Source: Nitrososphaera viennensis EN76
GTDB lineage: Archaea > Thermoproteota > Nitrososphaeria > Nitrososphaerales > Nitrososphaeraceae
Reading direction: 5' to 3'
Length of the DNA: 32,000 bases
Assembly (NCBI RefSeq): GCF_000698785.1
Contig: NZ_CP007536.1
Span: forward strand, 1,200,001-1,232,000
In this document: positions 1 through 32,000 of the stretch, piece by piece
Numbering within the stretch: position 1 is the stretch's first letter
How the letters are laid out: each line of letters opens with the position of its first letter
Notes under the pieces: model-generated
What the model saw: only the letters and a program-made list of their open reading frames with translations
Told to the model about the DNA's origin: nothing
Databases searched by the model: none
Made by a program: the position numbers and the translations under genes

Positions 1-666
1 GAGAAAGCTCAAGAGTCCTGCAGAAAAGGCCACGCCGGCGCTTACAGTTGGGGCTTCGATTGCGGCAGCAGCGCCTCCTGCCGGGGCGGGCTTGCCGTCT
101 TTGCCGACAACGATGCTGCTCATGGTCAGCGCGGCCTGCACCCGGGATCGGGTGTCTTCAGACATCGGGTCAAACGCGCCCTTCCACTGGTGCAGCACAT
201 AGCCGTCCTTGCTTATCAGGAACGACTCCGGGACCCCGATTGTCCGGAAGGTGGACGCAAACCGGTCGCTCGGGTCACGCCAGATGGTATAGGTTATCCC
301 CTTTGACTTTAGAAAGCTGTTTATCCTGTCGTCGGCGCCGGCATCATCGATGCTGACTCCAACCACCTTGAAATCAGAGCCGGCAAAGTCCTGCTGCAGC
401 GCCTCCAGCCCGGGCATCTCTGTCCTGCAGGGGACACACCAGGTCGCCCAGACGTTAAGGACGACTACCTGTCCGCGCAAGTCTTCCAGCGACACCTGCT
501 TTCCGTCAAGCGTTGTTGCCTGGTACGCGGGGGCGGGCTTCAGACTCTGGGCAAGCGCGGCGCCTCCGCCAATTGAAAAAAGGCTTGGAAAGACAAGGAG
601 CAGGACTGCGCCCACTGCAATGAGGGCGATTCCCTTTGATATCGGCGGCCTGAACGATATTCTCAT
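1..666 (-). CDS. Thiol:disulfide oxidoreductase: TlpA/ResA-like thioredoxin domain followed by the start of a CcdA/DsbD-type membrane domain (3' end runs off the window)
   Basis: Absent from the ORF track because it has no stop codon in the window. My translation from ATG 666-664 gives MRISFRPPISKGIALIAVGAVLLLVF (signal anchor), then VVVLNVWATWCVPCRTEMP (WCxPC redox motif, nt 427-441), then GVPESFLISKDG. The final residues AGVAFSAGLLSFL (nt 1-39) look like DsbD/CcdA TM1. The + strand ORFs 48-356 and 350-685 are shadows of this gene. Confidence 0.8.
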   Translation of the reverse strand, partial: MRISFRPPISKGIALIAVGAVLLLVFPSLFSIGGGAALAQSLKPAPAYQATTLDGKQVSLEDLRGQVVVLNVWATWCVPCRTEMPGLEALQQDFAGSDFKVVGVSIDDAGADDRINSFLKSKGITYTIWRDPSDRFASTFRTIGVPESFLISKDGYVLHQWKGAFDPMSEDTRSRVQAALTMSSIVVGKDGKPAPAGGAAAAIEAPTVSAGVAFSAGLLSFL

Positions 667-681
667 TTTCCTGGCCCTGCT

Positions 682-1896
682 CTAGGCGGCAGTGTCGATG
701 ACGGCCAATTTTACGTCGTCTCCTTCTATCCAGGAAATCACTATCTTGCCATCGGCGCCAGTCGTGTACGGGTAGTGCTTGGTTATGTCCCCCTTTGCAA
801 ACGCGCCGTTATGGAGTATGTTGCCATCCCTGTCGACCACGGCCAGAGTTACGCTCCCGTCACCGACGTAGGAGTGGTCTTCGTCATAGGTCGGGCTTTT
901 CTTGAGCCCTTCAGAGTTCACGAATGTTATCCAGGCGTTGTCGTTCTTGTCCACCGCAAGGTACTGGGTAGTCGGCGGTATCCATTTCTCTGACAGGAGG
1001 TGTATCGGCACGGGCTTGCTGAACGTGGCGCCCTTGTCGTCAGAGTGCGTGTAATAGAATCCCTGACCCTGCGACGCGGTTTCGCTCCCCGTGAACCAGG
1101 CTACGTGCATGCGCCCCTTGCTGTCAAACGCCATGCCCGGGCCGGCGTCAGGGCAGCCGTTCATGAACCAGCTGTCGTTGCCAACTTTTGAAGGCTCGGA
1201 AAAGCTCTGCGCCATGCCGCTGTCGGTAGAGTGTTCCACGGTTATGTCACGGATTATCGCCATGTCGTTGTGGTGGCCCATGTAGTCTGTCCTTGTTTCA
1301 TTGGTAATTTTTTCTGCCGTACCTTGGAAGGTAGAGCGCGACGATATGTACAATTCATTGTCAGGGCCCATCGTGGCAACGGTTGCGCAGCACTGGCATG
1401 CAGATTTGTCAGCAATCTTGCTTTTGCCAAAGGTCTTGCCGCCGTCTGCAGAACTGACGACGCGCAGCACCGTCGGAGTGCCAGACACGTCGTCTTCCTT
1501 GGAGTAATCCAGGTTCAGGTACGAGATATAGACGTGGTTGTCCTTTGAAACCGCCATGTACGGGTACGATCGCTCGCCCACGGGGTCGTCGGGCGATGGA
1601 TCTCTGGCAGGCTCGAAGGTCTTGCCGCCGTCAAGCGACCGTGTAAAGCGCAATGAAGTTATCCCCCACGGATATTTCTCCGGGTCCGGATTCTCGTTGT
1701 GGTACCAGACTGCATAGACCTCACCGTTCTGGCCCACTGCCAAGGCAGGGGCACTCCACTGGGCGCTGAGGATCACGTCGCCTTCCTTGTCGTTCACCCT
1801 CACAGGCGCAGAGAAAGTCTTGCCGCCGTCATCTGACCTCTGCATGTACATGTTGCCGCCGCTGCCATTTTCGGCCCTGAAAAACGCCACATACAC
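682..1896 (-). CDS. BNR/Asp-box repeat beta-propeller protein (sialidase-fold, function unknown)
   Basis: Five Asp-box motifs: SDDGGKTF, SLDGGKTF, SADGGKTF, STDSGMAQSF, SDDKGATF. The track start is a GTG with no signal peptide. The same frame stays open upstream to 2142 without any start codon (see the frameshift finding). Confidence 0.85.
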   Translation of the reverse strand: MYVAFFRAENGSGGNMYMQRSDDGGKTFSAPVRVNDKEGDVILSAQWSAPALAVGQNGEVYAVWYHNENPDPEKYPWGITSLRFTRSLDGGKTFEPARDPSPDDPVGERSYPYMAVSKDNHVYISYLNLDYSKEDDVSGTPTVLRVVSSADGGKTFGKSKIADKSACQCCATVATMGPDNELYISSRSTFQGTAEKITNETRTDYMGHHNDMAIIRDITVEHSTDSGMAQSFSEPSKVGNDSWFMNGCPDAGPGMAFDSKGRMHVAWFTGSETASQGQGFYYTHSDDKGATFSKPVPIHLLSEKWIPPTTQYLAVDKNDNAWITFVNSEGLKKSPTYDEDHSYVGDGSVTLAVVDRDGNILHNGAFAKGDITKHYPYTTGADGKIVISWIEGDDVKLAVIDTAA

Positions 1897-1913
1897 CGCG
1901 CCAGACTTGGGGT

Positions 1914-2141
1914 CTATTGCAGTAGATGGTGTGGTCGCGTTGGCAACGGTATAGTATGCTGCCTTTTGAATAGAATCTTGGACTTTTGATTTGGCCGCGG
2001 CAAGAGCGATAGAGTTATTATGATCGTTGTTGCTGCCGCATTTTGGACGTTTTTGATAGGGCCCACGGTCGCCACTAGCGCGGCAATGATGACGGCAATT
2101 CCAGCAGCACCCGCGATTCCATAAATAAAACCTTTTTTCAT
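1914..2141 (-). CDS. Signal-anchor ORF, probably the displaced 5' end of the BNR gene
   Basis: MKKGFIYGIAGAAGIAVIIAALVATVGP is a typical n-region plus hydrophobic region. After about residue 37 the sequence turns low-complexity, while the BNR frame becomes sensible. A TATA-like CTATTATTC lies about 35 nt upstream of ATG 2141. Confidence 0.45.
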   Translation of the reverse strand: MKKGFIYGIAGAAGIAVIIAALVATVGPIKNVQNAAATTIIITLSLLPRPNQKSKILFKRQHTIPLPTRPHHLLQ

Positions 2142-2186
2142 TTTATTTAACCGGCATAAATTCAGCCTTTGAATAATAGGGCGTTG

Positions 2187-2202
2187 TGGTTTATTCTACG
2201 AA
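2187..2202 (+). promoter_or_regulatory. Degenerate copy of the TGGTACA-N4-CCGAA motif upstream of the BNR/DsbD operon
   Basis: TGGTTTA-TTCT-ACGAA matches 5/7 and 4/5 of the two half-sites. It lies directly distal to the TATA-like element at 2167-2182, the same layout as most of the strong copies. Confidence 0.3.
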
Positions 2203-2315
2203 TGAACCAGTCTGCATTCAATCGATCAACCGCGCGTAAAACAAGAAAAAAGAAGAAGAGGGGCCGGCCGCAGCAAGCCATTGCGAACAAGGCGCCGGTT
2301 GGCGACGTAAAGAAA

Positions 2316-2468
2316 ATGGTCGACGAAGCCATCGGCCCCAACCTGCAGACGGCGTACGGCATCCAGGTCGTGCCGGAATTCCCCGCTCCCCTGCTTCTGT
2401 CTGTTGACGCCATTGCCGCCGTAGCGGCCATCACGAGGTACAGGAAGGGCCGCTTCAGGTCAGCCTAG
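2316..2468 (+). pseudogene. Orphan PEF-CTERM-like tail, possibly the remnant of an exported protein gene
   Basis: The C-terminus IQVVPEFPAPLLLSVDAIAAVAAITRYRKGRFRSA has the PEF motif, a hydrophobic helix and a basic tail, like the tails at 20085-20639 and 20649-21131. No signal peptide exists in the 99-aa ORF 2169-2468, whose N-terminus is a basic low-complexity stretch. Confidence 0.3.
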
Positions 2469-3401
2469 CTGCCGCAGGGCCGCATCCGCTATCTTGGCGA
2501 CTATCTCGCCTGCCCTTTCCTTCTTTACAACGCCTGTTACAAAATGCGGCTTGCCGCCTCCCCGGCCGTCGGCTCCTGCCGCTTCGCGGAAGGCCTTGTT
2601 GCAGTCAAGATTAATCGCTTCATGCCTTGCAAGGATAAAGTACGCGCCCTCGGCGCCGGCGTTGGCGATCACCACTACAACGCCGGGCTCGGCTACCTTT
2701 TCTCCCGCAAATTCCTGCAGCGCCTCGTCTGCAAGGCCGGAAAACACCCCGCTGTAGACCCTGACGCTGCCGCTTTCTTCAGCAGGTGTTATCGACTGCA
2801 GCTTTTCCCTGCTCAATGCCTTTAGCTTCTTGAAGGCAGACTCGCCTTCCAGCCTGACTTTTCTTGCAGTGTTTTCCACGGTGTTCAGGTTTGCGCCCAG
2901 CTCGCTGCACACCTTTATCATCTTTGCAGAAAGCGAAACTGCCGCCTCTTTTGCATGCCTGCCGACTGCAAAGTCAACTTCGTATTCGCCGCCGCTCTTT
3001 GACAGCCGCGTGACCAGAAAGAACCCGCACTCTTGCAGGTTGCCGGCGTGCTCCTTGACGCACGCCGTCACATCGTGGCCGGCTATCTCCACCACCCGCA
3101 CCTCGCCTCCGGATATGCGTTCCTCGTTTGCGCGAAGCGTCGGGTTGGCGTTTCTTGCCTCTGCAAGCGAGGGATAGGTGCGCGTCGTCACCTGCCGCCC
3201 TTCCTCGATGAGCGCGTTCACCATGACCTCCGCCCTGACCACGGTGTCGATATCCAGCTGCGGGATTACTATAAATGCTGTATTGCTGCTGCCGTCCTTT
3301 TTGTGCTCGACCTTTCGCACTTGCAGCGTCTGGCCAAGGATCTTTTGCAGCGCGCCGACAAACGCGTGCTCGGCCGTGTGCGCCACCTTTTCTCCTTCCA
3401 T
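2460..3401 (-). CDS. alaX: AlaX-type alanyl-tRNA editing protein (AlaRS second additional domain plus DHHA1-like C-terminus)
   Basis: HTAEH (HxxxH) and CVKEH (CxxxH) zinc motifs, plus a C-terminal GGGKPHFVTG. I place the start at ATG 3401 (MEGEKVAHTAEH) because TATA CATATTTATTG sits about 30 nt upstream. The track's TTG 3428 would lie inside that TATA box. Confidence 0.85.
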   Translation of the reverse strand: MEGEKVAHTAEHAFVGALQKILGQTLQVRKVEHKKDGSSNTAFIVIPQLDIDTVVRAEVMVNALIEEGRQVTTRTYPSLAEARNANPTLRANEERISGGEVRVVEIAGHDVTACVKEHAGNLQECGFFLVTRLSKSGGEYEVDFAVGRHAKEAAVSLSAKMIKVCSELGANLNTVENTARKVRLEGESAFKKLKALSREKLQSITPAEESGSVRVYSGVFSGLADEALQEFAGEKVAEPGVVVVIANAGAEGAYFILARHEAINLDCNKAFREAAGADGRGGGKPHFVTGVVKKERAGEIVAKIADAALRQLG

Positions 3402-3440
3402 GCGGCTTACAGTAGGCAGACGGGGCAATAAATATGAAGT

Positions 3441-4244
3441 TTAGACGATCTTTGCCTTCTTGACGTCTGCCGGCCCGGCCTGCGCCCACGCGTGGTCAAA
3501 CAGGTCTGCGCACCATTCAACAAATGCAGGGCTGTCCCCTGCCAGCATCGCGCTCATGTCCACCTCGCCCTTGGCGTTTGGGAACATTATCGCGGCCTGC
3601 CCGTCTGCGATGTAGAGGGCTGTGCTTACCTTGTCCACCATCCGCTGCTCGATGGCGTTTGCAGAGGTAAGCTCGGCCATAGCCGGTATGATTTCCTCCA
3701 TCACGTTCTGCGGAAACACGGTGTTGCGCCCGATGATGGTCCGCAGCTCCACGCCTCCTCTTGCCCTGTCGATGAGTATCTGGCCTTCTTCCGGCCACGC
3801 CTGCGAGACCATCACCTTCAGCTGCCTTGCAGCCGACGTCTCTAGCTTTTTCAGCTCCTGCATCACGACGGTCACGGTCTCGACCATCCTGCACTTTTCA
3901 AGGGCGCCCATCCGCTGCACGAACTTGTCTGGCAGAAAAGCAAGCGTGCGCTCCTGAAAGAACCTGCGGTGCCTTTCCATGAACCGGAAATAAGGCAGCT
4001 GCATCATTATCGCCCGGCCAAACTCGCTCAGGTAAAACTCGCCGTCTTTTCTTCCAAGGATTCCCGCCTCCAACAGCCTGTTGGCGTTCCGGTGCACATC
4101 CTGCACGGTGACCCCAAGCTCCCTCGCAAGTGTGCTCAGCTTTGCAGGCCTGTTTGCCACCGACGCGATGATGGCGCAGCGCGTCTCGCTTGCTAACTCC
4201 AGGAACAGGCTGGCGGCCTCGGCAGGGTCGTCAGAACCGTCCAC
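3441..4244 (-). CDS. Winged-helix (ArsR-like) transcriptional regulator with a long C-terminal domain
   Basis: N-terminal wHTH: CAIIASVANRPAKLSTLARELGVTVQDVHRNANRLLEAGILGRKDGEFYLSEFG. GTG start at 4244 with TATA CTTAATTATC about 27 nt upstream. Divergent from the gene at 4289-5230. Confidence 0.75.
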   Translation of the reverse strand: MDGSDDPAEAASLFLELASETRCAIIASVANRPAKLSTLARELGVTVQDVHRNANRLLEAGILGRKDGEFYLSEFGRAIMMQLPYFRFMERHRRFFQERTLAFLPDKFVQRMGALEKCRMVETVTVVMQELKKLETSAARQLKVMVSQAWPEEGQILIDRARGGVELRTIIGRNTVFPQNVMEEIIPAMAELTSANAIEQRMVDKVSTALYIADGQAAIMFPNAKGEVDMSAMLAGDSPAFVEWCADLFDHAWAQAGPADVKKAKIV

Positions 4245-4288
4245 GAGGATATAGAGTGCATACGCGATAATTAAGACTTTCAGCAGAT

Positions 4289-5230
4289 TTGTTAAAAGTT
4301 AAGCAGGCCATGCAAGGGTTGCAATCCCTTGTTGAAGAGGGAATATCATCGTACTATTGCCATATTACGGGTACATATATGACAACAGGAGAGTTTGAAA
4401 TAAGAGGGCAGTTTGCAGAACTGCAGAAAAAGTACAAGGAATACCTGCCAAAGGTCGACCCCGAGCTGATAGACGAGCTCCTCCTGCGCCAGTTGGAAAA
4501 CCCGTCCAACCCGGACCCGATATTCATGGTGGAGGTTTTCACCAAGCCTGGCCTTGACACGGAAAAAGTCAGGAGTTACATAATCGAAAAGACTGGGATG
4601 AGCCCGGCCATATACGACAACGGCACCCATTATGTGACAAACCAGAAACTCAACTTGGAGATCCTCAAAGAGATCTCTGACTCGGACGACGTCCTTGAAG
4701 TCACGGGCGAGTACACGGGTGGCATTGGCGCATACGGCGCGTCGCACGAGCACAGGGAGATTGAAGATACAAACGGGGCAGCAAGCGGCCGCGGGCGCCC
4801 GCCTGAGGAAGTACCCCGGTACACAGAGCACGAAAAGAAGACTAGCAACATGAGGATCGCCGCGTACACGGCTGCAGGAATCGTTGGCGCGGTGATAATT
4901 GCAGGCTTTGTCATAAGCGGAGGGATACTTCCAAACGCCAACGTGGGAGGCGGCGCCAGGACTGTCGCGCCTCCGGGGGTGCCGGGTGTGGTGCACGGCT
5001 TTGTAGGAGGCCCTGAAGGTCTGCCGGCAATCGGCGCAAGCGTGATAGCTGCAGAGCAGAACACAGCGTATCACGCAAACGCGTTTGTGTCCATCAATGG
5101 CCAGTACTTTTTGGACCTGCCCCCAGGCAACTATGTCATAATAGCGGCGTACCCCGACGGGTCAAGTAGAGTAGTCAACGGGTTCGTAGTCGAAAGCGGT
5201 TCGGAGCACCGTCTCGACTTTGCCTACTAG
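4289..5230 (+). CDS. Single-pass membrane protein with a C-terminal carboxypeptidase-regulatory-like beta-sandwich
   Basis: TM helix IAAYTAAGIVGAVIIAGFVISGGIL. The C-terminal part, VHGFVGGPEGLPAIGASVIAAEQNTAYHANAFVSINGQYFLDLPPGNYVIIAAYPDG, follows the CarboxypepD_reg pattern. Start is uncertain: TTG 4289, ATG 4310 or ATG 4379. Confidence 0.6.
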   Translation: MLKVKQAMQGLQSLVEEGISSYYCHITGTYMTTGEFEIRGQFAELQKKYKEYLPKVDPELIDELLLRQLENPSNPDPIFMVEVFTKPGLDTEKVRSYIIEKTGMSPAIYDNGTHYVTNQKLNLEILKEISDSDDVLEVTGEYTGGIGAYGASHEHREIEDTNGAASGRGRPPEEVPRYTEHEKKTSNMRIAAYTAAGIVGAVIIAGFVISGGILPNANVGGGARTVAPPGVPGVVHGFVGGPEGLPAIGASVIAAEQNTAYHANAFVSINGQYFLDLPPGNYVIIAAYPDGSSRVVNGFVVESGSEHRLDFAY

Positions 5231-5630
5231 GAACAATACGCGGGCGGCAACGACGACGGCCACCTCAAGGTGGCTGTACTACGCCGCGGCCGGCGCGACT
5301 GCGATCGCAGGGATTCTGCACCTTTACATGGGTCCGGGCACGCTTGGCTTTAACGCAAACACAGGCGTGTTCTTTATCGTCGCCGGAATAGCCCAGCTAT
5401 TCTGGGTAGTGCCGATGATCAAGAAGTGGGGCGTGCCGTGGTACGCGGTAGGCATCGCCGGGACGGCAGTCCTGGTGGCGATATACTTTATCACGAGGAT
5501 GCCGGAAAACCCGATCACGGGAAGGGCAGGACCGATAAACGCAATGGGCGCAGCCACAGAAATACTGCAGCTGGCGTTCATCGGCCTTGCCATGGCTATA
5601 CTTGCGATGGAGCGCAGGCGGCGCGCCTGA
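5220..5630 (+). CDS. Small 4-TM membrane protein, unknown function
   Basis: Four hydrophobic helices. TTG start overlaps the upstream stop by 11 nt, suggesting an operon with 4289-5230. Confidence 0.55.
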   Translation: MPTRNNTRAATTTATSRWLYYAAAGATAIAGILHLYMGPGTLGFNANTGVFFIVAGIAQLFWVVPMIKKWGVPWYAVGIAGTAVLVAIYFITRMPENPITGRAGPINAMGAATEILQLAFIGLAMAILAMERRRRA

Positions 5631-5711
5631 CCCCCTCTTCCTTCCGCCTTCTTTGGCAAGAGTGGTTGGTAAGAAGGATTTTAACCTCCCATCCGGTACA
5701 ACCACACCGTC

Positions 5712-6761
5712 TTGGCAACCACTACAGGCAAAGCTGCTATCACCATCGCAACTCTTGGCTCGCACTGCGCGCTGCAGGTGCTAAAGGGCGCAAAGGACGA
5801 GGGCTTTCGCACGCTCCTCGTGTGCGAGAAAAAGCGCGTCGGCCTTTACGAGAGGTTTGGCTTTATCGACGACATGATAATAGTGGACAAGTTTTCAGAG
5901 GTGGCCGGCGACAGGTGCAAGACAATACTGAAGAAAAAGAACGCGATCATCGTCCCGCACGGCACGCTCATATCGCAGATGTCAAGCGACGAGATTGAAA
6001 AAATCGAGACCCCGATCTTTGGCAACAAGTGGATACTGCGCTGGGAGGCCGACAGGGAGATGAAGCAGAAACTGATGGAAGAGGCCGGCCTGCGTACCCC
6101 AAGGCCCATAAAATCCAAGGACGACATCGACGGCCTCTGCATTGTGAAGCTGCACGGCGCCGCCGGCGGCAAGGGCTACTACCTTGCATGGAACCGCGAG
6201 AGCTTTGAGGAAGGCGCAAAGAGGCTCGTGCAGCAGGGCATGATAAGGGGTGAGCAGGACCTTTACATCCAGGAATTCATAAGAGGGGTGCCTGCGTACC
6301 TGCAGTACTTTTACTCGCCAGTGACAAAATCACTGGAGCTTTTGGGCGTCGACAGGCGCTACGAGTCTGACATTGACGGCATCGGAAGGATACCGGCCAG
6401 GCAGCAGCTGGGGGCAGGAGGCGAGCCTTCGTACACGGTCGTCGGCAACATACCACTCGTACTGCGAGAGTCGCTGCTTGACGAGGTGTACAGGATGGGC
6501 GAGGGCTTTTGCAGGGCCGCCGAGCGGCTGGTAAAACCGGGCATGCCGGGGCCGTTCTGCCTTGAAGGCGTGTACGACAGCGAGGGCAAGTTCACCACGT
6601 TCGAATTTTCTGCAAGAATAGTCGCGGGGACGAACCTGTACGTGGACGGCTCGCCGTACTCGGGCCTGCTTTACGACGAGCCAATGAGCATGGGCAGAAG
6701 AATTGCCCGCGAAGTCAAGGTTGCAAGGAAAAAGAACCGCCTTGCAAGCATTGTCACCTAG
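5712..6761 (+). CDS. purP: FAICAR synthetase (ATP-grasp, archaeal PurP)
   Basis: N-terminal ITIATLGSHCALQVLKGAKDEGF is the PurP signature, with ATP-grasp-like length and layout. TTG start with TATA GGATTTTAACC about 30 nt upstream. Confidence 0.9.
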   Translation: MATTTGKAAITIATLGSHCALQVLKGAKDEGFRTLLVCEKKRVGLYERFGFIDDMIIVDKFSEVAGDRCKTILKKKNAIIVPHGTLISQMSSDEIEKIETPIFGNKWILRWEADREMKQKLMEEAGLRTPRPIKSKDDIDGLCIVKLHGAAGGKGYYLAWNRESFEEGAKRLVQQGMIRGEQDLYIQEFIRGVPAYLQYFYSPVTKSLELLGVDRRYESDIDGIGRIPARQQLGAGGEPSYTVVGNIPLVLRESLLDEVYRMGEGFCRAAERLVKPGMPGPFCLEGVYDSEGKFTTFEFSARIVAGTNLYVDGSPYSGLLYDEPMSMGRRIAREVKVARKKNRLASIVT

Positions 6762-8619
6762 ACGCCTTTTTTCTTTGCACAAGCCGGACAACGGCAAGAG
6801 CCGCTGCGGCAGCCAGGGCGATCACGAACGCAGGCGTCGTTATTGACAGCACCTGCACAGAGCCTGCGGCAATTGCAACAAGCGTCGCGACCAGCGCGCC
6901 GGCCGCAACTATCGCGGCAATTGCGACAGTTCTCGAGTTGACCTTTTTCCTTGCCGCTATTGCCGCGCCGGCTGCCAACGGCGAAACATAGACAGCGCCT
7001 ATGAGCGTGCTTGCGACTGCGCCGGCAAGAATAGTTCCGCCTTCCCCTCCGCCCGCGCTTGAAAACGCCTGCTCTGACGCAAGCAATATCCCAAAGAGCG
7101 GGTACAGCGCGGCCTTGACTGTGGCCTGCAGCCACGGCTGCTCTCGCTCGTAATCTGCCACCTGCGGGCTGAACGAGTAATAGACCGCGTTAAATATGCT
7201 CATGAACGCCGAGCCGGACATCGATTTTAGCACATAGTTGTCCCTAAAACCGCGGAGGAATTGCACCTGCGGCGTCAGTTCAGAGCCAAACGCTGCTGTG
7301 GCGATGAGGCACCCGGAAGGCTGCTGCTGTTGTGTTGGTGTGGTGGCATTATTGTTGCTGTTGCCGCTTCCCTGCAGCACCACCACGTCTATCTGGGCCG
7401 ACTCGTTTTCGCCGTTTATCTTTTGCGCGGCCACGCGATAGTTGCCCGGCTCCAGAAACGTGTACTGTTCCGAGAACGTGCCCTGACCGGACGCAAGGTG
7501 CTTGCGGTAGACCTCCCGGCCGTCCTTTGTTATCACAAAGTCAAATGAAGCGTTCCTGACGAGGTCGCCCACGCTGTTGTCCTGAACGTTCATGACAAAC
7601 GTCGTCGGCGAGCCGGACTCTATCACCTCCGGCCCCCACGACATCTCCCACACGTACTTTTCTGTTGTGGAGAGCAGGTCAAGCGGGAACTTGGGCTTGT
7701 CTGCCGGCGCAAGCACAAAGTCCATCGTGTTGCCCGACCCCTTTACGCCAGTCAGCCTGTCGTTGTTGAGCACAAAGTGGACCACGCGCAGGCCCTCGTA
7801 CGAATAGTCGTCAATGAGCACCGCATCCGGAGGGAGCTCCTTGCCGTCGACAGAGCCGCGGTAGCCGTTTACCTGCAGCTCCTTTATGGCCTTTGGAAAC
7901 ATGACTTCCATGTGCACCAGCGGCACCTGCGAGACGTAGGAAGACGCCCAGTCAAACGGCATCGAAAAAGAGATCGAGTTTGTGTCCCTGTCGTATTCCA
8001 GGTTTGAAACGTCGGCATAGTAGGTCATGACCGACATCTTTTGGTCGCCCTCCGCGGTCTGGACGCTAAAGTCCTGCGTCTTTGAGACGCTGACGAACAG
8101 GTCAAACGTGCGGTCCGATTCGACCTGCAGGCCGGTGCTGGAGGTTTGCAGCGTGACTGACACCTTGTACAGCCCGCCGTCGGACATTATCCTGCTTCTT
8201 ATTTCCACGGGCGCGTCCTTGCTGACGTTTACCCTGCCGGGGCTTGCCTGGTCGTTTACCTGTGCCGCGTCCGCATTTGCGTCGGGCACGAGCTTTGCAA
8301 GAACGATGCCGTCTGACGAGCGGAACTCTTGGTCAAGGAGAGTGTTGTTGCCCTTTTCCACCACCACGCGGTAGTCGATGCCGCCGGCGATGGTAGAGTT
8401 GTTTCTAGGGTCAAGCGTCCTTATCGTAAGGGTAGGCGGAGACTTGCCTACGCTTTCGATAAAAGTCGGGGAAATGGATGCCTCAACAGCCACCTGCCTC
8501 CCGCCTATCGTCGTGGGAAGCGACTGGTCTGTGCCAAGGCCGTGGCCGTACGCGCCCAGTGTGGAGCTAAAAACCAGCGTCGCCAGCAAGAGGGGCGCAA
8601 GGTAACGCTTCACAGGCAA
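6754..8619 (-). CDS. Large exported protein: HGLG N-terminal module, thaumarchaeal PEFG-family ectodomains, and a C-terminal Cys-box with a multi-TM region
   Basis: Signal peptide ...FSSTLGAYG|HGLGTDQ. The domain VWEMSWGPEVIESGSPTTFVMNV...FDFVITKDGREVYRK...PGNYRV is paralogous to the ectodomains at 20085-21131. The box GCLIATAAFGSELTPQVQFLRGFRD (nt 7237-7311) is followed by about 3-4 hydrophobic helices and a tail RLVQRKKASR. Confidence 0.85.
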   Translation of the reverse strand: MPVKRYLAPLLLATLVFSSTLGAYGHGLGTDQSLPTTIGGRQVAVEASISPTFIESVGKSPPTLTIRTLDPRNNSTIAGGIDYRVVVEKGNNTLLDQEFRSSDGIVLAKLVPDANADAAQVNDQASPGRVNVSKDAPVEIRSRIMSDGGLYKVSVTLQTSSTGLQVESDRTFDLFVSVSKTQDFSVQTAEGDQKMSVMTYYADVSNLEYDRDTNSISFSMPFDWASSYVSQVPLVHMEVMFPKAIKELQVNGYRGSVDGKELPPDAVLIDDYSYEGLRVVHFVLNNDRLTGVKGSGNTMDFVLAPADKPKFPLDLLSTTEKYVWEMSWGPEVIESGSPTTFVMNVQDNSVGDLVRNASFDFVITKDGREVYRKHLASGQGTFSEQYTFLEPGNYRVAAQKINGENESAQIDVVVLQGSGNSNNNATTPTQQQQPSGCLIATAAFGSELTPQVQFLRGFRDNYVLKSMSGSAFMSIFNAVYYSFSPQVADYEREQPWLQATVKAALYPLFGILLASEQAFSSAGGGEGGTILAGAVASTLIGAVYVSPLAAGAAIAARKKVNSRTVAIAAIVAAGALVATLVAIAAGSVQVLSITTPAFVIALAAAAALAVVRLVQRKKASR

Positions 8620-8659
8620 AAGGGCGCATCAAGGCAAAATAAAGATTTGTAAAAGTACA

Positions 8660-8705
8660 GAAAGAAAAAGGAGGAAGAGAGTAGGAGCCGTGCATCTCTC
8701 CTACT
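8660..8705 (-). terminator. Hairpin plus U-rich tract downstream of gene 8701-9606
   Basis: Perfect 8-bp inverted repeat AGTAGGAG (8680-8687) / CTCCTACT (8698-8705) with a 10-nt loop, overlapping the stop codon. On the transcribed strand it is followed by CTCTTCCTCCTTTTTCTTTCT. Confidence 0.45.
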
Positions 8706-9606
8706 GAGTCATGTTGTTACCTGTCATGTTGCCAGACATGTCCATTGACGACTCCTCATCGTCATCGTGGCTCTCTGCTGCGTGGCCGTCCAGCGGGAGG
8801 TCAAACGCCTTTGCAAGGTTCTCGTGGACCTTGCCGTGCACGATCACGGTCACGCTTTCAAGGGACGCCCGGCTGTCGACTGCACTCTTTAGCTCGTTGA
8901 GGCCGGACCTGAGCGCGGCCATCGAGTCGGCCGAGCCATCCGGCGCGCCTGCGTTGAGCTTGTAGTACAGGCTCGATGCCTTTAGCGTGAGCCACTTGGC
9001 CGACTGGTATGCTGGCATGTTGACAATCTTGTCGTGCGCCTCTTCCGTGCTGCCAGTCATGTTCATGCTGCTGCCAGAGTGATCATGACTTCCTCCTTCT
9101 GCCATTCCGTAGGCACCCTGGTAGGATTCCAGAATTCCGTCCACCAGGTTTGCAAATACAAGAGCCCTTACCGTCGAGTTGGTCAGCTGGCCGCTGTCAA
9201 TCCTGACGGTGACGGTCTCGCCAAGCAGGCCGTTGATGTCTCTTATCTGCTGGACGATTTCAGACCTAGGGCTGTTGCCTTCAACAGAAGTCTTTAGCTT
9301 TTCCAGCGCCGCCGGGAGGTCCGTTCCAAGCCTCTGGTTCTTTTCAGATATTTCCTTGATGGTATCTGCGCTCAGGTGTCCTGCCGCATGCTCGGCGTGC
9401 TCTCTGGCAAGCTCGTGGTTGCCCATATAATTCCCGCCTACCAGCATGAGATGAATCTTTAATGTGTCCATGTTCGCAAGAAACGCGGCGCTTTCGTCGC
9501 CGGAGAAGTTGTGCGCAAACGCCCTCTGCCCTGCCGACGCGTAGGCCAGTCCTCCACCTACCATCATGGCGGCAAGCAAGAGCGCGGTGGTGCTTTTTCT
9601 TTCCAT
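8701..9606 (-). CDS. Exported helical His/Met-rich protein (putative metal, likely copper, binding)
   Basis: Signal peptide with cleavage at AYA|S or AFA|HNF. His cluster HELAREHAEHAAGH. Met/His tracts GGSHDHSGSSMNMTGS and C-terminal HAAESHDDDEESSMDMSGNMTGNNMTQ. Confidence 0.8.
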   Translation of the reverse strand: MERKSTTALLLAAMMVGGGLAYASAGQRAFAHNFSGDESAAFLANMDTLKIHLMLVGGNYMGNHELAREHAEHAAGHLSADTIKEISEKNQRLGTDLPAALEKLKTSVEGNSPRSEIVQQIRDINGLLGETVTVRIDSGQLTNSTVRALVFANLVDGILESYQGAYGMAEGGSHDHSGSSMNMTGSTEEAHDKIVNMPAYQSAKWLTLKASSLYYKLNAGAPDGSADSMAALRSGLNELKSAVDSRASLESVTVIVHGKVHENLAKAFDLPLDGHAAESHDDDEESSMDMSGNMTGNNMTQ

Positions 9607-9641
9607 AGATGTAGAAACCGGTCATCCTTTAATTAGGGTTC

Positions 9642-9657
9642 TAGTACACCGGCCGAA
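9642..9657 (+). promoter_or_regulatory. Motif copy 1: TAGTACA-CCGG-CCGAA
   Basis: Lies 36 nt upstream of ATG 9606. Read in the gene direction: TTCGG-ccgg-TGTACTA, 5 nt, CTAATTAAAGG (TATA), 21 nt, ATG. Confidence 0.6.
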
Positions 9658-9669
9658 GTAGTAGCAGTT

Positions 9670-10233
9670 TTAGATCTTGTTTCTAGAGTGCAAATAGACT
9701 GCAATGCCGGCGATAACTGCCGCCGCAGGCGTCACGTAGTATAGCAACAGCTCGTCAAGTGGTATGCCGGGCGGAAATGCGCTCACGTCAAAGCTTGCCA
9801 CAAGGGGCTGCGACGCGTATTTTGCATCGCCGGGGATGCGGGTCTGCACGGTCACGACGTAGCTTCCCGGCGTGTCAAACACATACCTTGTCGTGATGTC
9901 GCTTATCTCGTACAGGCGGTAGGGCTCCTGATGAATCGGGTTGCCCGTCTGCTTGTCCGCAATCACCACTGATGTGTAGACATTGTAGATGTTGTTGCCG
10001 TCGCTGGCAAGCACGCTAAAGTTGAGAGTCGAGTTGGTGCCGGTTATCGGGCTTGCAGGGTACGGCTGGAAGATTATCTGGTATCCGTCCACTTCCTTTG
10101 TGGTGCCGAAAAAGTGGGCGTACGCCGGCACAAAGAACATGCCTGTAAAAAAGAGCATGACGACTGCAAGGAAGTGCAGTGACAACAACAACAGCAGCAG
10201 CATCGGCCTGTTTTGGCGCTTTGCATATTTCAA
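9670..10233 (-). CDS. Exported, C-terminally anchored FixH/YtkA-like beta-sandwich protein
   Basis: Signal peptide ...FFVPAYA|HFFGT. Ig-like pattern VDGYQIIFQPYPASPITGTNSTLNFSV...PGSYVVTVQ. C-terminal TM helix plus SRNKI. The start may be TTG 10233 or ATG 10203. Confidence 0.75.
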   Translation of the reverse strand: MKYAKRQNRPMLLLLLLSLHFLAVVMLFFTGMFFVPAYAHFFGTTKEVDGYQIIFQPYPASPITGTNSTLNFSVLASDGNNIYNVYTSVVIADKQTGNPIHQEPYRLYEISDITTRYVFDTPGSYVVTVQTRIPGDAKYASQPLVASFDVSAFPPGIPLDELLLYYVTPAAAVIAGIAVYLHSRNKI

Positions 10234-10242
10234 CCATCATGC

Positions 10243-10258
10243 TGGTACATCTGCCGGA
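10243..10258 (+). promoter_or_regulatory. Motif copy 2: TGGTACA-TCTG-CCGGA
   Basis: Lies in the 157-nt gap upstream of gene 9670-10233, 10-40 nt from the candidate starts. Confidence 0.55.
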
Positions 10259-10390
10259 TGAACCACAACTACTAATATGCAAACAATGCGTAATCTACCC
10301 TGTAGCGCCAGTTCGCTGCAGAGAAAAAATGCATATGCCTGTTCATTGCACGGCGGGGAGAGCCTTTCTCCTCCCCTCCCTTCCGTGCCA

Positions 10391-10924
10391 TCAGGCTTGT
10401 TCCTTTGCCTTCTTTCTATTTCTGCGCATTATCACTATTGCGCCTGCAACTGCCGCCCCGGCAGCCCCGATCCCGGGCGCGACAGTGTAGAGGTAATAGT
10501 CGTTCTGGCCTGCCACGTCAAGTTCGAATATAAAAGTCAGGGTCTGGCCGCTGTAGGCGTTGTCTGTAAGGTCTGCATAAAGAACGTACCTGCCCGGCTC
10601 TGCAAAAGTGCGGTCGTACGCATAGTGGCCGTACGGGACTATTACCGGGCCGACCGCTGCGACTTCGGCGCCGTCCTTGACCAGCCTTATCTTTACCGGC
10701 ACGTCCACCAGGTCGTCGCCGTTGACGCCGGCAATCCTCATCACCACCTTTGCAGGCTCGCCGGCCACCAGCCTGGCCGGCTCGGTGGCGACCTCAAAGT
10801 CATAGTTGCCTAACCTCTGCTTGTACACGGCGTTCTTTAGCGGATCGGCAAACGCCGGCTGCGCGACCAGCAGGAAAATGGCCGCAAGAGCCACTGCGCA
10901 CGCAAGCGACTTTAACGACAGCAA
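10391..10924 (-). CDS. Exported, C-terminally anchored FixH/YtkA-like beta-sandwich protein
   Basis: Signal peptide ...VAQPAFA|DPLKN. Pattern YDFEVATEPARLVAGEPAKVVMRI...EPGRYVLYADL. C-terminal TM helix plus RRNRKKAKEQA. TTG start 8 nt after the regulator's stop codon. Confidence 0.75.
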   Translation of the reverse strand: MLSLKSLACAVALAAIFLLVAQPAFADPLKNAVYKQRLGNYDFEVATEPARLVAGEPAKVVMRIAGVNGDDLVDVPVKIRLVKDGAEVAAVGPVIVPYGHYAYDRTFAEPGRYVLYADLTDNAYSGQTLTFIFELDVAGQNDYYLYTVAPGIGAAGAAVAGAIVIMRRNRKKAKEQA

Positions 10925-10932
10925 CAGCTATG

Positions 10933-11451
10933 CTAGAGCTCGTCCAACATTTCAACGTAATTGTCGACGACCTTGTCGGCAAAGGTCCGGCGGTACTTTG
11001 ACAGCACGTCGGCGATGAGATCCTTGTTCGCAAGGCTGTACAGCTGGTACTCGCCGTACCTGACGGACAGTATGCCGGCATCCTTCAGGCGCTTCAGGTG
11101 CGCCGAAACGGTGGAAGGCGCTTTTCCCGTGTGCTCCACTATTTCTGCAAAGGTGCACATGTCCTGCGACAGTATGAATGACACTATCTCGCGTATCGGC
11201 TCGTGCCTGATGTAGCCAAGCACCTGCGACTCGCTTTCCGGCACGTTGACAGGGTAATAGCGGGTGATGCGCGCCTGCTGCCTGTCCACCCTCACCACGC
11301 TTGCCCTTTCAAGGGCGGACAGATGGTACGTCAGCACGCCGTTTGCAAGGCCGGTCGACCGCAAGAGCTCGCGGTAGCGGATGCCCGGCTCGCGCTCGAT
11401 GAGGTTCAGGAGGAGATCCTGGGTGCTGACGGTCTCTGACACTTCTTCCAT
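10933..11451 (-). CDS. Transcriptional regulator with two tandem winged-helix (ArsR-like) domains
   Basis: wHTH 1: GIRYRELLRSTGLANGVLTYHLSALERASVVRV. wHTH 2: CTFAEIVEHTGKAPSTVSAHLKRLKDAGILSV. The ATG is 1 nt after the stop of the upstream 4-TM gene, and AGGTGA lies 9 nt upstream. Confidence 0.85.
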   Translation of the reverse strand: MEEVSETVSTQDLLLNLIEREPGIRYRELLRSTGLANGVLTYHLSALERASVVRVDRQQARITRYYPVNVPESESQVLGYIRHEPIREIVSFILSQDMCTFAEIVEHTGKAPSTVSAHLKRLKDAGILSVRYGEYQLYSLANKDLIADVLSKYRRTFADKVVDNYVEMLDEL

Positions 11452-11452
11452 C

Positions 11453-11860
11453 TCACTTGTTCACCTTAAGCACTCCTAGCCCGAACAGGCTGAGCATTGC
11501 AAGCACGATGATGTGCGGGAATTCTATATCAAGATTGGGGATCTGCAAAAAGAACAAGAGCCCGACTGCCTGGAACAGGTAGAACACCTCTGCGATTCCG
11601 AGCGCGATGAACCCAAGCGTCATGTAAAGCGTCCTTGCCCCGCCTGTGCGCCTGTACGCAGTCAGCGAGACAATGCTGAGGAACGAGGCTATCACGAGGC
11701 TTGCGATGTGGAGGAGGATGTGGGACAGCATGGACGGGTGCGTGACGTGCGGGAGAACGAGGGGCGCAATGATGCCTACCACTATGGCCGCGGTGAGCCC
11801 AAATACCAGAGGCTTTGACGCCGTCGCCTCCTGAACAGGCTGGTTACTACCCGTCTGCAT
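11453..11860 (-). CDS. 4-TM membrane protein with a His-rich first loop, translationally coupled to the double-wHTH regulator
   Basis: Four hydrophobic helices. The stretch LPHVTHPSMLSHILLH carries four His residues. It has its own TATA box and a motif copy upstream. Confidence 0.75.
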   Translation of the reverse strand: MQTGSNQPVQEATASKPLVFGLTAAIVVGIIAPLVLPHVTHPSMLSHILLHIASLVIASFLSIVSLTAYRRTGGARTLYMTLGFIALGIAEVFYLFQAVGLLFFLQIPNLDIEFPHIIVLAMLSLFGLGVLKVNK

Positions 11861-11878
11861 CCACCAATAAATTGGTGG
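11861..11878. promoter_or_regulatory. Perfect palindrome CCACCAAT-AA-ATTGGTGG between the TATA box and ATG 11860 (candidate operator)
   Basis: 8-bp arms with a 2-bp spacer, directly abutting the start codon of the 4-TM/regulator operon. This position should cover the transcription start. Confidence 0.5.
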
Positions 11879-11898
11879 TTTTGGCCTAATAAAGGGAT

Positions 11899-11914
11899 TG
11901 GTACAAAGCCAGAA
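11899..11914 (+). promoter_or_regulatory. Motif copy 3: TGGTACA-AAGC-CAGAA
   Basis: Read in the gene direction: TTCTG-gctt-TGTACCA, 5 nt, TTTATTAGG (TATA), 24 nt, ATG 11860. Confidence 0.6.
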
Positions 11915-11928
11915 TTAGCTATAGCCAG

Positions 11929-13860
11929 CTAGCCCAGCGCGGCAAGCGTCTTTTTCATCTGCAGCCGGCTCTGCCTCGCATAAAAGGCGCTCCCGCCTGC
12001 CACCGCCGCTGCAAGGCCCAGCGCAAGGGCCGCAAACGAGTCAAAGCTTGGCAGCATTTCCGTGTTGCTGTCTTCTTCATCCATCTCAGGCATCGCAGGC
12101 ATTCCCGGCGGCATGGCCTGCCCGCTTACCAGAGTCTCGGTAAAGCTGTGGTTCAGGTCGTACGCGTTTACCCTCTGCGCGATAAAGTCCATCTTCCATT
12201 CGCCTGCCTGGCTCAGGTAGCCTCCGGTGGCCGAATAAACGCCGTCGCCGGTTTTTTGCAGCGTGACTACCAGCGGCCCCACCCCGGCGTCCACGTTTGT
12301 GAGCCGCAGCACCACGCTTGCAATGTTTTGCGGGGGATTGGTGCCTCCTTCCAAAAGCGTGGCGGTAAACGTGTTGACCCCCGGCTGGAAAGGAGATATT
12401 TCCAGCGCGATGTCAACACCGTCCACGTTCACGCGGTGCATAAAATGCGGGCCGGACTGCTGATGCGTCGTCATGGCCTGTGCGGGCGGCGACGTTATCG
12501 TGAGAAAAGAGGCTGCAAGTAGCACTCCTATCCCGACAAGCGCCTCGGCCTTGACGGTCCTGCCAAAGCGCGACGTGGCCGCGTATTCCTGGCCGCCGGA
12601 TCTTGCAAGCACGACTATTTCCCGGTGCAGCCTGAGCTGGTGGTACGCCCCAAGGAGCACCATGGGAAGGGCGGCTGCAAGTTTTGTTGCCAAGCTTGTC
12701 CCGTACGGCGTGGAAAAGAGCGAGTCCAGCGCGTGCAGGTGGACCCACGCCATGTAGATCCCAGTCACGCCGATGACCCCAAGCGACACGGTGGCTACGA
12801 GCGAAAATCTTGGCAGCGCGGTCGCAAGCTGGCGTGGCGACCGCCTTGTCGCCGGCGCAAACACTAAAGCCAGGTAGAACAGGCCCCCGACCCACGCGGA
12901 CACGGCCATAAAGTGGGCCCAGTCAAGCGCCGTCGCAAGCGCAGGCAGGAACGGCGCGGCAGAGTTGTGGCTCAGCATGCTGTTTGAGAACAGCGAGACC
13001 GCGCCTGCCGCAAGGATGGCGTACAGCAGCAGTAGTAGTAGCGGCTTTTTGTCGCCTTTTTTCATCATGCAGGCAAGGACCGCGCCGGCTGCTACCACTA
13101 TTGCCGACGCTGCAAGCCGGATTAGCCATACGGCGCCGGCTGGCGAGCTTGCAACAAGTGACTGCGCGGCCTGCCCAAGCGGGACGCCGGCGGCCTCGGC
13201 AAGGTTGCCGGCCTGCAAGAGCATGATCACTGTGGCAGACGCGGCCACGGCGCCTGCGCTTGCAAGCAGGATGATTGAAAACCTGCGCAGGAAACGGCCT
13301 GCTGCTCCTTCTTCTTCAAGCTTTTTCCGCAGGATTGCGTGCGCCATCGCCCCGCCGACGATTGCCGTCTGCGCTACGATGAGGGGCCACTTGGCAAGCG
13401 CGTCTTCGTACGACGTGACGTACCGCGTCTCACTTGGCCCTCCTGCCGGCACCACCTCATGGCCCATGCCAAAGACGTACGCGCCTTCCGTGATGTGCCC
13501 GTCGTCAAGCGACATCGTGAACCACGACACCGTGTATATGCCGTCCCTGACCTTGCCTGTATCCAGCGTCACGGCAGCCTGCCTGCCGTTTTCGCCAATG
13601 ACTGCAAAGTCGTTGTTGTCGATGCGCTGGCCCTGCGCGTCTGCAACCCGGATGTAGCTCACATTCGGGTCTGGGCGCTCTGAAAACGATATTGCTAGCT
13701 GTTGCGGGAGCTCGGATTTTTCGTGGAACTGCGCGTTTGGCGCAATTGAATATTTCACAGGCACCGCGTGGCCAAATGCAGGCTCTATCGCTGCTGAGGG
13801 CAGCAACAGCGCTAGGGCTGCCAGTGCAAAAACAATGAGGAGGGGCCGGCGGCTTGACAT
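11929..13860 (-). CDS. copCD: CopC-CopD fusion with a C-terminal FixH/YtkA-like domain, a Met-rich linker and a terminal TM helix
   Basis: I place the start at ATG 13860 (MSSRRPLLIVFALAALALLLPSAAIEPAFG|HAVPVKYS). The CopC domain has an N-terminal His and SLDDGHITEGAYVFG (the D-x-H motif). About 8 CopD-like TM helices follow. The Ig-like domain reads VDIALEISPFQPGVNTFTATL...GEWKMDF. The Met-rich stretch is QAMPPGMPAMPEM. The track's upstream extension to 13968 overlaps the upstream gene and is basic junk. Confidence 0.9.
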   Translation of the reverse strand: MSSRRPLLIVFALAALALLLPSAAIEPAFGHAVPVKYSIAPNAQFHEKSELPQQLAISFSERPDPNVSYIRVADAQGQRIDNNDFAVIGENGRQAAVTLDTGKVRDGIYTVSWFTMSLDDGHITEGAYVFGMGHEVVPAGGPSETRYVTSYEDALAKWPLIVAQTAIVGGAMAHAILRKKLEEEGAAGRFLRRFSIILLASAGAVAASATVIMLLQAGNLAEAAGVPLGQAAQSLVASSPAGAVWLIRLAASAIVVAAGAVLACMMKKGDKKPLLLLLLYAILAAGAVSLFSNSMLSHNSAAPFLPALATALDWAHFMAVSAWVGGLFYLALVFAPATRRSPRQLATALPRFSLVATVSLGVIGVTGIYMAWVHLHALDSLFSTPYGTSLATKLAAALPMVLLGAYHQLRLHREIVVLARSGGQEYAATSRFGRTVKAEALVGIGVLLAASFLTITSPPAQAMTTHQQSGPHFMHRVNVDGVDIALEISPFQPGVNTFTATLLEGGTNPPQNIASVVLRLTNVDAGVGPLVVTLQKTGDGVYSATGGYLSQAGEWKMDFIAQRVNAYDLNHSFTETLVSGQAMPPGMPAMPEMDEEDSNTEMLPSFDSFAALALGLAAAVAGGSAFYARQSRLQMKKTLAALG

Positions 13861-13883
13861 GGCTAGGGAAAAAAGATGGGGCG

Positions 13884-14639
13884 CTACTTGTTGTTGCTGC
13901 CGCCGCGCCTTGCCATTGCCACAGCGCCTATGGCTATGCCCACTATGCCAAGGCCGATTCCCGCCCACGCCATGCCGCCATCACTTCCACCTGATGCTGC
14001 CGGCGGCGCCTTGACGGACGCAACGTCGCTCTGGACCTGCGCAATGGCCTTGCTCACGTCGTTGTTCTGCATGTATGGCTCGGGGAACCCTGCGTCGGTT
14101 CGCGACTCAAAGCAGCCATAGCCTCCGGCTACACCCTTTCTCACCACGCCTTCTGACACCGTGACGGCAGAGTTGTCTGGCTGCGCGCCAGCCTCGCCTG
14201 CAGGGGTGCACGAGAACGTGAGGTCGACCGGCGTGTTGTTTATCGTCCCGAATATGCGGTACGTGTACGTCGTCGCAATGGTCGGGTAGAACGGCGCGCT
14301 GTACTGGCCTGGCGAGTTGAAGACGGGCTCTAGTGGCATCTCTTTCTTTTTGTCCCCTGCGCCGATCTCAACCTTTAGTGTCTGCTCAAGGCCCGTGACA
14401 GGAGTCGCTCCTGCCGCGCGAGAGTTCATCGGGTCGCTCGGGTCTGCGTTGAGGACGCGAAGGTCAACCCCGGTCTTGTCGTCCACAAACGCAGGCTCGT
14501 TGAGCGAGCCTATCACTATCAAGTAGTCCTTGCCGCCTATCGTGTAGAGCTGGCGCTGGTGCGCATAGGCCGGCGCCGCAAAAGCGCCTGTCAAGAGGAG
14601 CGCTATCGCTACCCCAACCATAATTATTGCTAGTTTCAT
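13884..14639 (-). CDS. Exported, C-terminally anchored protein with a mature N-terminal His; tentatively YcnI/DUF1775-like
   Basis: Signal peptide ...GAFAAPAYA|HQRQLYTIGGKDYLIVIGSLNEP. The spacing from His1 to the N-E pair resembles the His1...VPNE spacing of YcnI. A C-terminal TM helix and basic tail match YcnI architecture. The gene lies immediately upstream of copCD. Confidence 0.8.
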   Translation of the reverse strand: MKLAIIMVGVAIALLLTGAFAAPAYAHQRQLYTIGGKDYLIVIGSLNEPAFVDDKTGVDLRVLNADPSDPMNSRAAGATPVTGLEQTLKVEIGAGDKKKEMPLEPVFNSPGQYSAPFYPTIATTYTYRIFGTINNTPVDLTFSCTPAGEAGAQPDNSAVTVSEGVVRKGVAGGYGCFESRTDAGFPEPYMQNNDVSKAIAQVQSDVASVKAPPAASGGSDGGMAWAGIGLGIVGIAIGAVAMARRGGSNNK

Positions 14640-14674
14640 GCAGGTATTGGAAGCTATAGAAAATTTAAGAAAAG

Positions 14675-14690
14675 TGGTACATTAGGCGAA
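14675..14690 (+). promoter_or_regulatory. Motif copy 4: TGGTACA-TTAG-GCGAA
   Basis: Read in the gene direction: TTCGC-ctaa-TGTACCA, 6 nt, TTAAATTT (TATA), 21 nt, ATG 14639. Confidence 0.6.
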
Positions 14691-14716
14691 TGTCCTACTG
14701 ACATGCAAGATGATTA

Positions 14717-17683
14717 TTAGCTCTGACCTTTCATCGCCATACGGACGTTGCGCTTCAGGTCTGTTGCGCTCTTGGCGTACATCATGGCGCTTATCGCTAT
14801 GCCAGCGGCTATCGCGGGCCCGGCAAGGTCGGCAAGCGAAAAGCCGACGTTTGTCACAGGGCTTGCCGTTTCTTCTGGCGCGCCTGCGCCTCCCGGCTGC
14901 TGCGGCGCCGGCGCGGAAGGCTTGGCCGTTATCGCGATGCTGCCAAGGGCTGATCCTTGCTGTTCTGCAAACCAGATCTTGCCCTTGTCGTCAGCGACCA
15001 AGTATTGAATGGTCGAGCCCGAGGTCGGTATCTTGGCCTCAGCACTTGCCCCTGTCCTTGGATCGAATACGGCGACCCGGTCTATTGTGTGCAGTGCAAC
15101 CCATATGTTGCCATAGCTGTCAGCCGCCATTCCAAAGGGCAGGCCGGCGTCGTTCAGGGCAGGATACTCGCGGAACGTCTCAAAGAGCGGGTTGAATGCC
15201 GTGACAGTGTGCCCTTCATGCTCGGTGACAAAGAGGTCGTGGCCGTTTGGATCAGGGAATATGGAAGTAGGTATTATGAGCTTGTTCTGGCCCTTTGGCG
15301 CGTATTCCGTGATGTTGCCAGTTGCAGGATCTATGATTGCGATCTTGCCTACCGCCGATTCTGGCATCCACAGGTTGCCATTACGGTCTACCGATAGAGC
15401 TACAGGTCCGGAGTTGGGCGACGGTATATCTATTGCAGAGAATTTTTCAGAGCGTGGGTCAAACTTGAAGACTTTGTTTGGCTGAGACACTGGCATCCAC
15501 AGGTTGCCATTGCGATCTATTGCAAGACCTGTTGCTATGCCGTTTTCTGACAGTTGGAATTTGCGGTCTTGCTTTGTTTGTGGGTCGTACTGCCCAAGAT
15601 ATGATGGCAAGGATGTTGACGGTGGCGGCGGGCTAATATACCACAACTTGCCGTCGCTGCCAAGTGCCACCATTGTGACAAGGTTGGCACTATCTGGACG
15701 GCTGCTCAATTTGTGTACCGTATAGTTGCCTGTAGCAGTGTCAAATTGGAATATTCTGCTTGAACCCGGATTCGTGTCGCCGACCCATATCGACTGACGA
15801 GCCGCGTCGAATACAGGGTACAACAAGAGGCTCTTTTCCGGCGTCTTGTACTCCTTGACCTCAAATCCGAGGCTCGATATCGCCGGCCTTACAGTGACGT
15901 CAAGGCTTGCGACGATGTTTGACGCGGAGGAGCGCACGCCTTCCACCTGGATAGACCACACGCCCGGCAGGCTGAAAGCCGCGTCTGCGGCAAACGTGCC
16001 GTCCTGCTGGCGCGTCGTGTTGATGCTTATCGGGCCTATCCCCTTTTCGACCTGCGTAAGCTTTATCGTTGCAGCGCTGACGTCTGTAGCAGGCTTGTTG
16101 TCACTGCCAGCGAACGCAAGCGTGAACCTGTTCTGGCCCACGGCAAACGGGTCCACCGCGAGGTTTACCTTGCCGTCAGGAGCGTACAGCGTCTGGGTGA
16201 ATTTTGTGGATGCGGCAGCGGCTGTCTGCTGCGTGGCGGCAAACGCTTCCTGCGAATCCTGTGGCTTGCCGTACTGCGGGAACTCGCCGGCGGGAAGCGA
16301 GCTGTTGGCCATTATGGACACCATCAGGAGCAGCGCTATGCCGACGCCGGCCTCTGCCTTCAAGCTCTTGGCAAAGCGCCCATAGCCGTTTGACTGGACT
16401 GAAGAGCCCCCTACCATTGCGACCGTCGCCTTTTTCTGTATCACAAACTGCGAGTATCCGCCCATTGCGACCATCACGCCGGCAAGGCCCAGCTTGATCG
16501 CAAGGACCTTGCCGTACGTGGACGCAAGCGTCAATGAAAGGTCGCTCTCGATGAGGAAAAGCAAGAGAGGACCGGTTATGATCGCAATGCCAAGTATCGT
16601 GACCACTATTGTGGAAAAGCGCGGTATCAGGATTGAGATCGCTGCGGCCCTTGCGCGCTCGTCAGGCATCGCAAGGATCTTTGGCACTGCCACAAAGCCC
16701 ATCAGTATCAGGCCGCCTATCCAGATGCTTGCGGCGGTGTTGTGGAAAAAGTCAAGCAGGATTGCAGTTATCTGTCCGGTGGCCGCGCCATGCGCTATCA
16801 GGCTTGACGTCACGAGCACCGCAAGGCCCATTACGAGTATCGCAAGCATCTCGGCCCTGCTTGGGAGCGCGCCGGTCCGGGTCAGCTTGCGGTACACAAA
16901 CACAGCGATTATCATTAGGATGGACGACTCGATCATGCGCGTCGTCCAGACGTTGCCAAACTTGGTCGCTATCGCCTGGGCTATCCCCGCGTTGATGTCG
17001 ATCGCCTGCACGGCTATCATGGCAAAGTTTGAGCCAATCACGATGGCCGCGCCGATTATGATGAGTTTTACCATCTTCCGGTCGATTGCGGCGCGCTGGG
17101 AGGATATTGCGCCTGCAAGCCATGGCACGCGCGCAAGCGGCTTCCACAGCCACAGCGAGCCAAACGCCGCGCCCACAACTATCACCTGCCCGACCATGCC
17201 GGGGAACCTTGACGCCGACTCTAGTGGAGACAGGATCTGCGAGGGTGGCGTCGCAGGGCCCGCGCCAGGCGTTACGGCGGTGCCTATCCCAAACGTAAAG
17301 GCGCTTTCTACCACGTGGCCGTCAACTGCGGAAAGCACTCTTGTGGTGACGGTGTAGATGCCGTCAGGCAAGCCCGGCTGCAGTGAAACTCCAAGGGTCT
17401 GGGTGTCGCCTCCCACGTTGTGGGGGTCGTTCTTGTCGACCCGCGCTCCGTCAGGGGCAAGCACCGACATCGTGCTGTACGAGAGCTCTATCGGCTCTGT
17501 GAACGTGACCGTCACCTCTGCCGGCGAGGAAGACAAGCTCTGAAACGGTTTGGGAGAAGAGCTTACTGTTATCGGGTGTGCAAAGGACTGCTGCTGCGGC
17601 GGCATGCCTGCAATGGCGAGCGTCGCCACTACCATGGCAACGGCAACGACGTACAGCAGTGACTGTGGCCGGCCAGACAACAC
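14717..17683 (-). CDS. CopC-CopD-Ig-like fusion extended by a beta-propeller (NHL / streptogramin-lyase-like) and a C-terminal TM anchor
   Basis: Signal peptide ...PPQQQSFA|HPITVSSSP. CopC motif SAVDGHVVESAFTFG. About 8-10 CopD TM helices. Ig-like domain VNLAVDPFAVGQNRFTLAF...GVWSIQV. The propeller blades carry repeated D(R/S)xGNLW(M/V) motifs: DRNGNLWMP twice, DSYGNIWVA, DDKGKIWFA, GSDGKLWYI. The terminal TM helix is IAAGIAISAMMYA. Confidence 0.9.
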   Translation of the reverse strand: MLSGRPQSLLYVVAVAMVVATLAIAGMPPQQQSFAHPITVSSSPKPFQSLSSSPAEVTVTFTEPIELSYSTMSVLAPDGARVDKNDPHNVGGDTQTLGVSLQPGLPDGIYTVTTRVLSAVDGHVVESAFTFGIGTAVTPGAGPATPPSQILSPLESASRFPGMVGQVIVVGAAFGSLWLWKPLARVPWLAGAISSQRAAIDRKMVKLIIIGAAIVIGSNFAMIAVQAIDINAGIAQAIATKFGNVWTTRMIESSILMIIAVFVYRKLTRTGALPSRAEMLAILVMGLAVLVTSSLIAHGAATGQITAILLDFFHNTAASIWIGGLILMGFVAVPKILAMPDERARAAAISILIPRFSTIVVTILGIAIITGPLLLFLIESDLSLTLASTYGKVLAIKLGLAGVMVAMGGYSQFVIQKKATVAMVGGSSVQSNGYGRFAKSLKAEAGVGIALLLMVSIMANSSLPAGEFPQYGKPQDSQEAFAATQQTAAAASTKFTQTLYAPDGKVNLAVDPFAVGQNRFTLAFAGSDNKPATDVSAATIKLTQVEKGIGPISINTTRQQDGTFAADAAFSLPGVWSIQVEGVRSSASNIVASLDVTVRPAISSLGFEVKEYKTPEKSLLLYPVFDAARQSIWVGDTNPGSSRIFQFDTATGNYTVHKLSSRPDSANLVTMVALGSDGKLWYISPPPPSTSLPSYLGQYDPQTKQDRKFQLSENGIATGLAIDRNGNLWMPVSQPNKVFKFDPRSEKFSAIDIPSPNSGPVALSVDRNGNLWMPESAVGKIAIIDPATGNITEYAPKGQNKLIIPTSIFPDPNGHDLFVTEHEGHTVTAFNPLFETFREYPALNDAGLPFGMAADSYGNIWVALHTIDRVAVFDPRTGASAEAKIPTSGSTIQYLVADDKGKIWFAEQQGSALGSIAITAKPSAPAPQQPGGAGAPEETASPVTNVGFSLADLAGPAIAAGIAISAMMYAKSATDLKRNVRMAMKGQS
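15361..15511. repeat. Intragenic blade repeat: a 22-nt perfect repeat one blade (129 nt) apart
   Basis: CTGGCATCCACAGGTTGCCATT occurs at 15361-15382 and 15490-15511. Both copies encode the NGNLWMP blade motif. Confidence 0.85.
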
Positions 17684-17727
17684 GATCGTAATACGCGCCG
17701 GACCATATTTGACTCTTGCTTACTTTA

Positions 17728-17743
17728 TGGTACAAATCCCGAA
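17728..17743 (+). promoter_or_regulatory. Motif copy 5: TGGTACA-AATC-CCGAA
   Basis: Lies 45 nt upstream of GTG 17683. Read in the gene direction the motif abuts CATAAAGTAAG, and a second TATA-like AAATAT lies about 25 nt from the start. Confidence 0.6.
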
Positions 17744-17781
17744 CTGGAATCTTGAGTACAAATCCCGAACTGGAATCTTGA
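17730..17781 (+). repeat. Perfect 26-bp tandem duplication (two units), containing motif copies 5 and 6
   Basis: GTACAAATCCCGAACTGGAATCTTGA occurs at 17730-17755 and again at 17756-17781. Confidence 0.95.
17754..17769 (+). promoter_or_regulatory. Motif copy 6: GAGTACA-AATC-CCGAA (within the tandem duplicate)
   Basis: This is the second unit of the 26-bp tandem repeat. Confidence 0.5.
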
Positions 17782-17872
17782 TTTGTGGCTAATTACCTTG
17801 TAACTAGACCCACAGTTACCGTCGTACCAATGCCATGAAAAGGGTCGAGTATTATAGCATGGCACGATTCAT

Positions 17873-17882
17873 GTTTTAAACC
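17873..17882 (+). promoter_or_regulatory. Consensus TATA box GTTTTAAACC with no ORF downstream
   Basis: The same 10-mer forms the predicted TATA boxes of fbp (24841-24850) and ppdK (28503-28512). Here the next listed ORF start is about 300 nt away. Confidence 0.45.
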
Positions 17883-17908
17883 TTCTCACAAGATTACGGT
17901 AAAGATAT

Positions 17909-17924
17909 TTTACGGCTTTACGGC
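17909..17924 (+). repeat. Tandem 8-mer TTTACGGC (two units)
   Basis: Perfect duplication located at the predicted transcription start for the orphan TATA box. Confidence 0.8.
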
Positions 17925-17995
17925 AAATTTAATTAGCAGCGCTTACCACAGGTTACCATACGTTACGTTAAACCTAGGGTAAAACTTGACGCAAA

Positions 17996-18065
17996 GTAGC
18001 AGGTGGCTCTCACGCTCAGCGACCCTCGCTGATGGGTTGGGCGTGTTGGCCGGGCCACCTGCTAT
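17996..18065 (+). ncRNA. GC-rich structured element: long outer stem enclosing an inner hairpin; candidate small RNA or DNA structural site
   Basis: AGCAGGTGGC (17998-18007) pairs perfectly with GCCACCTGCT (18054-18063), extendable by T17997-A18064. The inner hairpin is TCAGCG-ACCCT-CGCTGA (18016-18032). It is a GC-rich patch inside AT-rich DNA and is flanked by paired TTACCA(C/T)A boxes. Confidence 0.3.
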
Positions 18066-18153
18066 TACTTCTGACTGCCTGTACTGATTTTAAACATTGC
18101 TGTCTTTACCATATTTTACAGTAATTTACCACATGCTCGAAAGGTAACAAAAT

Positions 18154-18213
18154 GTATGCCAAAGTATGCTAGAGTATGCAAAGGCATGCTAGAGTATGCA
18201 AAAACATGTTGAA
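18154..18213 (+). repeat. Six 10-bp-phased units built on GTATGC
   Basis: GTATGC starts at 18154, 18164, 18174 and 18194. GCATGC starts at 18184 and ACATGT at 18204. A 20-bp higher-order unit (18164-18183 against 18184-18203) is 18/20 identical. Confidence 0.85.
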
Positions 18214-18274
18214 AGAACTGCACGGGTGCGGCGGGCGAAAAGCTGCAGCAATAAAGTCATATAACAAGGCCATA

Positions 18275-18691
18275 ATGTCCAAGTCAATGTCTGTACTCGA
18301 TTACCTGCTTCATCATAGCACTGCCAGTTCTTCTATTCTAGTAGCGTTAGCGGTAGGTATTTTTACAATTTTGACACTGTTTACTCAAGTTGCTATTGGC
18401 TCATTTGCGTGGATAGTATTGTCAATCACCTATGTATTTACTTGTATTGCCGGCATTCTCATATTTCGCAATTGGGCCGTTGCAGAAATATTGTTACGTC
18501 ACTTCTCACAAGAGAATACAGGCGATACCGAAGTAAACCTGCATGCAATAGTCGGCGAAAGCAAGATAAGAAAGATGTTCTTTTTTGAACCATTTGCTAA
18601 CAAAGATACATTTTATCTGGCAGCGCTAATCGTGATTGTTTTCTTGGCTATCATCATTTGGGCTGCTTTTGCATTTCAACTCTACCACTAA
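18275..18691 (+). CDS. Small 3-TM membrane protein, unknown function (island ORF)
   Basis: MSKSMSVLDYLLHHSTASSSILVALAVGIFTILTLF... has three hydrophobic helices. The track start at 18176 would translate the GTATGC repeat array, so I prefer ATG 18275. The start remains uncertain. Confidence 0.5.
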   Translation: MSKSMSVLDYLLHHSTASSSILVALAVGIFTILTLFTQVAIGSFAWIVLSITYVFTCIAGILIFRNWAVAEILLRHFSQENTGDTEVNLHAIVGESKIRKMFFFEPFANKDTFYLAALIVIVFLAIIIWAAFAFQLYH

Positions 18692-18830
18692 CACCGTGGC
18701 CAGCATTTCACCAATCGTCATGAATGGGTCCATTGTGACAAGATTGGCACCCCTACGCACCTTGTAGTACCTTTCAAGGCGTTGTCGCACCCGTGCGCTT
18801 TTTATTCAAGCATATCTTTTTGCAGTATGA

Positions 18831-19265
18831 TTGTCATCTAACAAGAGCCAAGTCGATTTTGACTGTCCGTGGTGTGGCAAGTATCAAAGTAAACAGGTTT
18901 ACAACGGTGCAGAAACCGAGACGATTTGTTCAGAATGCAAAAAGCTCGTTGGTATTATTACAGATGCAACAGGCAAGCCTATAGTCATAGCCACAAAGGT
19001 GCATAAGTCAACGCTAACACTAAGCCCAGAAATGGCCGAGACCAAGCTCGGTAAGACCGAGGCCGATATTGAGAAGGCAAGAAAGGAGGCAGAAAGACGC
19101 GGTTTGGTGGTTGAAAGCAAAGTCTACGGTGCTGCGATTGAAATCATAGACAGATTGCGTGATCAGTTGAAACAACAAGACGAAATGTCGAAAGAAATTA
19201 TGAGATTGAAAGAACAAATCGAATTGCTTAACAAACGTATCGAGCTTTATAGAATACTCAAATGA
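18831..19265 (+). CDS. Zinc-ribbon plus coiled-coil protein (island ORF)
   Basis: CPWC-x17-CSEC zinc ribbon, then a long heptad-like C-terminus (EADIEKARKEAERRG...LKQQDEMSKEIMRLKEQIELLNKRIELY). The TTG start is supported by TATA CTTTTTATTC about 29 nt upstream. Confidence 0.6.
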   Translation: MSSNKSQVDFDCPWCGKYQSKQVYNGAETETICSECKKLVGIITDATGKPIVIATKVHKSTLTLSPEMAETKLGKTEADIEKARKEAERRGLVVESKVYGAAIEIIDRLRDQLKQQDEMSKEIMRLKEQIELLNKRIELYRILK

Positions 19266-19339
19266 TATCATATCTGGACGGACCTATTTTGACATTTCAA
19301 GCGAGTCAGATTCAGAAACCAACTAAGAATATTCAGTTG

Positions 19340-19355
19340 TGGTACAAATCCCGAA
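19340..19355 (+). promoter_or_regulatory. Motif copy 7: TGGTACA-AATC-CCGAA
   Basis: Lies 40 nt upstream of ATG 19396 and about 13 nt upstream of TATA GATTATAAGC. It is in the opposite orientation relative to its gene compared with copies 1-6. Confidence 0.55.
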
Positions 19356-19395
19356 CAATCATCAAAGATTATAAGCACTGCAAGATAATTTTTCC

Positions 19396-20088
19396 ATGAT
19401 GCTGATGAAAAAAGCCGCCCTTGCTCTTGCACTTGCAGTCCCGATCATCTTGCTTGCTGGACTTCCTGTTCGTCCAGCGTATGCCCACACCTCCACGGTG
19501 GCAGGCGACATCAAGATGGAGTTAGGCTGGGGAACAGAGCCCCCGCTTCTTGGGCAGATGAACACTGTCGTGGTTGAGGTGACGAGAGTCTCTGACGGCA
19601 AGCCGGTCGCAAACGCCTTTGCGTCTGCAAAATTGACCGTGATAAAGGGCGGCGACAGCAAGGACCTCGAAGTCCTTCCTGGAGAGGCTGCCGGCCTCTA
19701 TGTCGCGCAGATAATCCCGACGCAGCTTGGCCAGATAACGGCGAGCATAACAGGCACCATCGCCGGCCAGCAGGTGAACAACAGCGTCCAGATAGAAGAC
19801 GTAGAAGACACCAAGACGCTCAACTTCCCCGCGTCAAGCAACCCGAACCAGGGCGTCCCGCAGGACTTTGTAAACCAGATGCGCACGACCATATCCGACC
19901 TGACCGGCCAGATTGACGCTGCCAAGACGTCCGCGCAGAACGCAACCGACGCGGCTCAAAAGGCTGCTCAGGATGTTGAAGCGATAAAGGCAGAAGCCGA
20001 CAGGGCTTACCTGATTGGCATGACAGGCATCGGAGTGGGGGTCGCAGGCATCGCCATTGCAGCCCGCTCCCTTTCCCGCAAGGCCTAA
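19396..20088 (+). CDS. Exported protein with a mature N-terminal His, a beta-sandwich domain, a coiled coil and a C-terminal TM anchor
   Basis: Signal peptide ...LPVRPAYA|HTSTVAGDIKMELGWGTEPPLLGQMNTVVVEV, paralogous in pattern to 13884-14639 and 9670-10233. The Ala/Gln-rich helix is DAAKTSAQNATDAAQKAAQDVEAIKAEADRA. The TM helix is followed by RSLSRKA. Confidence 0.85.
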   Translation: MMLMKKAALALALAVPIILLAGLPVRPAYAHTSTVAGDIKMELGWGTEPPLLGQMNTVVVEVTRVSDGKPVANAFASAKLTVIKGGDSKDLEVLPGEAAGLYVAQIIPTQLGQITASITGTIAGQQVNNSVQIEDVEDTKTLNFPASSNPNQGVPQDFVNQMRTTISDLTGQIDAAKTSAQNATDAAQKAAQDVEAIKAEADRAYLIGMTGIGVGVAGIAIAARSLSRKA

Positions 20089-20618
20089 AAAATTTTCTTT
20101 ATTTTCTTTATCCTTGTGGCGACGACTGCCCCGGTCATCACTGCCGCGGCGACTGCGCCCAGCGCGCCTACAGGGAACTCGGGCGTAACACTGATGGAAA
20201 GGTCGGTGTGCTCGGGCGTTATCGGTACCGGAGGCAGGCCGAGGCCAAGAAGCTCAACCCTCACAGTGTATTGACCGTTCTGTGGGAACTTGTACGGCAC
20301 GCTCAGAGTTCCTTCCACGTTGTGCAGCAACGGCTGGTTGGTCTGCTTTGAAGCGCGGAACACCTCGTTGCCGTTCTGGATGATCACAACGTCATAGTCC
20401 TGATGCTGATGAAGAGTTGTAGTGCCAGGATTGAAAAAGCTCACGTTGAGTTTGGCGTTTCCGTCATCGGACCATTCAGGCGTGATCGCGATGTCAAGGC
20501 TTTTGCCACCAGCTGGCGCTCCCGTTTGCGCATACGCGGCAGGGATCACTGCAAACCCTGCGGCCAGGATTGCGGCAAGTGCGATAGAAAGGTATAGCGT
20601 TGTAGACGACATCATCAT
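20085..20618 (-). CDS. PEF-CTERM exported protein (thaumarchaeal PEFG family ectodomain)
   Basis: Signal ...VIPAAYA|QTG. Ectodomain motif YDVVIIQNGNEVFR...GQYTVRV. Tail VTPEFPVGALGAVAAAVMTGAVVATRIKKIKKIF. I prefer the ATG cluster at 20612-20618, preceded by GGTG, over the track's TTG 20639. Confidence 0.85.
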   Translation of the reverse strand: MMMSSTTLYLSIALAAILAAGFAVIPAAYAQTGAPAGGKSLDIAITPEWSDDGNAKLNVSFFNPGTTTLHQHQDYDVVIIQNGNEVFRASKQTNQPLLHNVEGTLSVPYKFPQNGQYTVRVELLGLGLPPVPITPEHTDLSISVTPEFPVGALGAVAAAVMTGAVVATRIKKIKKIF

Positions 20619-20648
20619 CACACCTAATGCCCCGGCCAAGGTAATAAA

Positions 20649-21131
20649 TTATGACCTCTTCCGGAACTTTGCGCCGAAAATCGTCGCAAGCGCGATGCCC
20701 GCGGCTGCCGCAATCGCGGCTGGCGCAAACTCGGGCGTTACCCTAACATCAAAGTCGGCCCCCTCGCCAAGGCCGTCTATGTTTGCAATCCTGATGGTGT
20801 ACGGCCCTTCCGTGGAAAACGCCACGGCCTGCACACTTGCGGCCTGCGACTGCCGGTGCACCGCTTCCTGGCCGCTTGCCGAGACTACGATAAAGTCGTA
20901 GGTGATGTCCTCCAGCTCCCTGCCGGTCTCCGGCTCGACAAATTTTATCTCAAAGGTATTGTCGGCGCCAATGTCTGCCTGCGTCCACCACATCCTTACC
21001 AGAAACGTCCCCTGATCGCTTGCAGACTCGAGCATGGCCAGACCATTGTCATTGTCGTTCTGTGCAAAGGCAGGCTGCAGAAAAGGTATGAGCAGAAAAA
21101 ATGCTGCGAAAAACACTAGCACGGATGACAT
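20649..21131 (-). CDS. PEF-CTERM exported protein (thaumarchaeal PEFG family ectodomain)
   Basis: Signal ...LQPAFA|QND. Ectodomain MWWTQADIGADNTFEIKF...YDFIVVSASGQEAVHR...GPYTIRI. Tail VTPEFAPAAIAAAAGIALATIFGAKFRKRS. Confidence 0.85.
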   Translation of the reverse strand: MSSVLVFFAAFFLLIPFLQPAFAQNDNDNGLAMLESASDQGTFLVRMWWTQADIGADNTFEIKFVEPETGRELEDITYDFIVVSASGQEAVHRQSQAASVQAVAFSTEGPYTIRIANIDGLGEGADFDVRVTPEFAPAAIAAAAGIALATIFGAKFRKRS

Positions 21132-21189
21132 TTTCAGGCAGTTCTAATAATAAAGTATTGTTGGGAAAAGAAAAGGAAAGGGAGCGGCC

Positions 21190-22017
21190 TTATAGCCTAA
21201 ACCCAAAGGCCTGCCCCTTGAAGCGCGCGACGCCTATCACTGCCACAAGCGATGCCGCAAGCACAAGCGCTGCAATCACGCCAAACTCTGGCACGACCAT
21301 AGTTCCGGTGATGTCAACCGACGTAGCGCCGGCCGGTGCCGTGAACTTTATCGTCGTCGAGTCTGTCGAGTTCGTTGACGTAAATTGCACAGTCTGGCCG
21401 TTTGCGGTGACACTCTGTATGCCATCTATCATGGCCTTTGGCAGCGTCACTTCCATTTCGCCGGCTTTGTCAAAAGCCACGTTGACCGACTCGCCTGCGG
21501 TGATAGTTGCAGCAGTCACCTTGGAGGTTGCAGACTTGCTGGTCACTGTGTAGCTCTTGCCGTCAAGCTGGGCTGTGGCTGTTCCTTCCTGCATCGTCGC
21601 AGTTCCGTTGCCACCAGTGCTGCCGCCTGCAGCCGCTACTGTGAGCGTGCCTACCATTGCAGGGTGGAGCGAGCAAAAGTACGGATATTCTCCTGCTTCT
21701 GTCGGCTTGAACTCAAGAGTCTTGGTCGGCGGAATGAGCACCGGGGTGCCGTCAGGCTTTTCGCCGAACTTGCCGTCCGGGGTCCCGCCTGAACCGGACT
21801 CTACAGTGTGCAGAGCGCCATCTTTGTTGGTCCAAATCACAGTATCTCCCACGTTGGCTTGGGCCGGGTTTGGAGAAAACGCGTCGTTTGTCTTGGTCGA
21901 CGCTCCCGGCACAATGGTGATGTTGACGGTCGCTGCAAAGGCTGCCTGGCTAGGGATAGCCAATACGGCCGCCAAAATAGCCGCCATGCCTGCAGCTAGT
22001 GCTATCTTTGCGTTCAT
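21190..22017 (-). CDS. Blue (type 1) copper protein, plastocyanin-like, with a second domain and a PEFG-CTERM tail
   Basis: I place the start at ATG 22017 (MNAKIALAAGMAAILAAVLAIPSQAAFA|ATV). Copper ligands: GALHTV (His) and YFCSLHPAMVG (Cys-x2-His-x2-Met). Tail VVPEFGVIAALVLAASLVAVIGVARFKG. The track's extension to 22149 overlaps the divergent gene. Confidence 0.9.
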   Translation of the reverse strand: MNAKIALAAGMAAILAAVLAIPSQAAFAATVNITIVPGASTKTNDAFSPNPAQANVGDTVIWTNKDGALHTVESGSGGTPDGKFGEKPDGTPVLIPPTKTLEFKPTEAGEYPYFCSLHPAMVGTLTVAAAGGSTGGNGTATMQEGTATAQLDGKSYTVTSKSATSKVTAATITAGESVNVAFDKAGEMEVTLPKAMIDGIQSVTANGQTVQFTSTNSTDSTTIKFTAPAGATSVDITGTMVVPEFGVIAALVLAASLVAVIGVARFKGQAFGFRL

Positions 22018-22124
22018 TGATAATTGCGAGCACCATGAGATTAAAAAAGTTTTGGAGCTTTGTTCTGTAGACAGAGACCTCATAGTCAGGTTTTTAACGC
22101 ACACGCGCTGTTTTACCGGATCTA

Positions 22125-23039
22125 GTGCGCATAGTCTCATTCCTGCCAAGTGCCACAGAAACCCTGTACGAGCTGGGGCTTGGGCGCCAGCTGGTCGGCG
22201 TGACCCACGAGTGCAAGTACCCGCCTGCCGCGCGGAAAAAGCCGCAGGTAATACACCCGTCTTTTGACCCGGCCAGGATGACTGGAAAAGAGATTGACAG
22301 CAAGATAGTAGAGCTGGTGCGATCGGGAGGCGACATTTACCTAGTCGACGAAAAGGCGCTCAAGGAGGCCGACCCGGAGCTTATCGTGGCGCAGGGGCTC
22401 TGCGAGGTATGTTCGCCCTTTACAAAGGAGATAGGAAGGGCGGTAAGCGTGCTTGGAGGCAAGCCTGACGTGCTCGTGCTTGACCCGCACGACCTTGACG
22501 ACGTGCTGGTGAGCATCATGGACGTGGCAGAAAAGGTCGGCAGGGTAAAAGAGGGCCGCAAATTAGTCTCGTCGCTTCAAAAACGCATCGACGCGGTGCG
22601 CGCAATGAAGGTAAAAGGCAGCAGGCCCAAGGTGGCGTGCATCGAGTGGGTCGACCCGCCGTTTACCGCCGGCCACTGGGTTCCCCAGATGGTCGAGTAT
22701 GCTGGCGGCATAAATGGGCTGAGCGTTGCAGGCGAGCAGTCGCGCAGGACGGATCTGGAAGAGATCGCGAAATTCGACCCCGACATCATCGTCATGATGC
22801 CATGCGGCTTTGGGGTAGAGAGGACGCTTGAAGAGATGAAAACCCTGAAAGGAAATGAAAAGTGGGAGTCGCTTCGCGCAGTGAAGCAGAAAATCGTCTA
22901 TGCGGTCGAGTCGGGCGCGTATTTCAGCAAGCCCAGCCCGCGAACTGTCGTGGGCCTTGAGATACTTGCAAAGATAATCCACCCGGAGGCTGCCAGAAAG
23001 ATAAGGGTGCCAAAGGGCAGTTACAAAAAGGTAAAGTAA
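22125..23039 (+). CDS. Periplasmic-binding-protein fold (BtuF/FhuD-like, PF01497-type) without a signal peptide
   Basis: (M)RIVSFLPSATETLYELGLGRQLVGVTHECKYP is the characteristic N-terminus of this family. GTG start with TATA GGTTTTTAACG about 31 nt upstream. There is no hydrophobic N-terminus and no ABC permease or ATPase gene nearby. Confidence 0.8.
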   Translation: MRIVSFLPSATETLYELGLGRQLVGVTHECKYPPAARKKPQVIHPSFDPARMTGKEIDSKIVELVRSGGDIYLVDEKALKEADPELIVAQGLCEVCSPFTKEIGRAVSVLGGKPDVLVLDPHDLDDVLVSIMDVAEKVGRVKEGRKLVSSLQKRIDAVRAMKVKGSRPKVACIEWVDPPFTAGHWVPQMVEYAGGINGLSVAGEQSRRTDLEEIAKFDPDIIVMMPCGFGVERTLEEMKTLKGNEKWESLRAVKQKIVYAVESGAYFSKPSPRTVVGLEILAKIIHPEAARKIRVPKGSYKKVK

Positions 23040-23048
23040 AATAGAAAG

Positions 23049-23360
23049 TTATTGGGTCAGCGAGACCTCGATGTAGACATCGTCAGGGATTTTCAGGCGC
23101 ATAAGCTGCCTGATTGCCCTGTCGTCGGCGCCCACGTCGATTACCCGCCTGTGGATGCGGAGCTCGTACTTGTCGTACGTGTTCGTTCCCTGGCCGCACG
23201 GCGACTTTCTCGTCACCACCTTCATGCGCTTGGTCGGCAAGGGGTGGGGTCCGCGCAGCTTGATGCCGCTCTTTTCCCCGATGCCCTTGATCTCCGTGCA
23301 CACGCCTTCAAGCGTGGTGAGGTTCGTGCTTGTCAGTTTGATTCTTGCTGCCTGGGGCAT
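23049..23360 (-). CDS. rps10: 30S ribosomal protein S10 (uS10)
   Basis: ARIKLTSTN...LRGPHPLPTKRMKVVTRKSPCGQGTNTYDKYELRIHRRVIDV, immediately downstream of EF-1alpha as in most archaea. Confidence 0.95.
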   Translation of the reverse strand: MPQAARIKLTSTNLTTLEGVCTEIKGIGEKSGIKLRGPHPLPTKRMKVVTRKSPCGQGTNTYDKYELRIHRRVIDVGADDRAIRQLMRLKIPDDVYIEVSLTQ

Positions 23361-23370
23361 CTGGATTCAC

Positions 23371-24684
23371 TTACTTTTTGTTCGGGTCGTACTTTTCGGT
23401 GATGTTCAGGACGACGCCTGCGGCGATGGTTGTCCCCATGTCGCGGAGCGCAAACCTGCCGATCTCCGGAAAGTCCTTGAACGTTTCGATTGCAAGTGGC
23501 CTCACCGGCTTTATCTTGACGATTGCCGCGTCGCCCGTCTTTAGGAACTTGGGGTTCTCTTCCGTTGTCGCACCTGTCCTCGGGTCGATCTTGCTCACAA
23601 AGTGAGAGATTGTCGCCGCGACCTGCGCAGTGTGCGCGTGCAGCACTGGCGTGTAGCCCGGAGCGATTGCGGTCGGGTGCGAGATGACGATGATGCGTGC
23701 CTCAAACTCCTTTGCGACTGCTGGCGGGTTGTCTGCCGGGCCGATAATGTCGCCGCGCTTGATCTGCTTCTTGTCCACGCCCCTGAGGTTAAAGCCGACG
23801 TTGTCGCCAGCCTCTGCCGACTCGAGCACTGTGTGGTGAGTCTCGATTGACTTGATTTCGCCAACAGCGCCTGACGGCATGACTACGACCTTGTCGTTTG
23901 GCCTCATCTTGCCTGTTTCCACCCTGCCCACCGGCACGGTGCCGACGCCTGTGATTGTGTAAACATCCTGTATAGGAACCCTGAGCGGCTTGCCGATTGG
24001 CTTCTCGGGCGGCTCGAACGCGTCGAGTGCCTCCGCAAGGGTCGGGCCCTTGTACCACGGCATGTTGTCGCCTCTTTTCACAAGGTTGTCGCCCTTCCAG
24101 CCTGACACCGGCACAAAGTTGACCTTGGCTACGTTAAAACCGACGGACTTTAGCATCTTTTCTACGCTGTCCTTGACCTCCTTGTAGCGTGCCTCTTGGT
24201 AGCCGACATCGTCCATCTTGTTCAGTGCGACTACGATCTGGCCGACGCCGAGCGTCTTGGCGAGGAACGCGTGCTCCCTGCCCTGTCCTCCCGGCTCGAT
24301 GGATGCCTCTGTTTCACCCGGCTTGACCGAGATTACAAGGATGGCTGCGTCAGCCTCTGACGCGCCCGTGATCATGTTCTTGATGAAGTCCTTGTGACCG
24401 GGAGCGTCGATCAGCGTGAAAAAGTACTTCGAGGTCTCGAATTTCTGGAAAGCAAGGTCGATGGTGATACCTCTTTCGCGCTCGTCCTTGATCGAATCCA
24501 TGACCCATGCGTACTTGAAAGTGTCACCCTTTCCGGTTGCCTCGGATTCCTTTGCATATGCGTCAATAGTTCTCTGGTCAATTGCGCCGAGATCGACGAG
24601 CAAGTGACCGACAGTAGTAGATTTACCATTATCGACGTGGCCTGTAACCACAATGTTCAGGTGTGGCTTTTTGCTAGCGCTCAT
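23371..24684 (-). CDS. tuf: Translation elongation factor 1-alpha (aEF-1A)
   Basis: I place the start at ATG 24684 (MSASKKPHLNIVVTGHVDNGKST). G-motifs GHVDNGKST, DAPGH and NKMD are present. The track's 40 extra N-terminal codons have no homology-like content. Confidence 0.95.
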   Translation of the reverse strand: MSASKKPHLNIVVTGHVDNGKSTTVGHLLVDLGAIDQRTIDAYAKESEATGKGDTFKYAWVMDSIKDERERGITIDLAFQKFETSKYFFTLIDAPGHKDFIKNMITGASEADAAILVISVKPGETEASIEPGGQGREHAFLAKTLGVGQIVVALNKMDDVGYQEARYKEVKDSVEKMLKSVGFNVAKVNFVPVSGWKGDNLVKRGDNMPWYKGPTLAEALDAFEPPEKPIGKPLRVPIQDVYTITGVGTVPVGRVETGKMRPNDKVVVMPSGAVGEIKSIETHHTVLESAEAGDNVGFNLRGVDKKQIKRGDIIGPADNPPAVAKEFEARIIVISHPTAIAPGYTPVLHAHTAQVAATISHFVSKIDPRTGATTEENPKFLKTGDAAIVKIKPVRPLAIETFKDFPEIGRFALRDMGTTIAAGVVLNITEKYDPNKK

Positions 24685-24840
24685 AGGGCAAGAGCGCTTC
24701 ATGGGCTTTATTTGTATTTCGCCTGCGATTCTTGCGATTTCTTGTACGTCTCGTTCGCAAATTTTTGCCACCCCTGCGCCGTGCGCAGGGGATCCGGCGT
24801 GCAAAAATATTCATTCCCACAGGAGGGAACTATCGGAAGA

Positions 24841-24850
24841 GTTTTAAACC
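24841..24850 (+). promoter_or_regulatory. TATA box GTTTTAAACC of fbp
   Basis: Centre lies about 31 nt upstream of ATG 24877. Confidence 0.6.
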
Positions 24851-24876
24851 AATAACCGCGACTTTTTTCTTCAGAC

Positions 24877-26001
24877 ATGCGGATCACGATCAGCGCAATC
24901 AAGGCAGATATCGGAGGCATTGGCGGCCACACCCGCCCAAGCGACGAGCTCGTCGACGCGGTAAAGAGCTTTGTAGCCAAGAACTCAAAAGGGATGCTAA
25001 TCGACCATTACATCGGCTTTAGCGGAGACGACATCCACATCATAATGACCCACACGCTTGGAGTCGACAACGAAAAAATCCACAAGCTTGCGTGGGACGC
25101 GTTCACAGAAGGCACCAAGGTGGCCAAGGAGCAGGGGCTGTACGGCGCAGGGCAGGACCTGCTGAAGGACTCGTTCTCTGGCAACGTCAAGGGCATGGGG
25201 CCGGGAGTCGCCGAGATAGAGATGGAAGAGCGCCCAAGCGAGGTGTTCTGCATTTTCGCAGCCGACAAGACAGAGCCGGGCGCATACAATTTCCCGCTGT
25301 GGAGGATGTTTGTCGACGCAAGGAGCAATACCGGCCTCTTGATAAACGAGCGCCTTGCAGAAGGCGTCGTATTTAGAATAATGGACGTCATGTCCGGCAA
25401 GGTCGCCGACCTGAAGATGTGGCAGGACAAGGCAGAGCTTGAGGCAGCGCTGATGTACCCGGGCAGGTACGTCGTTTCGGCAGTTTTCTCGGCAGACATG
25501 TCCGAGCAGATAGTGTCGGCGTCAACCGACCGCCTGCACAACATCGCCGGCACGTACGTAGGCAAGGACGACCCCATCATGATAGTAAGGACTCAAAAGA
25601 ACTTTCCAGCTACCGAAGAGGCGGGAAGTGCGTTCAACGACCCGCACTATGTGGCAGGCAACACGAGGGGAAGCCACCACATGCCGCTGCAGCCGGTAAG
25701 ACTCAATTCGGCTGCAAGCCTCAACTACTCCATACCCATTGTATCCTGCCTGCTTTTCAGCATGCACAACGGGAAACTGACCGGCCCACACGACGGCTTT
25801 GGCACTGTCGACTGGGACCTCCAGCGCATGTGGGCGGCAGAGCGCGCAATGATAATGCGCAACCAGGGCTTTATCCATCCGGCGACGCTCATCCCAGAGG
25901 AGCTTGAATACAACAAGGGCTACCAGGCGCGCATGAGCAAGCTGGAATCCAAGTTCCGCGACCTCGAAGAGCCAAAGAAGGGCAAAGCGGGCAAGCGTTG
26001 A
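24877..26001 (+). CDS. fbp: Bifunctional fructose-1,6-bisphosphate aldolase/phosphatase (class V FBPase)
   Basis: MRITISAIKADIGGIGGHTRPS is the family signature. Length is about 374 aa. Confidence 0.95.
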   Translation: MRITISAIKADIGGIGGHTRPSDELVDAVKSFVAKNSKGMLIDHYIGFSGDDIHIIMTHTLGVDNEKIHKLAWDAFTEGTKVAKEQGLYGAGQDLLKDSFSGNVKGMGPGVAEIEMEERPSEVFCIFAADKTEPGAYNFPLWRMFVDARSNTGLLINERLAEGVVFRIMDVMSGKVADLKMWQDKAELEAALMYPGRYVVSAVFSADMSEQIVSASTDRLHNIAGTYVGKDDPIMIVRTQKNFPATEEAGSAFNDPHYVAGNTRGSHHMPLQPVRLNSAASLNYSIPIVSCLLFSMHNGKLTGPHDGFGTVDWDLQRMWAAERAMIMRNQGFIHPATLIPEELEYNKGYQARMSKLESKFRDLEEPKKGKAGKR

Positions 26002-26681
26002 AGTTGTTGAACCGGCCCCTCATCATCAACTTCAAGAACTATGGCGAGGCGTCTTCGGCAGAAAAGACGCTAGAGCTTGCAAGAGCGGCGCAAGAAGTCG
26101 CAAGGAAACTAGAAGTCGAGGTGGTGCTTGCGCCACCGCAGCCGTCCCTTGCGCTTGTCTGCAAGAACGTCGACATCCCCGTGATATCCCAGCACGTCGA
26201 CGACGCTCAAGAAGGCTCGACCACGGGATTTTTCGTGCCAGAGATCGCAAAGTCGTACGGCGCATCCGGCTCGCTGATAAACCACAGCGAGCACAGGATC
26301 GAAATTGGCGTTATCGCAAGCCTGGCGAAGAAGCTGCGCGCTCTGAAAATGACGTCAATTGTGTGCGCCCGCACGCCTGACGAGGTGACAAGGATATCAG
26401 AAATGGAGCCGGACTTTATCGCAATCGAGCCACCAGAGCTCATAGGCTCCGGCAGGGCAGTGTCAAAGGAAAACCCGGCCATCATAACGGATTCCATAAA
26501 GGCGGCAGGCGGAAAATCAAAGGTGATCTGCGGCGCAGGCATCACGGACAGGGACGACGTCGCAAAGGCAGTCGAGCTTGGCTCGTACGGCATACTGGTT
26601 GCTTCTGGAATCATCAAGGCCAAGTCGTGGCCCGACAAGATAGCCGAGCTTGCGCAGGGCATGAAGAAAATATCATCATAG
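25998..26681 (+). CDS. tpiA: Triosephosphate isomerase, archaeal short type
   Basis: LIINFKNYGEA..., NHSEHR, and AIEPPELIGSG; 227 aa. The TTG start overlaps the fbp stop codon (TTGA), suggesting translational coupling. Confidence 0.9.
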   Translation: MKLLNRPLIINFKNYGEASSAEKTLELARAAQEVARKLEVEVVLAPPQPSLALVCKNVDIPVISQHVDDAQEGSTTGFFVPEIAKSYGASGSLINHSEHRIEIGVIASLAKKLRALKMTSIVCARTPDEVTRISEMEPDFIAIEPPELIGSGRAVSKENPAIITDSIKAAGGKSKVICGAGITDRDDVAKAVELGSYGILVASGIIKAKSWPDKIAELAQGMKKISS

Positions 26682-26748
26682 AAGATACACAGAGTAAAGA
26701 GATTCTGTAAGGATCTGGAAATTCTCTTAAATATTCAGTATTGCTGAA

Positions 26749-27816
26749 GTGCGCATGCATATGGTCGACGAGGCAAAGTTAAACGAGTTTATTGGAAAGG
26801 TGGTAAGCGACATGGGAGGAGGAGTGGGAGCACTCCTTGCATTTGTCGGCGACAGGCTTGGATTGTACAGGGCGATGGCAGGGGCAGGCCCCATGACTTC
26901 AGACGCGCTGGCACAGAAAACCGGCGCAAACCCGCGCATGATAAAAGAGTGGCTTGCAAGCCAGGCTGCCGGCGGGTACGTGTCGTACGACGCAAAGACC
27001 GGCACGTACACGCTGCCGGAGGAGCAGGCAATGGCGCTTGCGCAGGAAGGGGGCCCGGCGTTCATGCAGGGCGGATTTCAGATCCTGGTGTCACTTTTCA
27101 AGGACGAGCAAAAGATAATCGAGGCCGTAAGGACCGGAAGGGGGCTTTCGTGGGGCGACCACGAAAAATGCCTGTTTGAGGGCACCGAACGGTTTTTCAG
27201 GCCGGCGTACAACGCAAATCTTGTCAAGAGCTGGATACCTGCGCTTGATGGCGTTGAGGCCAAGCTGAAAAAGGGAGCCAAGATGGCAGACGTCGGCTGC
27301 GGCCACGGCGCGTCGACCATACTCCTGGCCAAGGTGTACCCAAATTCCAAGTTCTATGGGTTTGACTACCACGAGCCTTCGATAGAGTGGGCAAAAAAGC
27401 AGGCAGAAAAAGAAGGTGTCGCAGACAGGGTCACGTTCCAGGTGGCAAGATCGACAGACTTTCCCGGCGATGACTATGACGTCGTTGCGTTCTTTGACTG
27501 CCTGCACGACATGGTCGACCCTTACGGCGCGGCTGCCCACACGTACAGGGCGCTCAAAAATAAGGACAGCACGATGCTAATAGTCGAGCCGTATGCCGAA
27601 GATAAACTTGAGGACAACCTTAACCCGCTTGGCAGGCTGTTCTACTCGGCCTCGACTGCCATATGCGTGCCGGCGTCACTTGCTCAGGGAGGCCCGGGGC
27701 TTGGAGCGCAGGCCGGCGAGAAAAAGATACGCGAGGTAGTCGAAAAGGGCGGCTTTACCAGGTTCAGGCGCGCGACCAGGAGCCCGGTGAACCTCGTGTA
27801 CGAGGCTAGACCCTAG
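26749..27816 (+). CDS. Class I SAM-dependent methyltransferase with an N-terminal helical domain
   Basis: Motif I is ADVGCGHGASTILLA; post-I is FYGFDYHEPSIEWA; also present is YDVVAFFDCLHDM. The real start is probably ATG 26755 or 26761 (TATA CTCTTAAATATTC at about 26724-26736). Confidence 0.85.
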   Translation: MRMHMVDEAKLNEFIGKVVSDMGGGVGALLAFVGDRLGLYRAMAGAGPMTSDALAQKTGANPRMIKEWLASQAAGGYVSYDAKTGTYTLPEEQAMALAQEGGPAFMQGGFQILVSLFKDEQKIIEAVRTGRGLSWGDHEKCLFEGTERFFRPAYNANLVKSWIPALDGVEAKLKKGAKMADVGCGHGASTILLAKVYPNSKFYGFDYHEPSIEWAKKQAEKEGVADRVTFQVARSTDFPGDDYDVVAFFDCLHDMVDPYGAAAHTYRALKNKDSTMLIVEPYAEDKLEDNLNPLGRLFYSASTAICVPASLAQGGPGLGAQAGEKKIREVVEKGGFTRFRRATRSPVNLVYEARP

Positions 27817-28438
27817 GCCTAGGCAGGTTCCAGTTGTACTTCATCGCAAGCATGCGAAGCCCGGTGGCAAGGGCGATGCACGGTATAGCCGCGACGTTGA
27901 CGTCGACTCCGGCGGCAAGCATCCCAAAGAACGCGACCACGCCGGCAAAGCTTGCAGACGCGTATAGCTCTTTGACAAACACGATTGGCACCTCATTGAC
28001 AAATACGTCGCGCAGTATTCCGCCCCCGACCGCCGTCACGATGCCGGCAAACGCCATCGCAAGGAAATTCAGCCCAAACACGCTGTAGGCAAACGACGCG
28101 CCGATTATTGTAAAGACGCCGAGGCCGACTGCGTCAAATTTCAGGATAAGCCCCTCGTAGTGCTTGAACGACCTGTAGAGGAAAAAGATGGCAACGGCCA
28201 TCCCTATCGTTATTGCAACATAGAGAGGGTTTGCTATGGCGACAGGCGGCACCCTGCCAAATATCACGTCGCGAAGCACGCCGCCTGCAACCCCGGTTAT
28301 CGTGGCAAGTATGATGATTCCGACAATGTCGGACTTGTGCTCCACCGCCTTGAAGGCACCGGTAGCTGCGAACGCGGCAGTTCCAAAGAGGTCGAGGAAC
28401 TGGATGAGCATGGGCACGGAAAGGCCGGGGTCCGCCAA
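27806..28438 (-). CDS. TRIC/UPF0126-family membrane protein (two glycine-rich repeat halves)
   Basis: FGTAAFAATGAFKAVEHKSDIVGIIILATITGVAGGVLRDV, with a second half ending GGGILRDV; about 7 TM helices. It converges on the methyltransferase gene, overlapping it by 11 nt. Confidence 0.85.
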   Translation of the reverse strand: MADPGLSVPMLIQFLDLFGTAAFAATGAFKAVEHKSDIVGIIILATITGVAGGVLRDVIFGRVPPVAIANPLYVAITIGMAVAIFFLYRSFKHYEGLILKFDAVGLGVFTIIGASFAYSVFGLNFLAMAFAGIVTAVGGGILRDVFVNEVPIVFVKELYASASFAGVVAFFGMLAAGVDVNVAAIPCIALATGLRMLAMKYNWNLPRPRV

Positions 28439-28502
28439 GGCCGGCTAGCTCTGCGCAGGCATTGATTTGAAACTATCGGTGTGTATATACGCTGTTCATA
28501 AC

Positions 28503-28512
28503 GTTTTAAACC
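28503..28512 (+). promoter_or_regulatory. TATA box GTTTTAAACC of ppdK
   Basis: Centre lies about 35 nt upstream of ATG 28543. Confidence 0.6.
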
Positions 28513-28542
28513 AGCAGTTGGCAAGAAGTTTCATCAAAAAAC

Positions 28543-31221
28543 ATGAGCAGCGCGATTGCCAAGCCGATATACTTCTTTGACGAGGCTGACGGCAAGAACA
28601 GGGCGCTCCTTGGCGGCAAGGGCGCCGGCCTTGCGGAGATGACGAAACTGGGCCTGCCGGTCCCGCCCGGCTTTATAATCACGACTGACATTTGCGAGAA
28701 GTTCTACGAGGCAGGCAAGCGCCTGCCGGACGGCCTTATGGACGAGGTGCGCAAGTCTGTCAGGCGCCTCGAGTCAATTACCGGCAAGAAATTCGGCGAC
28801 GCGAAAAACCCGCTCCTCGTCTCCGTGAGGTCCGGCGCGCCAGTGTCGATGCCGGGCATGATGGACACCATCCTCAACCTCGGCCTCAACGACCAGACGG
28901 TAGAGGGCCTTGCTGCGCAGAGCGGCGACGCCAGGTTTGCGCTTGACGCCTACCGGCGCTTCATCCAGATGTTTGGCAAGATAGTGCTTGGCGCAGACGA
29001 CAGGCAGTTTGAGAAAGCGCTTGTGGGAAACGGCATCAACAACAACTCCTCTGACGAAAAAGCGCTGCGGCAAGTCATCGCGTCGTTCCGCTCGCTGTGC
29101 GAGGCGACGGGCAAGAGGTTCCCGGACGACCCCTACAAGCAGATAGAGCTTGCGATCGACGCGGTGTTCCGCTCGTGGACCGGCAAGCGCGCGGTGGAAT
29201 ACCGCAGGCAGTACGGCATCACGCCTGACATGGCAAACGGCACCGCAGTCACCGTGGTTGCTATGGTGTTTGGCAACATGGGCAGGGACAGCGCAACGGG
29301 CGTCGTGTTTACGCGCAACCCCGAGACCGGCGAGAAAAAGCTCTATGGTGACTATCTGGTGAACGCGCAGGGCGAGGACGTCGTGTCGGGCAAGGCAAAC
29401 CCAAGCCACATCGACCAGCTGGAAAGCGAGATGCCGCAGGTGTTTGGCCAGCTGAGCCAGGTCTGCCAGAAACTGGAAAACCATTTCAGGGAGTGCCAGG
29501 ACGTCGAGTTCACAGTCGAGCGCGGCAGGCTGTATATCCTGCAGACTAGAACGGCCAAGATGAGCGCGGGGGCAAGCGTCAAGACCTCGGTGGACATGTA
29601 CCACGAGGGCCTCATAAACAAGGTCGAGGCGCTGCAGAGAATTGACCCGGAGGGCCTGGAGCAGATACTCTACCCGAGGATTGACAGCCACGTCAAGCAA
29701 AAGCCGGTCGCAACGGGCGTCGCGGCGTCGCCGGGCGCGGCAAGCGGCATCGCCGTTTTTGATGTTGCAAAGGCAGAGGCGATGGGCAAGCGGGGCGAAA
29801 AGGTCATACTCATCAGGGAGGACACAAAGCCGGACGACGTGCCGGCGTTCTTCCAGTCAGTCGGCATACTGACCACGAGGGGCGGCAAGACTTCGCACGC
29901 GGCGGTGGTCGCAAGGGGCATGGGCAAGCCGTGCGTCGTCGGCTGCTCGCAGATAGAGATAGACCCCGAGGGCGCAAGCTTCTCAGTTGCCGGCAGGGTA
30001 GCAGTCTCGGAGGGCCAGAAAATAACAATCGACGGCTCGACTGGTAGAGTGTATACAGTCGAAGTGCCCACCGTCGCCCCCGAGATAACGTCCGAGTTCA
30101 AGGAGATCCTGCAGTGGTCGGCCGAGATGAAGGCGATAAGGATCCGCGCAAACGCCGACACGCCCGAGAGCGCGACTCTGGCAAGGAAATATGGTGCAGA
30201 GGGAATCGGGCTGTGCAGGACAGAGCGCATGTTCAACCAGCACGACAGGATTGCGCTTTTCACAAAAATGGTCATGGCCGAGACAGAGCAAGAGCGCGAA
30301 AAGGCGCTGGCGGAACTTGAGCGCCTGCAAAAGTCCGACTTCAAGGCGATCTTCAAGGAGATGCAGGGCCTGCCAGTGACGATAAGGCTCCTTGACCCGC
30401 CGCTGCACGAGTTCCTTCCAAAGGAGGAAGACCTCATGATGCAGATTTTCGAGCTAAAGTCGGAGGGAGGCCACAAGGCAGAGTCAGAAATGCTAAAGCG
30501 CGAAAAGATGCTCAGGCGCGTGCGCGAGCTCTCCGAGATAAACCCGATGCTGGGCCACAGGGGCGTCAGGGTGGGCATCACGTTTCCCGAGATATACGAG
30601 ATGCAGATACGGGCGGTGTGCGAGGCGGCGGCAGACCTCACGAAAGAAGGAGTGAAAGTAGAGTCGCAGATAATGGTGCCGCAGGTGGCAACCGTCAACG
30701 AGCTTGCCACAGTCAGGCACATGTTCGAGTCTGTAAAACGCGACGCCGAGCACAGGCACAAGATAAAGCTGAAAATAGTCTTTGGGAGCATGATTGAAGT
30801 CGTCAGGTCGTGCCTCGTAGCAGACGAGATAGCGCACGTCGCCGACTTTCTCAGCTTTGGAACGAACGACCTCACTCAGGCCACGTTCAGCTTTAGCAGG
30901 GAGGACGCAGAGGGCAAGTTCCTGCCCTTCTACCTTGAAAAGGGAGTCATTGCGGTCAACCCGTTCCAGAGCATCGACCAGAAAGGGGTCGGGAGACTGA
31001 TGAAGATGACCATAGAGATGGCAAGGAAGGTGAAAAAGGACATGGAGATAGGCATATGCGGCGAGCACGGAGGCGACCCCAAGTCCATCGAGTTCTGCAC
31101 CGCCATTGGCCTTGATTATGTGAGCGCCTCATCGCACAGGATACCAATCGCGATCCTTGCAGCCGCCCAGTCGGCCATCAGGGGCAACAAGAGCAAGCTC
31201 TCACGGTTCCTGACGGATTGA
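28543..31221 (+). CDS. ppdK: Pyruvate, phosphate dikinase
   Basis: GGKGAGLAEMTKLGLPVPPGFIITT in the ATP-grasp part. Phospho-His loop TTRGGKTSHAAVVARGMGKPCV. C-terminal PEP-utilising domain with LSFGTNDLTQ; 892 aa. Confidence 0.95.
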   Translation: MSSAIAKPIYFFDEADGKNRALLGGKGAGLAEMTKLGLPVPPGFIITTDICEKFYEAGKRLPDGLMDEVRKSVRRLESITGKKFGDAKNPLLVSVRSGAPVSMPGMMDTILNLGLNDQTVEGLAAQSGDARFALDAYRRFIQMFGKIVLGADDRQFEKALVGNGINNNSSDEKALRQVIASFRSLCEATGKRFPDDPYKQIELAIDAVFRSWTGKRAVEYRRQYGITPDMANGTAVTVVAMVFGNMGRDSATGVVFTRNPETGEKKLYGDYLVNAQGEDVVSGKANPSHIDQLESEMPQVFGQLSQVCQKLENHFRECQDVEFTVERGRLYILQTRTAKMSAGASVKTSVDMYHEGLINKVEALQRIDPEGLEQILYPRIDSHVKQKPVATGVAASPGAASGIAVFDVAKAEAMGKRGEKVILIREDTKPDDVPAFFQSVGILTTRGGKTSHAAVVARGMGKPCVVGCSQIEIDPEGASFSVAGRVAVSEGQKITIDGSTGRVYTVEVPTVAPEITSEFKEILQWSAEMKAIRIRANADTPESATLARKYGAEGIGLCRTERMFNQHDRIALFTKMVMAETEQEREKALAELERLQKSDFKAIFKEMQGLPVTIRLLDPPLHEFLPKEEDLMMQIFELKSEGGHKAESEMLKREKMLRRVRELSEINPMLGHRGVRVGITFPEIYEMQIRAVCEAAADLTKEGVKVESQIMVPQVATVNELATVRHMFESVKRDAEHRHKIKLKIVFGSMIEVVRSCLVADEIAHVADFLSFGTNDLTQATFSFSREDAEGKFLPFYLEKGVIAVNPFQSIDQKGVGRLMKMTIEMARKVKKDMEIGICGEHGGDPKSIEFCTAIGLDYVSASSHRIPIAILAAAQSAIRGNKSKLSRFLTD

Positions 31222-31316
31222 TCAAGAAAAAAATCATTTTGTCGGGTTCTGCCTGAAATGTGCCGGACAAGTCACGATAAGATAAATATTTTTACAAAAG
31301 ACGGGGCAGACAAACC

Positions 31317-31553
31317 GTGCGGCTTTTATGGATCCTGGGCGGAGCAAGCCTTGCAGTTCTTGGAATAGCAGTTCTTCTCTGGTCTGCAGAGAGCTTTGCA
31401 GACGACAACGATTTTCAAGGCCATCCAGCTGGAGAGCCTTTTAACGCCGAGCAACAAGCGGCATACCAACGGTACCAGACGATCTGGTCGGTCGCAGCTG
31501 CCCTTGGTACAAGTGGTGTGGCAGTGATCGTTTATGGAGCTCGCAAGCACTAG
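31317..31553 (+). CDS. Small exported/anchored protein, unknown function
   Basis: GTG start with TATA GATAAATATTTTTAC about 29 nt upstream. N-terminal signal-like helix ...LLWSAESFA|DD and a C-terminal TM helix. Confidence 0.5.
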   Translation: MRLLWILGGASLAVLGIAVLLWSAESFADDNDFQGHPAGEPFNAEQQAAYQRYQTIWSVAAALGTSGVAVIVYGARKH

Positions 31554-31704
31554 CCCGTACGAGCCTTTAGCCACTTTTGGCGCCGTCAGATGACGATGAT
31601 GATGATACGTCATATCCTATCAGTTAATCGCCGATTTTGCTGTTGTTCTCGTTCTTGTGCTTCTTTTGCTAGCCGCCTGCCGTGTTGCTGCCCGTGCATA
31701 TTTT

Positions 31705-32000
31705 TTAGTGCATGGGGCCGTCTTTGCCTGCCTCTCGCTGGTCCCCAGTCATTATCGCAGGTGCGATTTTTCTCCTTGTCACCAAAAGCGCCATGACAAC
31801 AGACGCAACGGACACCAGCGCCGCCGTAATGAATATCAGGTTGTATGCGTTCTCGGTCGGAAACGTGCCTGGGACTCCCGGGACGGTCCCCTGATCCATC
31901 TGCTGGAACATCCCGGCAAACGACGGGCCCACCGACATCCCGACCAGATTGAGGAGCATCGCCATTCCAAGGGCAATCCCCGTCACCTGCATCGGCACGG
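31705..32000 (-). CDS. C-terminal part of an MFS-type transporter (5' end outside the window)
   Basis: The frame stays open to the window edge. Two hydrophobic helices (GIALGMAMLLNLVGMSVGPSFAG and NLIFITAALVSVASVVMALLV) are followed by a polar tail. Confidence 0.65.
   Translation of the reverse strand, partial: VPMQVTGIALGMAMLLNLVGMSVGPSFAGMFQQMDQGTVPGVPGTFPTENAYNLIFITAALVSVASVVMALLVTRRKIAPAIMTGDQREAGKDGPMH

Follow-up and report, generated by a model that had tools for sequence, protein, structure and literature searches.

The window, 32,000 nucleotides of the genome of the soil ammonia-oxidising archaeon Nitrososphaera viennensis EN76 (contig NZ_CP007536.1, positions 1,200,001 to 1,232,000), holds the CopC/CopD gene neighbourhood of this organism for putative copper uptake. 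The cluster genes are NVIE_014240 to NVIE_014370 (Table 1), and the gene order agrees with that of NVIE_014230 to NVIE_014400 in Dataset S1 of PMC7785015. As the initial annotation had stated, nine genes (G1 to G9, 6754 to 17683) lie on one strand; all are minus-strand open reading frames. The cluster is interrupted by the unrelated G10 and G11, which are without copper response, and by a low-GC spacer. Instead of 13 exported or anchored proteins there are at most 12, because G5 is cytoplasmic.

Reyes et al. 2020 (PMC7785015) already reported that this neighbourhood is up-regulated under copper limitation and described the promoter box TTCSGSMTTTGWACYANT. Hence cluster, copper response and box are not new, and to call the accessory set a discovery is an overstatement, although several of its products are still annotated merely as proteins of unknown function; these look like copper-handling proteins. 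New with respect to the 2020 paper are the assignment of the free-standing Ig-like proteins to one superfamily, a His as the first residue behind the predicted cleavage site of the signal peptide in seven exported proteins, the position of G8 directly upstream of CopCD with a conserved box in related loci, and five invariant His residues in the membrane protein G6.

Table 1. Genes and promoter boxes of the neighbourhood, numbered from the first nucleotide of the window
Feature	Positions	Strand	Locus tag or remark
NVIE_014210 and NVIE_014220	4289-5630	plus	outside the coordinates of the initial annotation
G1	6754-8619	minus	NVIE_014240
G2	8701-9606	minus	NVIE_014250
Box variant upstream of G2	9640-9657		
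G3	9670-10233	minus	NVIE_014260
G4	10391-10924	minus	NVIE_014270
G5	10933-11451	minus	NVIE_014280
G6	11453-11860	minus	NVIE_014290
Box upstream of the G6-G5-G4 unit	11897-11914	minus	published consensus
G7	11929-13860	minus	NVIE_014300, copC/D_a
G8	13884-14639	minus	NVIE_1457
Weaker box copy upstream of G8	14673-14690	minus	TTCGCCTAATGTACCACT
G9	14717-17683	minus	NVIE_014310, copC/D_b
Box upstream of G9, two copies	17726-17769	minus	on a perfect 26-bp tandem duplication (17730-17781)
G10 and G11	18176-19265		unrelated
Box upstream of G12	19338-19355	minus	inverted relative to the gene, as published for NVIE_014340 (PMC7785015)
G12	19396-20088	plus	NVIE_014340
G13	20085-20639	minus	exported B-domain protein
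G14	20649-21131	minus	exported B-domain protein
G15	21190-22017	minus	NVIE_014370, cupredoxin

CopC-CopD fusions and accessory proteins

Pfam searches identified G7 (CopC E = 2.5e-10, CopD E = 3.7e-19) and G9 (CopC E = 1.1e-17, CopD E = 3e-11, Vgb_lyase 2.4e-29) as the two CopC-CopD fusions that had been proposed, each with a weak C-terminal YtkA-like domain (1.7e-3 and 2.6e-4, respectively), the scores of which, 19.4 and 22.0 bits, are below the Pfam cut-off of 25.9. G7 is composed of a signal peptide (AFG|H), CopC, CopD, the YtkA-like domain and a C-terminal TM helix. G9 (signal peptide SFA|H) has the same parts and in addition a Vgb-lyase-type beta-propeller between the YtkA-like domain and the TM helix. 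The order of domains in these two membrane proteins, CopC-CopD-(YtkA-like), is that of YcnJ from Bacillus subtilis. A PDB sequence search with CopC of G7 gave the CopC domain of YcnJ (9c14, E = 9e-6) as the best match, with His1 and D-G-H aligned; Methylosinus CopC (5icu) also aligned, including His1 and DGH. The Cu(II) histidine-brace signature of CopC, a predicted mature N-terminal His plus D-x-H, is kept in G7 and G9. In some related Nitrososphaeraceae loci CopD is split from the CopC-YtkA gene.

G7 follows G8 after a gap of 23 nt and the two are probably co-transcribed. G8 is an exported beta-sandwich protein in which His27 is predicted to be the first mature residue. The protein also has a helical stalk and is anchored by a C-terminal TM segment; no Pfam family matched it. 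The core of its AF2 model had a pLDDT >90; because Foldseek found no significant match to it in the PDB (best E = 0.0096), the fold class rests on profile comparisons. A search for homologues gave 1075 cluster representatives at E<=1e-3. A26-H27, E48, D53, D54, C144 and C176 were invariant in 26 homologues, and a small-x-small|H site was located 15-26 residues ahead of the EP loop in 119 of 123 representatives. Synteny is kept in relatives: of the 48 loci with room for it, 38 have a CopC/CopD gene that starts less than 900 nt beyond the end of G8, on its downstream side. Across 58 related loci, G6/G5 were present in 24 and G2 in 16.

G12 is a paralogue of G8 (hhalign of the two families: 99%, E = 3.7e-18), again an N-terminal-His beta-sandwich with a TM anchor and with an alanine-zipper-like stalk; H31, W45, E48, P49 and P50 are invariant in its family. 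The best match of G12 homologues to Pfam YtkA (5.7e-5, 24.1 bits) was under the gathering score, and one homologue carries the NCBI name 'FixH family protein'. In the families of G8, G12 and G2 the mature N-terminal His does not vary; the cleavage sites that place it first are predicted by the -3/-1 rule. A YcnI-like (DUF1775) protein, which the initial annotation had listed, was not detected by Pfam, PDB sequence search or Foldseek. G8 and G12 were rejected as DUF1775 proteins because they had no such match in Pfam or the PDB sequence search and YcnI was absent among the top Foldseek matches; they group with YtkA-like domains instead.

Iterative profile searches linked G4 to G1c, G3 and G13. 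The G4 gene starts 8 nt past G5, and its product is exported, has an Ig-like 'B-domain' and is anchored by a TM segment at the C-terminus. In G1 the signal peptide (AYG|H) is followed by two Ig domains of the B type, with a middle domain between them, by a CFI-box-CTERM (NCBIfam, 4.7e-22, 77.6 bits, cut-off 40) and by a hydrophobic tail. G3 is exported and TM-anchored with a predicted mature N-terminal His (AYA|HFFG), which was found in four of four orthologues. G13 and G14 are exported and end with PEF plus a TM segment (archaeosortase-type anchor); the G13 subfamily keeps HxDYD...LH. Profile comparisons with the B-domain yielded 95.5% for G1a (hhalign), 92.8% for G12 and 71% for the YtkA-like region of the CopCD proteins. 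The FixH/YtkA-like Ig domains of the initial annotation hold only weakly, at the profile-profile or sub-threshold level, all YtkA matches being under the Pfam gathering score. On these comparisons all of the free-standing Ig-like proteins belong to one superfamily, distantly YtkA-like, with about 10 such domains in the cluster.

The pairing of a membrane protein with a regulator was confirmed, G6 being directly followed by G5. G6 is a small protein of about four TM helices with an invariant His cluster; H38, H41, H47, H51, H116, E91 and E113 were invariant in 20 orthologues. It is a candidate metal sensor or channel and has been termed a putative cation channel (PMC12448741). G5 comprises two winged-helix domains, ArsR/HTH_5 and an HVO_0163 N-terminal HTH (Pfam HTH_24 1.9e-15, HTH_5 5.8e-15, HTH_HVO_0163_N 1.3e-11).

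Residue counts (13 His and 15 Met) and a confident AF2 model (pLDDT 80, 204 residues >90) bore out the His/Met-rich helical protein G2. It is exported and all-alpha, with a predicted mature N-terminal His32 and His/Met-rich linkers and tail. A31-H32-x-F34-x-x-D37 is invariant in its family and H257 and H261 are nearly so. Searches of Pfam and PDB sequences returned no match, and Foldseek only a weak likeness to EfeO/Algp7. G15 was likewise verified as a type 1 cupredoxin by Pfam (Cupredoxin_1 1e-9, Copper-bind 6.3e-9) and its ligand pattern H...C-x2-H-x2-M; it carries a PEFG-CTERM anchor (NCBIfam 27.5 bits, cut-off 25). Pfam searches found a CarboxypepD_reg Ig-like domain in the membrane-anchored NVIE_014210 and a likeness to DUF7475 in the membrane protein NVIE_014220.

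Promoter box and copper response

The box was recovered at the published promoters, and the shared promoter motif was substantiated by four matches to the published consensus versus 0.06 expected by chance. The two copies upstream of G9 agree with the motif reported twice in front of NVIE_014310 (PMC7785015). Weaker additional sites were located upstream of G2, G3 and G8. In the G9, G8-G7, G6-G5-G4, G2 and G12 units TTCG-n5-TGTACCA is situated about 10-15 nt upstream of an A/T-rich, TATA-like element. Around 20 related loci have a box 36-78 nt upstream of the G8 orthologue, and around 15 have one 29-66 nt upstream of the G6 orthologue. Altogether some 37 of 68 box matches in 677 kb of related loci were about 30-80 nt upstream of G8, G6 and G2 orthologues.

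Changes of expression were taken from Dataset S1 of PMC7785015, where Cu(II) was chelated with TETA. The log2FC was +1.55 for G4, +2.47 for G5, +2.72 for G6, +2.68 for G7, +2.80 for G8, +2.20 for G9 and +1.44 for G12. G2 reached +2.64 and was very highly expressed (log2 RPKM 14.4). The box-bearing units G9, G8-G7, G6-G5-G4, G2 and G12 thus are those induced 3- to 7-fold upon copper chelation. Values for G1 (+0.11, not significant), G3 (-0.03), G13 (+0.69, marginal) and G14 (-0.46, slightly down) are given in the same dataset. The highly expressed G15 was slightly repressed (-0.57) and is therefore a neighbour and not a regulon member. G1, G3, G13, G14 and G15 share domain family or neighbourhood and are outside the copper-limitation response. 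Consequently, the proposal of a dedicated copper-acquisition system of 13 genes stands for the core, with published induction of 8 of the 13, but not for these five, which are not clearly induced.

The strongest induction of the neighbourhood was that of NVIE_014210 and NVIE_014220 (+4.75 and +4.59; Dataset S1, PMC7785015), for which the scan of the window revealed no promoter box. G3 on the other hand has a box-like site yet no copper induction. Therefore, one regulator at one box cannot explain the whole response. NVIE_014250 to NVIE_014310 are also induced in biofilms (PMC12448741).

Proposed copper uptake and competing interpretations

The closest counterpart is ycnKJI of B. subtilis, encoding the repressor YcnK, the CopC-CopD-YtkA importer YcnJ and the DUF1775 Cu(II) chaperone YcnI, which like the N. 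viennensis cluster is up-regulated under copper limitation. Both share the CopC-CopD-YtkA order of the central protein, the CopC Cu(II) site of N-terminal His and DxH with YcnJ as best PDB match of G7 CopC, a neighbouring gene for a small beta-sandwich that is tethered to the membrane and begins with a mature His, and a dedicated transcription factor within the cluster. In N. viennensis, however, the tethered partner (G8/G12) groups with YtkA and not with DUF1775, a double winged-helix regulator and a His-rich membrane protein take the place of YcnK, there are two CopCD paralogues, one with a beta-propeller, the helical G2 and many Ig-like paralogues are added, and the archaeal host has an S-layer pseudo-periplasm. 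The Pfam YtkA/FixH-like E-set domains and B. subtilis CtaK (YtkA) are likewise free-standing, membrane-tethered extracytoplasmic beta-sandwiches implicated in copper delivery. The conserved His/Met and His-rich C-terminal tail of CtaK have comparable His motifs in G2 and partly in the G13 subfamily. Yet in N. viennensis the anchor is a C-terminal TM helix or an archaeosortase signal in place of an N-terminal lipid, and an invariant N-terminal His like that of G8, G12 and G3 has not been described for YtkA. The cluster also resembles E. coli YobA-YebZ-YebY (AZY operon) and proteobacterial CopC/CopD in having CopC and CopD domains implicated in copper uptake and a Cu(II)-only CopC, but CopC and CopD are separate there instead of fused, lack YtkA and have an unrelated third partner, YebY/DUF2511. 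The exported two-bundle all-alpha G2 with its conserved His and acidic residues resembles the imelysin-like (M75) periplasmic metal-binding bundles EfeO (7wgu) and Algp7 (5y4c, 3at7). No other metal-binding proteins were among the top Foldseek matches of G2, and the matches to these two were not significant (E 0.37-0.94, TM ~0.3). The hallmark of the G2 family is an invariant N-terminal H-x-F-x-G-D-E and not the HxxE motif.

CopD transport direction (import) is debated even in bacteria. On balance we favor the view that the cluster is a copper-limitation regulon built around two CopC-CopD genes. On the model of Bacillus YcnI/YcnJ/CtaK, extracellular Cu(II) would first be captured by G8, G12, the abundant G2 and possibly G3, all of them tethered or secreted and with His as the mature N-terminus, and then be handed on to CopC in G7 and G9. 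From there it may pass through CopD across the membrane or via the YtkA-like domains to extracytoplasmic cuproenzymes. G6 would sense or conduct copper and control G5, which is the likeliest factor at the box and may autoregulate its own operon. In Bacillus, YcnJ function requires the CopC His24 and a CopD His, Cu(II) is exchanged between YcnI and YcnJ CopC, and the YcnJ YtkA domain and CtaK overlap in function (PMC12154828, PMC13344008).

Copper resistance by detoxification or sequestration, the original sense of the names CopC and CopD under which Pfam lists the domains, appears highly unlikely. G2 with its His/Met-rich tail could act as a buffer for excess copper and ArsR-type regulators usually de-repress upon metal excess, but the genes rise and do not fall on Cu(II) chelation with TETA (PMC7785015). 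Furthermore, CopC belongs here to the Cu(II)-only type and lacks a Met-rich Cu(I) site, copA/copB partners are absent and P-type ATPase exporters are encoded elsewhere. We also doubt that the accessory proteins, Ig-like and helical, belong to the cell surface or the biofilm matrix, where they would serve adhesion or envelope remodelling and share neighbourhood and stress regulon with CopCD without handling copper. Genes of the region do count as bona fide induced in biofilms; yet the authors of that study themselves ascribe the induction to copper scarcity in the matrix (PMC12448741). B-domains also give generic Filamin/PKD/Big matches, no metal ligand is invariant throughout the B family, and archaeosortase-type anchors (PEFG-CTERM, CFI-box-CTERM) are typical of surface proteins. 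However, the invariant mature N-terminal His of G8, G12, G2 and G3, the hallmark of CopC/YcnI Cu(II) sites, is hard to explain in an adhesin, and the loci with G8 next to CopCD include bacterial-type contigs.

Finally, the module may mainly metalate extracytoplasmic cuproenzymes (AMO, plastocyanins, multicopper oxidases, haem-copper oxidase) with the tethered YtkA-like proteins as insertion chaperones of the CtaK/PCuAC type, a possibility that we hold only tentatively. It would fit the number of YtkA-superfamily domains in the cluster, the support of CuA assembly outside the membrane by CtaK and the YtkA domain of YcnJ, the adjoining cupredoxin gene, and the proposal of CopC as an assembly chaperone by Reyes et al. 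(PMC7785015). Yet neither the cupredoxin nor the two B-domain proteins next to it are co-regulated with the CopCD core, and the CopD His required in Bacillus argues for membrane passage. Uptake and metalation are not mutually exclusive roles.

Gene layout and copper response

The product of G8 (251 aa) was 100% identical to the Nitrososphaera viennensis protein P0001, and the gene order of the window was matched exactly on two 2.52-Mb chromosomes, CP103305.1 and CP104300.1. The order begins with purP and four unknowns, followed by an ArsR regulator and a small membrane protein; then come CopC/CopD, an exported unknown, a second CopC/CopD, two further unknowns, three exported unknowns and a plastocyanin, and last a periplasmic binding protein with S10 and EF-1alpha. 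The genes correspond one-for-one to NVIE_014230 to NVIE_014400 of Dataset S1 of Reyes et al. 2020 (PMC7785015). As the initial annotation had it, nine ORFs (G1 to G9) run along the minus strand between 17683 and 6754, four further exported proteins (G12 to G15) are encoded at 19396-22017, and a membrane protein is paired with a regulator, G6 being directly followed by G5 with its two winged-helix domains. That description was largely accurate, except that G5 is cytoplasmic, the cluster is interrupted and a YcnI-like protein was not found.

The cluster is broken up by G10, G11 and a low-GC spacer. The segment has a GC content of 0.43 vs about 0.57, parts G9 from G12 and carries a membrane protein (G10) and a protein with a zinc ribbon and a coiled coil (G11), neither of which responded to Cu. 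Because the G9 and G12 orthologues of two related loci (L006 and L040) are adjacent and divergent with one common copy of the Cu-limitation promoter box (TTCG-n5-TGTACCA), the segment looks like an insertion into a promoter region common to G9 and G12. A PHROGs search with G10 and G11 gave zinc-ribbon-level matches only. Five head-to-tail units of 10 nt (GTATGCnnnn) lie across the start codon of G10. Scanning the whole window for Rfam families and tRNAs returned nothing. The intergenic gap is 23 nt for G8-G7 and 1 and 8 nt for G6-G5-G4; intergenic distances suggest G9, G8-G7, G6-G5-G4, G3, G2, G1 and G12 as putative transcription units.

Copper-dependent expression, proposed earlier as a check, had already been published for this locus as induction by Cu limitation (PMC7785015). 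A copper-resistance reading was rejected because the genes are induced by Cu chelation. NVIE_014250 to NVIE_014310 are also strongly induced in biofilms (Dreer et al. 2025, PMC12448741). The shared promoter motif that had been noticed was likewise on record: Reyes et al. 2020 reported 5'-TTCSGSMTTTGWACYANT-3' twice before NVIE_014310 (G9), upstream of NVIE_014340 (G12) in the opposite orientation and before NVIE_014290 (G6), whose transcript also covers the ArsR gene NVIE_014280 (G5) (PMC7785015). We recovered it at the same four sites, while 0.06 matches were expected in the window. Weaker boxes were found upstream of G8, G2 and G3. As a weight matrix built from all seven sites is circular, the weaker sites were backed by conservation at orthologous promoters instead. 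The box was present in every induced unit, and G3 was the only box-bearing unit without induction. G1, G13, G14 and G15, the units lacking a box, were outside the Cu response. The cluster boundaries first drawn do enclose regulon members, mixed with bystanders.

Both box copies upstream of G9 (copC/D_b) derive from a perfect 26-bp tandem duplication of GTACAAATCCCGAACTGGAATCTTGA; a third copy near G12 has only the first 15 nt in common with this unit. The strongest induction nearby was that of NVIE_014210 and NVIE_014220, which lie beyond the cluster as first delimited. A box scan there found none, so a second control must exist. In NVIE_014210 a TM helix joins a cytoplasmic N-terminal domain to a CarboxypepD_reg Ig-like domain, and the membrane protein NVIE_014220 is DUF7475-like.

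Features of the locus in window coordinates, with log2 fold change under Cu limitation (Dataset S1 of PMC7785015)
Feature	Coordinates	log2 fold change
NVIE_014210, NVIE_014220	4289-5630	+4.75, +4.59
G1		+0.11, not significant
G2 (NVIE_014250)		+2.64, reaching log2 RPKM 14.4, among the region's highest
G2 soluble tail	8701-8790	
Weaker box upstream of G2	9640-9657	
G3		-0.03, not significant
Weaker box upstream of G3	10241-10258	
G4 (NVIE_014270)		+1.55
G5 (NVIE_014280)		+2.47
G6 (NVIE_014290)		+2.72
Published motif before G6	11897-11914	
G7 (copC/D_a, NVIE_014300)		+2.68
G8 (NVIE_1457)	13884-14639	+2.80
Weaker box upstream of G8	14673-14690	
G9 (copC/D_b, NVIE_014310)		+2.20
Published motif before G9	17726-17743, 17752-17769	
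26-bp tandem duplication	17730-17781	
Low-GC segment with G10, G11	17780-19340	
10-nt repeat units	18154-18203	
Published motif upstream of G12	19338-19355	
Third, partial copy of 26-bp unit	19342	
G12 (NVIE_014340)		+1.44
G13	20085-20639	+0.69
G14		-0.46
G15 (NVIE_014370)		-0.57

CopC-CopD fusions and exported accessory proteins

The two CopC-CopD fusions of the initial annotation, G7 and G9, scored above the Pfam gathering cut-offs in both domains, with 41.7 and 65.2 bits for CopC (PF04234, cut-off 23.3) and 69.5 and 44.1 bits for CopD (PF05425, cut-off 32.1). Both have the features of Cu(II)-only CopC proteins of type C0-1, namely a mature N-terminal His and D-x-H without a Met-rich Cu(I) site (G7, AFG/HAVP...LDDGH; G9, SFA/HPIT...VDGH; the slash marks the predicted cleavage site). 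His1 and DGH line up with the YcnJ CopC (9c14) and CopC (5icu). A search of the CopD region against PDB sequences found no relative. Behind CopD, YtkA was matched with 19.4 and 22.0 bits, below the cut-off of 25.9; conservation of this C-terminal region was seen across 38 CopCD homologues. G9 additionally carries a Vgb-lyase-type beta-propeller. In nine Nitrososphaeraceae loci (L015, L018, L022, L025, L034, L036, L043, L046 and L059) G8 is followed by a CopD-only gene, and in some lineages the importer is divided between a CopD gene and a CopC-YtkA gene convergent with it (e.g. L015, L018, L022 and L025). Since CopC and the YtkA-like domain are separately encoded in the nine loci, the fusion is not universal in the family.

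When the ORFs of the retrieved loci were searched iteratively with profiles, G3, G4, G13, G14 and residues 308-420 of G1 fell into one Ig-like family, termed B, and G8 and G12 into a second. Profile-profile comparison linked G8 with G12 (99%, E=3.7e-18), G12 with B (92.8%, E=4e-7) and the N-terminal domain of G1 with B (95.5%), and hhalign linked B with the YtkA-like region of CopCD (71%, E=3.7e-5). The YtkA profile itself (PF13115) matched 4 of 22 B-domain sequences, all sub-threshold (best 9.7e-4), and 5 of 10 G12 homologues at E<=1 (best 5.7e-5, 24.1 bits vs a cut-off of 25.9). The FixH profile of Pfam (PF05751) did not match the free-standing Ig-like proteins; one G12 homologue carries the NCBI name 'FixH family protein'. 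The link of the free-standing proteins to the CopCD region is by profile-profile comparison only, because a direct HMM-to-sequence search with the 38 YtkA-like regions missed them (G14 at E=1.7 only). The recurring FixH/YtkA-like Ig domain claimed earlier is reasonable by these profile links, its Pfam scores being sub-threshold; about ten domains of this kind are present in the cluster.

The claim of a YcnI-like protein proved wrong. DUF1775 was not matched by Pfam in the cluster proteins at E<=0.1 or in 26 members of the G8 family at E<=10, and profiles of G8, G12 and the B-domain did not retrieve YcnI from the PDB. The AlphaFold model of G8, with a beta-sandwich core of pLDDT >90, had no significant Foldseek match in the PDB, and a cupredoxin-like fold similar to the solved YcnI was not found. 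Assignment of G8 to YcnI/DUF1775 was not supported by Pfam, PDB profile search or Foldseek.

Further observations concern these Ig-like families. P0340, a distant member of the G8 family, is fused to a C-terminal DUF305, a four-helix His-rich domain. The G13-like subfamily of B-domains keeps H-x-D-Y-D and L-H motifs, which are absent from other B-domains and possibly form a separate metal site. The stalk of G12 (residues ~150-205) matches profiles of alanine-zipper/Lpp-like coiled coils (NCBIfam Ala_zip_lipo, 0.0029, and in homologues Pfam Alanine_zipper), which hints that the head domain is displayed as an oligomer, possibly a trimer.

A His at position +1 after signal-peptide cleavage is rare. 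In 11 exported proteins of the cluster the hydrophobic leader ends in an [AS]-[YF]-[AG] site, and in 7 of them His comes next (predicted sites: G1 AYG/H, G2 AFA/H, G3 AYA/H, G7 AFG/H, G8 AYA/H, G9 SFA/H and G12 AYA/H). In CopC domains this His is the known Cu(II) ligand, aligned with His1 of the YcnJ CopC. It is invariant in the G8 family, where the small-x-small/H site is kept in 119 of 123 diverse representatives, in the G12 family along with W45 and E48-P49-P50, and in the G2 family within H-x-F-x-G-D-E; for G3 it was seen in 4 of 4 orthologues. G8 and G12 have in common a G-x-x-x-E-P loop some 20 residues downstream of the His; it is invariant and forms the sole low-confidence stretch within the domain of the G8 model. 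As to the elements of a mono-histidine brace, the N-terminal His and the invariant Glu of the EP-loop occur in both proteins and the invariant Trp (W45) in G12 only. Because a free amino terminus on His defines the CopC histidine brace and the YcnI mono-histidine brace (PMC12154828), we infer by analogy that the N-terminal-His proteins, with cleavage at the predicted sites, would bind Cu(II). Reyes et al. 2020 (PMC7785015) and Dreer et al. 2025 (PMC12448741) make no mention of YcnI, YtkA or the N-terminal His pattern.

The reported His/Met-rich helical protein is G2 with 13 His and 15 Met, modelled confidently as an all-alpha bundle. Searches against Pfam and PDB sequences gave no relative, and Foldseek returned non-significant matches only, to EfeO/Algp7 (E 0.37-0.94) and cytochrome bd subunits; we regard the modelled resemblance to EfeO/Algp7 as a lead, not a result. 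The type 1 cupredoxin was likewise confirmed as G15 (Cupredoxin_1 38.8 bits, cut-off 27; Copper-bind 36.6 bits, cut-off 21.2), with the ligands H...C-x2-H-x2-M read from GALHTV...YFCSLHPAM.

Conserved core and the G6-G5 pair

Scanning the G8 alignment against one genome per species yielded 58 loci, nearly all from Nitrososphaeraceae (Nitrososphaera, Nitrosocosmicus and further genera). Of the 48 loci that extend far enough past G8, 38 have a CopC/CopD gene starting within 900 nt downstream of it and on its strand; 24 loci contain G6/G5 and 16 contain G2. The full order of G1-G15 is kept in only one other Nitrososphaera MAG (L006), so the conserved core comprises G8-CopCD, G6-G5 and G2. The synteny that the initial annotation proposed to test holds for this core and not for the set of 13 genes. 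The box lies 36-78 nt upstream of the G8 orthologue in about 20 loci and 29-66 nt upstream of the G6 orthologue in about 15; promoter sites of G8, G6, G2 and G9/G12 account for about 37 of 68 box matches in 677 kb of related loci. In L021, L026, L027, L054 and L056 two G8 paralogues flank CopCD (G8a-CopCD-G8b-G6-G5) with the box before G6.

A contig of 1.35 Mb binned as Ignavibacteriota, with LigD neighbours, carries a related locus (L049 9854-14314, also L051). It is a trio coding for a G8-like protein, a B-domain protein and, with 1054 aa, a CopC-CopD-(Filamin/YtkA-like) protein, which suggests that the module either occurs in bacteria or has been transferred.

G6 is always followed by G5, and in about 15 genomes the pair has a box at its own promoter. 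H38, H41, H47, H51, H116, E91 and E113 of G6 are invariant in 20 orthologues. G5 has an HTH_5 winged helix (55.3 bits vs a cut-off of 22), 1 Cys and 4 His. Its induction under metal limitation suggests a logic different from the metal-dependent release of ArsR/SmtB. The box lies just upstream of an A/T-rich promoter element, a location typical of archaeal activators. From the sequences we infer that G6 may sense or conduct copper at the membrane and control G5, which would act at the TTCGGGATTTGTACCA box. NVIE_014290 (G6) has been termed a putative cation channel (PMC12448741).

Comparison with B. subtilis ycnKJI

The closest characterised system is ycnKJI of B. subtilis. YcnJ (CopC-CopD-YtkA) is needed under Cu limitation imposed by the Cu(II) chelator TETA, with His24 of CopC and a His of CopD being required; Cu(II) is exchanged between YcnI and the YcnJ CopC (PMC12154828, PMC13344008), and the function of the YtkA domain overlaps that of the tethered lipoprotein CtaK in CuA assembly. 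By analogy, the archaeal core most plausibly operates as ycnKJI does. Yet the tethered partner is YtkA-like instead of DUF1775, the regulator is different, and the archaeal locus has the extra helical protein G2, a second CopCD bearing a propeller and many more Ig-like paralogues.

The G8/G12 family comprises at least 1,000 clusters at 50% identity, is without a Pfam or NCBIfam model, ranges over Nitrososphaeraceae and bacterial-type contigs and nearly always adjoins a CopCD gene. We tentatively propose a combined reading, which we would not call probable. G8/G12 may be an unrecognised extracytoplasmic Cu(II)-binding family and the archaeal functional counterpart of YcnI, their YtkA-like beta-sandwich having possibly acquired independently a mono-histidine brace of N-terminal His and EP-loop Glu. 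G2 could be a second new N-terminal-His copper binder, of helical fold, and five-His G6 with G5 might form a new membrane-coupled copper-starvation switch at the TTCG-n5-TGTACCA box.

Ammonia-oxidising archaea carry out nitrification in most soils and oceans via copper enzymes. As to the copper uptake machinery of the soil lineage, this locus is at present the strongest candidate. The cluster is real and matters biologically, but the main claims about it had been published before; since experiment had flagged the locus, finding it again adds little. The residual novelty lies in the N-terminal-His families and the G6-G5 pair. Re-analysis turned "exported proteins of unknown function" into specific hypotheses including a YcnJ-type importer; the N-terminal-His signature is suggestive of Cu(II) histidine braces in three families that are still uncharacterised, and the conserved box with the His-rich membrane protein/regulator pair could be a copper-starvation switch.

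Several proteins of the cluster have recognisable C-termini. Residues 437-508 of G1 matched CFI-box-CTERM (NF041770) with 77.6 bits vs a cut-off of 40, and G15 ends in PEFG-CTERM (TIGR04296, 27.5 bits vs 25). TIGR04296 did not match G13 and G14, where PEF and a TM segment were seen by eye only. Homologues of G2 mostly end in PEFPLP and a TM segment, an archaeosortase-type anchor (alignment A2); the N. viennensis protein has instead a soluble tail rich in His, Asp and Met, HAAESHDDDEESSMDMSGNMTGNNMTQ, which recalls the CtaK tail EEEHSHHH.

Follow-up and report, generated by a model that had tools for sequence, protein, structure and literature searches.

The Bacillus protein YcnI binds Cu(II) through the amine and N-delta of His27 together with Glu50 and Trp137; it is held by a transmembrane (TM) anchor, is encoded beside YcnJ, and exchanges Cu(II) with the CopC domain of that protein (PMC8424229, PMC12362106). 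For bacterial CopC domains, too, the N-terminal His is an experimentally established ligand (PMC12362106), and Bacillus YtkA/CtaK and the YtkA domain of YcnJ act in CuA assembly (PMC13344008). DUF4198, another N-terminal-His protein, prefers Ni(II) over Cu (PMC12537917), and a brace of two histidines is typical of oxidative enzymes (PMC8424229).

We analyzed a 32,000-nucleotide stretch of DNA (the window) that holds the copper-acquisition CopC/CopD gene island of Nitrososphaera viennensis, a soil ammonia-oxidising archaeon: P6 shares 100% identity with a protein of N. viennensis, and the gene order corresponds to NVIE_014240-014370 (Table 1). Seven exported proteins of the island are predicted to begin with His. 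Two of these, P5 and P7, resemble YcnJ in being CopC-CopD-YtkA importers, with His1 and Asp-x-His in their CopC domains. We consider it rather probable that the other five are N-terminal-His proteins that capture Cu(II) and hand it off to CopC-CopD, as an analogue of YcnI-YcnJ. P6 and P8, like YcnI, are TM-anchored and encoded beside CopC-CopD, but they are built on the CtaK/YtkA domain family. Signal peptidase would cleave all seven right before the His, and the mature proteins would thereby gain a free alpha-amine and an imidazole, a chelate used for Cu(II) by CopC, YcnI and LPMOs. The conserved, predicted N-terminal His flags three unannotated families as likely new copper-handling proteins.

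Table 1. Genes and promoter motifs of the island, in window coordinates
Feature	Locus tag	Position	Strand	Description
P1	NVIE_014240 (by gene order)	6754..8619	-	exported, 621 aa; His26 at +1, codon 8542-8544
P2	NVIE_014250	8701..9606	-	exported, 301 aa; His32 at +1, codon 9511-9513
Weak copy of the copper-limitation motif		9640..9657	-	3 mismatches; 34-51 nt before the start codon of P2
P3	NVIE_014260	9670..10233	-	exported, 187 aa; His40 at +1, codon 10114-10116
P4	NVIE_014270	10391..10924	-	exported Ig-like paralogue of P3/P1; Asp at +1; C-terminal TM helix
ArsR/winged-helix transcription regulator	NVIE_014280	10933..11451	-	HTH_5, HTH_24, HTH_HVO_0163_N
Small polytopic membrane protein	NVIE_014290	11453..11860	-	ORF; His-rich helices
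Copper-limitation promoter motif		11897..11914	-	upstream of 11453-11860; 1 mismatch
P5, CopC-CopD-YtkA fusion	NVIE_014300	11929..13860	-	His31 at +1, codon 13768-13770; D-G-H
P6	NVIE_1457	13884..14639	-	exported, 251 aa; His27 at +1, codon 14559-14561
P7, CopC-CopD-YtkA fusion with C-terminal beta-propeller	NVIE_014310	14717..17683	-	His36 at +1, codon 17576-17578; D-G-H
Copper-limitation promoter motif, two tandem copies		17726..17769	-	upstream of P7
Copper-limitation promoter motif		19338..19355	-	upstream of P8, on the opposite strand; 1 mismatch
P8	NVIE_014340	19396..20088	+	exported, 230 aa; His31 at +1, codon 19486-19488
P9	NVIE_014350	20085..20639	-	exported Ig-like paralogue; Gln at +1; PEF-type C-terminal anchor
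P10	NVIE_014360	20649..21131	-	exported Ig-like paralogue; Gln at +1
P11, plastocyanin-like blue copper protein	NVIE_014370	21190..22017 (ORF 21190..22149)	-	Ala at +1; PEFG-CTERM sorting signal

Copper regulation and synteny of the island

Expression of the CopC/CopD island is raised by copper limitation (Reyes 2020). Three of the five non-CopC genes for His-first proteins are induced (log2 fold change 2.64 for P2, 2.80 for P6 and 1.44 for P8) alongside both CopC-CopD genes (2.68 for P5 and 2.20 for P7), so that co-regulation with CopC-CopD is established by published data (PMC7785015 Dataset S1). In the same dataset the values are 1.55 for P4, 2.47 for the ArsR-type regulator and 2.72 for the small membrane protein; P1 (0.11) and P3 (-0.03) are not copper-regulated, and P2 has the highest expression among the island genes. 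The promoter motif TTCSGSMTTTGWACYANT, taken from PMC7785015, has four matches in the window with at most two mismatches, as against 0.06 expected, and these precede P7, P8 and the regulator operon; tandem copies have already been described for copC/D_b, and the copy upstream of P8 has been reported (PMC7785015). The tandem motifs upstream of P7 probably drive P7-P6-P5, whose genes are separated by gaps of 77 nt and, between P6 and P5, 23 nt. The weak copy upstream of P2 is suggestive by position only, since 0.89 chance matches per window are expected at three mismatches.

The entire island, including the regulator, is syntenic in three further loci (L003, L086 and L087). The membrane protein NVIE_014290, for which a family search returned no family, has a conserved place beside the regulator. 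Synteny with CopC-CopD extends over Nitrososphaera, Nitrosopumilus and one bacterial contig: a CopC-CopD ORF adjoins P6 homologues in 55 of 59 informative loci, the bacterial contig among them. In Nitrosopumilus, P1, a CopC-CopD-propeller gene and P8 all fall inside 8 kb, with one 298-aa gene between the P8 orthologue and its CopC-CopD neighbor.

These data bear on which metal would be bound. Some or all of the non-CopC histidines, chiefly those of P1 and P3, could instead chelate Ni, Zn or Co, as in DUF4198, DUF6702 and the "anglerases." In keeping with this, P1 and P3 lack copper regulation, the Nitrosopumilus P1 orthologue adjoins a NikR-like regulator (NikR_C) and a ZnuABC transporter (ZnuA/ABC-3), and DUF4198 offers a precedent for a preference for nickel (PMC12537917). 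We nonetheless judge a metal other than copper unlikely: P2, P6 and P8 are specifically induced by copper limitation and have a promoter motif in common with CopC-CopD, P6 is a near-constant neighbor of CopC-CopD, and amine-imidazole chelates obey the Irving-Williams series except in a facial geometry (general coordination chemistry; PMC12537917). For P1 and P3, both metal and role are less certain.

Among the other products of the island, P5 matches CopD (69.6 bits), CopC (41.8 bits) and, below the cutoff, YtkA (19.6 bits), and P7 matches CopC (65.2 bits), CopD (44.1 bits), Vgb_lyase (102.5 bits) and YtkA (22 bits). P11 is matched by plastocyanin/amicyanin models and by PEFG-CTERM (27.8 bits versus a cutoff of 25).

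Histidine at the predicted mature N-terminus

All 11 ORFs that a sequence-only reading had counted as secreted proteins are present at the coordinates given, each with a hydrophobic, signal-like N-terminus. That reading had counted six His starts and left P2 ambiguous; the six sites stand, and P2 resolves to His, giving seven of 11. The His codon directly follows a small-x-small site in every case (AYG, AFA, AYA, AFG, AYA, SFA and AYA for P1, P2, P3, P5, P6, P7 and P8, respectively), and the remaining four exported proteins have Asp, Gln or Ala at +1 (Table 1). The +1 residue is stable within each orthogroup from Nitrososphaera to Nitrosopumilus, the island paralogues retaining their Asp, Gln or Ala (Asp in all five P4 orthologues and two more sequences; Ala in P11 orthologues). 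When the invariance of the His was checked in orthologues, as the same reading had suggested, it proved complete for P2, P3, P6 and P8, with 49/50 for CopC-domain relatives and 38/42 for P1, and His is the best conserved residue in each family. The D-G-H that it had noted in both CopC domains is invariant in 50/50 relatives, and P7 orthologues retain A↓HP (the arrow marks cleavage). If His is taken to occur at +1 with a frequency of 2-5%, an estimate based on what is generally known of signal peptides and on how much His these proteins contain (0.4-4.8%), the chance of at least seven of 11 is P = 4e-10 to 2e-7, or 5e-6 to 2e-4 when only independent families (four of seven) are counted.

Cleavage sites were judged by a crude single-sequence rule and by family conservation. 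The rule favors upstream sites in three proteins, AYA↓S (P2), AFA↓AP (P6) and AIA↓G (P7). The site is settled by family conservation alone. The specificity of archaeal signal peptidase is, moreover, mapped less well than that of its bacterial counterpart. Both points would fit a reading in which the sites are wrong or the signal anchor stays uncleaved, leaving the His internal and without a brace, but we hold this to be very improbable. Orthologues conserve small-x-small↓His and not the alternative sites, the -3/-1 rule is satisfied in all families, and conservation starts precisely at the His, where column entropy falls from 1.50 to 0.28 in P6, from 2.70 to 0.89 in P3 and from 3.12 to 2.08 in P1. 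In bacterial CopC domains, as described above, the N-terminal His is a proven ligand (PMC12362106).

It might also be that the His is kept for a structural contact, for processing or sorting, or for catalysis and not for metal, its enrichment in the island reflecting the ancestry of a few paralogous families. P6/P8 and P1/P3 are indeed paralogue pairs, and hence the His has arisen independently four or five times at most; four P1 relatives, furthermore, tolerate Gln or Asp at +1. What makes a nonmetal role quite unlikely in our estimation is that His recurs at +1 in four unrelated contexts (CopC, YtkA-like, Ig-like family A and a helical bundle). P4, P9 and P10 serve as internal controls without His at +1, and because these Asp and Gln paralogues have the same A-x-A sites and are likewise exported, the His is dispensable for processing. 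In P8, finally, an invariant His inside a variable arm is atypical of a packing residue.

The YtkA-like pair and the helical Met/His-rich protein

By sequence comparison, the five non-CopC proteins fall into three unannotated families (P6/P8, P2 and P1/P3); searches of Pfam and of PDB sequences gave no match for any of the five, P2 included, whereas relatives of P8 do match Pfam YtkA. The sequence-only reading had proposed four non-CopC proteins as new His-brace copper binders. Conservation of the His, synteny with CopC-CopD and copper induction of three of the five genes uphold that proposal in part; the proteins are not four separate inventions, P1 and P3 are not copper-regulated, and His1 is the sole histidine of mature P6 and of mature P8. 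A canonical brace requires a second His and is therefore impossible for this pair, for which a YcnI-type mono-His brace (amine, imidazole and carboxylate) is the only one possible.

P6 consists of a beta-sandwich with two invariant Cys, a linker and a C-terminal TM anchor; P8, its paralogue (hhalign 94%), has a YtkA-like beta-sandwich, an alanine-zipper stalk and a C-terminal TM anchor. P6 has His at +1 in 121/121 database relatives and in 78/78 relatives from metagenomes (identity as low as 39%), with Ala at -1 in 121/121, and its invariant residues include H1, R3, N21, E22, P23, D27, D28, C118 and C150. All 121 P8 relatives likewise have His at +1, Ala at -1 and Ala or Val at -3; this His is invariant though positions +2 to +6 are highly variable, and the other invariant residues are G14, W15, E18 and P19. 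In the P8 family, Pfam YtkA is matched by 32/56 members (best E 5.7e-5) and Alanine_zipper by 41/56; one relative carries the NCBI name "FixH family protein." The AF2 model of P6 (core pLDDT about 90) has no PDB fold match at E<1e-3, and YcnI, CopC and other copper proteins were not matched significantly.

P6 and P8 would take Cu(II) through the amine, N-delta and a carboxylate, for example that of the invariant Glu of G-x-x-x-E-P, together with Trp15 in P8, before exchanging it with the CopC domain next to them. The Glu-Pro motif may be structural, as it also occurs in CopC-CopD proteins without an N-terminal His, in their internal YtkA domains.

P2 is helical and without a membrane anchor; it contains an internal loop rich in Met and His, and its tail is rich in Met, His and Asp. 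Its orthologues read small-x-small↓H[TN]F[ST] in 15/15 sequences (13/13 from the loci compared, plus L086 and L087), and H1, F3, E57, Y131, Y169, H226 and H230 are invariant. The alternative site AYA↓S is not conserved among them; L003 reads TYS-T there. Abundant and soluble, P2 may scavenge copper in the pseudo-periplasm by means of its invariant His1, His226 and His230 and its variable Met/His-rich loops.

The Ig-like proteins P1 and P3

Profile comparison places P1 and P3 in one Ig-like family, to which P4, P9 and P10, with Asp or Gln at +1, also belong. The N-terminal domain of P1 is related to its C-terminal domain, and both are related to P4, P9 and P10 (hhalign 94-98%; 95%, 96% and 98%, respectively, for the C-terminal domain), and P3 is related to P4 (94%). 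A pattern said to be common to three of the non-CopC proteins, H-x(7-17)-G-x-x-[ILMV]-x-[FLV]...P...G-x(4)-[LV]-x-[FV]-x-V, did not hold: it occurs literally and in full in P3 only, with its first half only in P1, and it characterizes beta-sandwiches in general without being specific to His. In our reading, P1 and P3 would bind metal with His1 on a short arm ahead of the Ig-like domains; P1 has further invariant residues, His211-x-Glu213 and His256.

P1 comprises a signal peptide, an HGLGxD N-terminal arm, repeated Ig-like domains, a CFI-box-CTERM domain (77.6 bits versus a cutoff of 40) and a C-terminal hydrophobic region; a Pfam search returned no family. Of 42 relatives (26-53% identity), 38 have His at +1; two have Gln and two Asp, and these four retain every other conserved residue. 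P1 at least might be, rather than a chaperone, a copper- or metal-dependent enzyme, LPMO-like or otherwise oxidative and extracellular, with its site formed by His1, His211-x-Glu213 and His256. H1, G2, [DE]6, W199, H211, E213, D245 and H256 are kept in 38-42 of the 42 relatives, across Nitrososphaera and Nitrosopumilus; P1 is expressed constitutively and has a large multi-domain architecture; and oxidative enzymes typically have the bis-His brace (PMC8424229). Given that no Pfam LPMO family resembles P1 and that the NCBI name "peptidase" of a Nitrosopumilus relative is without support from any model, we regard an enzymatic role as doubtful, with little probability.

P3 has an HFFG arm, an eight-stranded beta-sandwich and a C-terminal TM helix. 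Its database entry starts at Met11. His occupies +1 in 119/119 full-length relatives, and H1, G4, N32, E70, S72 and D73 are invariant. Its AF2 model (pLDDT 89.8), compared with the PDB by Foldseek, matched generic Ig folds together with PmoD, CrdA, CopC and FetP (E 1e-4 to 3e-3).

Exported proteins of the CopC/CopD island

The gene order of the window corresponds one to one with NVIE_014230–014380 in Dataset S1 of Reyes et al. 2020 (PMC7785015), ORFs having been assigned to locus tags from gene order and anchor genes, not from sequence. It starts with PurP and four exported proteins, followed by the ArsR regulator and a small membrane protein; then come two CopC/D proteins with an exported protein between them, two small genes, another three exported proteins, plastocyanin and an ABC substrate-binding protein. 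That study described a cluster of 25 genes surrounding copC/D_a and copC/D_b, 15 of the 25 being upregulated under copper limitation, and named histidine solely in connection with multicopper oxidases (PMC7785015). The response of the island to copper limitation is already known, but no interpretation had been given for its "exported proteins of unknown function".

All eleven exported proteins of the N. viennensis island (P1–P11) have a hydrophobic, signal-like N-terminus. No Pfam family was matched by P1, P2, P3, P4, P6 or P8; in a database search P6, a protein of 251 aa, was 100% identical to a Nitrososphaera viennensis hypothetical protein.

Exported proteins of the island: window coordinates and residues at the predicted signal-peptide cleavage site (+1, first residue after cleavage)
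Protein	Coordinates	Location	Residues before the site	Residue at +1
P1	6754-8619	exported	AYG	His
P2	8701-9606	exported	AFA	His
P3	9670-10233	exported	AYA	His
P4	10391-10924	exported		Asp
P5	11929-13860	exported	AFG	His
P6	13884-14639	exported	AYA	His
P7	14717-17683	exported	SFA	His
P8	19396-20088	exported	AYA	His
P9	20085-20639	exported		Gln
P10	20649-21131	exported		Gln
P11	21190-22149	exported		Ala

The whole island is syntenic in three other loci (L003, L086 and L087), in the order plastocyanin, P10, P9, P8, CopC-CopD, membrane protein, ArsR, P4, P3, P2, P1 and PurP. In these loci P7 directly adjoins P8, with no intervening genes. In the window, 1.7 kb (17684-19395) lie between P7 and P8, which are divergent. 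The G+C content of this gap is 0.47 (vs about 0.57 elsewhere), and the two small genes inside it (18176-18691 and 18831-19265) show no Cu regulation; it resembles a lineage-specific insertion placed between two promoters that respond to Cu.

The proteins also differ at their C-termini. P9, P10 and P11 (20085-22017, minus strand) end in a PEF[PAG]-type motif ahead of a C-terminal helix, P11 scoring above the cutoff of the PEFG-CTERM sorting-domain model (27.8 bits vs 25). Instead of the PEF motif, the proteins with His at +1 have plain transmembrane (TM) anchors or, in P1, a CFI-box-CTERM domain.

Histidine at the predicted mature N-terminus

A reading of the sequence alone had claimed an N-terminal His in six of the eleven proteins and had left a seventh, P2, as ambiguous. 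A check of the codons bears out His directly after a small-x-small site in P1, P2, P3, P5, P6, P7 and P8. On our own assumption that His stands at +1 in 2–5% of signal-peptide proteins, seven such residues among eleven proteins would occur by chance with P of 4e-10 to 2e-7, and four among seven independent families with P of 5e-6 to 2e-4. Because every locus that we fetched is a cop cluster, these loci provide no neutral background for His at +1: it is also found in 6 of their 36 "other" exported ORFs, and at least 3 of the 6 seem to be additional, diverged members of these same families.

A home-made signal-peptide rule, crude for single sequences, placed cleavage at different small-x-small sites farther upstream in P2, P6 and P7, but at the level of sequence the family data settle the predicted site. 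Database searches yielded 120 relatives each for P6, P3 and P8, and the column aligned to +1 contained His in 121/121 (P6), 119/119 full-length (P3) and 121/121 (P8) sequences, with Ala, Gly or Ser at −1 and Ala, Val, Thr or Ile at −3. An exhaustive HMMER search with P1 gave 41 relatives covering the N-terminus (26–53% identity); counting P1 itself, +1 is His in 38 of the 42, Gln in two and Asp in two, and the site follows the motif A-x-G/H-G-x-G-x-[DE] (here and below, the slash marks the predicted cleavage site). The conservation of His+1, which the sequence-only reading had proposed to check by orthologue alignment, thus holds throughout the P6, P3 and P8 sets and in most of the P1 set.

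A metagenome scan anchored on P6, which returned 80 loci and was far richer than a genome-contig scan with CopC-CopD (3 loci), gave the same picture. His was present in 78/78 P6 relatives aligning over the site (identity down to 39%), in 49/49 CopC-CopD proteins, in 4/4 P3 relatives and, within the motif H[TN]F[ST], in 13/13 P2 relatives, whereas P4 relatives had Asp (5/5). L003, a locus of an uncultured Nitrososphaera that is syntenic and whose CopC-CopD is 56% identical, keeps His in the orthologues of all seven proteins. The alternative AYA/S site, the source of the ambiguity in P2, is lost in this locus; together with the 13 relatives, this resolves P2 in favor of His.

Column entropy drops sharply at +1 in the P6, P3 and P1 families, and in the P8 family positions +2 to +6 vary freely while His+1 is invariant. 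The same pattern was seen in three more loci (two from Nitrososphaerales and one from Nitrosopumilus), in which +1 stays Asp, Gln/Glu or Ala in the proteins that lack the His. Conservation, entropy and the residue characteristic of each orthogroup therefore mark His as a selected, orthogroup-specific feature, and one that coincides with the mature N-terminus as predicted, cleavage itself being inferred from sequence.

Scaffolds, conserved residues and copper regulation

P5 and P7 are CopC-CopD fusions with a putative YtkA-like domain. CopC (PF04234) scored 41.8 and 65.2 bits, respectively (cutoff 23.3), CopD 69.6 and 44.1 bits (cutoff 32.1), and YtkA 19.6 and 22.0 bits, under the 25.9 cutoff; P7 has a C-terminal beta-propeller in addition. 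The predicted sites are AFG/H and SFA/H. The D-x-H motif that had been read in both CopC domains is indeed kept, as DGH in each, and among CopC relatives D-G-H is present in 50/50 and His1 in 49/50. Judged from their sequences, and with cleavage as predicted, the N-terminal domains are bona fide CopC with His1 and D-x-H.

Four non-CopC proteins had been put forward as candidates; profile-profile comparison reduces them to two families, to which P2 is added; the literal sequence pattern that some were said to share was not reproduced beyond P3, and we used the profile comparison in its place. The first family is made up of P6 and P8 (hhalign probability 94%, E 1.8e-7), both of which have a C-terminal TM helix. 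The Pfam model YtkA-like (PF13115) was matched by 32 of 56 P8-family members (best E 5.7e-5, below the Pfam gathering score), but not by P8 or P6 of the window or by the P6 family. Weak similarity links P8 to the YtkA domain of CopC-CopD proteins (hhalign 48%, E 1.8e-4), an alanine-zipper stalk model was matched by 41 of the 56 members, and one P8 relative carries the NCBI name FixH family protein. AlphaFold2 folds mature P6 with confidence into a beta-sandwich spanning residues 1–150 (pLDDT about 90), and Foldseek found no significant match to this model in the PDB. The P6 family, divergent members included, had no Pfam or PDB sequence match, and the P8 family profile found nothing meaningful among PDB sequences.

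Mature P6 and mature P8 each contain exactly one His, His1, and the second conserved His of a canonical brace is absent from both. Invariant in both subfamilies is a G-x-x-x-E-P motif just past the first hairpin; E22 is invariant in P6, E18 in P8 and Trp15 in P8 only. Since the Glu-Pro motif is also present in internal YtkA domains that have no N-terminal His, its role as a ligand is uncertain. The histidine-brace copper sites envisaged by the sequence-only reading are supported in part: the canonical two-His brace falls away for P6 and P8, and copper is well motivated for P2, P6 and P8 only.

Other cop clusters encode further exported proteins with His at +1: AQA/HENRQVGEY...AEP (L058, 2037-2612, plus strand), AFA/HAHMTL...GHTDEP (L004, ORF 5922, minus strand) and AMA/HSFGYP (L069, 10566-11159, plus strand). 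None had a Pfam match; apparently they are distant relations within the P6/P8 and P3-like families.

The second family is Ig-like; P3, P4, P9 and P10 belong to it, as do the N- and C-terminal domains of P1 (hhalign 94–98%). Within it His+1 is restricted to the P1 and P3 orthogroups, where it lies on a short arm before the first strand. P3, which has no other invariant His and no Cys, was modeled as an eight-stranded sandwich with a C-terminal TM helix (pLDDT 89.8). Its best PDB matches (E 1e-4 to 3e-3, TM 0.4–0.66) include generic Ig domains as well as the copper proteins PmoD, CrdA, CopC and FetP, and its family profile found nothing meaningful among PDB sequences. P1 contains a CFI-box-CTERM domain and, as extra invariant residues, W199, H211, E213, D245 and H256; His1, His211-x-Glu213 and His256 would form a candidate site fitting either a binder or an enzyme. 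The name "peptidase" given by NCBI to a Nitrosopumilus relative of P1 has no Pfam or NCBIfam model behind it. On their sequences, P1 and P3 would be N-terminal-His proteins with a less certain metal and role. P2, finally, is helical and has no membrane anchor. H1, E57, Y131, Y169, H226 and H230 are its invariant residues, and one loop, rich in Met and His, is hypervariable; we found no Pfam or PDB relatives, also when its family profile was compared with PDB sequences.

Copper limitation separates these proteins (PMC7785015). It raises the transcripts of P2 (log2FC +2.64), P6 (+2.80), P8 (+1.44), P5 (+2.68) and P7 (+2.20), as well as those of P4 (+1.55), the ArsR regulator (+2.47) and the small membrane protein (+2.72), P2 being the most abundant transcript of the island; P1 (+0.11), P3 (−0.03), P10 and P11 do not respond (PMC7785015). 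The published motif TTCSGSMTTTGWACYANT (PMC7785015) occurs at 11897, 17726, 17752 and 19338 (four matches vs 0.06 expected), that is, upstream of the regulator operon, of P7 and of P8. The motif upstream of P7 probably drives P7-P6-P5, which are separated by gaps of 77 and 23 nt, and a weak copy lies 34–51 nt upstream of P2.

By far the most strongly induced genes of the island are two just upstream of PurP (4289-5630, plus strand; log2FC 4.75 and 4.59), which encode a 136-aa DUF7475-like membrane protein and a protein of 313 aa that combines an internal TM segment with a CarboxypepD_reg domain; they have no published promoter motif within three mismatches. The small membrane protein (11453-11860, minus strand; log2FC 2.72) has several His in predicted helices (LPHVTHPSMLSHILLHIAS). 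Its gene accompanies that of the ArsR regulator in every syntenic locus, and the protein may act in sensing or as a partner in transport.

Likeness to YcnI-YcnJ and a putative copper relay

The closest characterized system is the ycnKJI operon of Bacillus subtilis, in which YcnJ is a CopC-CopD-YtkA importer and YcnK the regulator (PMC8424229, PMC12362106, PMC13344008). YcnI (DUF1775) is extracellular and TM-anchored, holds Cu(II) by the amine and N-delta of its N-terminal His27, by Glu50 and by Trp137 with femtomolar affinity, and exchanges it with the CopC domain of YcnJ (PMC8424229, PMC12362106). The stand-alone YtkA protein CtaK and the YtkA domain of YcnJ aid CuA assembly (PMC13344008).

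P5 and P7 have the CopC-CopD part of the YcnJ importer architecture and putatively its YtkA domain (below cutoff), and P6 and P8 share with YcnI a signal peptide, an N-terminal His, a beta-sandwich and a C-terminal TM anchor. They likewise have an acidic residue about 20 residues past His1 (about 23 for the Glu of YcnI) and, in P8, an invariant Trp. The P6 gene adjoins an importer gene, an HTH regulator is part of the cluster, and expression rises when copper is scarce, as in Bacillus (PMC13344008). Indeed, 55 of the 59 P6 homologues with enough flank have a directly adjacent CopC-CopD ORF on the same strand (43 downstream, 12 upstream), and P2 often lies just upstream of P6. In a 232-kb metagenome contig (L066, 9935-13476) a P6 homologue (44% identity; SA/HEMATYNIG...GSLNEP) directly precedes a 929-aa CopC-containing protein. 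The genes for RecG, PilM and peptidoglycan binding on this contig mark it as bacterial, and the P6 family is therefore not confined to archaea. In Nitrosopumilus sp. GCA_028066405 (L084, 7316-12197), orthologues of P1 and P8 (AYA/HTTVV...GWGTEPP) and a CopC-CopD-propeller gene lie inside 8 kb; P1 is flanked on one side by a LON-substrate-binding-domain protein and on the other by a NikR-like regulator and a ZnuA/ABC/ABC-3 transporter (ZnuABC), after which come the propeller gene and P8.

The likeness has its limits. DUF1775 (PF07987) had no match at E ≤ 1 in the window proteins, in 51 P6-family and 56 P8-family members, or in seven divergent P6/P8-type relatives from other loci; the P6 model has no structural match to YcnI in the PDB, and the P6 and P8 profiles are nearer to a YtkA/FixH-like domain. 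Moreover, the island is archaeal and has two paralogous importers and two paralogous partners, whose copper role is putative. Because P6 and P8 combine the layout, neighborhood and regulation of YcnI with the domain family of CtaK in the absence of DUF1775 homology, we propose that they are functional analogues of YcnI.

Other copper proteins offer partial parallels. All seven proteins have in common with CopC (PF04234, C0-1 type Cu(II) site) a His that cleavage would expose, but the other five have no CopC match, P6 and P8 have no second His, and P2 is helical, not a beta-sandwich. P2 (H226, H230) and P1 (H211, H256) do have invariant extra His residues that could serve a canonical brace (LPMO/CopC). 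The CtaK/YtkA (PF13115)/FixH-like proteins resemble P6 and P8 in the YtkA matches of the P8 family, in being membrane-tethered and extracytoplasmic, and in belonging to a domain family implicated in copper delivery to CuA (PMC13344008). CtaK, however, is a lipoprotein with an N-terminal lipidated Cys and hence has no free N-terminal His, whereas P6 and P8 are held by a C-terminal helix rather than a lipid. The model of P3 superposes on the soluble domain of PmoD (PDB 6CPD; E 2e-4, TM 0.62), which also has a C-terminal TM helix and is likewise from ammonia or methane oxidizers; the resemblance is at the level of a generic Ig-like fold, macroglobulin, Wzt CBD and NPC2 scoring equally. PmoD, according to Fisher et al. 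2018, reportedly has a Cys-containing copper site, which P3 cannot form because it has no cysteine. Membership in PCuAC, PmoD, DUF4198 and LPMO was rejected, model matches or defining ligands being missing.

The principle of an N-terminal-His chelate is known from CopC, YcnI, LPMOs and a 2025 signal-strapping survey in Nat Commun, which covered DUF4198, DUF6702 and the anglerases Ang-1 and Ang-2 (PMC12537917). The survey likewise reasoned from a signal peptide followed by His, and described varied folds capturing metal for membrane permeases, but its families favor Ni and other metals and partner with HupE/UreJ (PMC12537917), whereas the island is archaeal and its partner is CopC-CopD. None of the survey families matches the island proteins, and no Pfam match to DUF4198 or DUF6702 was found in any window protein or family member. 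In a full-text literature search, CopC was the one exception to the absence of papers tying ammonia-oxidizing archaea to N-terminal-His or histidine-brace proteins. The island proteins are thus best classed as new scaffolds for the N-terminal-His chelate inside a known copper-uptake context.

Ammonia-oxidizing archaea need copper for ammonia monooxygenase, plastocyanins and the terminal oxidase, and copper availability limits nitrification. To our knowledge, the known part of their copper acquisition is limited to the presence of CopC/CopD. The invariant N-terminal His probably marks the exported proteins as metal-binding partners of the importer. P6 and P8 would be mono-His-brace Cu(II) carriers serving the CopC-CopD importers; for P2 we propose a role as soluble scavenger, with possible ligands in His1, His226 and His230. 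Copper would then pass from P2, the Met/His-rich scavenger, to the tethered YtkA-like carriers P6 and P8, on to the CopC domain and into the CopD channel; P1, with His1, His211-x-Glu213 and His256, may be a histidine-brace copper enzyme. We infer cleavage, binding, the metal and the relay alike. Taken as a whole, the following is a tentative proposal, to which we give rather less than an even chance: three new N-terminal-His cuproprotein families of ammonia-oxidizing archaea and some bacteria jointly form an extracellular Cu(II) relay that evolved independently of YcnI-YcnJ, and P1, found throughout the ammonia-oxidizing archaea, is a new pseudo-periplasmic histidine-brace copper enzyme. The findings point to a second, non-DUF1775 solution to the role of YcnI, in bacteria too, and the YtkA-like, helical and Ig-like scaffolds extend the short list of N-terminal-His (histidine-brace-type) proteins with concrete, easily expressed targets for EPR, ITC and structure determination.

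Finally, we note that the mature P2 of N. viennensis begins H-N-F-S and so has an N-glycosylation sequon at residue 2 (9505-9513, minus strand); its orthologues mostly begin H-T-F-S, with no sequon. The supplement of the glycoproteomics paper holds no data on the island genes. A glycan beside His1 of P2 could affect metal binding.

What the first reader, a model, noticed from the sequence alone, without database searches (positions are those of the whole stretch)
9642..19356. Conserved 16-bp promoter motif T[GA]GTACA-N4-[CG][CA]G[AG]A heading the copper-cluster transcription units
Seven full copies occur at 9642, 10243, 11899, 14675, 17728, 17754 and 19340. All are on the + strand and all are in intergenic DNA, which is only about 10% of the window. 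For copies 1, 3 and 4 the gene-direction reading is TTCGG-N4-TGTACCA, then 5-6 nt, then a TATA box, then about 21-24 nt, then the start codon, so the motif occupies the BRE position. In my manual scan, the only coding TGGTACA (31505) and the only coding TAGTACA (8964) both lack the second half-site. The genes headed by the motif are the two CopCD fusions (one via the YcnI-like gene), the His/Met-rich protein, two beta-sandwich proteins and the 4-TM/regulator operon. From memory, published copper-limitation transcriptomics in Nitrososphaera viennensis put copC/D and dsbD among the most induced genes and mentioned conserved upstream motifs. I cannot verify whether that motif is this one. The regulator and its mode of action are unknown to me.
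Basis: partly seen in the sequence, partly recalled or inferred. Interest (0 to 1): 0.85.

Follow-up and report, generated by a model that had tools for sequence, protein, structure and literature searches.

The report
Published copper-starvation promoter motif of Nitrososphaera
The repeated 16-base motif is real, but it is the copper-limitation promoter motif already published in 2020 for this same archaeon and these same genes; what I add is that it is conserved at the same promoters in dozens of related species and always precedes one local regulator gene.

Summary
There are 6 exact copies and 1 one-mismatch copy, all on the + strand and all intergenic, against 0.05 expected by chance.

The window is Nitrososphaera viennensis EN76 (NVIE_014160-014460). 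The motif is the reverse complement of 5'-TTCSGSMTTTGWACYANT-3', which Reyes et al. 2020 (PMC7785015) reported upstream of these same copper-limitation-induced genes. The finding is therefore already known.

- Only 5 sites are independent. Copies 17728, 17754 and 19340 come from one ancestral site, split by a 1.6-kb N. viennensis-specific insertion with 17-bp direct repeats.
- The motif lies just upstream of the BRE, usually 6 nt before the TATA box. At two promoters it is 17 and 12 nt from the TATA box.
- The copy at 10243 heads a gene that is not induced.

New here:
- In 79 related loci, TTCK-N5-TGTACYA occurs 176 times against about 2 expected, at the same promoters.
- It is in the promoter of the 4-TM/regulator operon in at least 52 of 68 loci, out to Nitrosocaldus.
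- The regulator has two different winged-helix domains, which fits the asymmetric two-part site.
- The 4-TM partner has an invariant His/Met cluster.

Most likely reading: an upstream activating site for a copper-limitation regulon, probably bound by NVIE_014280. This is inferred, not shown.

The parts
9642..9657 (-). Motif copy 1. On the gene strand it reads TTCGGCCGGTGTACTA. Then 6 nt, TATA TAATTAAA (9628-9635), 21 nt, and the ATG of NVIE_014250 (His/Met-rich exported protein) at 9606.
   Evidence: The gene is induced +2.64 log2 under Cu limitation. The orthologous promoter carries the motif in 26 related loci.
10243..10258 (-). Motif copy 2, TCCGGCAGATGTACCA. The first half-site is off-consensus (TCCG). 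It lies 9 nt from TTGAAATAT (10225-10233). The probable ATG of NVIE_014260 is at 10203. This is probably a decayed site.
   Evidence: The gene is not induced (-0.03) and has the lowest expression of the set. In other species the spacing is 4-6 nt and the half-site is TTCG.
11899..11914 (-). Motif copy 3, TTCTGGCTTTGTACCA. Then 5 nt, TATA TTTATTAG (11886-11893), and the ATG at 11860. This is the promoter of the operon NVIE_014290 (4-TM), NVIE_014280 (regulator) and NVIE_014270.
   Evidence: The operon is induced +2.72, +2.47 and +1.55. The strict motif is in this promoter in 52 of 68 loci, and one-mismatch versions occur in most of the rest.
14675..14690 (-). Motif copy 4, TTCGCCTAATGTACCA. Then 6 nt, TATA TTAAATTT (14661-14668), and the ATG at 14639. 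This is the promoter of NVIE_1457 and CopCD_a (NVIE_014300).
   Evidence: Induced +2.80 and +2.68.
17728..17743 (-). Motif copy 5, TTCGGGATTTGTACCA. Then 17 nt, AAATAT (17705-17710), 21 nt, and the GTG at 17683. This is the promoter of CopCD_b (NVIE_014310). It is also the left 17-bp direct repeat of the insertion.
   Evidence: Induced +2.20. The stretch from motif to CAAGCAAGAGTCAAATAT is conserved in 30 loci.
17754..17769 (-). Motif copy 6, TTCGGGATTTGTACTC, with one mismatch. It was created by a perfect 26-bp tandem duplication (17730-17755 and 17756-17781).
   Evidence: It corresponds to the paper's 'found twice in front of copC/D_b'.
19340..19355 (-). Motif copy 7, inverted relative to its gene. 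On the + strand, the motif is followed by 12 nt, ATTATAAG (19368-19375), 20 nt, and the ATG of NVIE_014340 at 19396. It is the right 17-bp direct repeat of the insertion.
   Evidence: Induced +1.44. The paper lists this site as 'opposite strand'. In 21 of 24 related loci, one single motif serves this gene and the divergent CopCD gene.
17745..19339 (.). A 1,595-bp insertion, 42% G+C against 57% in the flanking genes. It carries NVIE_014320 (membrane protein), NVIE_014330 (Zn-ribbon plus coiled coil), five 10-bp iterons (18154-18203) and a G+C-rich hairpin (about 17995-18066).
   Evidence: The site is empty in N. evergladensis SR1. The insertion is absent from all 79 related loci. Its genes do not respond to Cu. 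Other details.
10933..11451 (-). NVIE_014280, a 172-aa regulator with two winged helix-turn-helix domains in one chain. It is my candidate for the factor that binds the motif.
   Evidence: Pfam matches PF24266 (residues 10-78) and HTH_5/ArsR (87-129). The AlphaFold model has pLDDT 84.8 and shows two wHTH units. Foldseek matches the C-terminal half to SmtB, CadC and CzrA. 785 homologs were found.
11453..11860 (-). NVIE_014290, a 135-aa 4-TM protein and the first gene of the regulator operon. It carries an invariant P-H-x2-H-x2-M-x2-H-x3-H cluster plus E91, E113, H116 and M122. It is a candidate copper-sensing partner.
   Evidence: Alignment of 54 orthologs. It sits beside the regulator in 73 of 79 loci.
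11929..17683 (-). The regulated cargo: CopCD_a (11929-13968), NVIE_1457 (13884-14639) and CopCD_b with a C-terminal beta-propeller (14717-17683).
   Evidence: Pfam CopC and CopD match both fusions, and Vgb_lyase/SGL matches CopCD_b.
2161..2209 (+). They are probably the paper's 'repeated, opposite strand' NVIE_1444 sites.
   Evidence: Read and matched by eye to the consensus quoted. Figure S8a is not held, so the identity is unconfirmed.

Best explanation
The motif is the already published cis-element of the copper-limitation regulon of Nitrososphaera viennensis. On the gene strand its core is TTCK-N5-TGTACYA.

It is an oriented, non-palindromic, two-part transcription-factor binding site. The two conserved blocks (TTCG and TGTACCA) are centred about 10 bp apart, so they lie on one face of the DNA helix. 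At most target promoters the site ends 6 nt upstream of the TATA box. That places it directly upstream of the BRE, at roughly -37 to -52 from a start codon that appears to coincide with the transcription start.

I infer that it works as an upstream activating site. A factor bound there when copper is scarce would help TFB/TBP load onto promoters of copper-acquisition genes: two CopC-CopD fusions and several exported His/Met-rich or beta-sandwich proteins.

The most likely factor is the locally encoded NVIE_014280. Its own operon is headed by the motif, so it would be autoregulated. Its two unlike winged-helix domains could each read one half-site. The co-transcribed 4-TM protein, with an invariant His/Met cluster, is a plausible copper-sensing partner.

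What is shown: the identity with the published motif, the copper-limitation induction of the genes (published RNA-seq), the promoter geometry, and the cross-species conservation.

What is inferred: activation rather than repression, the identity of the factor, and the sensing step.
For: Identity with the published motif:
- The window proteins are identical to N. viennensis EN76 entries.
- The published consensus and gene list match.
- Transcription units behind 6 of the 7 copies are induced +1.4 to +2.8 log2.

Reality of the motif:
- 6 exact copies against 0.05 expected.
- In 966 kb from 79 related loci, TTCK-N5-TGTACYA occurs 176 times against 2.25 expected from shuffles. 154 are intergenic on a crude ORF map in which 27% of the DNA is intergenic. 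Most of the 22 scored 'coding' or 'edge' lie at the same syntenic promoter positions.

Orthologous promoters that carry it: the 4-TM operon (53 sites), CopCD (32), NVIE_014250-like (26), NVIE_014260-like (9), NVIE_1457-like (8) and divergent NVIE_014340-like (26).

Geometry: the profile of 180 sites shows an A-rich stretch at +18/19 and cTTAnTA at +22 to +28. Per-family spacings are conserved.

For activation rather than repression:
- The site is upstream of BRE/TATA, the position at which archaeal regulators activate (TrmBL1, PMC4706686; TFB-RF1, PMC5937170).
- At the ancestral divergent CopCD/NVIE_014340 pair, a single site lies 17 and 12 nt from the two TATA boxes. That is too far to occlude either one.
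- The extra 11 nt at the CopCD_b promoter equals one helical turn.
- The one decayed copy (10243: altered half-site and spacing) heads the gene with the lowest and non-inducible expression (7.5 log2 RPKM). Loss of an activator site would give that; loss of an operator would not.

For NVIE_014280 as the factor:
- The motif is in its own operon promoter in 52 of 68 loci, with one-mismatch forms in most of the others, down to regulators only 43% identical in Nitrosocaldus.
- It has two wHTH domains in one chain.
- The other nearby regulator, NVIE_014200, is present in only 5 of 79 loci and has no motif.
Against: - There is no binding or mutational evidence anywhere. The library holds no follow-up to the 2020 paper.
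- The related loci were fetched with the regulator as bait, so regulator-motif co-occurrence is partly built in. Only the conservation inside its own promoter is informative.
- ArsR-family proteins are classically repressors released by metal. With a site upstream of BRE that would still give induction at low copper only if the apo form activates.
- The regulator has no conserved canonical ArsR/SmtB metal ligands. Only H43, H83 and H118 are invariant, and Cys98 is not.
- The most strongly induced genes in the window, NVIE_014210/014220 (+4.7), have no motif. NVIE_1444 (+4.2) has only degenerate copies. The motif therefore cannot explain the whole response.
- The target genes are already well expressed in copper-replete cultures (8-11.7 log2 RPKM). 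This fits either mode of control.
- A search for covariation between recognition helices and motif variants was inconclusive.
- Transcription start sites are inferred, not mapped.
Confidence: 0.6

Rival explanations
1. The same cis-element is an operator for a copper-dependent repressor. With copper bound, the factor sits next to the BRE and hinders TFB binding. When copper is scarce it leaves and the genes are derepressed. This is the logic of YcnK at the Bacillus subtilis ycnKJI copper-uptake operon.
For: - The regulator's C-terminal domain has the ArsR/SmtB repressor fold.
- At four promoter classes the motif abuts the 4-6 nt BRE slot, so steric interference with TFB is conceivable.
- Negative autoregulation of the regulator's own operon is common for metal sensors.
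- YcnK is described as a Cu-dependent repressor of a CopCD-type importer operon (PMC8424229).
Against: - At the conserved divergent CopCD/NVIE_014340 pair, the single site is 17 and 12 nt from the two TATA boxes and cannot occlude either.
- Archaeal repressors characterised so far mostly bind over or downstream of the TATA box (TrmBL1).
- The decayed copy at 10243 goes with low, not high, constitutive expression.
- No conserved metal-ligand set was found in the regulator.
Confidence: 0.28
2. One reading: the motif is an extended or alternative BRE. It would be a core-promoter element read directly by a specialised TFB paralog rather than by a separate regulator.
For: - The motif is directly upstream of the TATA region at most sites.
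- As far as I recall, Nitrososphaerales genomes encode several TFB paralogs. This was not tested here.
Against: - The motif ends 4-6 nt before the TATA box, so the true BRE slot is that gap.
- At CopCD_b it is 17 nt away, and at NVIE_014340 it is inverted and 12 nt away. A BRE is fixed in both position and orientation.
- Non-regulon promoters in the window (EF-1alpha, fbp, ppdK, purP) have TTTTAAA-type TATA boxes without the motif.
Confidence: 0.05
3. The repeats are not regulatory. They would be leftovers of promoter or gene duplication, or attachment sites of mobile DNA. Their association with copper genes would then be a by-product.
For: - Three of the seven copies do arise from an insertion and a tandem duplication.
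- Foreign low-GC DNA sits exactly at this motif in two lineages.
- CopCD and the small exported proteins are paralog families.
Against: - Only the 11 specified positions are conserved, while the N5 spacer and the flanks differ between sites.
- The sites hold their position relative to the TATA box and start codon in dozens of species.
- The genes behind them are co-induced.
- Five sites in the window are independent of the insertion.
Confidence: 0.03

Closest known systems
Cu-limitation 'upregulated gene' motif 5'-TTCSGSMTTTGWACYANT-3' of Nitrososphaera viennensis (Reyes et al. 2020, ISME J, PMC7785015)
   Same: The special cases also match: two copies before copC/D_b, the opposite strand before NVIE_014340, and the ArsR gene inside the regulon.
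   Different: Nothing differs in kind. The text I searched has no mention of TATA or BRE and does not name the factor. It reports cross-species conservation only for its other motif, the one upstream of downregulated genes. The copy at 10243 and the insertion origin of three copies are not discussed in the text I could read.
TFB-RF1 (PF1088) upstream site in Pyrococcus furiosus (PMC5937170)
   Same: [quoted passage not shown] The regulator is encoded as the downstream gene of a two-gene operon whose own promoter carries the site. It has a small regulon that includes transport functions.
   Different: The TFB-RF1 site is palindromic (TCTG-N5-CAGA), whereas this one is asymmetric. Activation and TFB recruitment are demonstrated for TFB-RF1 and only inferred here. 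Homology between the two regulators was not tested.
Bacillus subtilis ycnKJI copper-uptake operon with its repressor YcnK (PMC8424229)
   Same: A CopC-CopD fusion importer, small exported copper-binding proteins and a locally encoded HTH regulator. The paper calls the operon a copper-uptake system under the Cu-dependent repressor YcnK. Induction under copper limitation is from my own knowledge of the cited Chillappagari 2009 and Hirooka 2012 work.
   Different: It is bacterial, with sigma-factor promoters, and YcnK is a repressor. NVIE_1457 does not match the YcnI/DUF1775 family at E<=0.01.
Copper response elements (CuRE) with a GTAC core, bound by the SBP-domain factors CRR1 and SPL7 in algae and plants (PMC4158090)
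   Same: A GTAC core in promoters of genes switched on by copper deficiency. The bound factor is an activator.
   Different: It is eukaryotic, and the zinc-finger SBP domain is unrelated to winged-helix proteins. The archaeal site needs a second block (TTCG) 10 bp away. This is a resemblance only, at most convergence.
ArsR/SmtB metalloregulators (SmtB, CzrA, CadC) and the archaeal copper-excess regulator CopR/CopT (PMC7830388)
   Same: The C-terminal domain of NVIE_014280 has the ArsR/SmtB fold. The regulator sits beside metal-homeostasis genes.
   Different: - It has an extra N-terminal winged-helix domain.
- No conserved alpha3N or alpha5 metal ligands were found.
- It scores below the NCBIfam cut-off (50.4 against 55 bits).
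- The target site is not an inverted repeat.
- The response is to copper shortage, not excess.

Membership tests
Published N. viennensis Cu-limitation motif (Reyes et al. 2020) | Sequence fits TTCSGSMTTTGWACYANT | tested here: met
   Compared by eye with the consensus. Copies 17728 and 19340 fit the first 17 of 18 positions. Copy 11899 has 1 mismatch. Copies 9642, 14675 and 10243 deviate only in the variable middle or at the ends.
Published N. viennensis Cu-limitation motif (Reyes et al. 2020) | Same organism and same named loci (NVIE_014290, 014310 twice, 014340 opposite strand) | tested here: met
   Seven proteins match AIC15665-15677 of strain EN76 exactly. The gene order and the expression table match.
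Published N. viennensis Cu-limitation motif (Reyes et al. 2020) | Lies 35-70 nt upstream of the start codon of a gene induced by Cu limitation | tested here: met
   The distances fit. Six of the 7 copies head induced units. The copy at 10243 does not.
Archaeal BRE (TFB recognition element) | Directly adjoins the upstream edge of the TATA box, in fixed orientation | tested here: not met
   The gap to the TATA box is 4-6 nt at most sites, 17 nt at CopCD_b, and 12 nt with inversion at NVIE_014340.
Archaeal BRE (TFB recognition element) | Present at promoters in general | tested here: not met
   It is absent from the EF-1alpha, fbp, ppdK, purP and NVIE_014240 promoters in the window.
Archaeal upstream activating site (TFB-RF1 / TrmBL1 type) | Factor site located upstream of BRE and TATA | tested here: met
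   Profile of 180 sites and per-family consensus sequences.
Archaeal upstream activating site (TFB-RF1 / TrmBL1 type) | Target promoters have a weak BRE | tested here: inconclusive
   The slot is pyrimidine-rich next to the TATA box (ATCCC, GAACCC, CTTTTC), against purine-rich in a few control promoters. The sample is tiny and I know of no BRE consensus for this lineage.
Archaeal upstream activating site (TFB-RF1 / TrmBL1 type) | Bound factor increases TBP/TFB/RNAP recruitment | not testable with these tools
   Needs in vitro transcription or genetics.
ArsR/SmtB metalloregulators (for NVIE_014280) | ArsR-type winged helix-turn-helix fold | tested here: met
   Pfam HTH_5 scores 55.3 bits against a cut-off of 22. 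Foldseek matches SmtB, CadC and CzrA with probability 1.00.
ArsR/SmtB metalloregulators (for NVIE_014280) | Curated family threshold (NCBIfam NF033788) | tested here: not met
   50.4 bits against a cut-off of 55.
ArsR/SmtB metalloregulators (for NVIE_014280) | Conserved metal-binding ligands (alpha3N Cys or alpha5 His/Asp/Glu) | tested here: not met
   Only H43, H83 and H118 are invariant. Two of these sit in the recognition helices. Cys98 is replaced in several homologs, and there is no His in the helix after the second wing.
ArsR/SmtB metalloregulators (for NVIE_014280) | Operator is an inverted repeat bound by a symmetric dimer | tested here: not met
   The conserved positions TTCG and TGTACYA are not mutually complementary.
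ycnKJI-type copper-uptake operon | CopC-CopD fusion protein | tested here: met
   Both domains are found on 11929-13968 and on 14717-17683.
ycnKJI-type copper-uptake operon | YcnI (DUF1775) protein | tested here: not met
   NVIE_1457 has no Pfam or NCBIfam family at E<=0.01. Its fold was not examined.
Site-specific integrative element (for 17745-19339) | Foreign DNA flanked by direct repeats, with an empty site in a close relative | tested here: met
   17-bp direct repeat, 42% against 57% G+C, and an empty site in N. evergladensis.
Site-specific integrative element (for 17745-19339) | Encodes an integrase or transposase, or is found at other locations | tested here: not met
   - The two ORFs have only weak PHROG hits of unknown function.
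- No copies were found in the related loci.
- All exact-protein contexts have the same flanks.

The most novel reading that the evidence does not exclude
The motif, the tandem-winged-helix protein NVIE_014280 and the His/Met-rich 4-TM protein NVIE_014290 together form a self-activating copper-shortage sensor conserved across Nitrososphaerales.

In this reading the membrane protein senses copper at or in the membrane and controls the regulator. A single regulator chain reads the asymmetric site with its two unlike winged-helix domains. From a position just upstream of the BRE it recruits the basal transcription machinery to copper-uptake promoters.

As far as the held library shows, no copper-limitation sensor or regulator has been identified in ammonia-oxidising archaea. 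A membrane sensor coupled to an ArsR-like activator is also a design I did not find described.

A secondary reading: the same 17-bp site doubles as a preferred landing site for foreign DNA. There are independent low-GC insertions at it in N. viennensis and in Nitrososphaera sp. UBA217.
Probability: 0.3. Interest if true: 0.65.

Novelty: already known. Interest (0 to 1): 0.3.

Why it matters
Ammonia-oxidising archaea depend on copper enzymes for nitrification, and how they sense and respond to copper scarcity is unknown. The motif has been published since 2020, so this finding adds no new discovery.

What this check adds:
- The element is conserved at the same promoters across the family, out to Nitrosocaldus.
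- Its position relative to TATA/BRE favours activation.
- It is always present in front of one particular regulator operon.

This turns 'an unknown regulator' into a specific pair of proteins (NVIE_014280 and NVIE_014290) and a 16-bp probe for binding and transcription experiments.

Tried and rejected
- **RNA genes in the insert.** Rfam at E<=1 over 17000-20000 and ARAGORN over the whole window found nothing. The hairpin in the insert is not a known RNA or tRNA att site.
- **Relatives of the insert.** blastn, tblastn and tblastx of the insert against 79 related loci gave no hits. A PHROGs scan of the insert ORFs, and of the ORFs in the L020 insert, gave only weak hits of unknown function to the Zn-ribbon. 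Exact-protein contexts of NVIE_014330 are all N. viennensis with identical flanks. There is therefore no evidence that the insert is currently mobile. The 2019 catalogue of thaumarchaeal integrated elements (PMC6563490) was searched in its text only. I could not check its Table S2 for this segment.
- **Covariation.** I compared the regulator's recognition helices and wings with motif variants (TGCACCA clade, TTCGA and TTCTA forms). The differences are clade-bound and prove nothing.
- **BRE reading.** Rejected on spacing and orientation.
- **Canonical ArsR metal sensing by the regulator itself.** Rejected for lack of conserved ligands.
- **NVIE_014200 (3441-4244) as the factor.** Unlikely. It is in only 5 of 79 loci and has no motif in its divergent promoter. 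It may instead control the motif-less, most strongly induced NVIE_014210/014220.
- **Later literature.** Searches for the consensus string and for AOA copper regulators returned only the 2020 paper. HVO_0163, the namesake of the N-terminal domain family, has no functional study in the library.
- **Whole-genome enrichment.** The 966 kb of related loci were used instead.

Full report
**1. The observation**

All are on the + strand. Dinucleotide-preserving shuffles give 0.05 matches on average and never 6. The only other one-mismatch hit is on the - strand at 24042-24057, inside the EF-1alpha gene. On my gene map about 6% of the window is intergenic, and all seven copies fall there.

**2. Where the window comes from, and what is already published**

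Seven proteins of the window are 100% identical to entries of Nitrososphaera viennensis EN76 (AIC15665-AIC15677).

Reyes et al. 2020 (ISME J 14:2659, PMC7785015) analysed this organism under copper limitation. They reported a motif, 5'-TTCSGSMTTTGWACYANT-3', found 12 times 35-70 nt upstream of start codons of upregulated genes around the two copC/D genes. It occurs twice in front of copC/D_b (NVIE_014310) and on the opposite strand for NVIE_014340. It also lies in front of NVIE_014290, which is co-transcribed with the ArsR-family regulator NVIE_014280.

For example, the copy at 17728 reads TTCGGGATTTGTACCA on the gene strand. The finding is therefore the published motif, in the same genome, at the same genes. 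A search of the library for the consensus string and for later work on copper regulation in these archaea returned only this paper.

**3. Expression**

The paper's Dataset S1 gives these log2 fold changes under copper limitation.

| Gene | log2FC | Motif copy |
|---|---|---|
| NVIE_014250 | +2.64 | 9642 |
| NVIE_014260 | -0.03 | 10243 |
| NVIE_014270 / 014280 / 014290 | +1.55 / +2.47 / +2.72 | 11899 |
| CopCD_a / NVIE_1457 | +2.68 / +2.80 | 14675 |
| CopCD_b | +2.20 | 17728, 17754 |
| NVIE_014320 / 014330 | -0.27 / -0.16 | none |
| NVIE_014340 | +1.44 | 19340 |

Six of the seven copies head induced units and one does not.

The most strongly induced genes in the window are NVIE_014210/014220 (+4.75 and +4.59), and their promoter has no motif. 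NVIE_1444 (+4.23) has only degenerate versions nearby, TTCAGCCTTTGAATAA at 2161-2176 and TTCTACGAATGAACCA at 2194-2209. The motif explains part of the response, not all of it.

**4. Three of the seven copies are one site**

Copies 17728 and 19340 share an identical 17-nt sequence, TGGTACAAATCCCGAAC. Copy 17754 is produced by a perfect 26-bp tandem duplication. Between the repeats lie 1,595 bp of 42% G+C DNA, against 57% in the flanking genes. This segment carries two genes that do not respond to copper.

In N. evergladensis SR1, the closest sequenced relative, the site is empty. It reads ...cttataatctttgatgattgTTCGGGGTTTGTACCAtaaagtaagcaagagtcaaatatgg..., which is exactly the left flank of the 19340 copy joined to the right flank of the 17728 copy.

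In 21 of 24 related loci that hold both genes, a single motif sits between the divergent NVIE_014340-like and CopCD genes. The independent sites in the window therefore number five. The insert's genes are absent from all 79 related loci, and every exact-protein context is N. viennensis with the same flanks.

**5. Conservation in other species (not tested in the paper for this motif)**

Using the regulator as bait, I fetched 79 loci (966 kb) from Nitrososphaeraceae genomes and a few deeper lineages.

More distant loci showed that the fifth base is free (TTCGA and TTCTA forms).

The relaxed core TTCK-N5-TGTACYA occurs 176 times in 64 loci against 2.25 in shuffles. Of these, 154 lie outside a crude ORF map that leaves 27% of the DNA intergenic. 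Most of the 22 scored 'coding' or 'edge' are at the same syntenic promoter positions, which the crude ORF caller overran.

The genes immediately downstream are orthologs of those in the window: the 4-TM gene (53 sites), CopCD (32), NVIE_014250-like (26), NVIE_014260-like (9) and NVIE_1457-like (8). A divergent NVIE_014340-like gene is present at 26 sites.

**6. Anatomy of the promoters**

Aligning 180 sites on the motif gives invariant TTC at 1-3, G/T at 4, a free 5-nt spacer with A/T preferred at 9, then TGTACYA at 10-16. This is followed by A-rich positions 18-19 and cTTAnTA at 22-28.

- The dominant design is therefore motif, 6 nt, TATA box. The start codon lies 35-38 nt after the motif, about 25 nt after the TATA box, which suggests leaderless mRNAs. 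This is inference, because TSS are not mapped.
- In the window, the gap to the TATA box is 6 nt (9642), 5 nt (11899), 6 nt (14675) and 9 nt (10243).
- The CopCD_b class is different and very conserved. The motif is followed by 17 nt and then AAATAT, with CAAGCAAGAGTCAAATAT invariant in 30 loci. The extra 11 nt equal one helical turn.
- At NVIE_014340 the motif is inverted and lies 12 nt from ATTATAAG.

The motif thus sits just upstream of the BRE slot, at roughly -37 to -52, and not in it. Its distance and orientation vary in a way a BRE cannot.

The two conserved blocks are not complementary to each other, so the site is asymmetric and oriented. Their centres are about 10 bp apart.

**7. The decayed copy**

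The copy at 10243 has TCCG instead of TTCG and is 9 nt from its TATA box. Orthologous promoters in L002, L003, L007 and L008 have 3-4 nt, and all but L002 have TTCG. N. evergladensis has 6 nt, and the closest MAG (L001) has 15 nt.

Its gene is the only one in the set that is not induced. It is also the lowest expressed, at 7.5 log2 RPKM in both conditions, against 8.0-11.7 rising to 11.0-14.4 for the others.

Loss of an activator site predicts low constitutive expression, and loss of an operator predicts high constitutive expression. This is a single case and only suggestive.

**8. How it most likely works**

In archaea, regulators that bind upstream of BRE/TATA activate, and those that bind over or downstream of TATA repress. 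This has been shown site by site for TrmBL1 (PMC4706686). [quoted passage not shown]

The present motif has that position. At the ancestral divergent promoter pair it is too far from either TATA box (17 and 12 nt) to block it. I therefore favour an upstream activating site that is occupied when copper is scarce (about 0.55-0.6). The alternative is a copper-dependent repressor that interferes with TFB next to the BRE (about 0.3). That would follow the logic of YcnK at the B. subtilis ycnKJI operon, which also controls a CopC-CopD fusion (PMC8424229).

**9. Which factor**

NVIE_014280 is the obvious candidate.

- The motif is in the promoter of its operon (4-TM gene, regulator, small exported protein) in 52 of 68 loci by the strict pattern. 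Most of the remainder have one-mismatch versions, for example TTCCGG.., TTCAGG.., TTTTG.. or TGCACCA. This holds down to regulators only 42-43% identical, in Nitrosocaldus and unnamed Nitrososphaerales.
- The protein has two winged helix-turn-helix domains in one chain. Pfam finds PF24266 at residues 10-78 and HTH_5/ArsR at 87-129. PDB sequence hits fall separately on each half. The AlphaFold model has pLDDT 84.8 and shows H-H-H-strand-strand twice, plus C-terminal helices.
- Foldseek matches only the C-terminal half to SmtB, CadC and CzrA. No solved regulator matches the whole architecture.
- Two unlike DNA-reading domains fit an asymmetric two-block site with 10-bp spacing. This is inference.
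- The protein lacks conserved ArsR/SmtB metal ligands and scores just below the NCBIfam ArsR/SmtB cut-off. It probably does not sense copper in the classical way.
- Its operon partner, the 4-TM protein, has an invariant P-H-x2-H-x2-M-x2-H-x3-H cluster plus E91, E113, H116 and M122 in 54 orthologs. That looks like a copper site, so it may be the sensor. This is speculation.

Caveat: the loci were chosen through the regulator, so only the conservation inside its own promoter counts as evidence. A covariation test between recognition helices and motif variants was inconclusive. The other regulator in the window (3441-4244) is present in only 5 of 79 loci and has no motif.

**10. Comparison with known systems**

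- The finding is a member of, and in fact identical with, the published N. viennensis motif.
- It works like archaeal upstream activating sites such as the TFB-RF1 site, but it is asymmetric and its activation is untested.
- It is not a BRE.
- The regulator has an ArsR-type fold but fails three other family criteria.
- The gene set resembles the bacterial ycnKJI copper-uptake operon in its CopCD fusion. However, NVIE_1457 is not detectably a YcnI, and the regulator is of another family.
- The GTAC core recalls the copper response elements bound by the SBP-domain activators CRR1 and SPL7 in algae and plants (PMC4158090). With unrelated proteins, this is coincidence or convergence.

**11. Verdict**

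On novelty, the finding is already known.

The added value is cross-species conservation, promoter geometry, a concrete candidate regulator and sensor, and the insertion history. Interest is 0.3. The most novel reading not excluded is a conserved, self-activating membrane-sensor plus tandem-winged-helix activator circuit for copper shortage (probability about 0.3).

Noticed in passing
window 17745-19339: A 1.6-kb low-GC insertion specific to N. viennensis. It sits exactly at the regulatory motif and is flanked by 17-bp direct repeats of it. The site is empty in N. evergladensis. The insertion carries two genes that do not respond to copper and no recognisable integrase.
   Followed up: yes
L020 3592-5757 (Nitrososphaera sp. 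UBA217); also L015 near 280: An unrelated 2.1-kb insert of about 40% G+C sits at the same motif between the same two genes, again flanked by motif copies (one mismatch). It encodes small paralogous helical proteins and C2H2-like zinc-finger ORFs. Two independent insertions at one 16-17-bp site suggest a preferred integration target, or selection for keeping a motif copy on each side.
   Followed up: partly
L030 200-512, L031 6270-6579, L032 119-219: In these genomes the divergent gene pair has two non-identical motif copies 85-300 bp apart. In L030 and L031 a small membrane-protein ORF sits between them under the first copy. New genes seem to be recruited to the regulon at this spot.
   Followed up: partly
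window 18154-18203: Five tandem 10-bp units (GTATGCnAAR) at the start of NVIE_014320 inside the insert. They look like iterons, as at a plasmid or viral origin or a binding array.
   Followed up: no
window 17995-18066: A G+C-rich hairpin inside the low-GC insert, with -43.3 kcal/mol and z = -4.4 against shuffles. It has no Rfam or tRNA match.
   Followed up: partly
window 17705-17727 and orthologous promoters (e.g. L013 6564-6590): The 17-18 nt between the motif and the TATA box of the CopCD_b promoter (CAAGCAAGAGTCAAATAT) are invariant in 30 loci. That is far more conserved than a spacer needs to be. It may be a second binding site or an unusual core promoter.
   Followed up: no
window 11453-11860: The 4-TM protein NVIE_014290 has an invariant PHxxHxxMxxHxxxH cluster plus E91, E113, H116 and M122 across 54 orthologs. 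It has no Pfam or NCBIfam family. It is a candidate membrane copper-binding protein.
   Followed up: partly
window 4245-4310 and 3441-4244: The most strongly copper-limitation-induced genes of the window, NVIE_014210/014220 (+4.7 log2), have no motif. They are divergent from the FilR1-like regulator NVIE_014200 (+1.0), which may control them through a second, unidentified element.
   Followed up: partly
window 10225-10258: The spacing between the motif and the TATA box at the NVIE_014260 promoter differs between close relatives: 9 nt here, 15 nt in L001, 6 nt in N. evergladensis and 3-4 nt in L002, L003, L007 and L008. In N. viennensis the gene is not induced. This is a natural spacing variant worth testing.
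   Followed up: partly
window 14717-17683: CopCD_b carries a C-terminal beta-propeller of about 300 aa (Vgb_lyase / SGL-like repeats) fused after the CopC, CopD and YtkA-like parts. This is an unusual architecture for a CopCD protein.
   Followed up: no

What the first reader, a model, noticed from the sequence alone, without database searches (positions are those of the whole stretch)
17728..19356. 1.6-kb low-GC island inserted between two motif copies: identical 17-bp direct repeats and a 26-bp tandem duplication at the left junction
TGGTACAAATCCCGAAC is identical at 17728-17744 and 19340-19356, whereas the other motif copies differ in spacer and flanks. The left copy is part of a perfect 2 x 26-bp tandem repeat. 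Composition drops to roughly 40% GC between the repeats. The only ORFs are a 3-TM protein and a zinc-ribbon/coiled-coil protein, a content typical of small archaeal plasmid or virus remnants. No integrase is present. Two readings are possible. Either an element integrated into, and duplicated, the regulatory site shared by the divergent genes 14717-17683 and 19396-20088, or this is native AT-rich DNA between two identical operators.
Basis: partly seen in the sequence, partly recalled or inferred. Interest (0 to 1): 0.65.

Follow-up and report, generated by a model that had tools for sequence, protein, structure and literature searches.

The report
Foreign DNA inserted in copper-response promoter
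A 1.6-kb piece of foreign, AT-rich DNA sits inside the shared copper-responsive promoter of two Nitrososphaera viennensis genes, at a 15-17-bp regulatory motif that other Nitrososphaera populations also use as an insertion site, and it duplicated the motif so both flanking genes kept their copper regulation.

Summary
TGGTACAAATCCCGAAC occurs at 17728-17744 and 19340-19356. A perfect 2 x 26-bp tandem lies at 17730-17781. The 1595 bp between the repeats has 42% GC against 57.1% for the rest of the window.

The window is Nitrososphaera viennensis. In Ca. N. evergladensis, two other long contigs and 23 further Nitrososphaera genome assemblies, the CopC/D_b and 230-aa genes are adjacent. About 100 bp separates them, with a single motif copy exactly at the junction.

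The motif is the published Cu-limitation promoter motif (Reyes 2020). That paper noted it "twice in front of copC/D_b" without explaining why.

The same nucleotide position is occupied in other Nitrososphaera by at least six unrelated low-GC inserts of 0.3-10 kb. Every insert that could be read across is flanked by a duplicated core. The 10-kb insert has a tyrosine-recombinase-like gene beside attL.

Best explanation: the island is an integrase-less remnant, or a satellite, of a site-specifically integrated element at an att hot spot that coincides with an operator.

Published RNA-seq shows both flanking genes are still Cu-induced. The two island genes are weakly expressed and not Cu-responsive.

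This is a new member of a known kind, of moderate interest.

The parts
14717..17683 (-). Left flanking host gene CopC/D_b (NVIE_014310). It has CopC and CopD domains plus a C-terminal beta-propeller, and it is Cu-limitation induced.
   Evidence: Pfam CopC, CopD and Vgb_lyase/SGL. Published log2FC +2.20.
17703..17727 (-). Conserved promoter block of CopC/D_b (CCATATTTGACTCTTGCTT...). On the minus strand it reads as a TATA-like AAATAT.
   Evidence: Conserved in about 26 genome and about 60 metagenome orthologous intergenic regions. Its role as a promoter is inferred.
17728..17744 (.). attL, the left copy of the 17-bp direct repeat TGGTACAAATCCCGAAC. It is also the Cu-limitation promoter motif (reverse complement TTCGGGATTTGTACCA).
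   Evidence: Motif identity with TTCSGSMTTTGWACYANT of Reyes 2020.
17730..17781 (.). Perfect 2 x 26-bp tandem repeat. Each unit is the 15-bp core plus 11 bp of island-side sequence (TGGAATCTTGA), so the second unit supplies a third core copy at 17756-17770.
   Evidence: The origin of the duplication is unexplained.
17745..19339 (.). The inserted island, 1595 bp, 42% GC. It is absent from all related genomes examined.
17782..18140 (+). Non-coding left arm with iteron-like TTAC[CG] repeats. There are 12 copies, 10 on the + strand, in clusters spaced 8-10 bp. These are candidate recombinase arm sites or replication-protein sites.
   Evidence: 12 observed against 1.6 expected, and 0 of 2000 shuffles reach 12. 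The function is inferred.
17995..18066 (.). GC-rich stem-loop (a 15-bp outer stem, GTAGCAGGTGGCTCT...GGGCCACCTGCTAT) set in AT-rich DNA.
   Evidence: dG -43.3 kcal/mol, z -2.7. No Rfam or tRNA match. Its significance is marginal.
18140..18208 (+). Five to six copies of a 10-bp periodic repeat (A/T)GTATGC, directly upstream of ORF1.
   Evidence: Family D1.
18275..18691 (+). ORF1 (NVIE_014320), a 138-aa protein with three hydrophobic helices. It is weakly expressed and not Cu-responsive.
   Evidence: Hydropathy profile. Two homologues of about 52% identity on short ENA contigs with different neighbours. Expression 5.47 to 4.95, not significant.
18831..19265 (+). ORF2 (NVIE_014330), 144 aa with a TTG start. 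It has an N-terminal CxxC...CxxC zinc ribbon and a single long helix (residues 69-143).
   Evidence: Alignment. AF2 model, pLDDT 76. 74% homologue P0001 on an unrelated 2-kb contig. Expression 6.40 to 6.01, not significant.
19340..19356 (.). attR, the right copy of the 17-bp direct repeat and Cu-motif.
19364..19376 (+). Conserved AAAGATTATAAGC block, a BRE/TATA-like element of the 230-aa gene. It follows the core at the same short distance as in empty sites.
   Evidence: Conserved in the orthologous regions. Its role as a promoter is inferred.
19396..20088 (+). Right flanking host gene (NVIE_014340), a 230-aa exported protein. It is conserved in Nitrososphaera and Cu-limitation induced.
   Evidence: 193 homologues. 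Log2FC +1.44.

Best explanation
The island (17745-19339) is horizontally acquired DNA that entered the N. viennensis lineage by site-specific recombination. The attachment site is the 15-17-bp core GTACAAAnnCCGAA(C). This core is also the Cu-limitation promoter motif lying between the divergent promoters of CopC/D_b and the 230-aa exported protein.

Recombination between an attP on a circular element and this attB produced attL (17728-17744) and attR (19340-19356). It therefore gave each flanking gene its own copy of the motif with its native TATA region. Both genes stayed Cu-regulated.

The element now lacks an integrase. It is either a deletion remnant or a non-autonomous satellite moved in trans. 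It carries two weakly expressed genes of unknown function and a non-coding arm full of short repeats.

Shown here: the insertion, its exact borders, its foreign composition, recurrent use of the same site by other inserts, and an integrase-like gene next to attL in the largest of them. Shown in the literature: retained Cu induction of both flanks.

Inferred: that a tyrosine recombinase made the window's insertion, that the integrase was lost afterwards, and what the internal repeats and the 26-bp tandem do.
For: 1. Empty sites. N. evergladensis (L038), L039 and L040 have ...CTTGCTTACTTTATGGTACAAACCCCGAACAATCATCAAAGATTATAAGCAC... or close variants. This is the window's left flank, one core and the window's right flank. 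In 23 more genome assemblies with both genes, the genes are adjacent and there is no ORF1 or ORF2 hit. After removing duplicates there are 59 distinct empty sites.
2. Foreign composition. GC is 0.42 against 0.571, and GC3 is 0.38/0.45 against 0.63-0.70.
3. Hot spot. At the same nucleotide position, other Nitrososphaera contigs carry inserts with core-to-core spacings of 294 bp (L031, L049, L085), 593 bp (L104), 1705 bp (L064), 2150 bp (L072, L102), 2241 bp (L062) and 10123 bp (L065). Each is bounded by a second core followed by the normal TATA block and the 230-aa gene. All have 0.40-0.45 GC against 0.46-0.54 in their flanks.
4. Integrase-like gene. The L065 insert encodes a 406-aa protein ending 23 bp from the attL core. 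It matches integrases: PHROG_1 at E 2.7e-11, phrog_216 at 3.8e-8, Pfam Phage_integrase at 1.4e-4 (below the cut-off), and PDB 4a8e XerC-like recombinase at 1e-3.
5. Decay to an integrase-less form. L062 shares both termini and internal fragments with L065 but lacks the integrase region, so such derivatives arise at this site.
6. Core composition. The left cores of L031, L049 and L104 read GTACAACCAYCGAAC. Position 7 is A in 58 of 59 empty sites. This fits attL receiving the right part of its core from an element, with crossover in or next to GTACAA.
7. No terminal inverted repeats at the island ends.
8. Thaumarchaeal att sites have a median length of 17 bp, and 15 of 68 iMGEs sit in intergenic DNA (PMC6563490).
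9. Expression. CopC/D_b has log2FC +2.20 and the 230-aa gene +1.44 under Cu limitation. ORF1 (-0.27) and ORF2 (-0.16) do not change significantly and are expressed far lower (PMC7785015 Dataset S1).
Against: - No integrase or integrase fragment lies in the island or anywhere in the 32-kb window.
- The five catalogued N. viennensis iMGEs use unrelated att sequences, so no resident cognate integrase is known.
- The island shares no sequence with the other inserts beyond the core. Its membership in the same element family therefore rests on the shared site alone.
- No circle junction was found in JGI metagenomes (0 matches). The island-side junction sequence is absent from IMG/VR (0 matches).
- The island has no hit in phage, plasmid or IMG/VR collections.
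- The L065 integrase match covers mainly the N-terminal half. By eye, the first catalytic Arg seems replaced (AGLEP instead of AGLR), so its activity is unproven.
- Most inserts carry small secreted or membrane proteins and no mobile-element hallmark genes.
- The perfect 26-bp tandem at attL is not predicted by simple tyrosine-recombinase integration.
Confidence: 0.7

Rival explanations
1. The site is an accessory-gene slot maintained without a dedicated integrase. Copies of the Cu-motif act as short homology patches. Circular or ectopic DNA carrying a motif copy recombines with the chromosomal copy, so cassettes flanked by operators are shuffled into the copper cluster. The duplicated motif reflects each gene bringing its own operator.
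For: The motif occurs upstream of several genes of the cluster and 12 times in the genome. DNA next to a second motif copy (11899) also differs between genomes. Many inserts carry small secreted or membrane proteins, like the cluster's own genes, and no mobile-element hallmark genes. No integrase is in the window.
Against: Homology of 14-17 bp is very short for homologous recombination. Yet the junction is nucleotide-exact in at least seven independent insert types. The island genes are not Cu-regulated and are compositionally foreign. One insert carries an integrase-like gene directly at attL. No duplicated motif was seen at the second variable place.
Confidence: 0.13
2. The island is a non-autonomous transposon (MITE-like or casposon-derived) that made a 17-bp target-site duplication when it inserted.
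For: Direct repeats flank the insert. Casposons with 14-15-bp duplications exist in Thaumarchaeota, and one in N. evergladensis is intergenic (PMC6563490). No integrase is present.
Against: There are no terminal inverted repeats. Only 3 of the first 20 terminal bases match, and the best local match is no better than shuffles. No transposase or Cas1 is present. Unrelated inserts always duplicate the same sequence at the same position, which points to site-specific recombination and not to staggered cuts at arbitrary targets. In L031 and L104 the two copies differ in a way a target duplication would not produce at the time of insertion.
Confidence: 0.07
3. The AT-rich segment is ancestral native DNA between two operators, and it was deleted precisely in the other lineages.
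For: Recombination between the two identical repeats would give exactly the observed empty site.
Against: This needs loss in every one of about 26 other genomes and about 59 distinct metagenomic sites, spanning 38-81% protein identity. The island has foreign GC and GC3. Its genes have almost no relatives in Nitrososphaera. Other lineages carry different inserts at the same point.
Confidence: 0.02

Closest known systems
Cryptic integrated elements (iMGE) of Thaumarchaeota (Krupovic et al. 2019, PMC6563490), for example NitMar-E2 with a 17-bp intergenic att site
   Same: Short direct repeats (median 17 bp). An intergenic target in 15 of 68 cases. Lower GC than the host. Verification by an empty site in N. 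viennensis or N. evergladensis. Cargo of unknown function.
   Different: All catalogued elements were found through an integrase or a hallmark gene and are 5-75 kb long. This one is 1.6 kb, has no integrase and is not in their table (NitVie-E1 to E5 lie elsewhere and use other att sequences). Its att site coincides with a transcription-factor motif inside a divergent promoter.
Cu-limitation promoter motif TTCSGSMTTTGWACYANT of N. viennensis (Reyes et al. 2020, PMC7785015)
   Same: The direct repeat is this motif read on the other strand (TTCGGGATTTGTACCA). The paper already recorded it 'twice in front of copC/D_b' and on the opposite strand upstream of NVIE_014340.
   Different: The paper treats the copies only as regulatory sites. 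It does not report that NVIE_014320 and NVIE_014330 are an insertion, that the copies are its att repeats, or that the site is a recurrent insertion point.
Decayed integrated elements at att sites in Sulfolobales (pNOB8-type integrase elements and their remnants; my own knowledge of She et al. 2002/2004, which are cited in PMC6563490)
   Same: Site-specific integration by a tyrosine recombinase whose gene stays intact next to one att site. Gene loss follows and leaves short remnants bounded by att repeats. The same site is reused.
   Different: Those elements mostly target tRNA genes with 29-69-bp att sites. Here the target is a promoter motif of 14-17 bp.
Integron gene cassettes
   Same: Small inserts of one to three genes, without an integrase, at one fixed chromosomal recombination site and bounded by repeated short sites.
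   Different: There is no adjacent IntI gene, no attC-like imperfect palindrome at cassette ends, and no arrays of cassettes. This is a resemblance only.

Membership tests
Site-specifically integrated mobile element (tyrosine-recombinase iMGE) | Insert bounded by direct repeats (attL/attR) identical or nearly identical to a single attB in uninfected relatives | tested here: met
   17-bp repeats at 17728 and 19340. A single copy lies at the junction in L038, L039 and L040 and in about 59 distinct empty sites.
Site-specifically integrated mobile element (tyrosine-recombinase iMGE) | Integrase gene inside the element, usually next to an att site | tested here: not met
   None in the island or the window. 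It is met only in another insert at the same site, L065: a 406-aa integrase-like ORF 23 bp from attL.
Site-specifically integrated mobile element (tyrosine-recombinase iMGE) | Composition and gene content foreign to the host | tested here: met
   GC 0.42 against 0.571, and GC3 0.38/0.45 against 0.63-0.70. ORF1 and ORF2 are absent from the related genomes.
Site-specifically integrated mobile element (tyrosine-recombinase iMGE) | Excised circular form or attP junction detectable | tested here: not met
   The circle-junction pattern has 0 matches in JGI metagenomes. The island-side junction sequence has 0 matches in IMG/VR. Raw reads of N. viennensis could not be searched.
Site-specifically integrated mobile element (tyrosine-recombinase iMGE) | Mobile-element hallmark genes (replication, capsid or conjugation) | tested here: not met
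   Pfam and PHROG scans, fold search, and phage, plasmid and IMG/VR searches gave nothing specific.
IS element, MITE or other DDE transposon | Terminal inverted repeats | tested here: not met
   3 of 20 anchored identities. The best local score of 6 equals the shuffle mean of 5.8.
IS element, MITE or other DDE transposon | Transposase gene, or multiple dispersed copies with differing target duplications | tested here: inconclusive
   No transposase is present and there is no second copy in the 32-kb window. The rest of the genome was not available.
Casposon | Cas1 casposase, family B polymerase and terminal inverted repeats | tested here: not met
   No such genes and no inverted repeats. Only the repeat length is similar.
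Integron cassette | Adjacent IntI integrase with attI, and attC recombination sites at cassette ends | tested here: not met
   No integrase in the window. The ends carry the same direct core, not attC-type palindromes.
Cu-limitation regulon promoter motif (Reyes 2020) | Match to TTCSGSMTTTGWACYANT at -35 to -70 from the start codon of Cu-limitation-induced genes | tested here: met
   No mismatch to the first 16 positions at 17728-17743 and 19340-19355, and 1 mismatch at 17754. The copies lie 41-56 nt from the starts at 17683 and 19396. Both genes are induced.

The most novel reading that the evidence does not exclude
The Cu-limitation operator could itself be the recombination site of a family of small cassettes without an integrase, moved in trans by an integrase like the L065 one. 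The CopC/D_b / NVIE_014340 promoter would then be an integron-like accessory-gene slot in soil ammonia-oxidising archaea. Every integration would automatically duplicate the operator. This keeps the flanking copper genes regulated and could place cargo under, or next to, copper control. The 26-bp tandem and the other 'repeated' motif reported in the N. viennensis genome would be footprints of such traffic.
Probability: 0.12. Interest if true: 0.7.

Novelty: new member of a known kind. Interest (0 to 1): 0.4.

Why it matters
- It explains a published oddity in a model ammonia-oxidising archaeon. The Cu-response motif is 'found twice' before copC/D_b, and again on the 'wrong' strand before NVIE_014340, because an insertion split one shared operator.
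- It shows that NVIE_014320 and NVIE_014330 are foreign passengers and not part of the copper cluster.
- It adds to the thaumarchaeal mobilome an integration site that integrase-based screens miss. About one site in six is occupied in environmental Nitrososphaera.
- It gives a clear natural case of an att site overlapping a transcription-factor site, where the integration chemistry itself preserves regulation of both neighbours.
- For genetics in N. viennensis, which lacks tools, a naturally permissive and recurrently used insertion site with a candidate integrase could be of practical use.

Tried and rejected
- tRNA and Rfam searches of the window and the island found nothing, so there is no tRNA-type att site and no known RNA family.
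- Island DNA against GenBank phages and PLSDB plasmids in blastn distant mode gave no match.
- The ORF2 profile and the L065 integrase against IMG/VR found no relative.
- Junction patterns in IMG/VR had 0 matches.
- The circle junction GTTGTGGTACAAATCCCGAACTGGA in JGI metagenomes had 0 matches.
- Pfam and PHROG scans of ORF1 and ORF2 gave only sub-threshold or generic zinc-ribbon hits.
- The AF2 model of ORF2 against PDB and BFVD gave no match with E below 0.1. The best matches are generic zinc-ribbon proteins.
- Contexts of ORF1 and ORF2 homologues are short contigs with different neighbours and no linkage between the two genes. Distant homologues of the ORF2 C-terminal helix sit in ordinary chromosomal contexts of small-genome archaea. 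The domain is therefore not a mobile-element marker.
- The terminal inverted repeat test was negative.
- Similarity between the window island and the other inserts is nil beyond the core.
N. evergladensis was recovered by protein look-up instead. N. gargensis was not examined.
Full report

Yes. TGGTACAAATCCCGAAC is present at 17728-17744 and again at 19340-19356. The left copy overlaps a perfect, exactly two-unit tandem of GTACAAATCCCGAACTGGAATCTTGA at 17730-17781. The 15-nt core is therefore present three times without mismatch. With up to 3 mismatches there are 4 matches against 0.56 expected, and no shuffle out of 100 reaches 4.

The 1595 bp between the repeats has 42.0% GC, against 57.1% for the rest of the window. 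It is the lowest such stretch in the window, and the next lowest elsewhere is 53.7%. Third-codon-position GC of its two ORFs is 0.38 and 0.45, against 0.63-0.70 in neighbouring genes.

- ORF1 has three hydrophobic helices. Its real start is probably 18275 (138 aa), judged from homologues and public gene calls.
- ORF2 (18831-19265) has CxxC-N18-CxxC followed by one long helix.

There is no integrase, transposase, tRNA or Rfam family in the island or elsewhere in the window.

**2. Where the window comes from**

Window 9396-30088 is 100% identical to CP103305.1, a 2.52-Mb genome, and to many contigs from sequencing runs of the same strain. The locus tags and gene order match Nitrososphaera viennensis EN76 as used in Reyes et al. 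2020. The surrounding genes form the copper cluster: two CopC/D fusions, an ArsR-type regulator, a plastocyanin-like protein and several exported proteins.

**3. The empty-site test**

In Ca. N. evergladensis SR1 (the 230-aa protein is 81% identical), the orthologues of the two flanking genes are divergent neighbours 103 bp apart. The intergenic sequence reads ...CCGGACCATATTTGACTCTTGCTTACTTTATGGTACAAACCCCGAACAATCATCAAAGATTATAAGCACTG.... That is the window's left flank, one core and the window's right flank, with nothing missing and nothing added.

Two long JGI contigs (72% and 68% identical) show the same arrangement. In 23 further Nitrososphaera genome assemblies that carry both genes, the genes are adjacent, and none encodes a relative of ORF1 or ORF2.

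The island is therefore an insertion in the N. viennensis lineage. Its borders are defined to within the 17-bp repeat.

**4. What the repeat is**

Read on the other strand, the repeat is TTCGGGATTTGTACCA. This is the motif TTCSGSMTTTGWACYANT that Reyes et al. (PMC7785015) found 12 times upstream of Cu-limitation-induced genes. They noted it 'twice in front of copC/D_b (NVIE_014310)' and on the opposite strand upstream of NVIE_014340. Those observations correspond to the 26-bp tandem and to attR.

In the orthologous intergenic regions the architecture is conserved:
- A TATA-like block for CopC/D_b (ATATTTGACTCTTGCTT).
- The core. GTACAA and CCGAA are invariant and position 7 is A in 58 of 59 sites. 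My search patterns required GTACAA and CGAA, so their invariance is partly by construction.
- About 8 bp further on, AAAGATTATAA for the 230-aa gene.

Weaker copies lie in front of other minus-strand genes of the cluster, at 9642, 10243, 11899 and 14677. That the copies flank an insertion is not in that paper. The island is also missing from the catalogue of thaumarchaeal integrated elements, which lists NitVie-E1 to E5 at other places with other att sequences.

**5. The site is used again and again**

A metagenome scan used the conserved left flank plus core, a pattern that catches empty and occupied sites alike. It returned 62 contigs. After pooling with the genome loci and removing duplicates, 59 distinct sites are empty and 12 distinct sequences are occupied immediately after ...CGAA(N).

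Where the contig is long enough, a second core follows. After it come the normal TATA block and the 230-aa gene. The core-to-core spacings are:

| Contigs | Spacing (bp) |
|---|---|
| L031, L049, L085 | 294 |
| L104 | 593 |
| L064 | 1705 |
| L072, L102 | 2150 |
| L062 | 2241 |
| L065 | 10123 |

L077 and L099 are a further type, cut by the contig end.

All inserts are AT-richer than their flanks, at 0.40-0.45 against 0.46-0.54. Groups of inserts share 40-70 bp at both ends but differ inside. None resembles the window's island beyond the core.

The cargo consists of small secreted or membrane proteins, a response-regulator receiver domain and similar genes.

The 10-kb insert is different. A 406-aa ORF ends 23 bp from its attL core and matches integrases: PHROG_1 at E 2.7e-11, phrog_216 at 3.8e-8, Pfam Phage_integrase and its SAM-like N-domain below cut-off, and the Pyrococcus XerC-like recombinase 4a8e at 1e-3. 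L062 has the same two ends and scattered fragments of L065 but lacks the integrase region. This shows directly that integrase-less derivatives arise at this site.

**6. Mechanism**

The most economical account is tyrosine-recombinase integration of circular elements whose attP contains the host core. Five observations fit it:
- The junction is nucleotide-exact in unrelated inserts.
- The repeats are 14-17 bp long. Thaumarchaeal att sites have a median of 17 bp, and 15 of 68 are intergenic.
- An integrase-like gene sits at attL in the largest insert.
- The island has no terminal inverted repeats.
- In L031, L049 and L104 the left core reads GTACAACCAYCGAAC. C at position 7 is not seen in any of the 59 empty sites. 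This is as expected if attL takes the part of the core to the right of GTACAA from the element.

The island's left arm carries 12 TTAC[CG] repeats against 1.6 expected, mostly in one orientation and spaced 8-10 bp. It also has a GC-rich hairpin and a 10-bp periodic repeat before ORF1. These look like protein-binding arrays of a mobile element, either arm sites or an origin. Their role is only inferred.

Several things are not shown for the window's island:
- That an integrase made the insertion.
- Whether the integrase was lost afterwards or acted in trans.
- Whether the element can still excise. No circle junction was found.

The perfect 26-bp tandem is unexplained. It has no microhomology at its borders, and simple integration does not produce it. 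Slippage, or a footprint of repeated integration, are guesses.

**7. Consequence for the host**

Because the crossover lies in the operator, each flanking gene kept a full promoter consisting of the motif plus its own TATA block at the native spacing. Published RNA-seq agrees (PMC7785015 Dataset S1):

| Gene | Identity | Expression (replete to Cu-limited) | log2FC |
|---|---|---|---|
| NVIE_014310 | CopC/D_b | 8.94 to 11.02 | +2.20 |
| NVIE_014340 | 230-aa exported protein | 10.69 to 11.96 | +1.44 |
| NVIE_014320 | ORF1 | 5.47 to 4.95 | -0.27, not significant |
| NVIE_014330 | ORF2 | 6.40 to 6.01 | -0.16, not significant |

The island genes are thus silent-ish passengers, not members of the copper regulon.

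**8. The island genes**

ORF1 has only two homologues, about 52% identical, on 0.7-1-kb ENA contigs.

ORF2 has one 74% homologue on a 2-kb JGI contig with different neighbours. Its C-terminal helix belongs to a small family of 60 clusters among 1.8 billion representatives. That family also occurs in ordinary chromosomal contexts of small-genome archaea.

The AF2 model (pLDDT 76) shows a five-stranded zinc ribbon and one 75-residue helix. No structural match is better than E 0.1. Function is unknown. A DNA-binding or oligomerising role is a guess.

**9. Rivals**

- Operator-mediated cassette shuffling without an integrase (0.13) is kept alive by three points: the cargo types, the absence of an integrase in most inserts, and variable DNA next to a second motif copy. 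However, 14-17 bp is short for homologous recombination, and the exactness of the junction argues against it.
- A transposon with a 17-bp target duplication (0.07) fails the inverted-repeat and transposase tests. It also does not explain why unrelated inserts duplicate the same sequence.
- Ancestral DNA lost everywhere else (0.02) is not credible given the phylogenetic spread of empty sites and the foreign composition.

**10. Verdict**

In kind it is a small, integrase-less integrated element or remnant flanked by att repeats, which is known biology in Thaumarchaeota. Three things are new: this particular element, the coincidence of its att site with the published Cu-limitation operator (which explains the published duplicated motif), and the recurrent use of this one site by diverse inserts in environmental Nitrososphaera. 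Interest is moderate.

Noticed in passing
window 11899-11914; L038 4152, L039 6669, L040 4092: A second copy of the Cu-motif (GGTACAAAGCCAGAAT) lies upstream of the 135-aa gene and is conserved at the orthologous place in three other genomes. The DNA to its right differs between them. The window and N. evergladensis have CopC/D_a plus a 251-aa gene. L039 has about 370 bp of non-coding DNA. L040 has about 2.8 kb with a CNNM/CBS transporter. No duplicated motif was seen there.
   Followed up: partly
L040 4540-4700: Long nested palindromic repeats built from GGAACGGTTCCG and AAAAAGAAC units lie in the variable segment next to the second motif copy. Their nature is unknown.
   Followed up: no
window 17782-18140: TTAC[CG] occurs 12 times against 1.6 expected, and 0 of 2000 shuffles reach 12. 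Ten copies are on the + strand, in clusters spaced 8-10 bp. The array looks like iterons or arm sites in the island's non-coding arm.
   Followed up: partly
window 17995-18066: A GC-rich stem-loop lies in otherwise AT-rich DNA (dG -43 kcal/mol, z -2.7). It has no Rfam or tRNA match. One public contig of the same strain (L006) starts at 17978, just upstream of it.
   Followed up: partly
window 18140-18208: Five to six copies of a 10-bp periodic repeat (A/T)GTATGC lie directly upstream of the probable ORF1 start at 18275. The annotated 171-aa ORF that starts inside this repeat is probably too long.
   Followed up: partly
window 18809-18857 (starts of L007-L011): Five independent Logan contigs of the same strain begin within 50 bp of the ORF2 start, and several end at 21275. 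These could be transcript ends or coverage breaks. The run types could not be checked.
   Followed up: no
L110 1-20: This is the contig of the next-closest relative after N. evergladensis (230-aa protein 77% identical). It begins inside the core (TCCCGAACGATCATCAAAG) and shares the rare T at core position 8 with the window. An assembly break exactly there may hint at an occupied/empty polymorphism in that population.
   Followed up: no
L065 2383-3900 and 7076-8011 (minus strand): The 10-kb insert at the same att site encodes a 505-aa protein with tape-measure-like composition and a 311-aa protein with a weak HEPN (RiboL-PSP) match. These hint at a virus- or defence-related element.
   Followed up: partly
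L077 insert, 144-aa ORF (positions 494-928 counted from the left att core, minus strand): The cargo protein of another insert type ends in a plastocyanin-like ...EFGYHGRPWERGTVIV... segment that lacks the Cys ligand. Some cargo at this site may be related to copper proteins.
   Followed up: no
window 18831-19265 (ORF2, residues 68-137): The C-terminal helix carries a strongly conserved motif (AERR..V.E.K.YGAAIEIIDRLRDQLK). Proteins of Pacearchaeota-like and other small-genome archaea share it, attached to different N-terminal domains. The family is uncharacterised.
   Followed up: partly
window 15361-15382 and 15490-15511: A 22-bp exact direct repeat (CTGGCATCCACAGGTTGCCATT) lies inside the beta-propeller part of CopC/D_b. 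It most likely reflects internal repeat units of the propeller.
   Followed up: no
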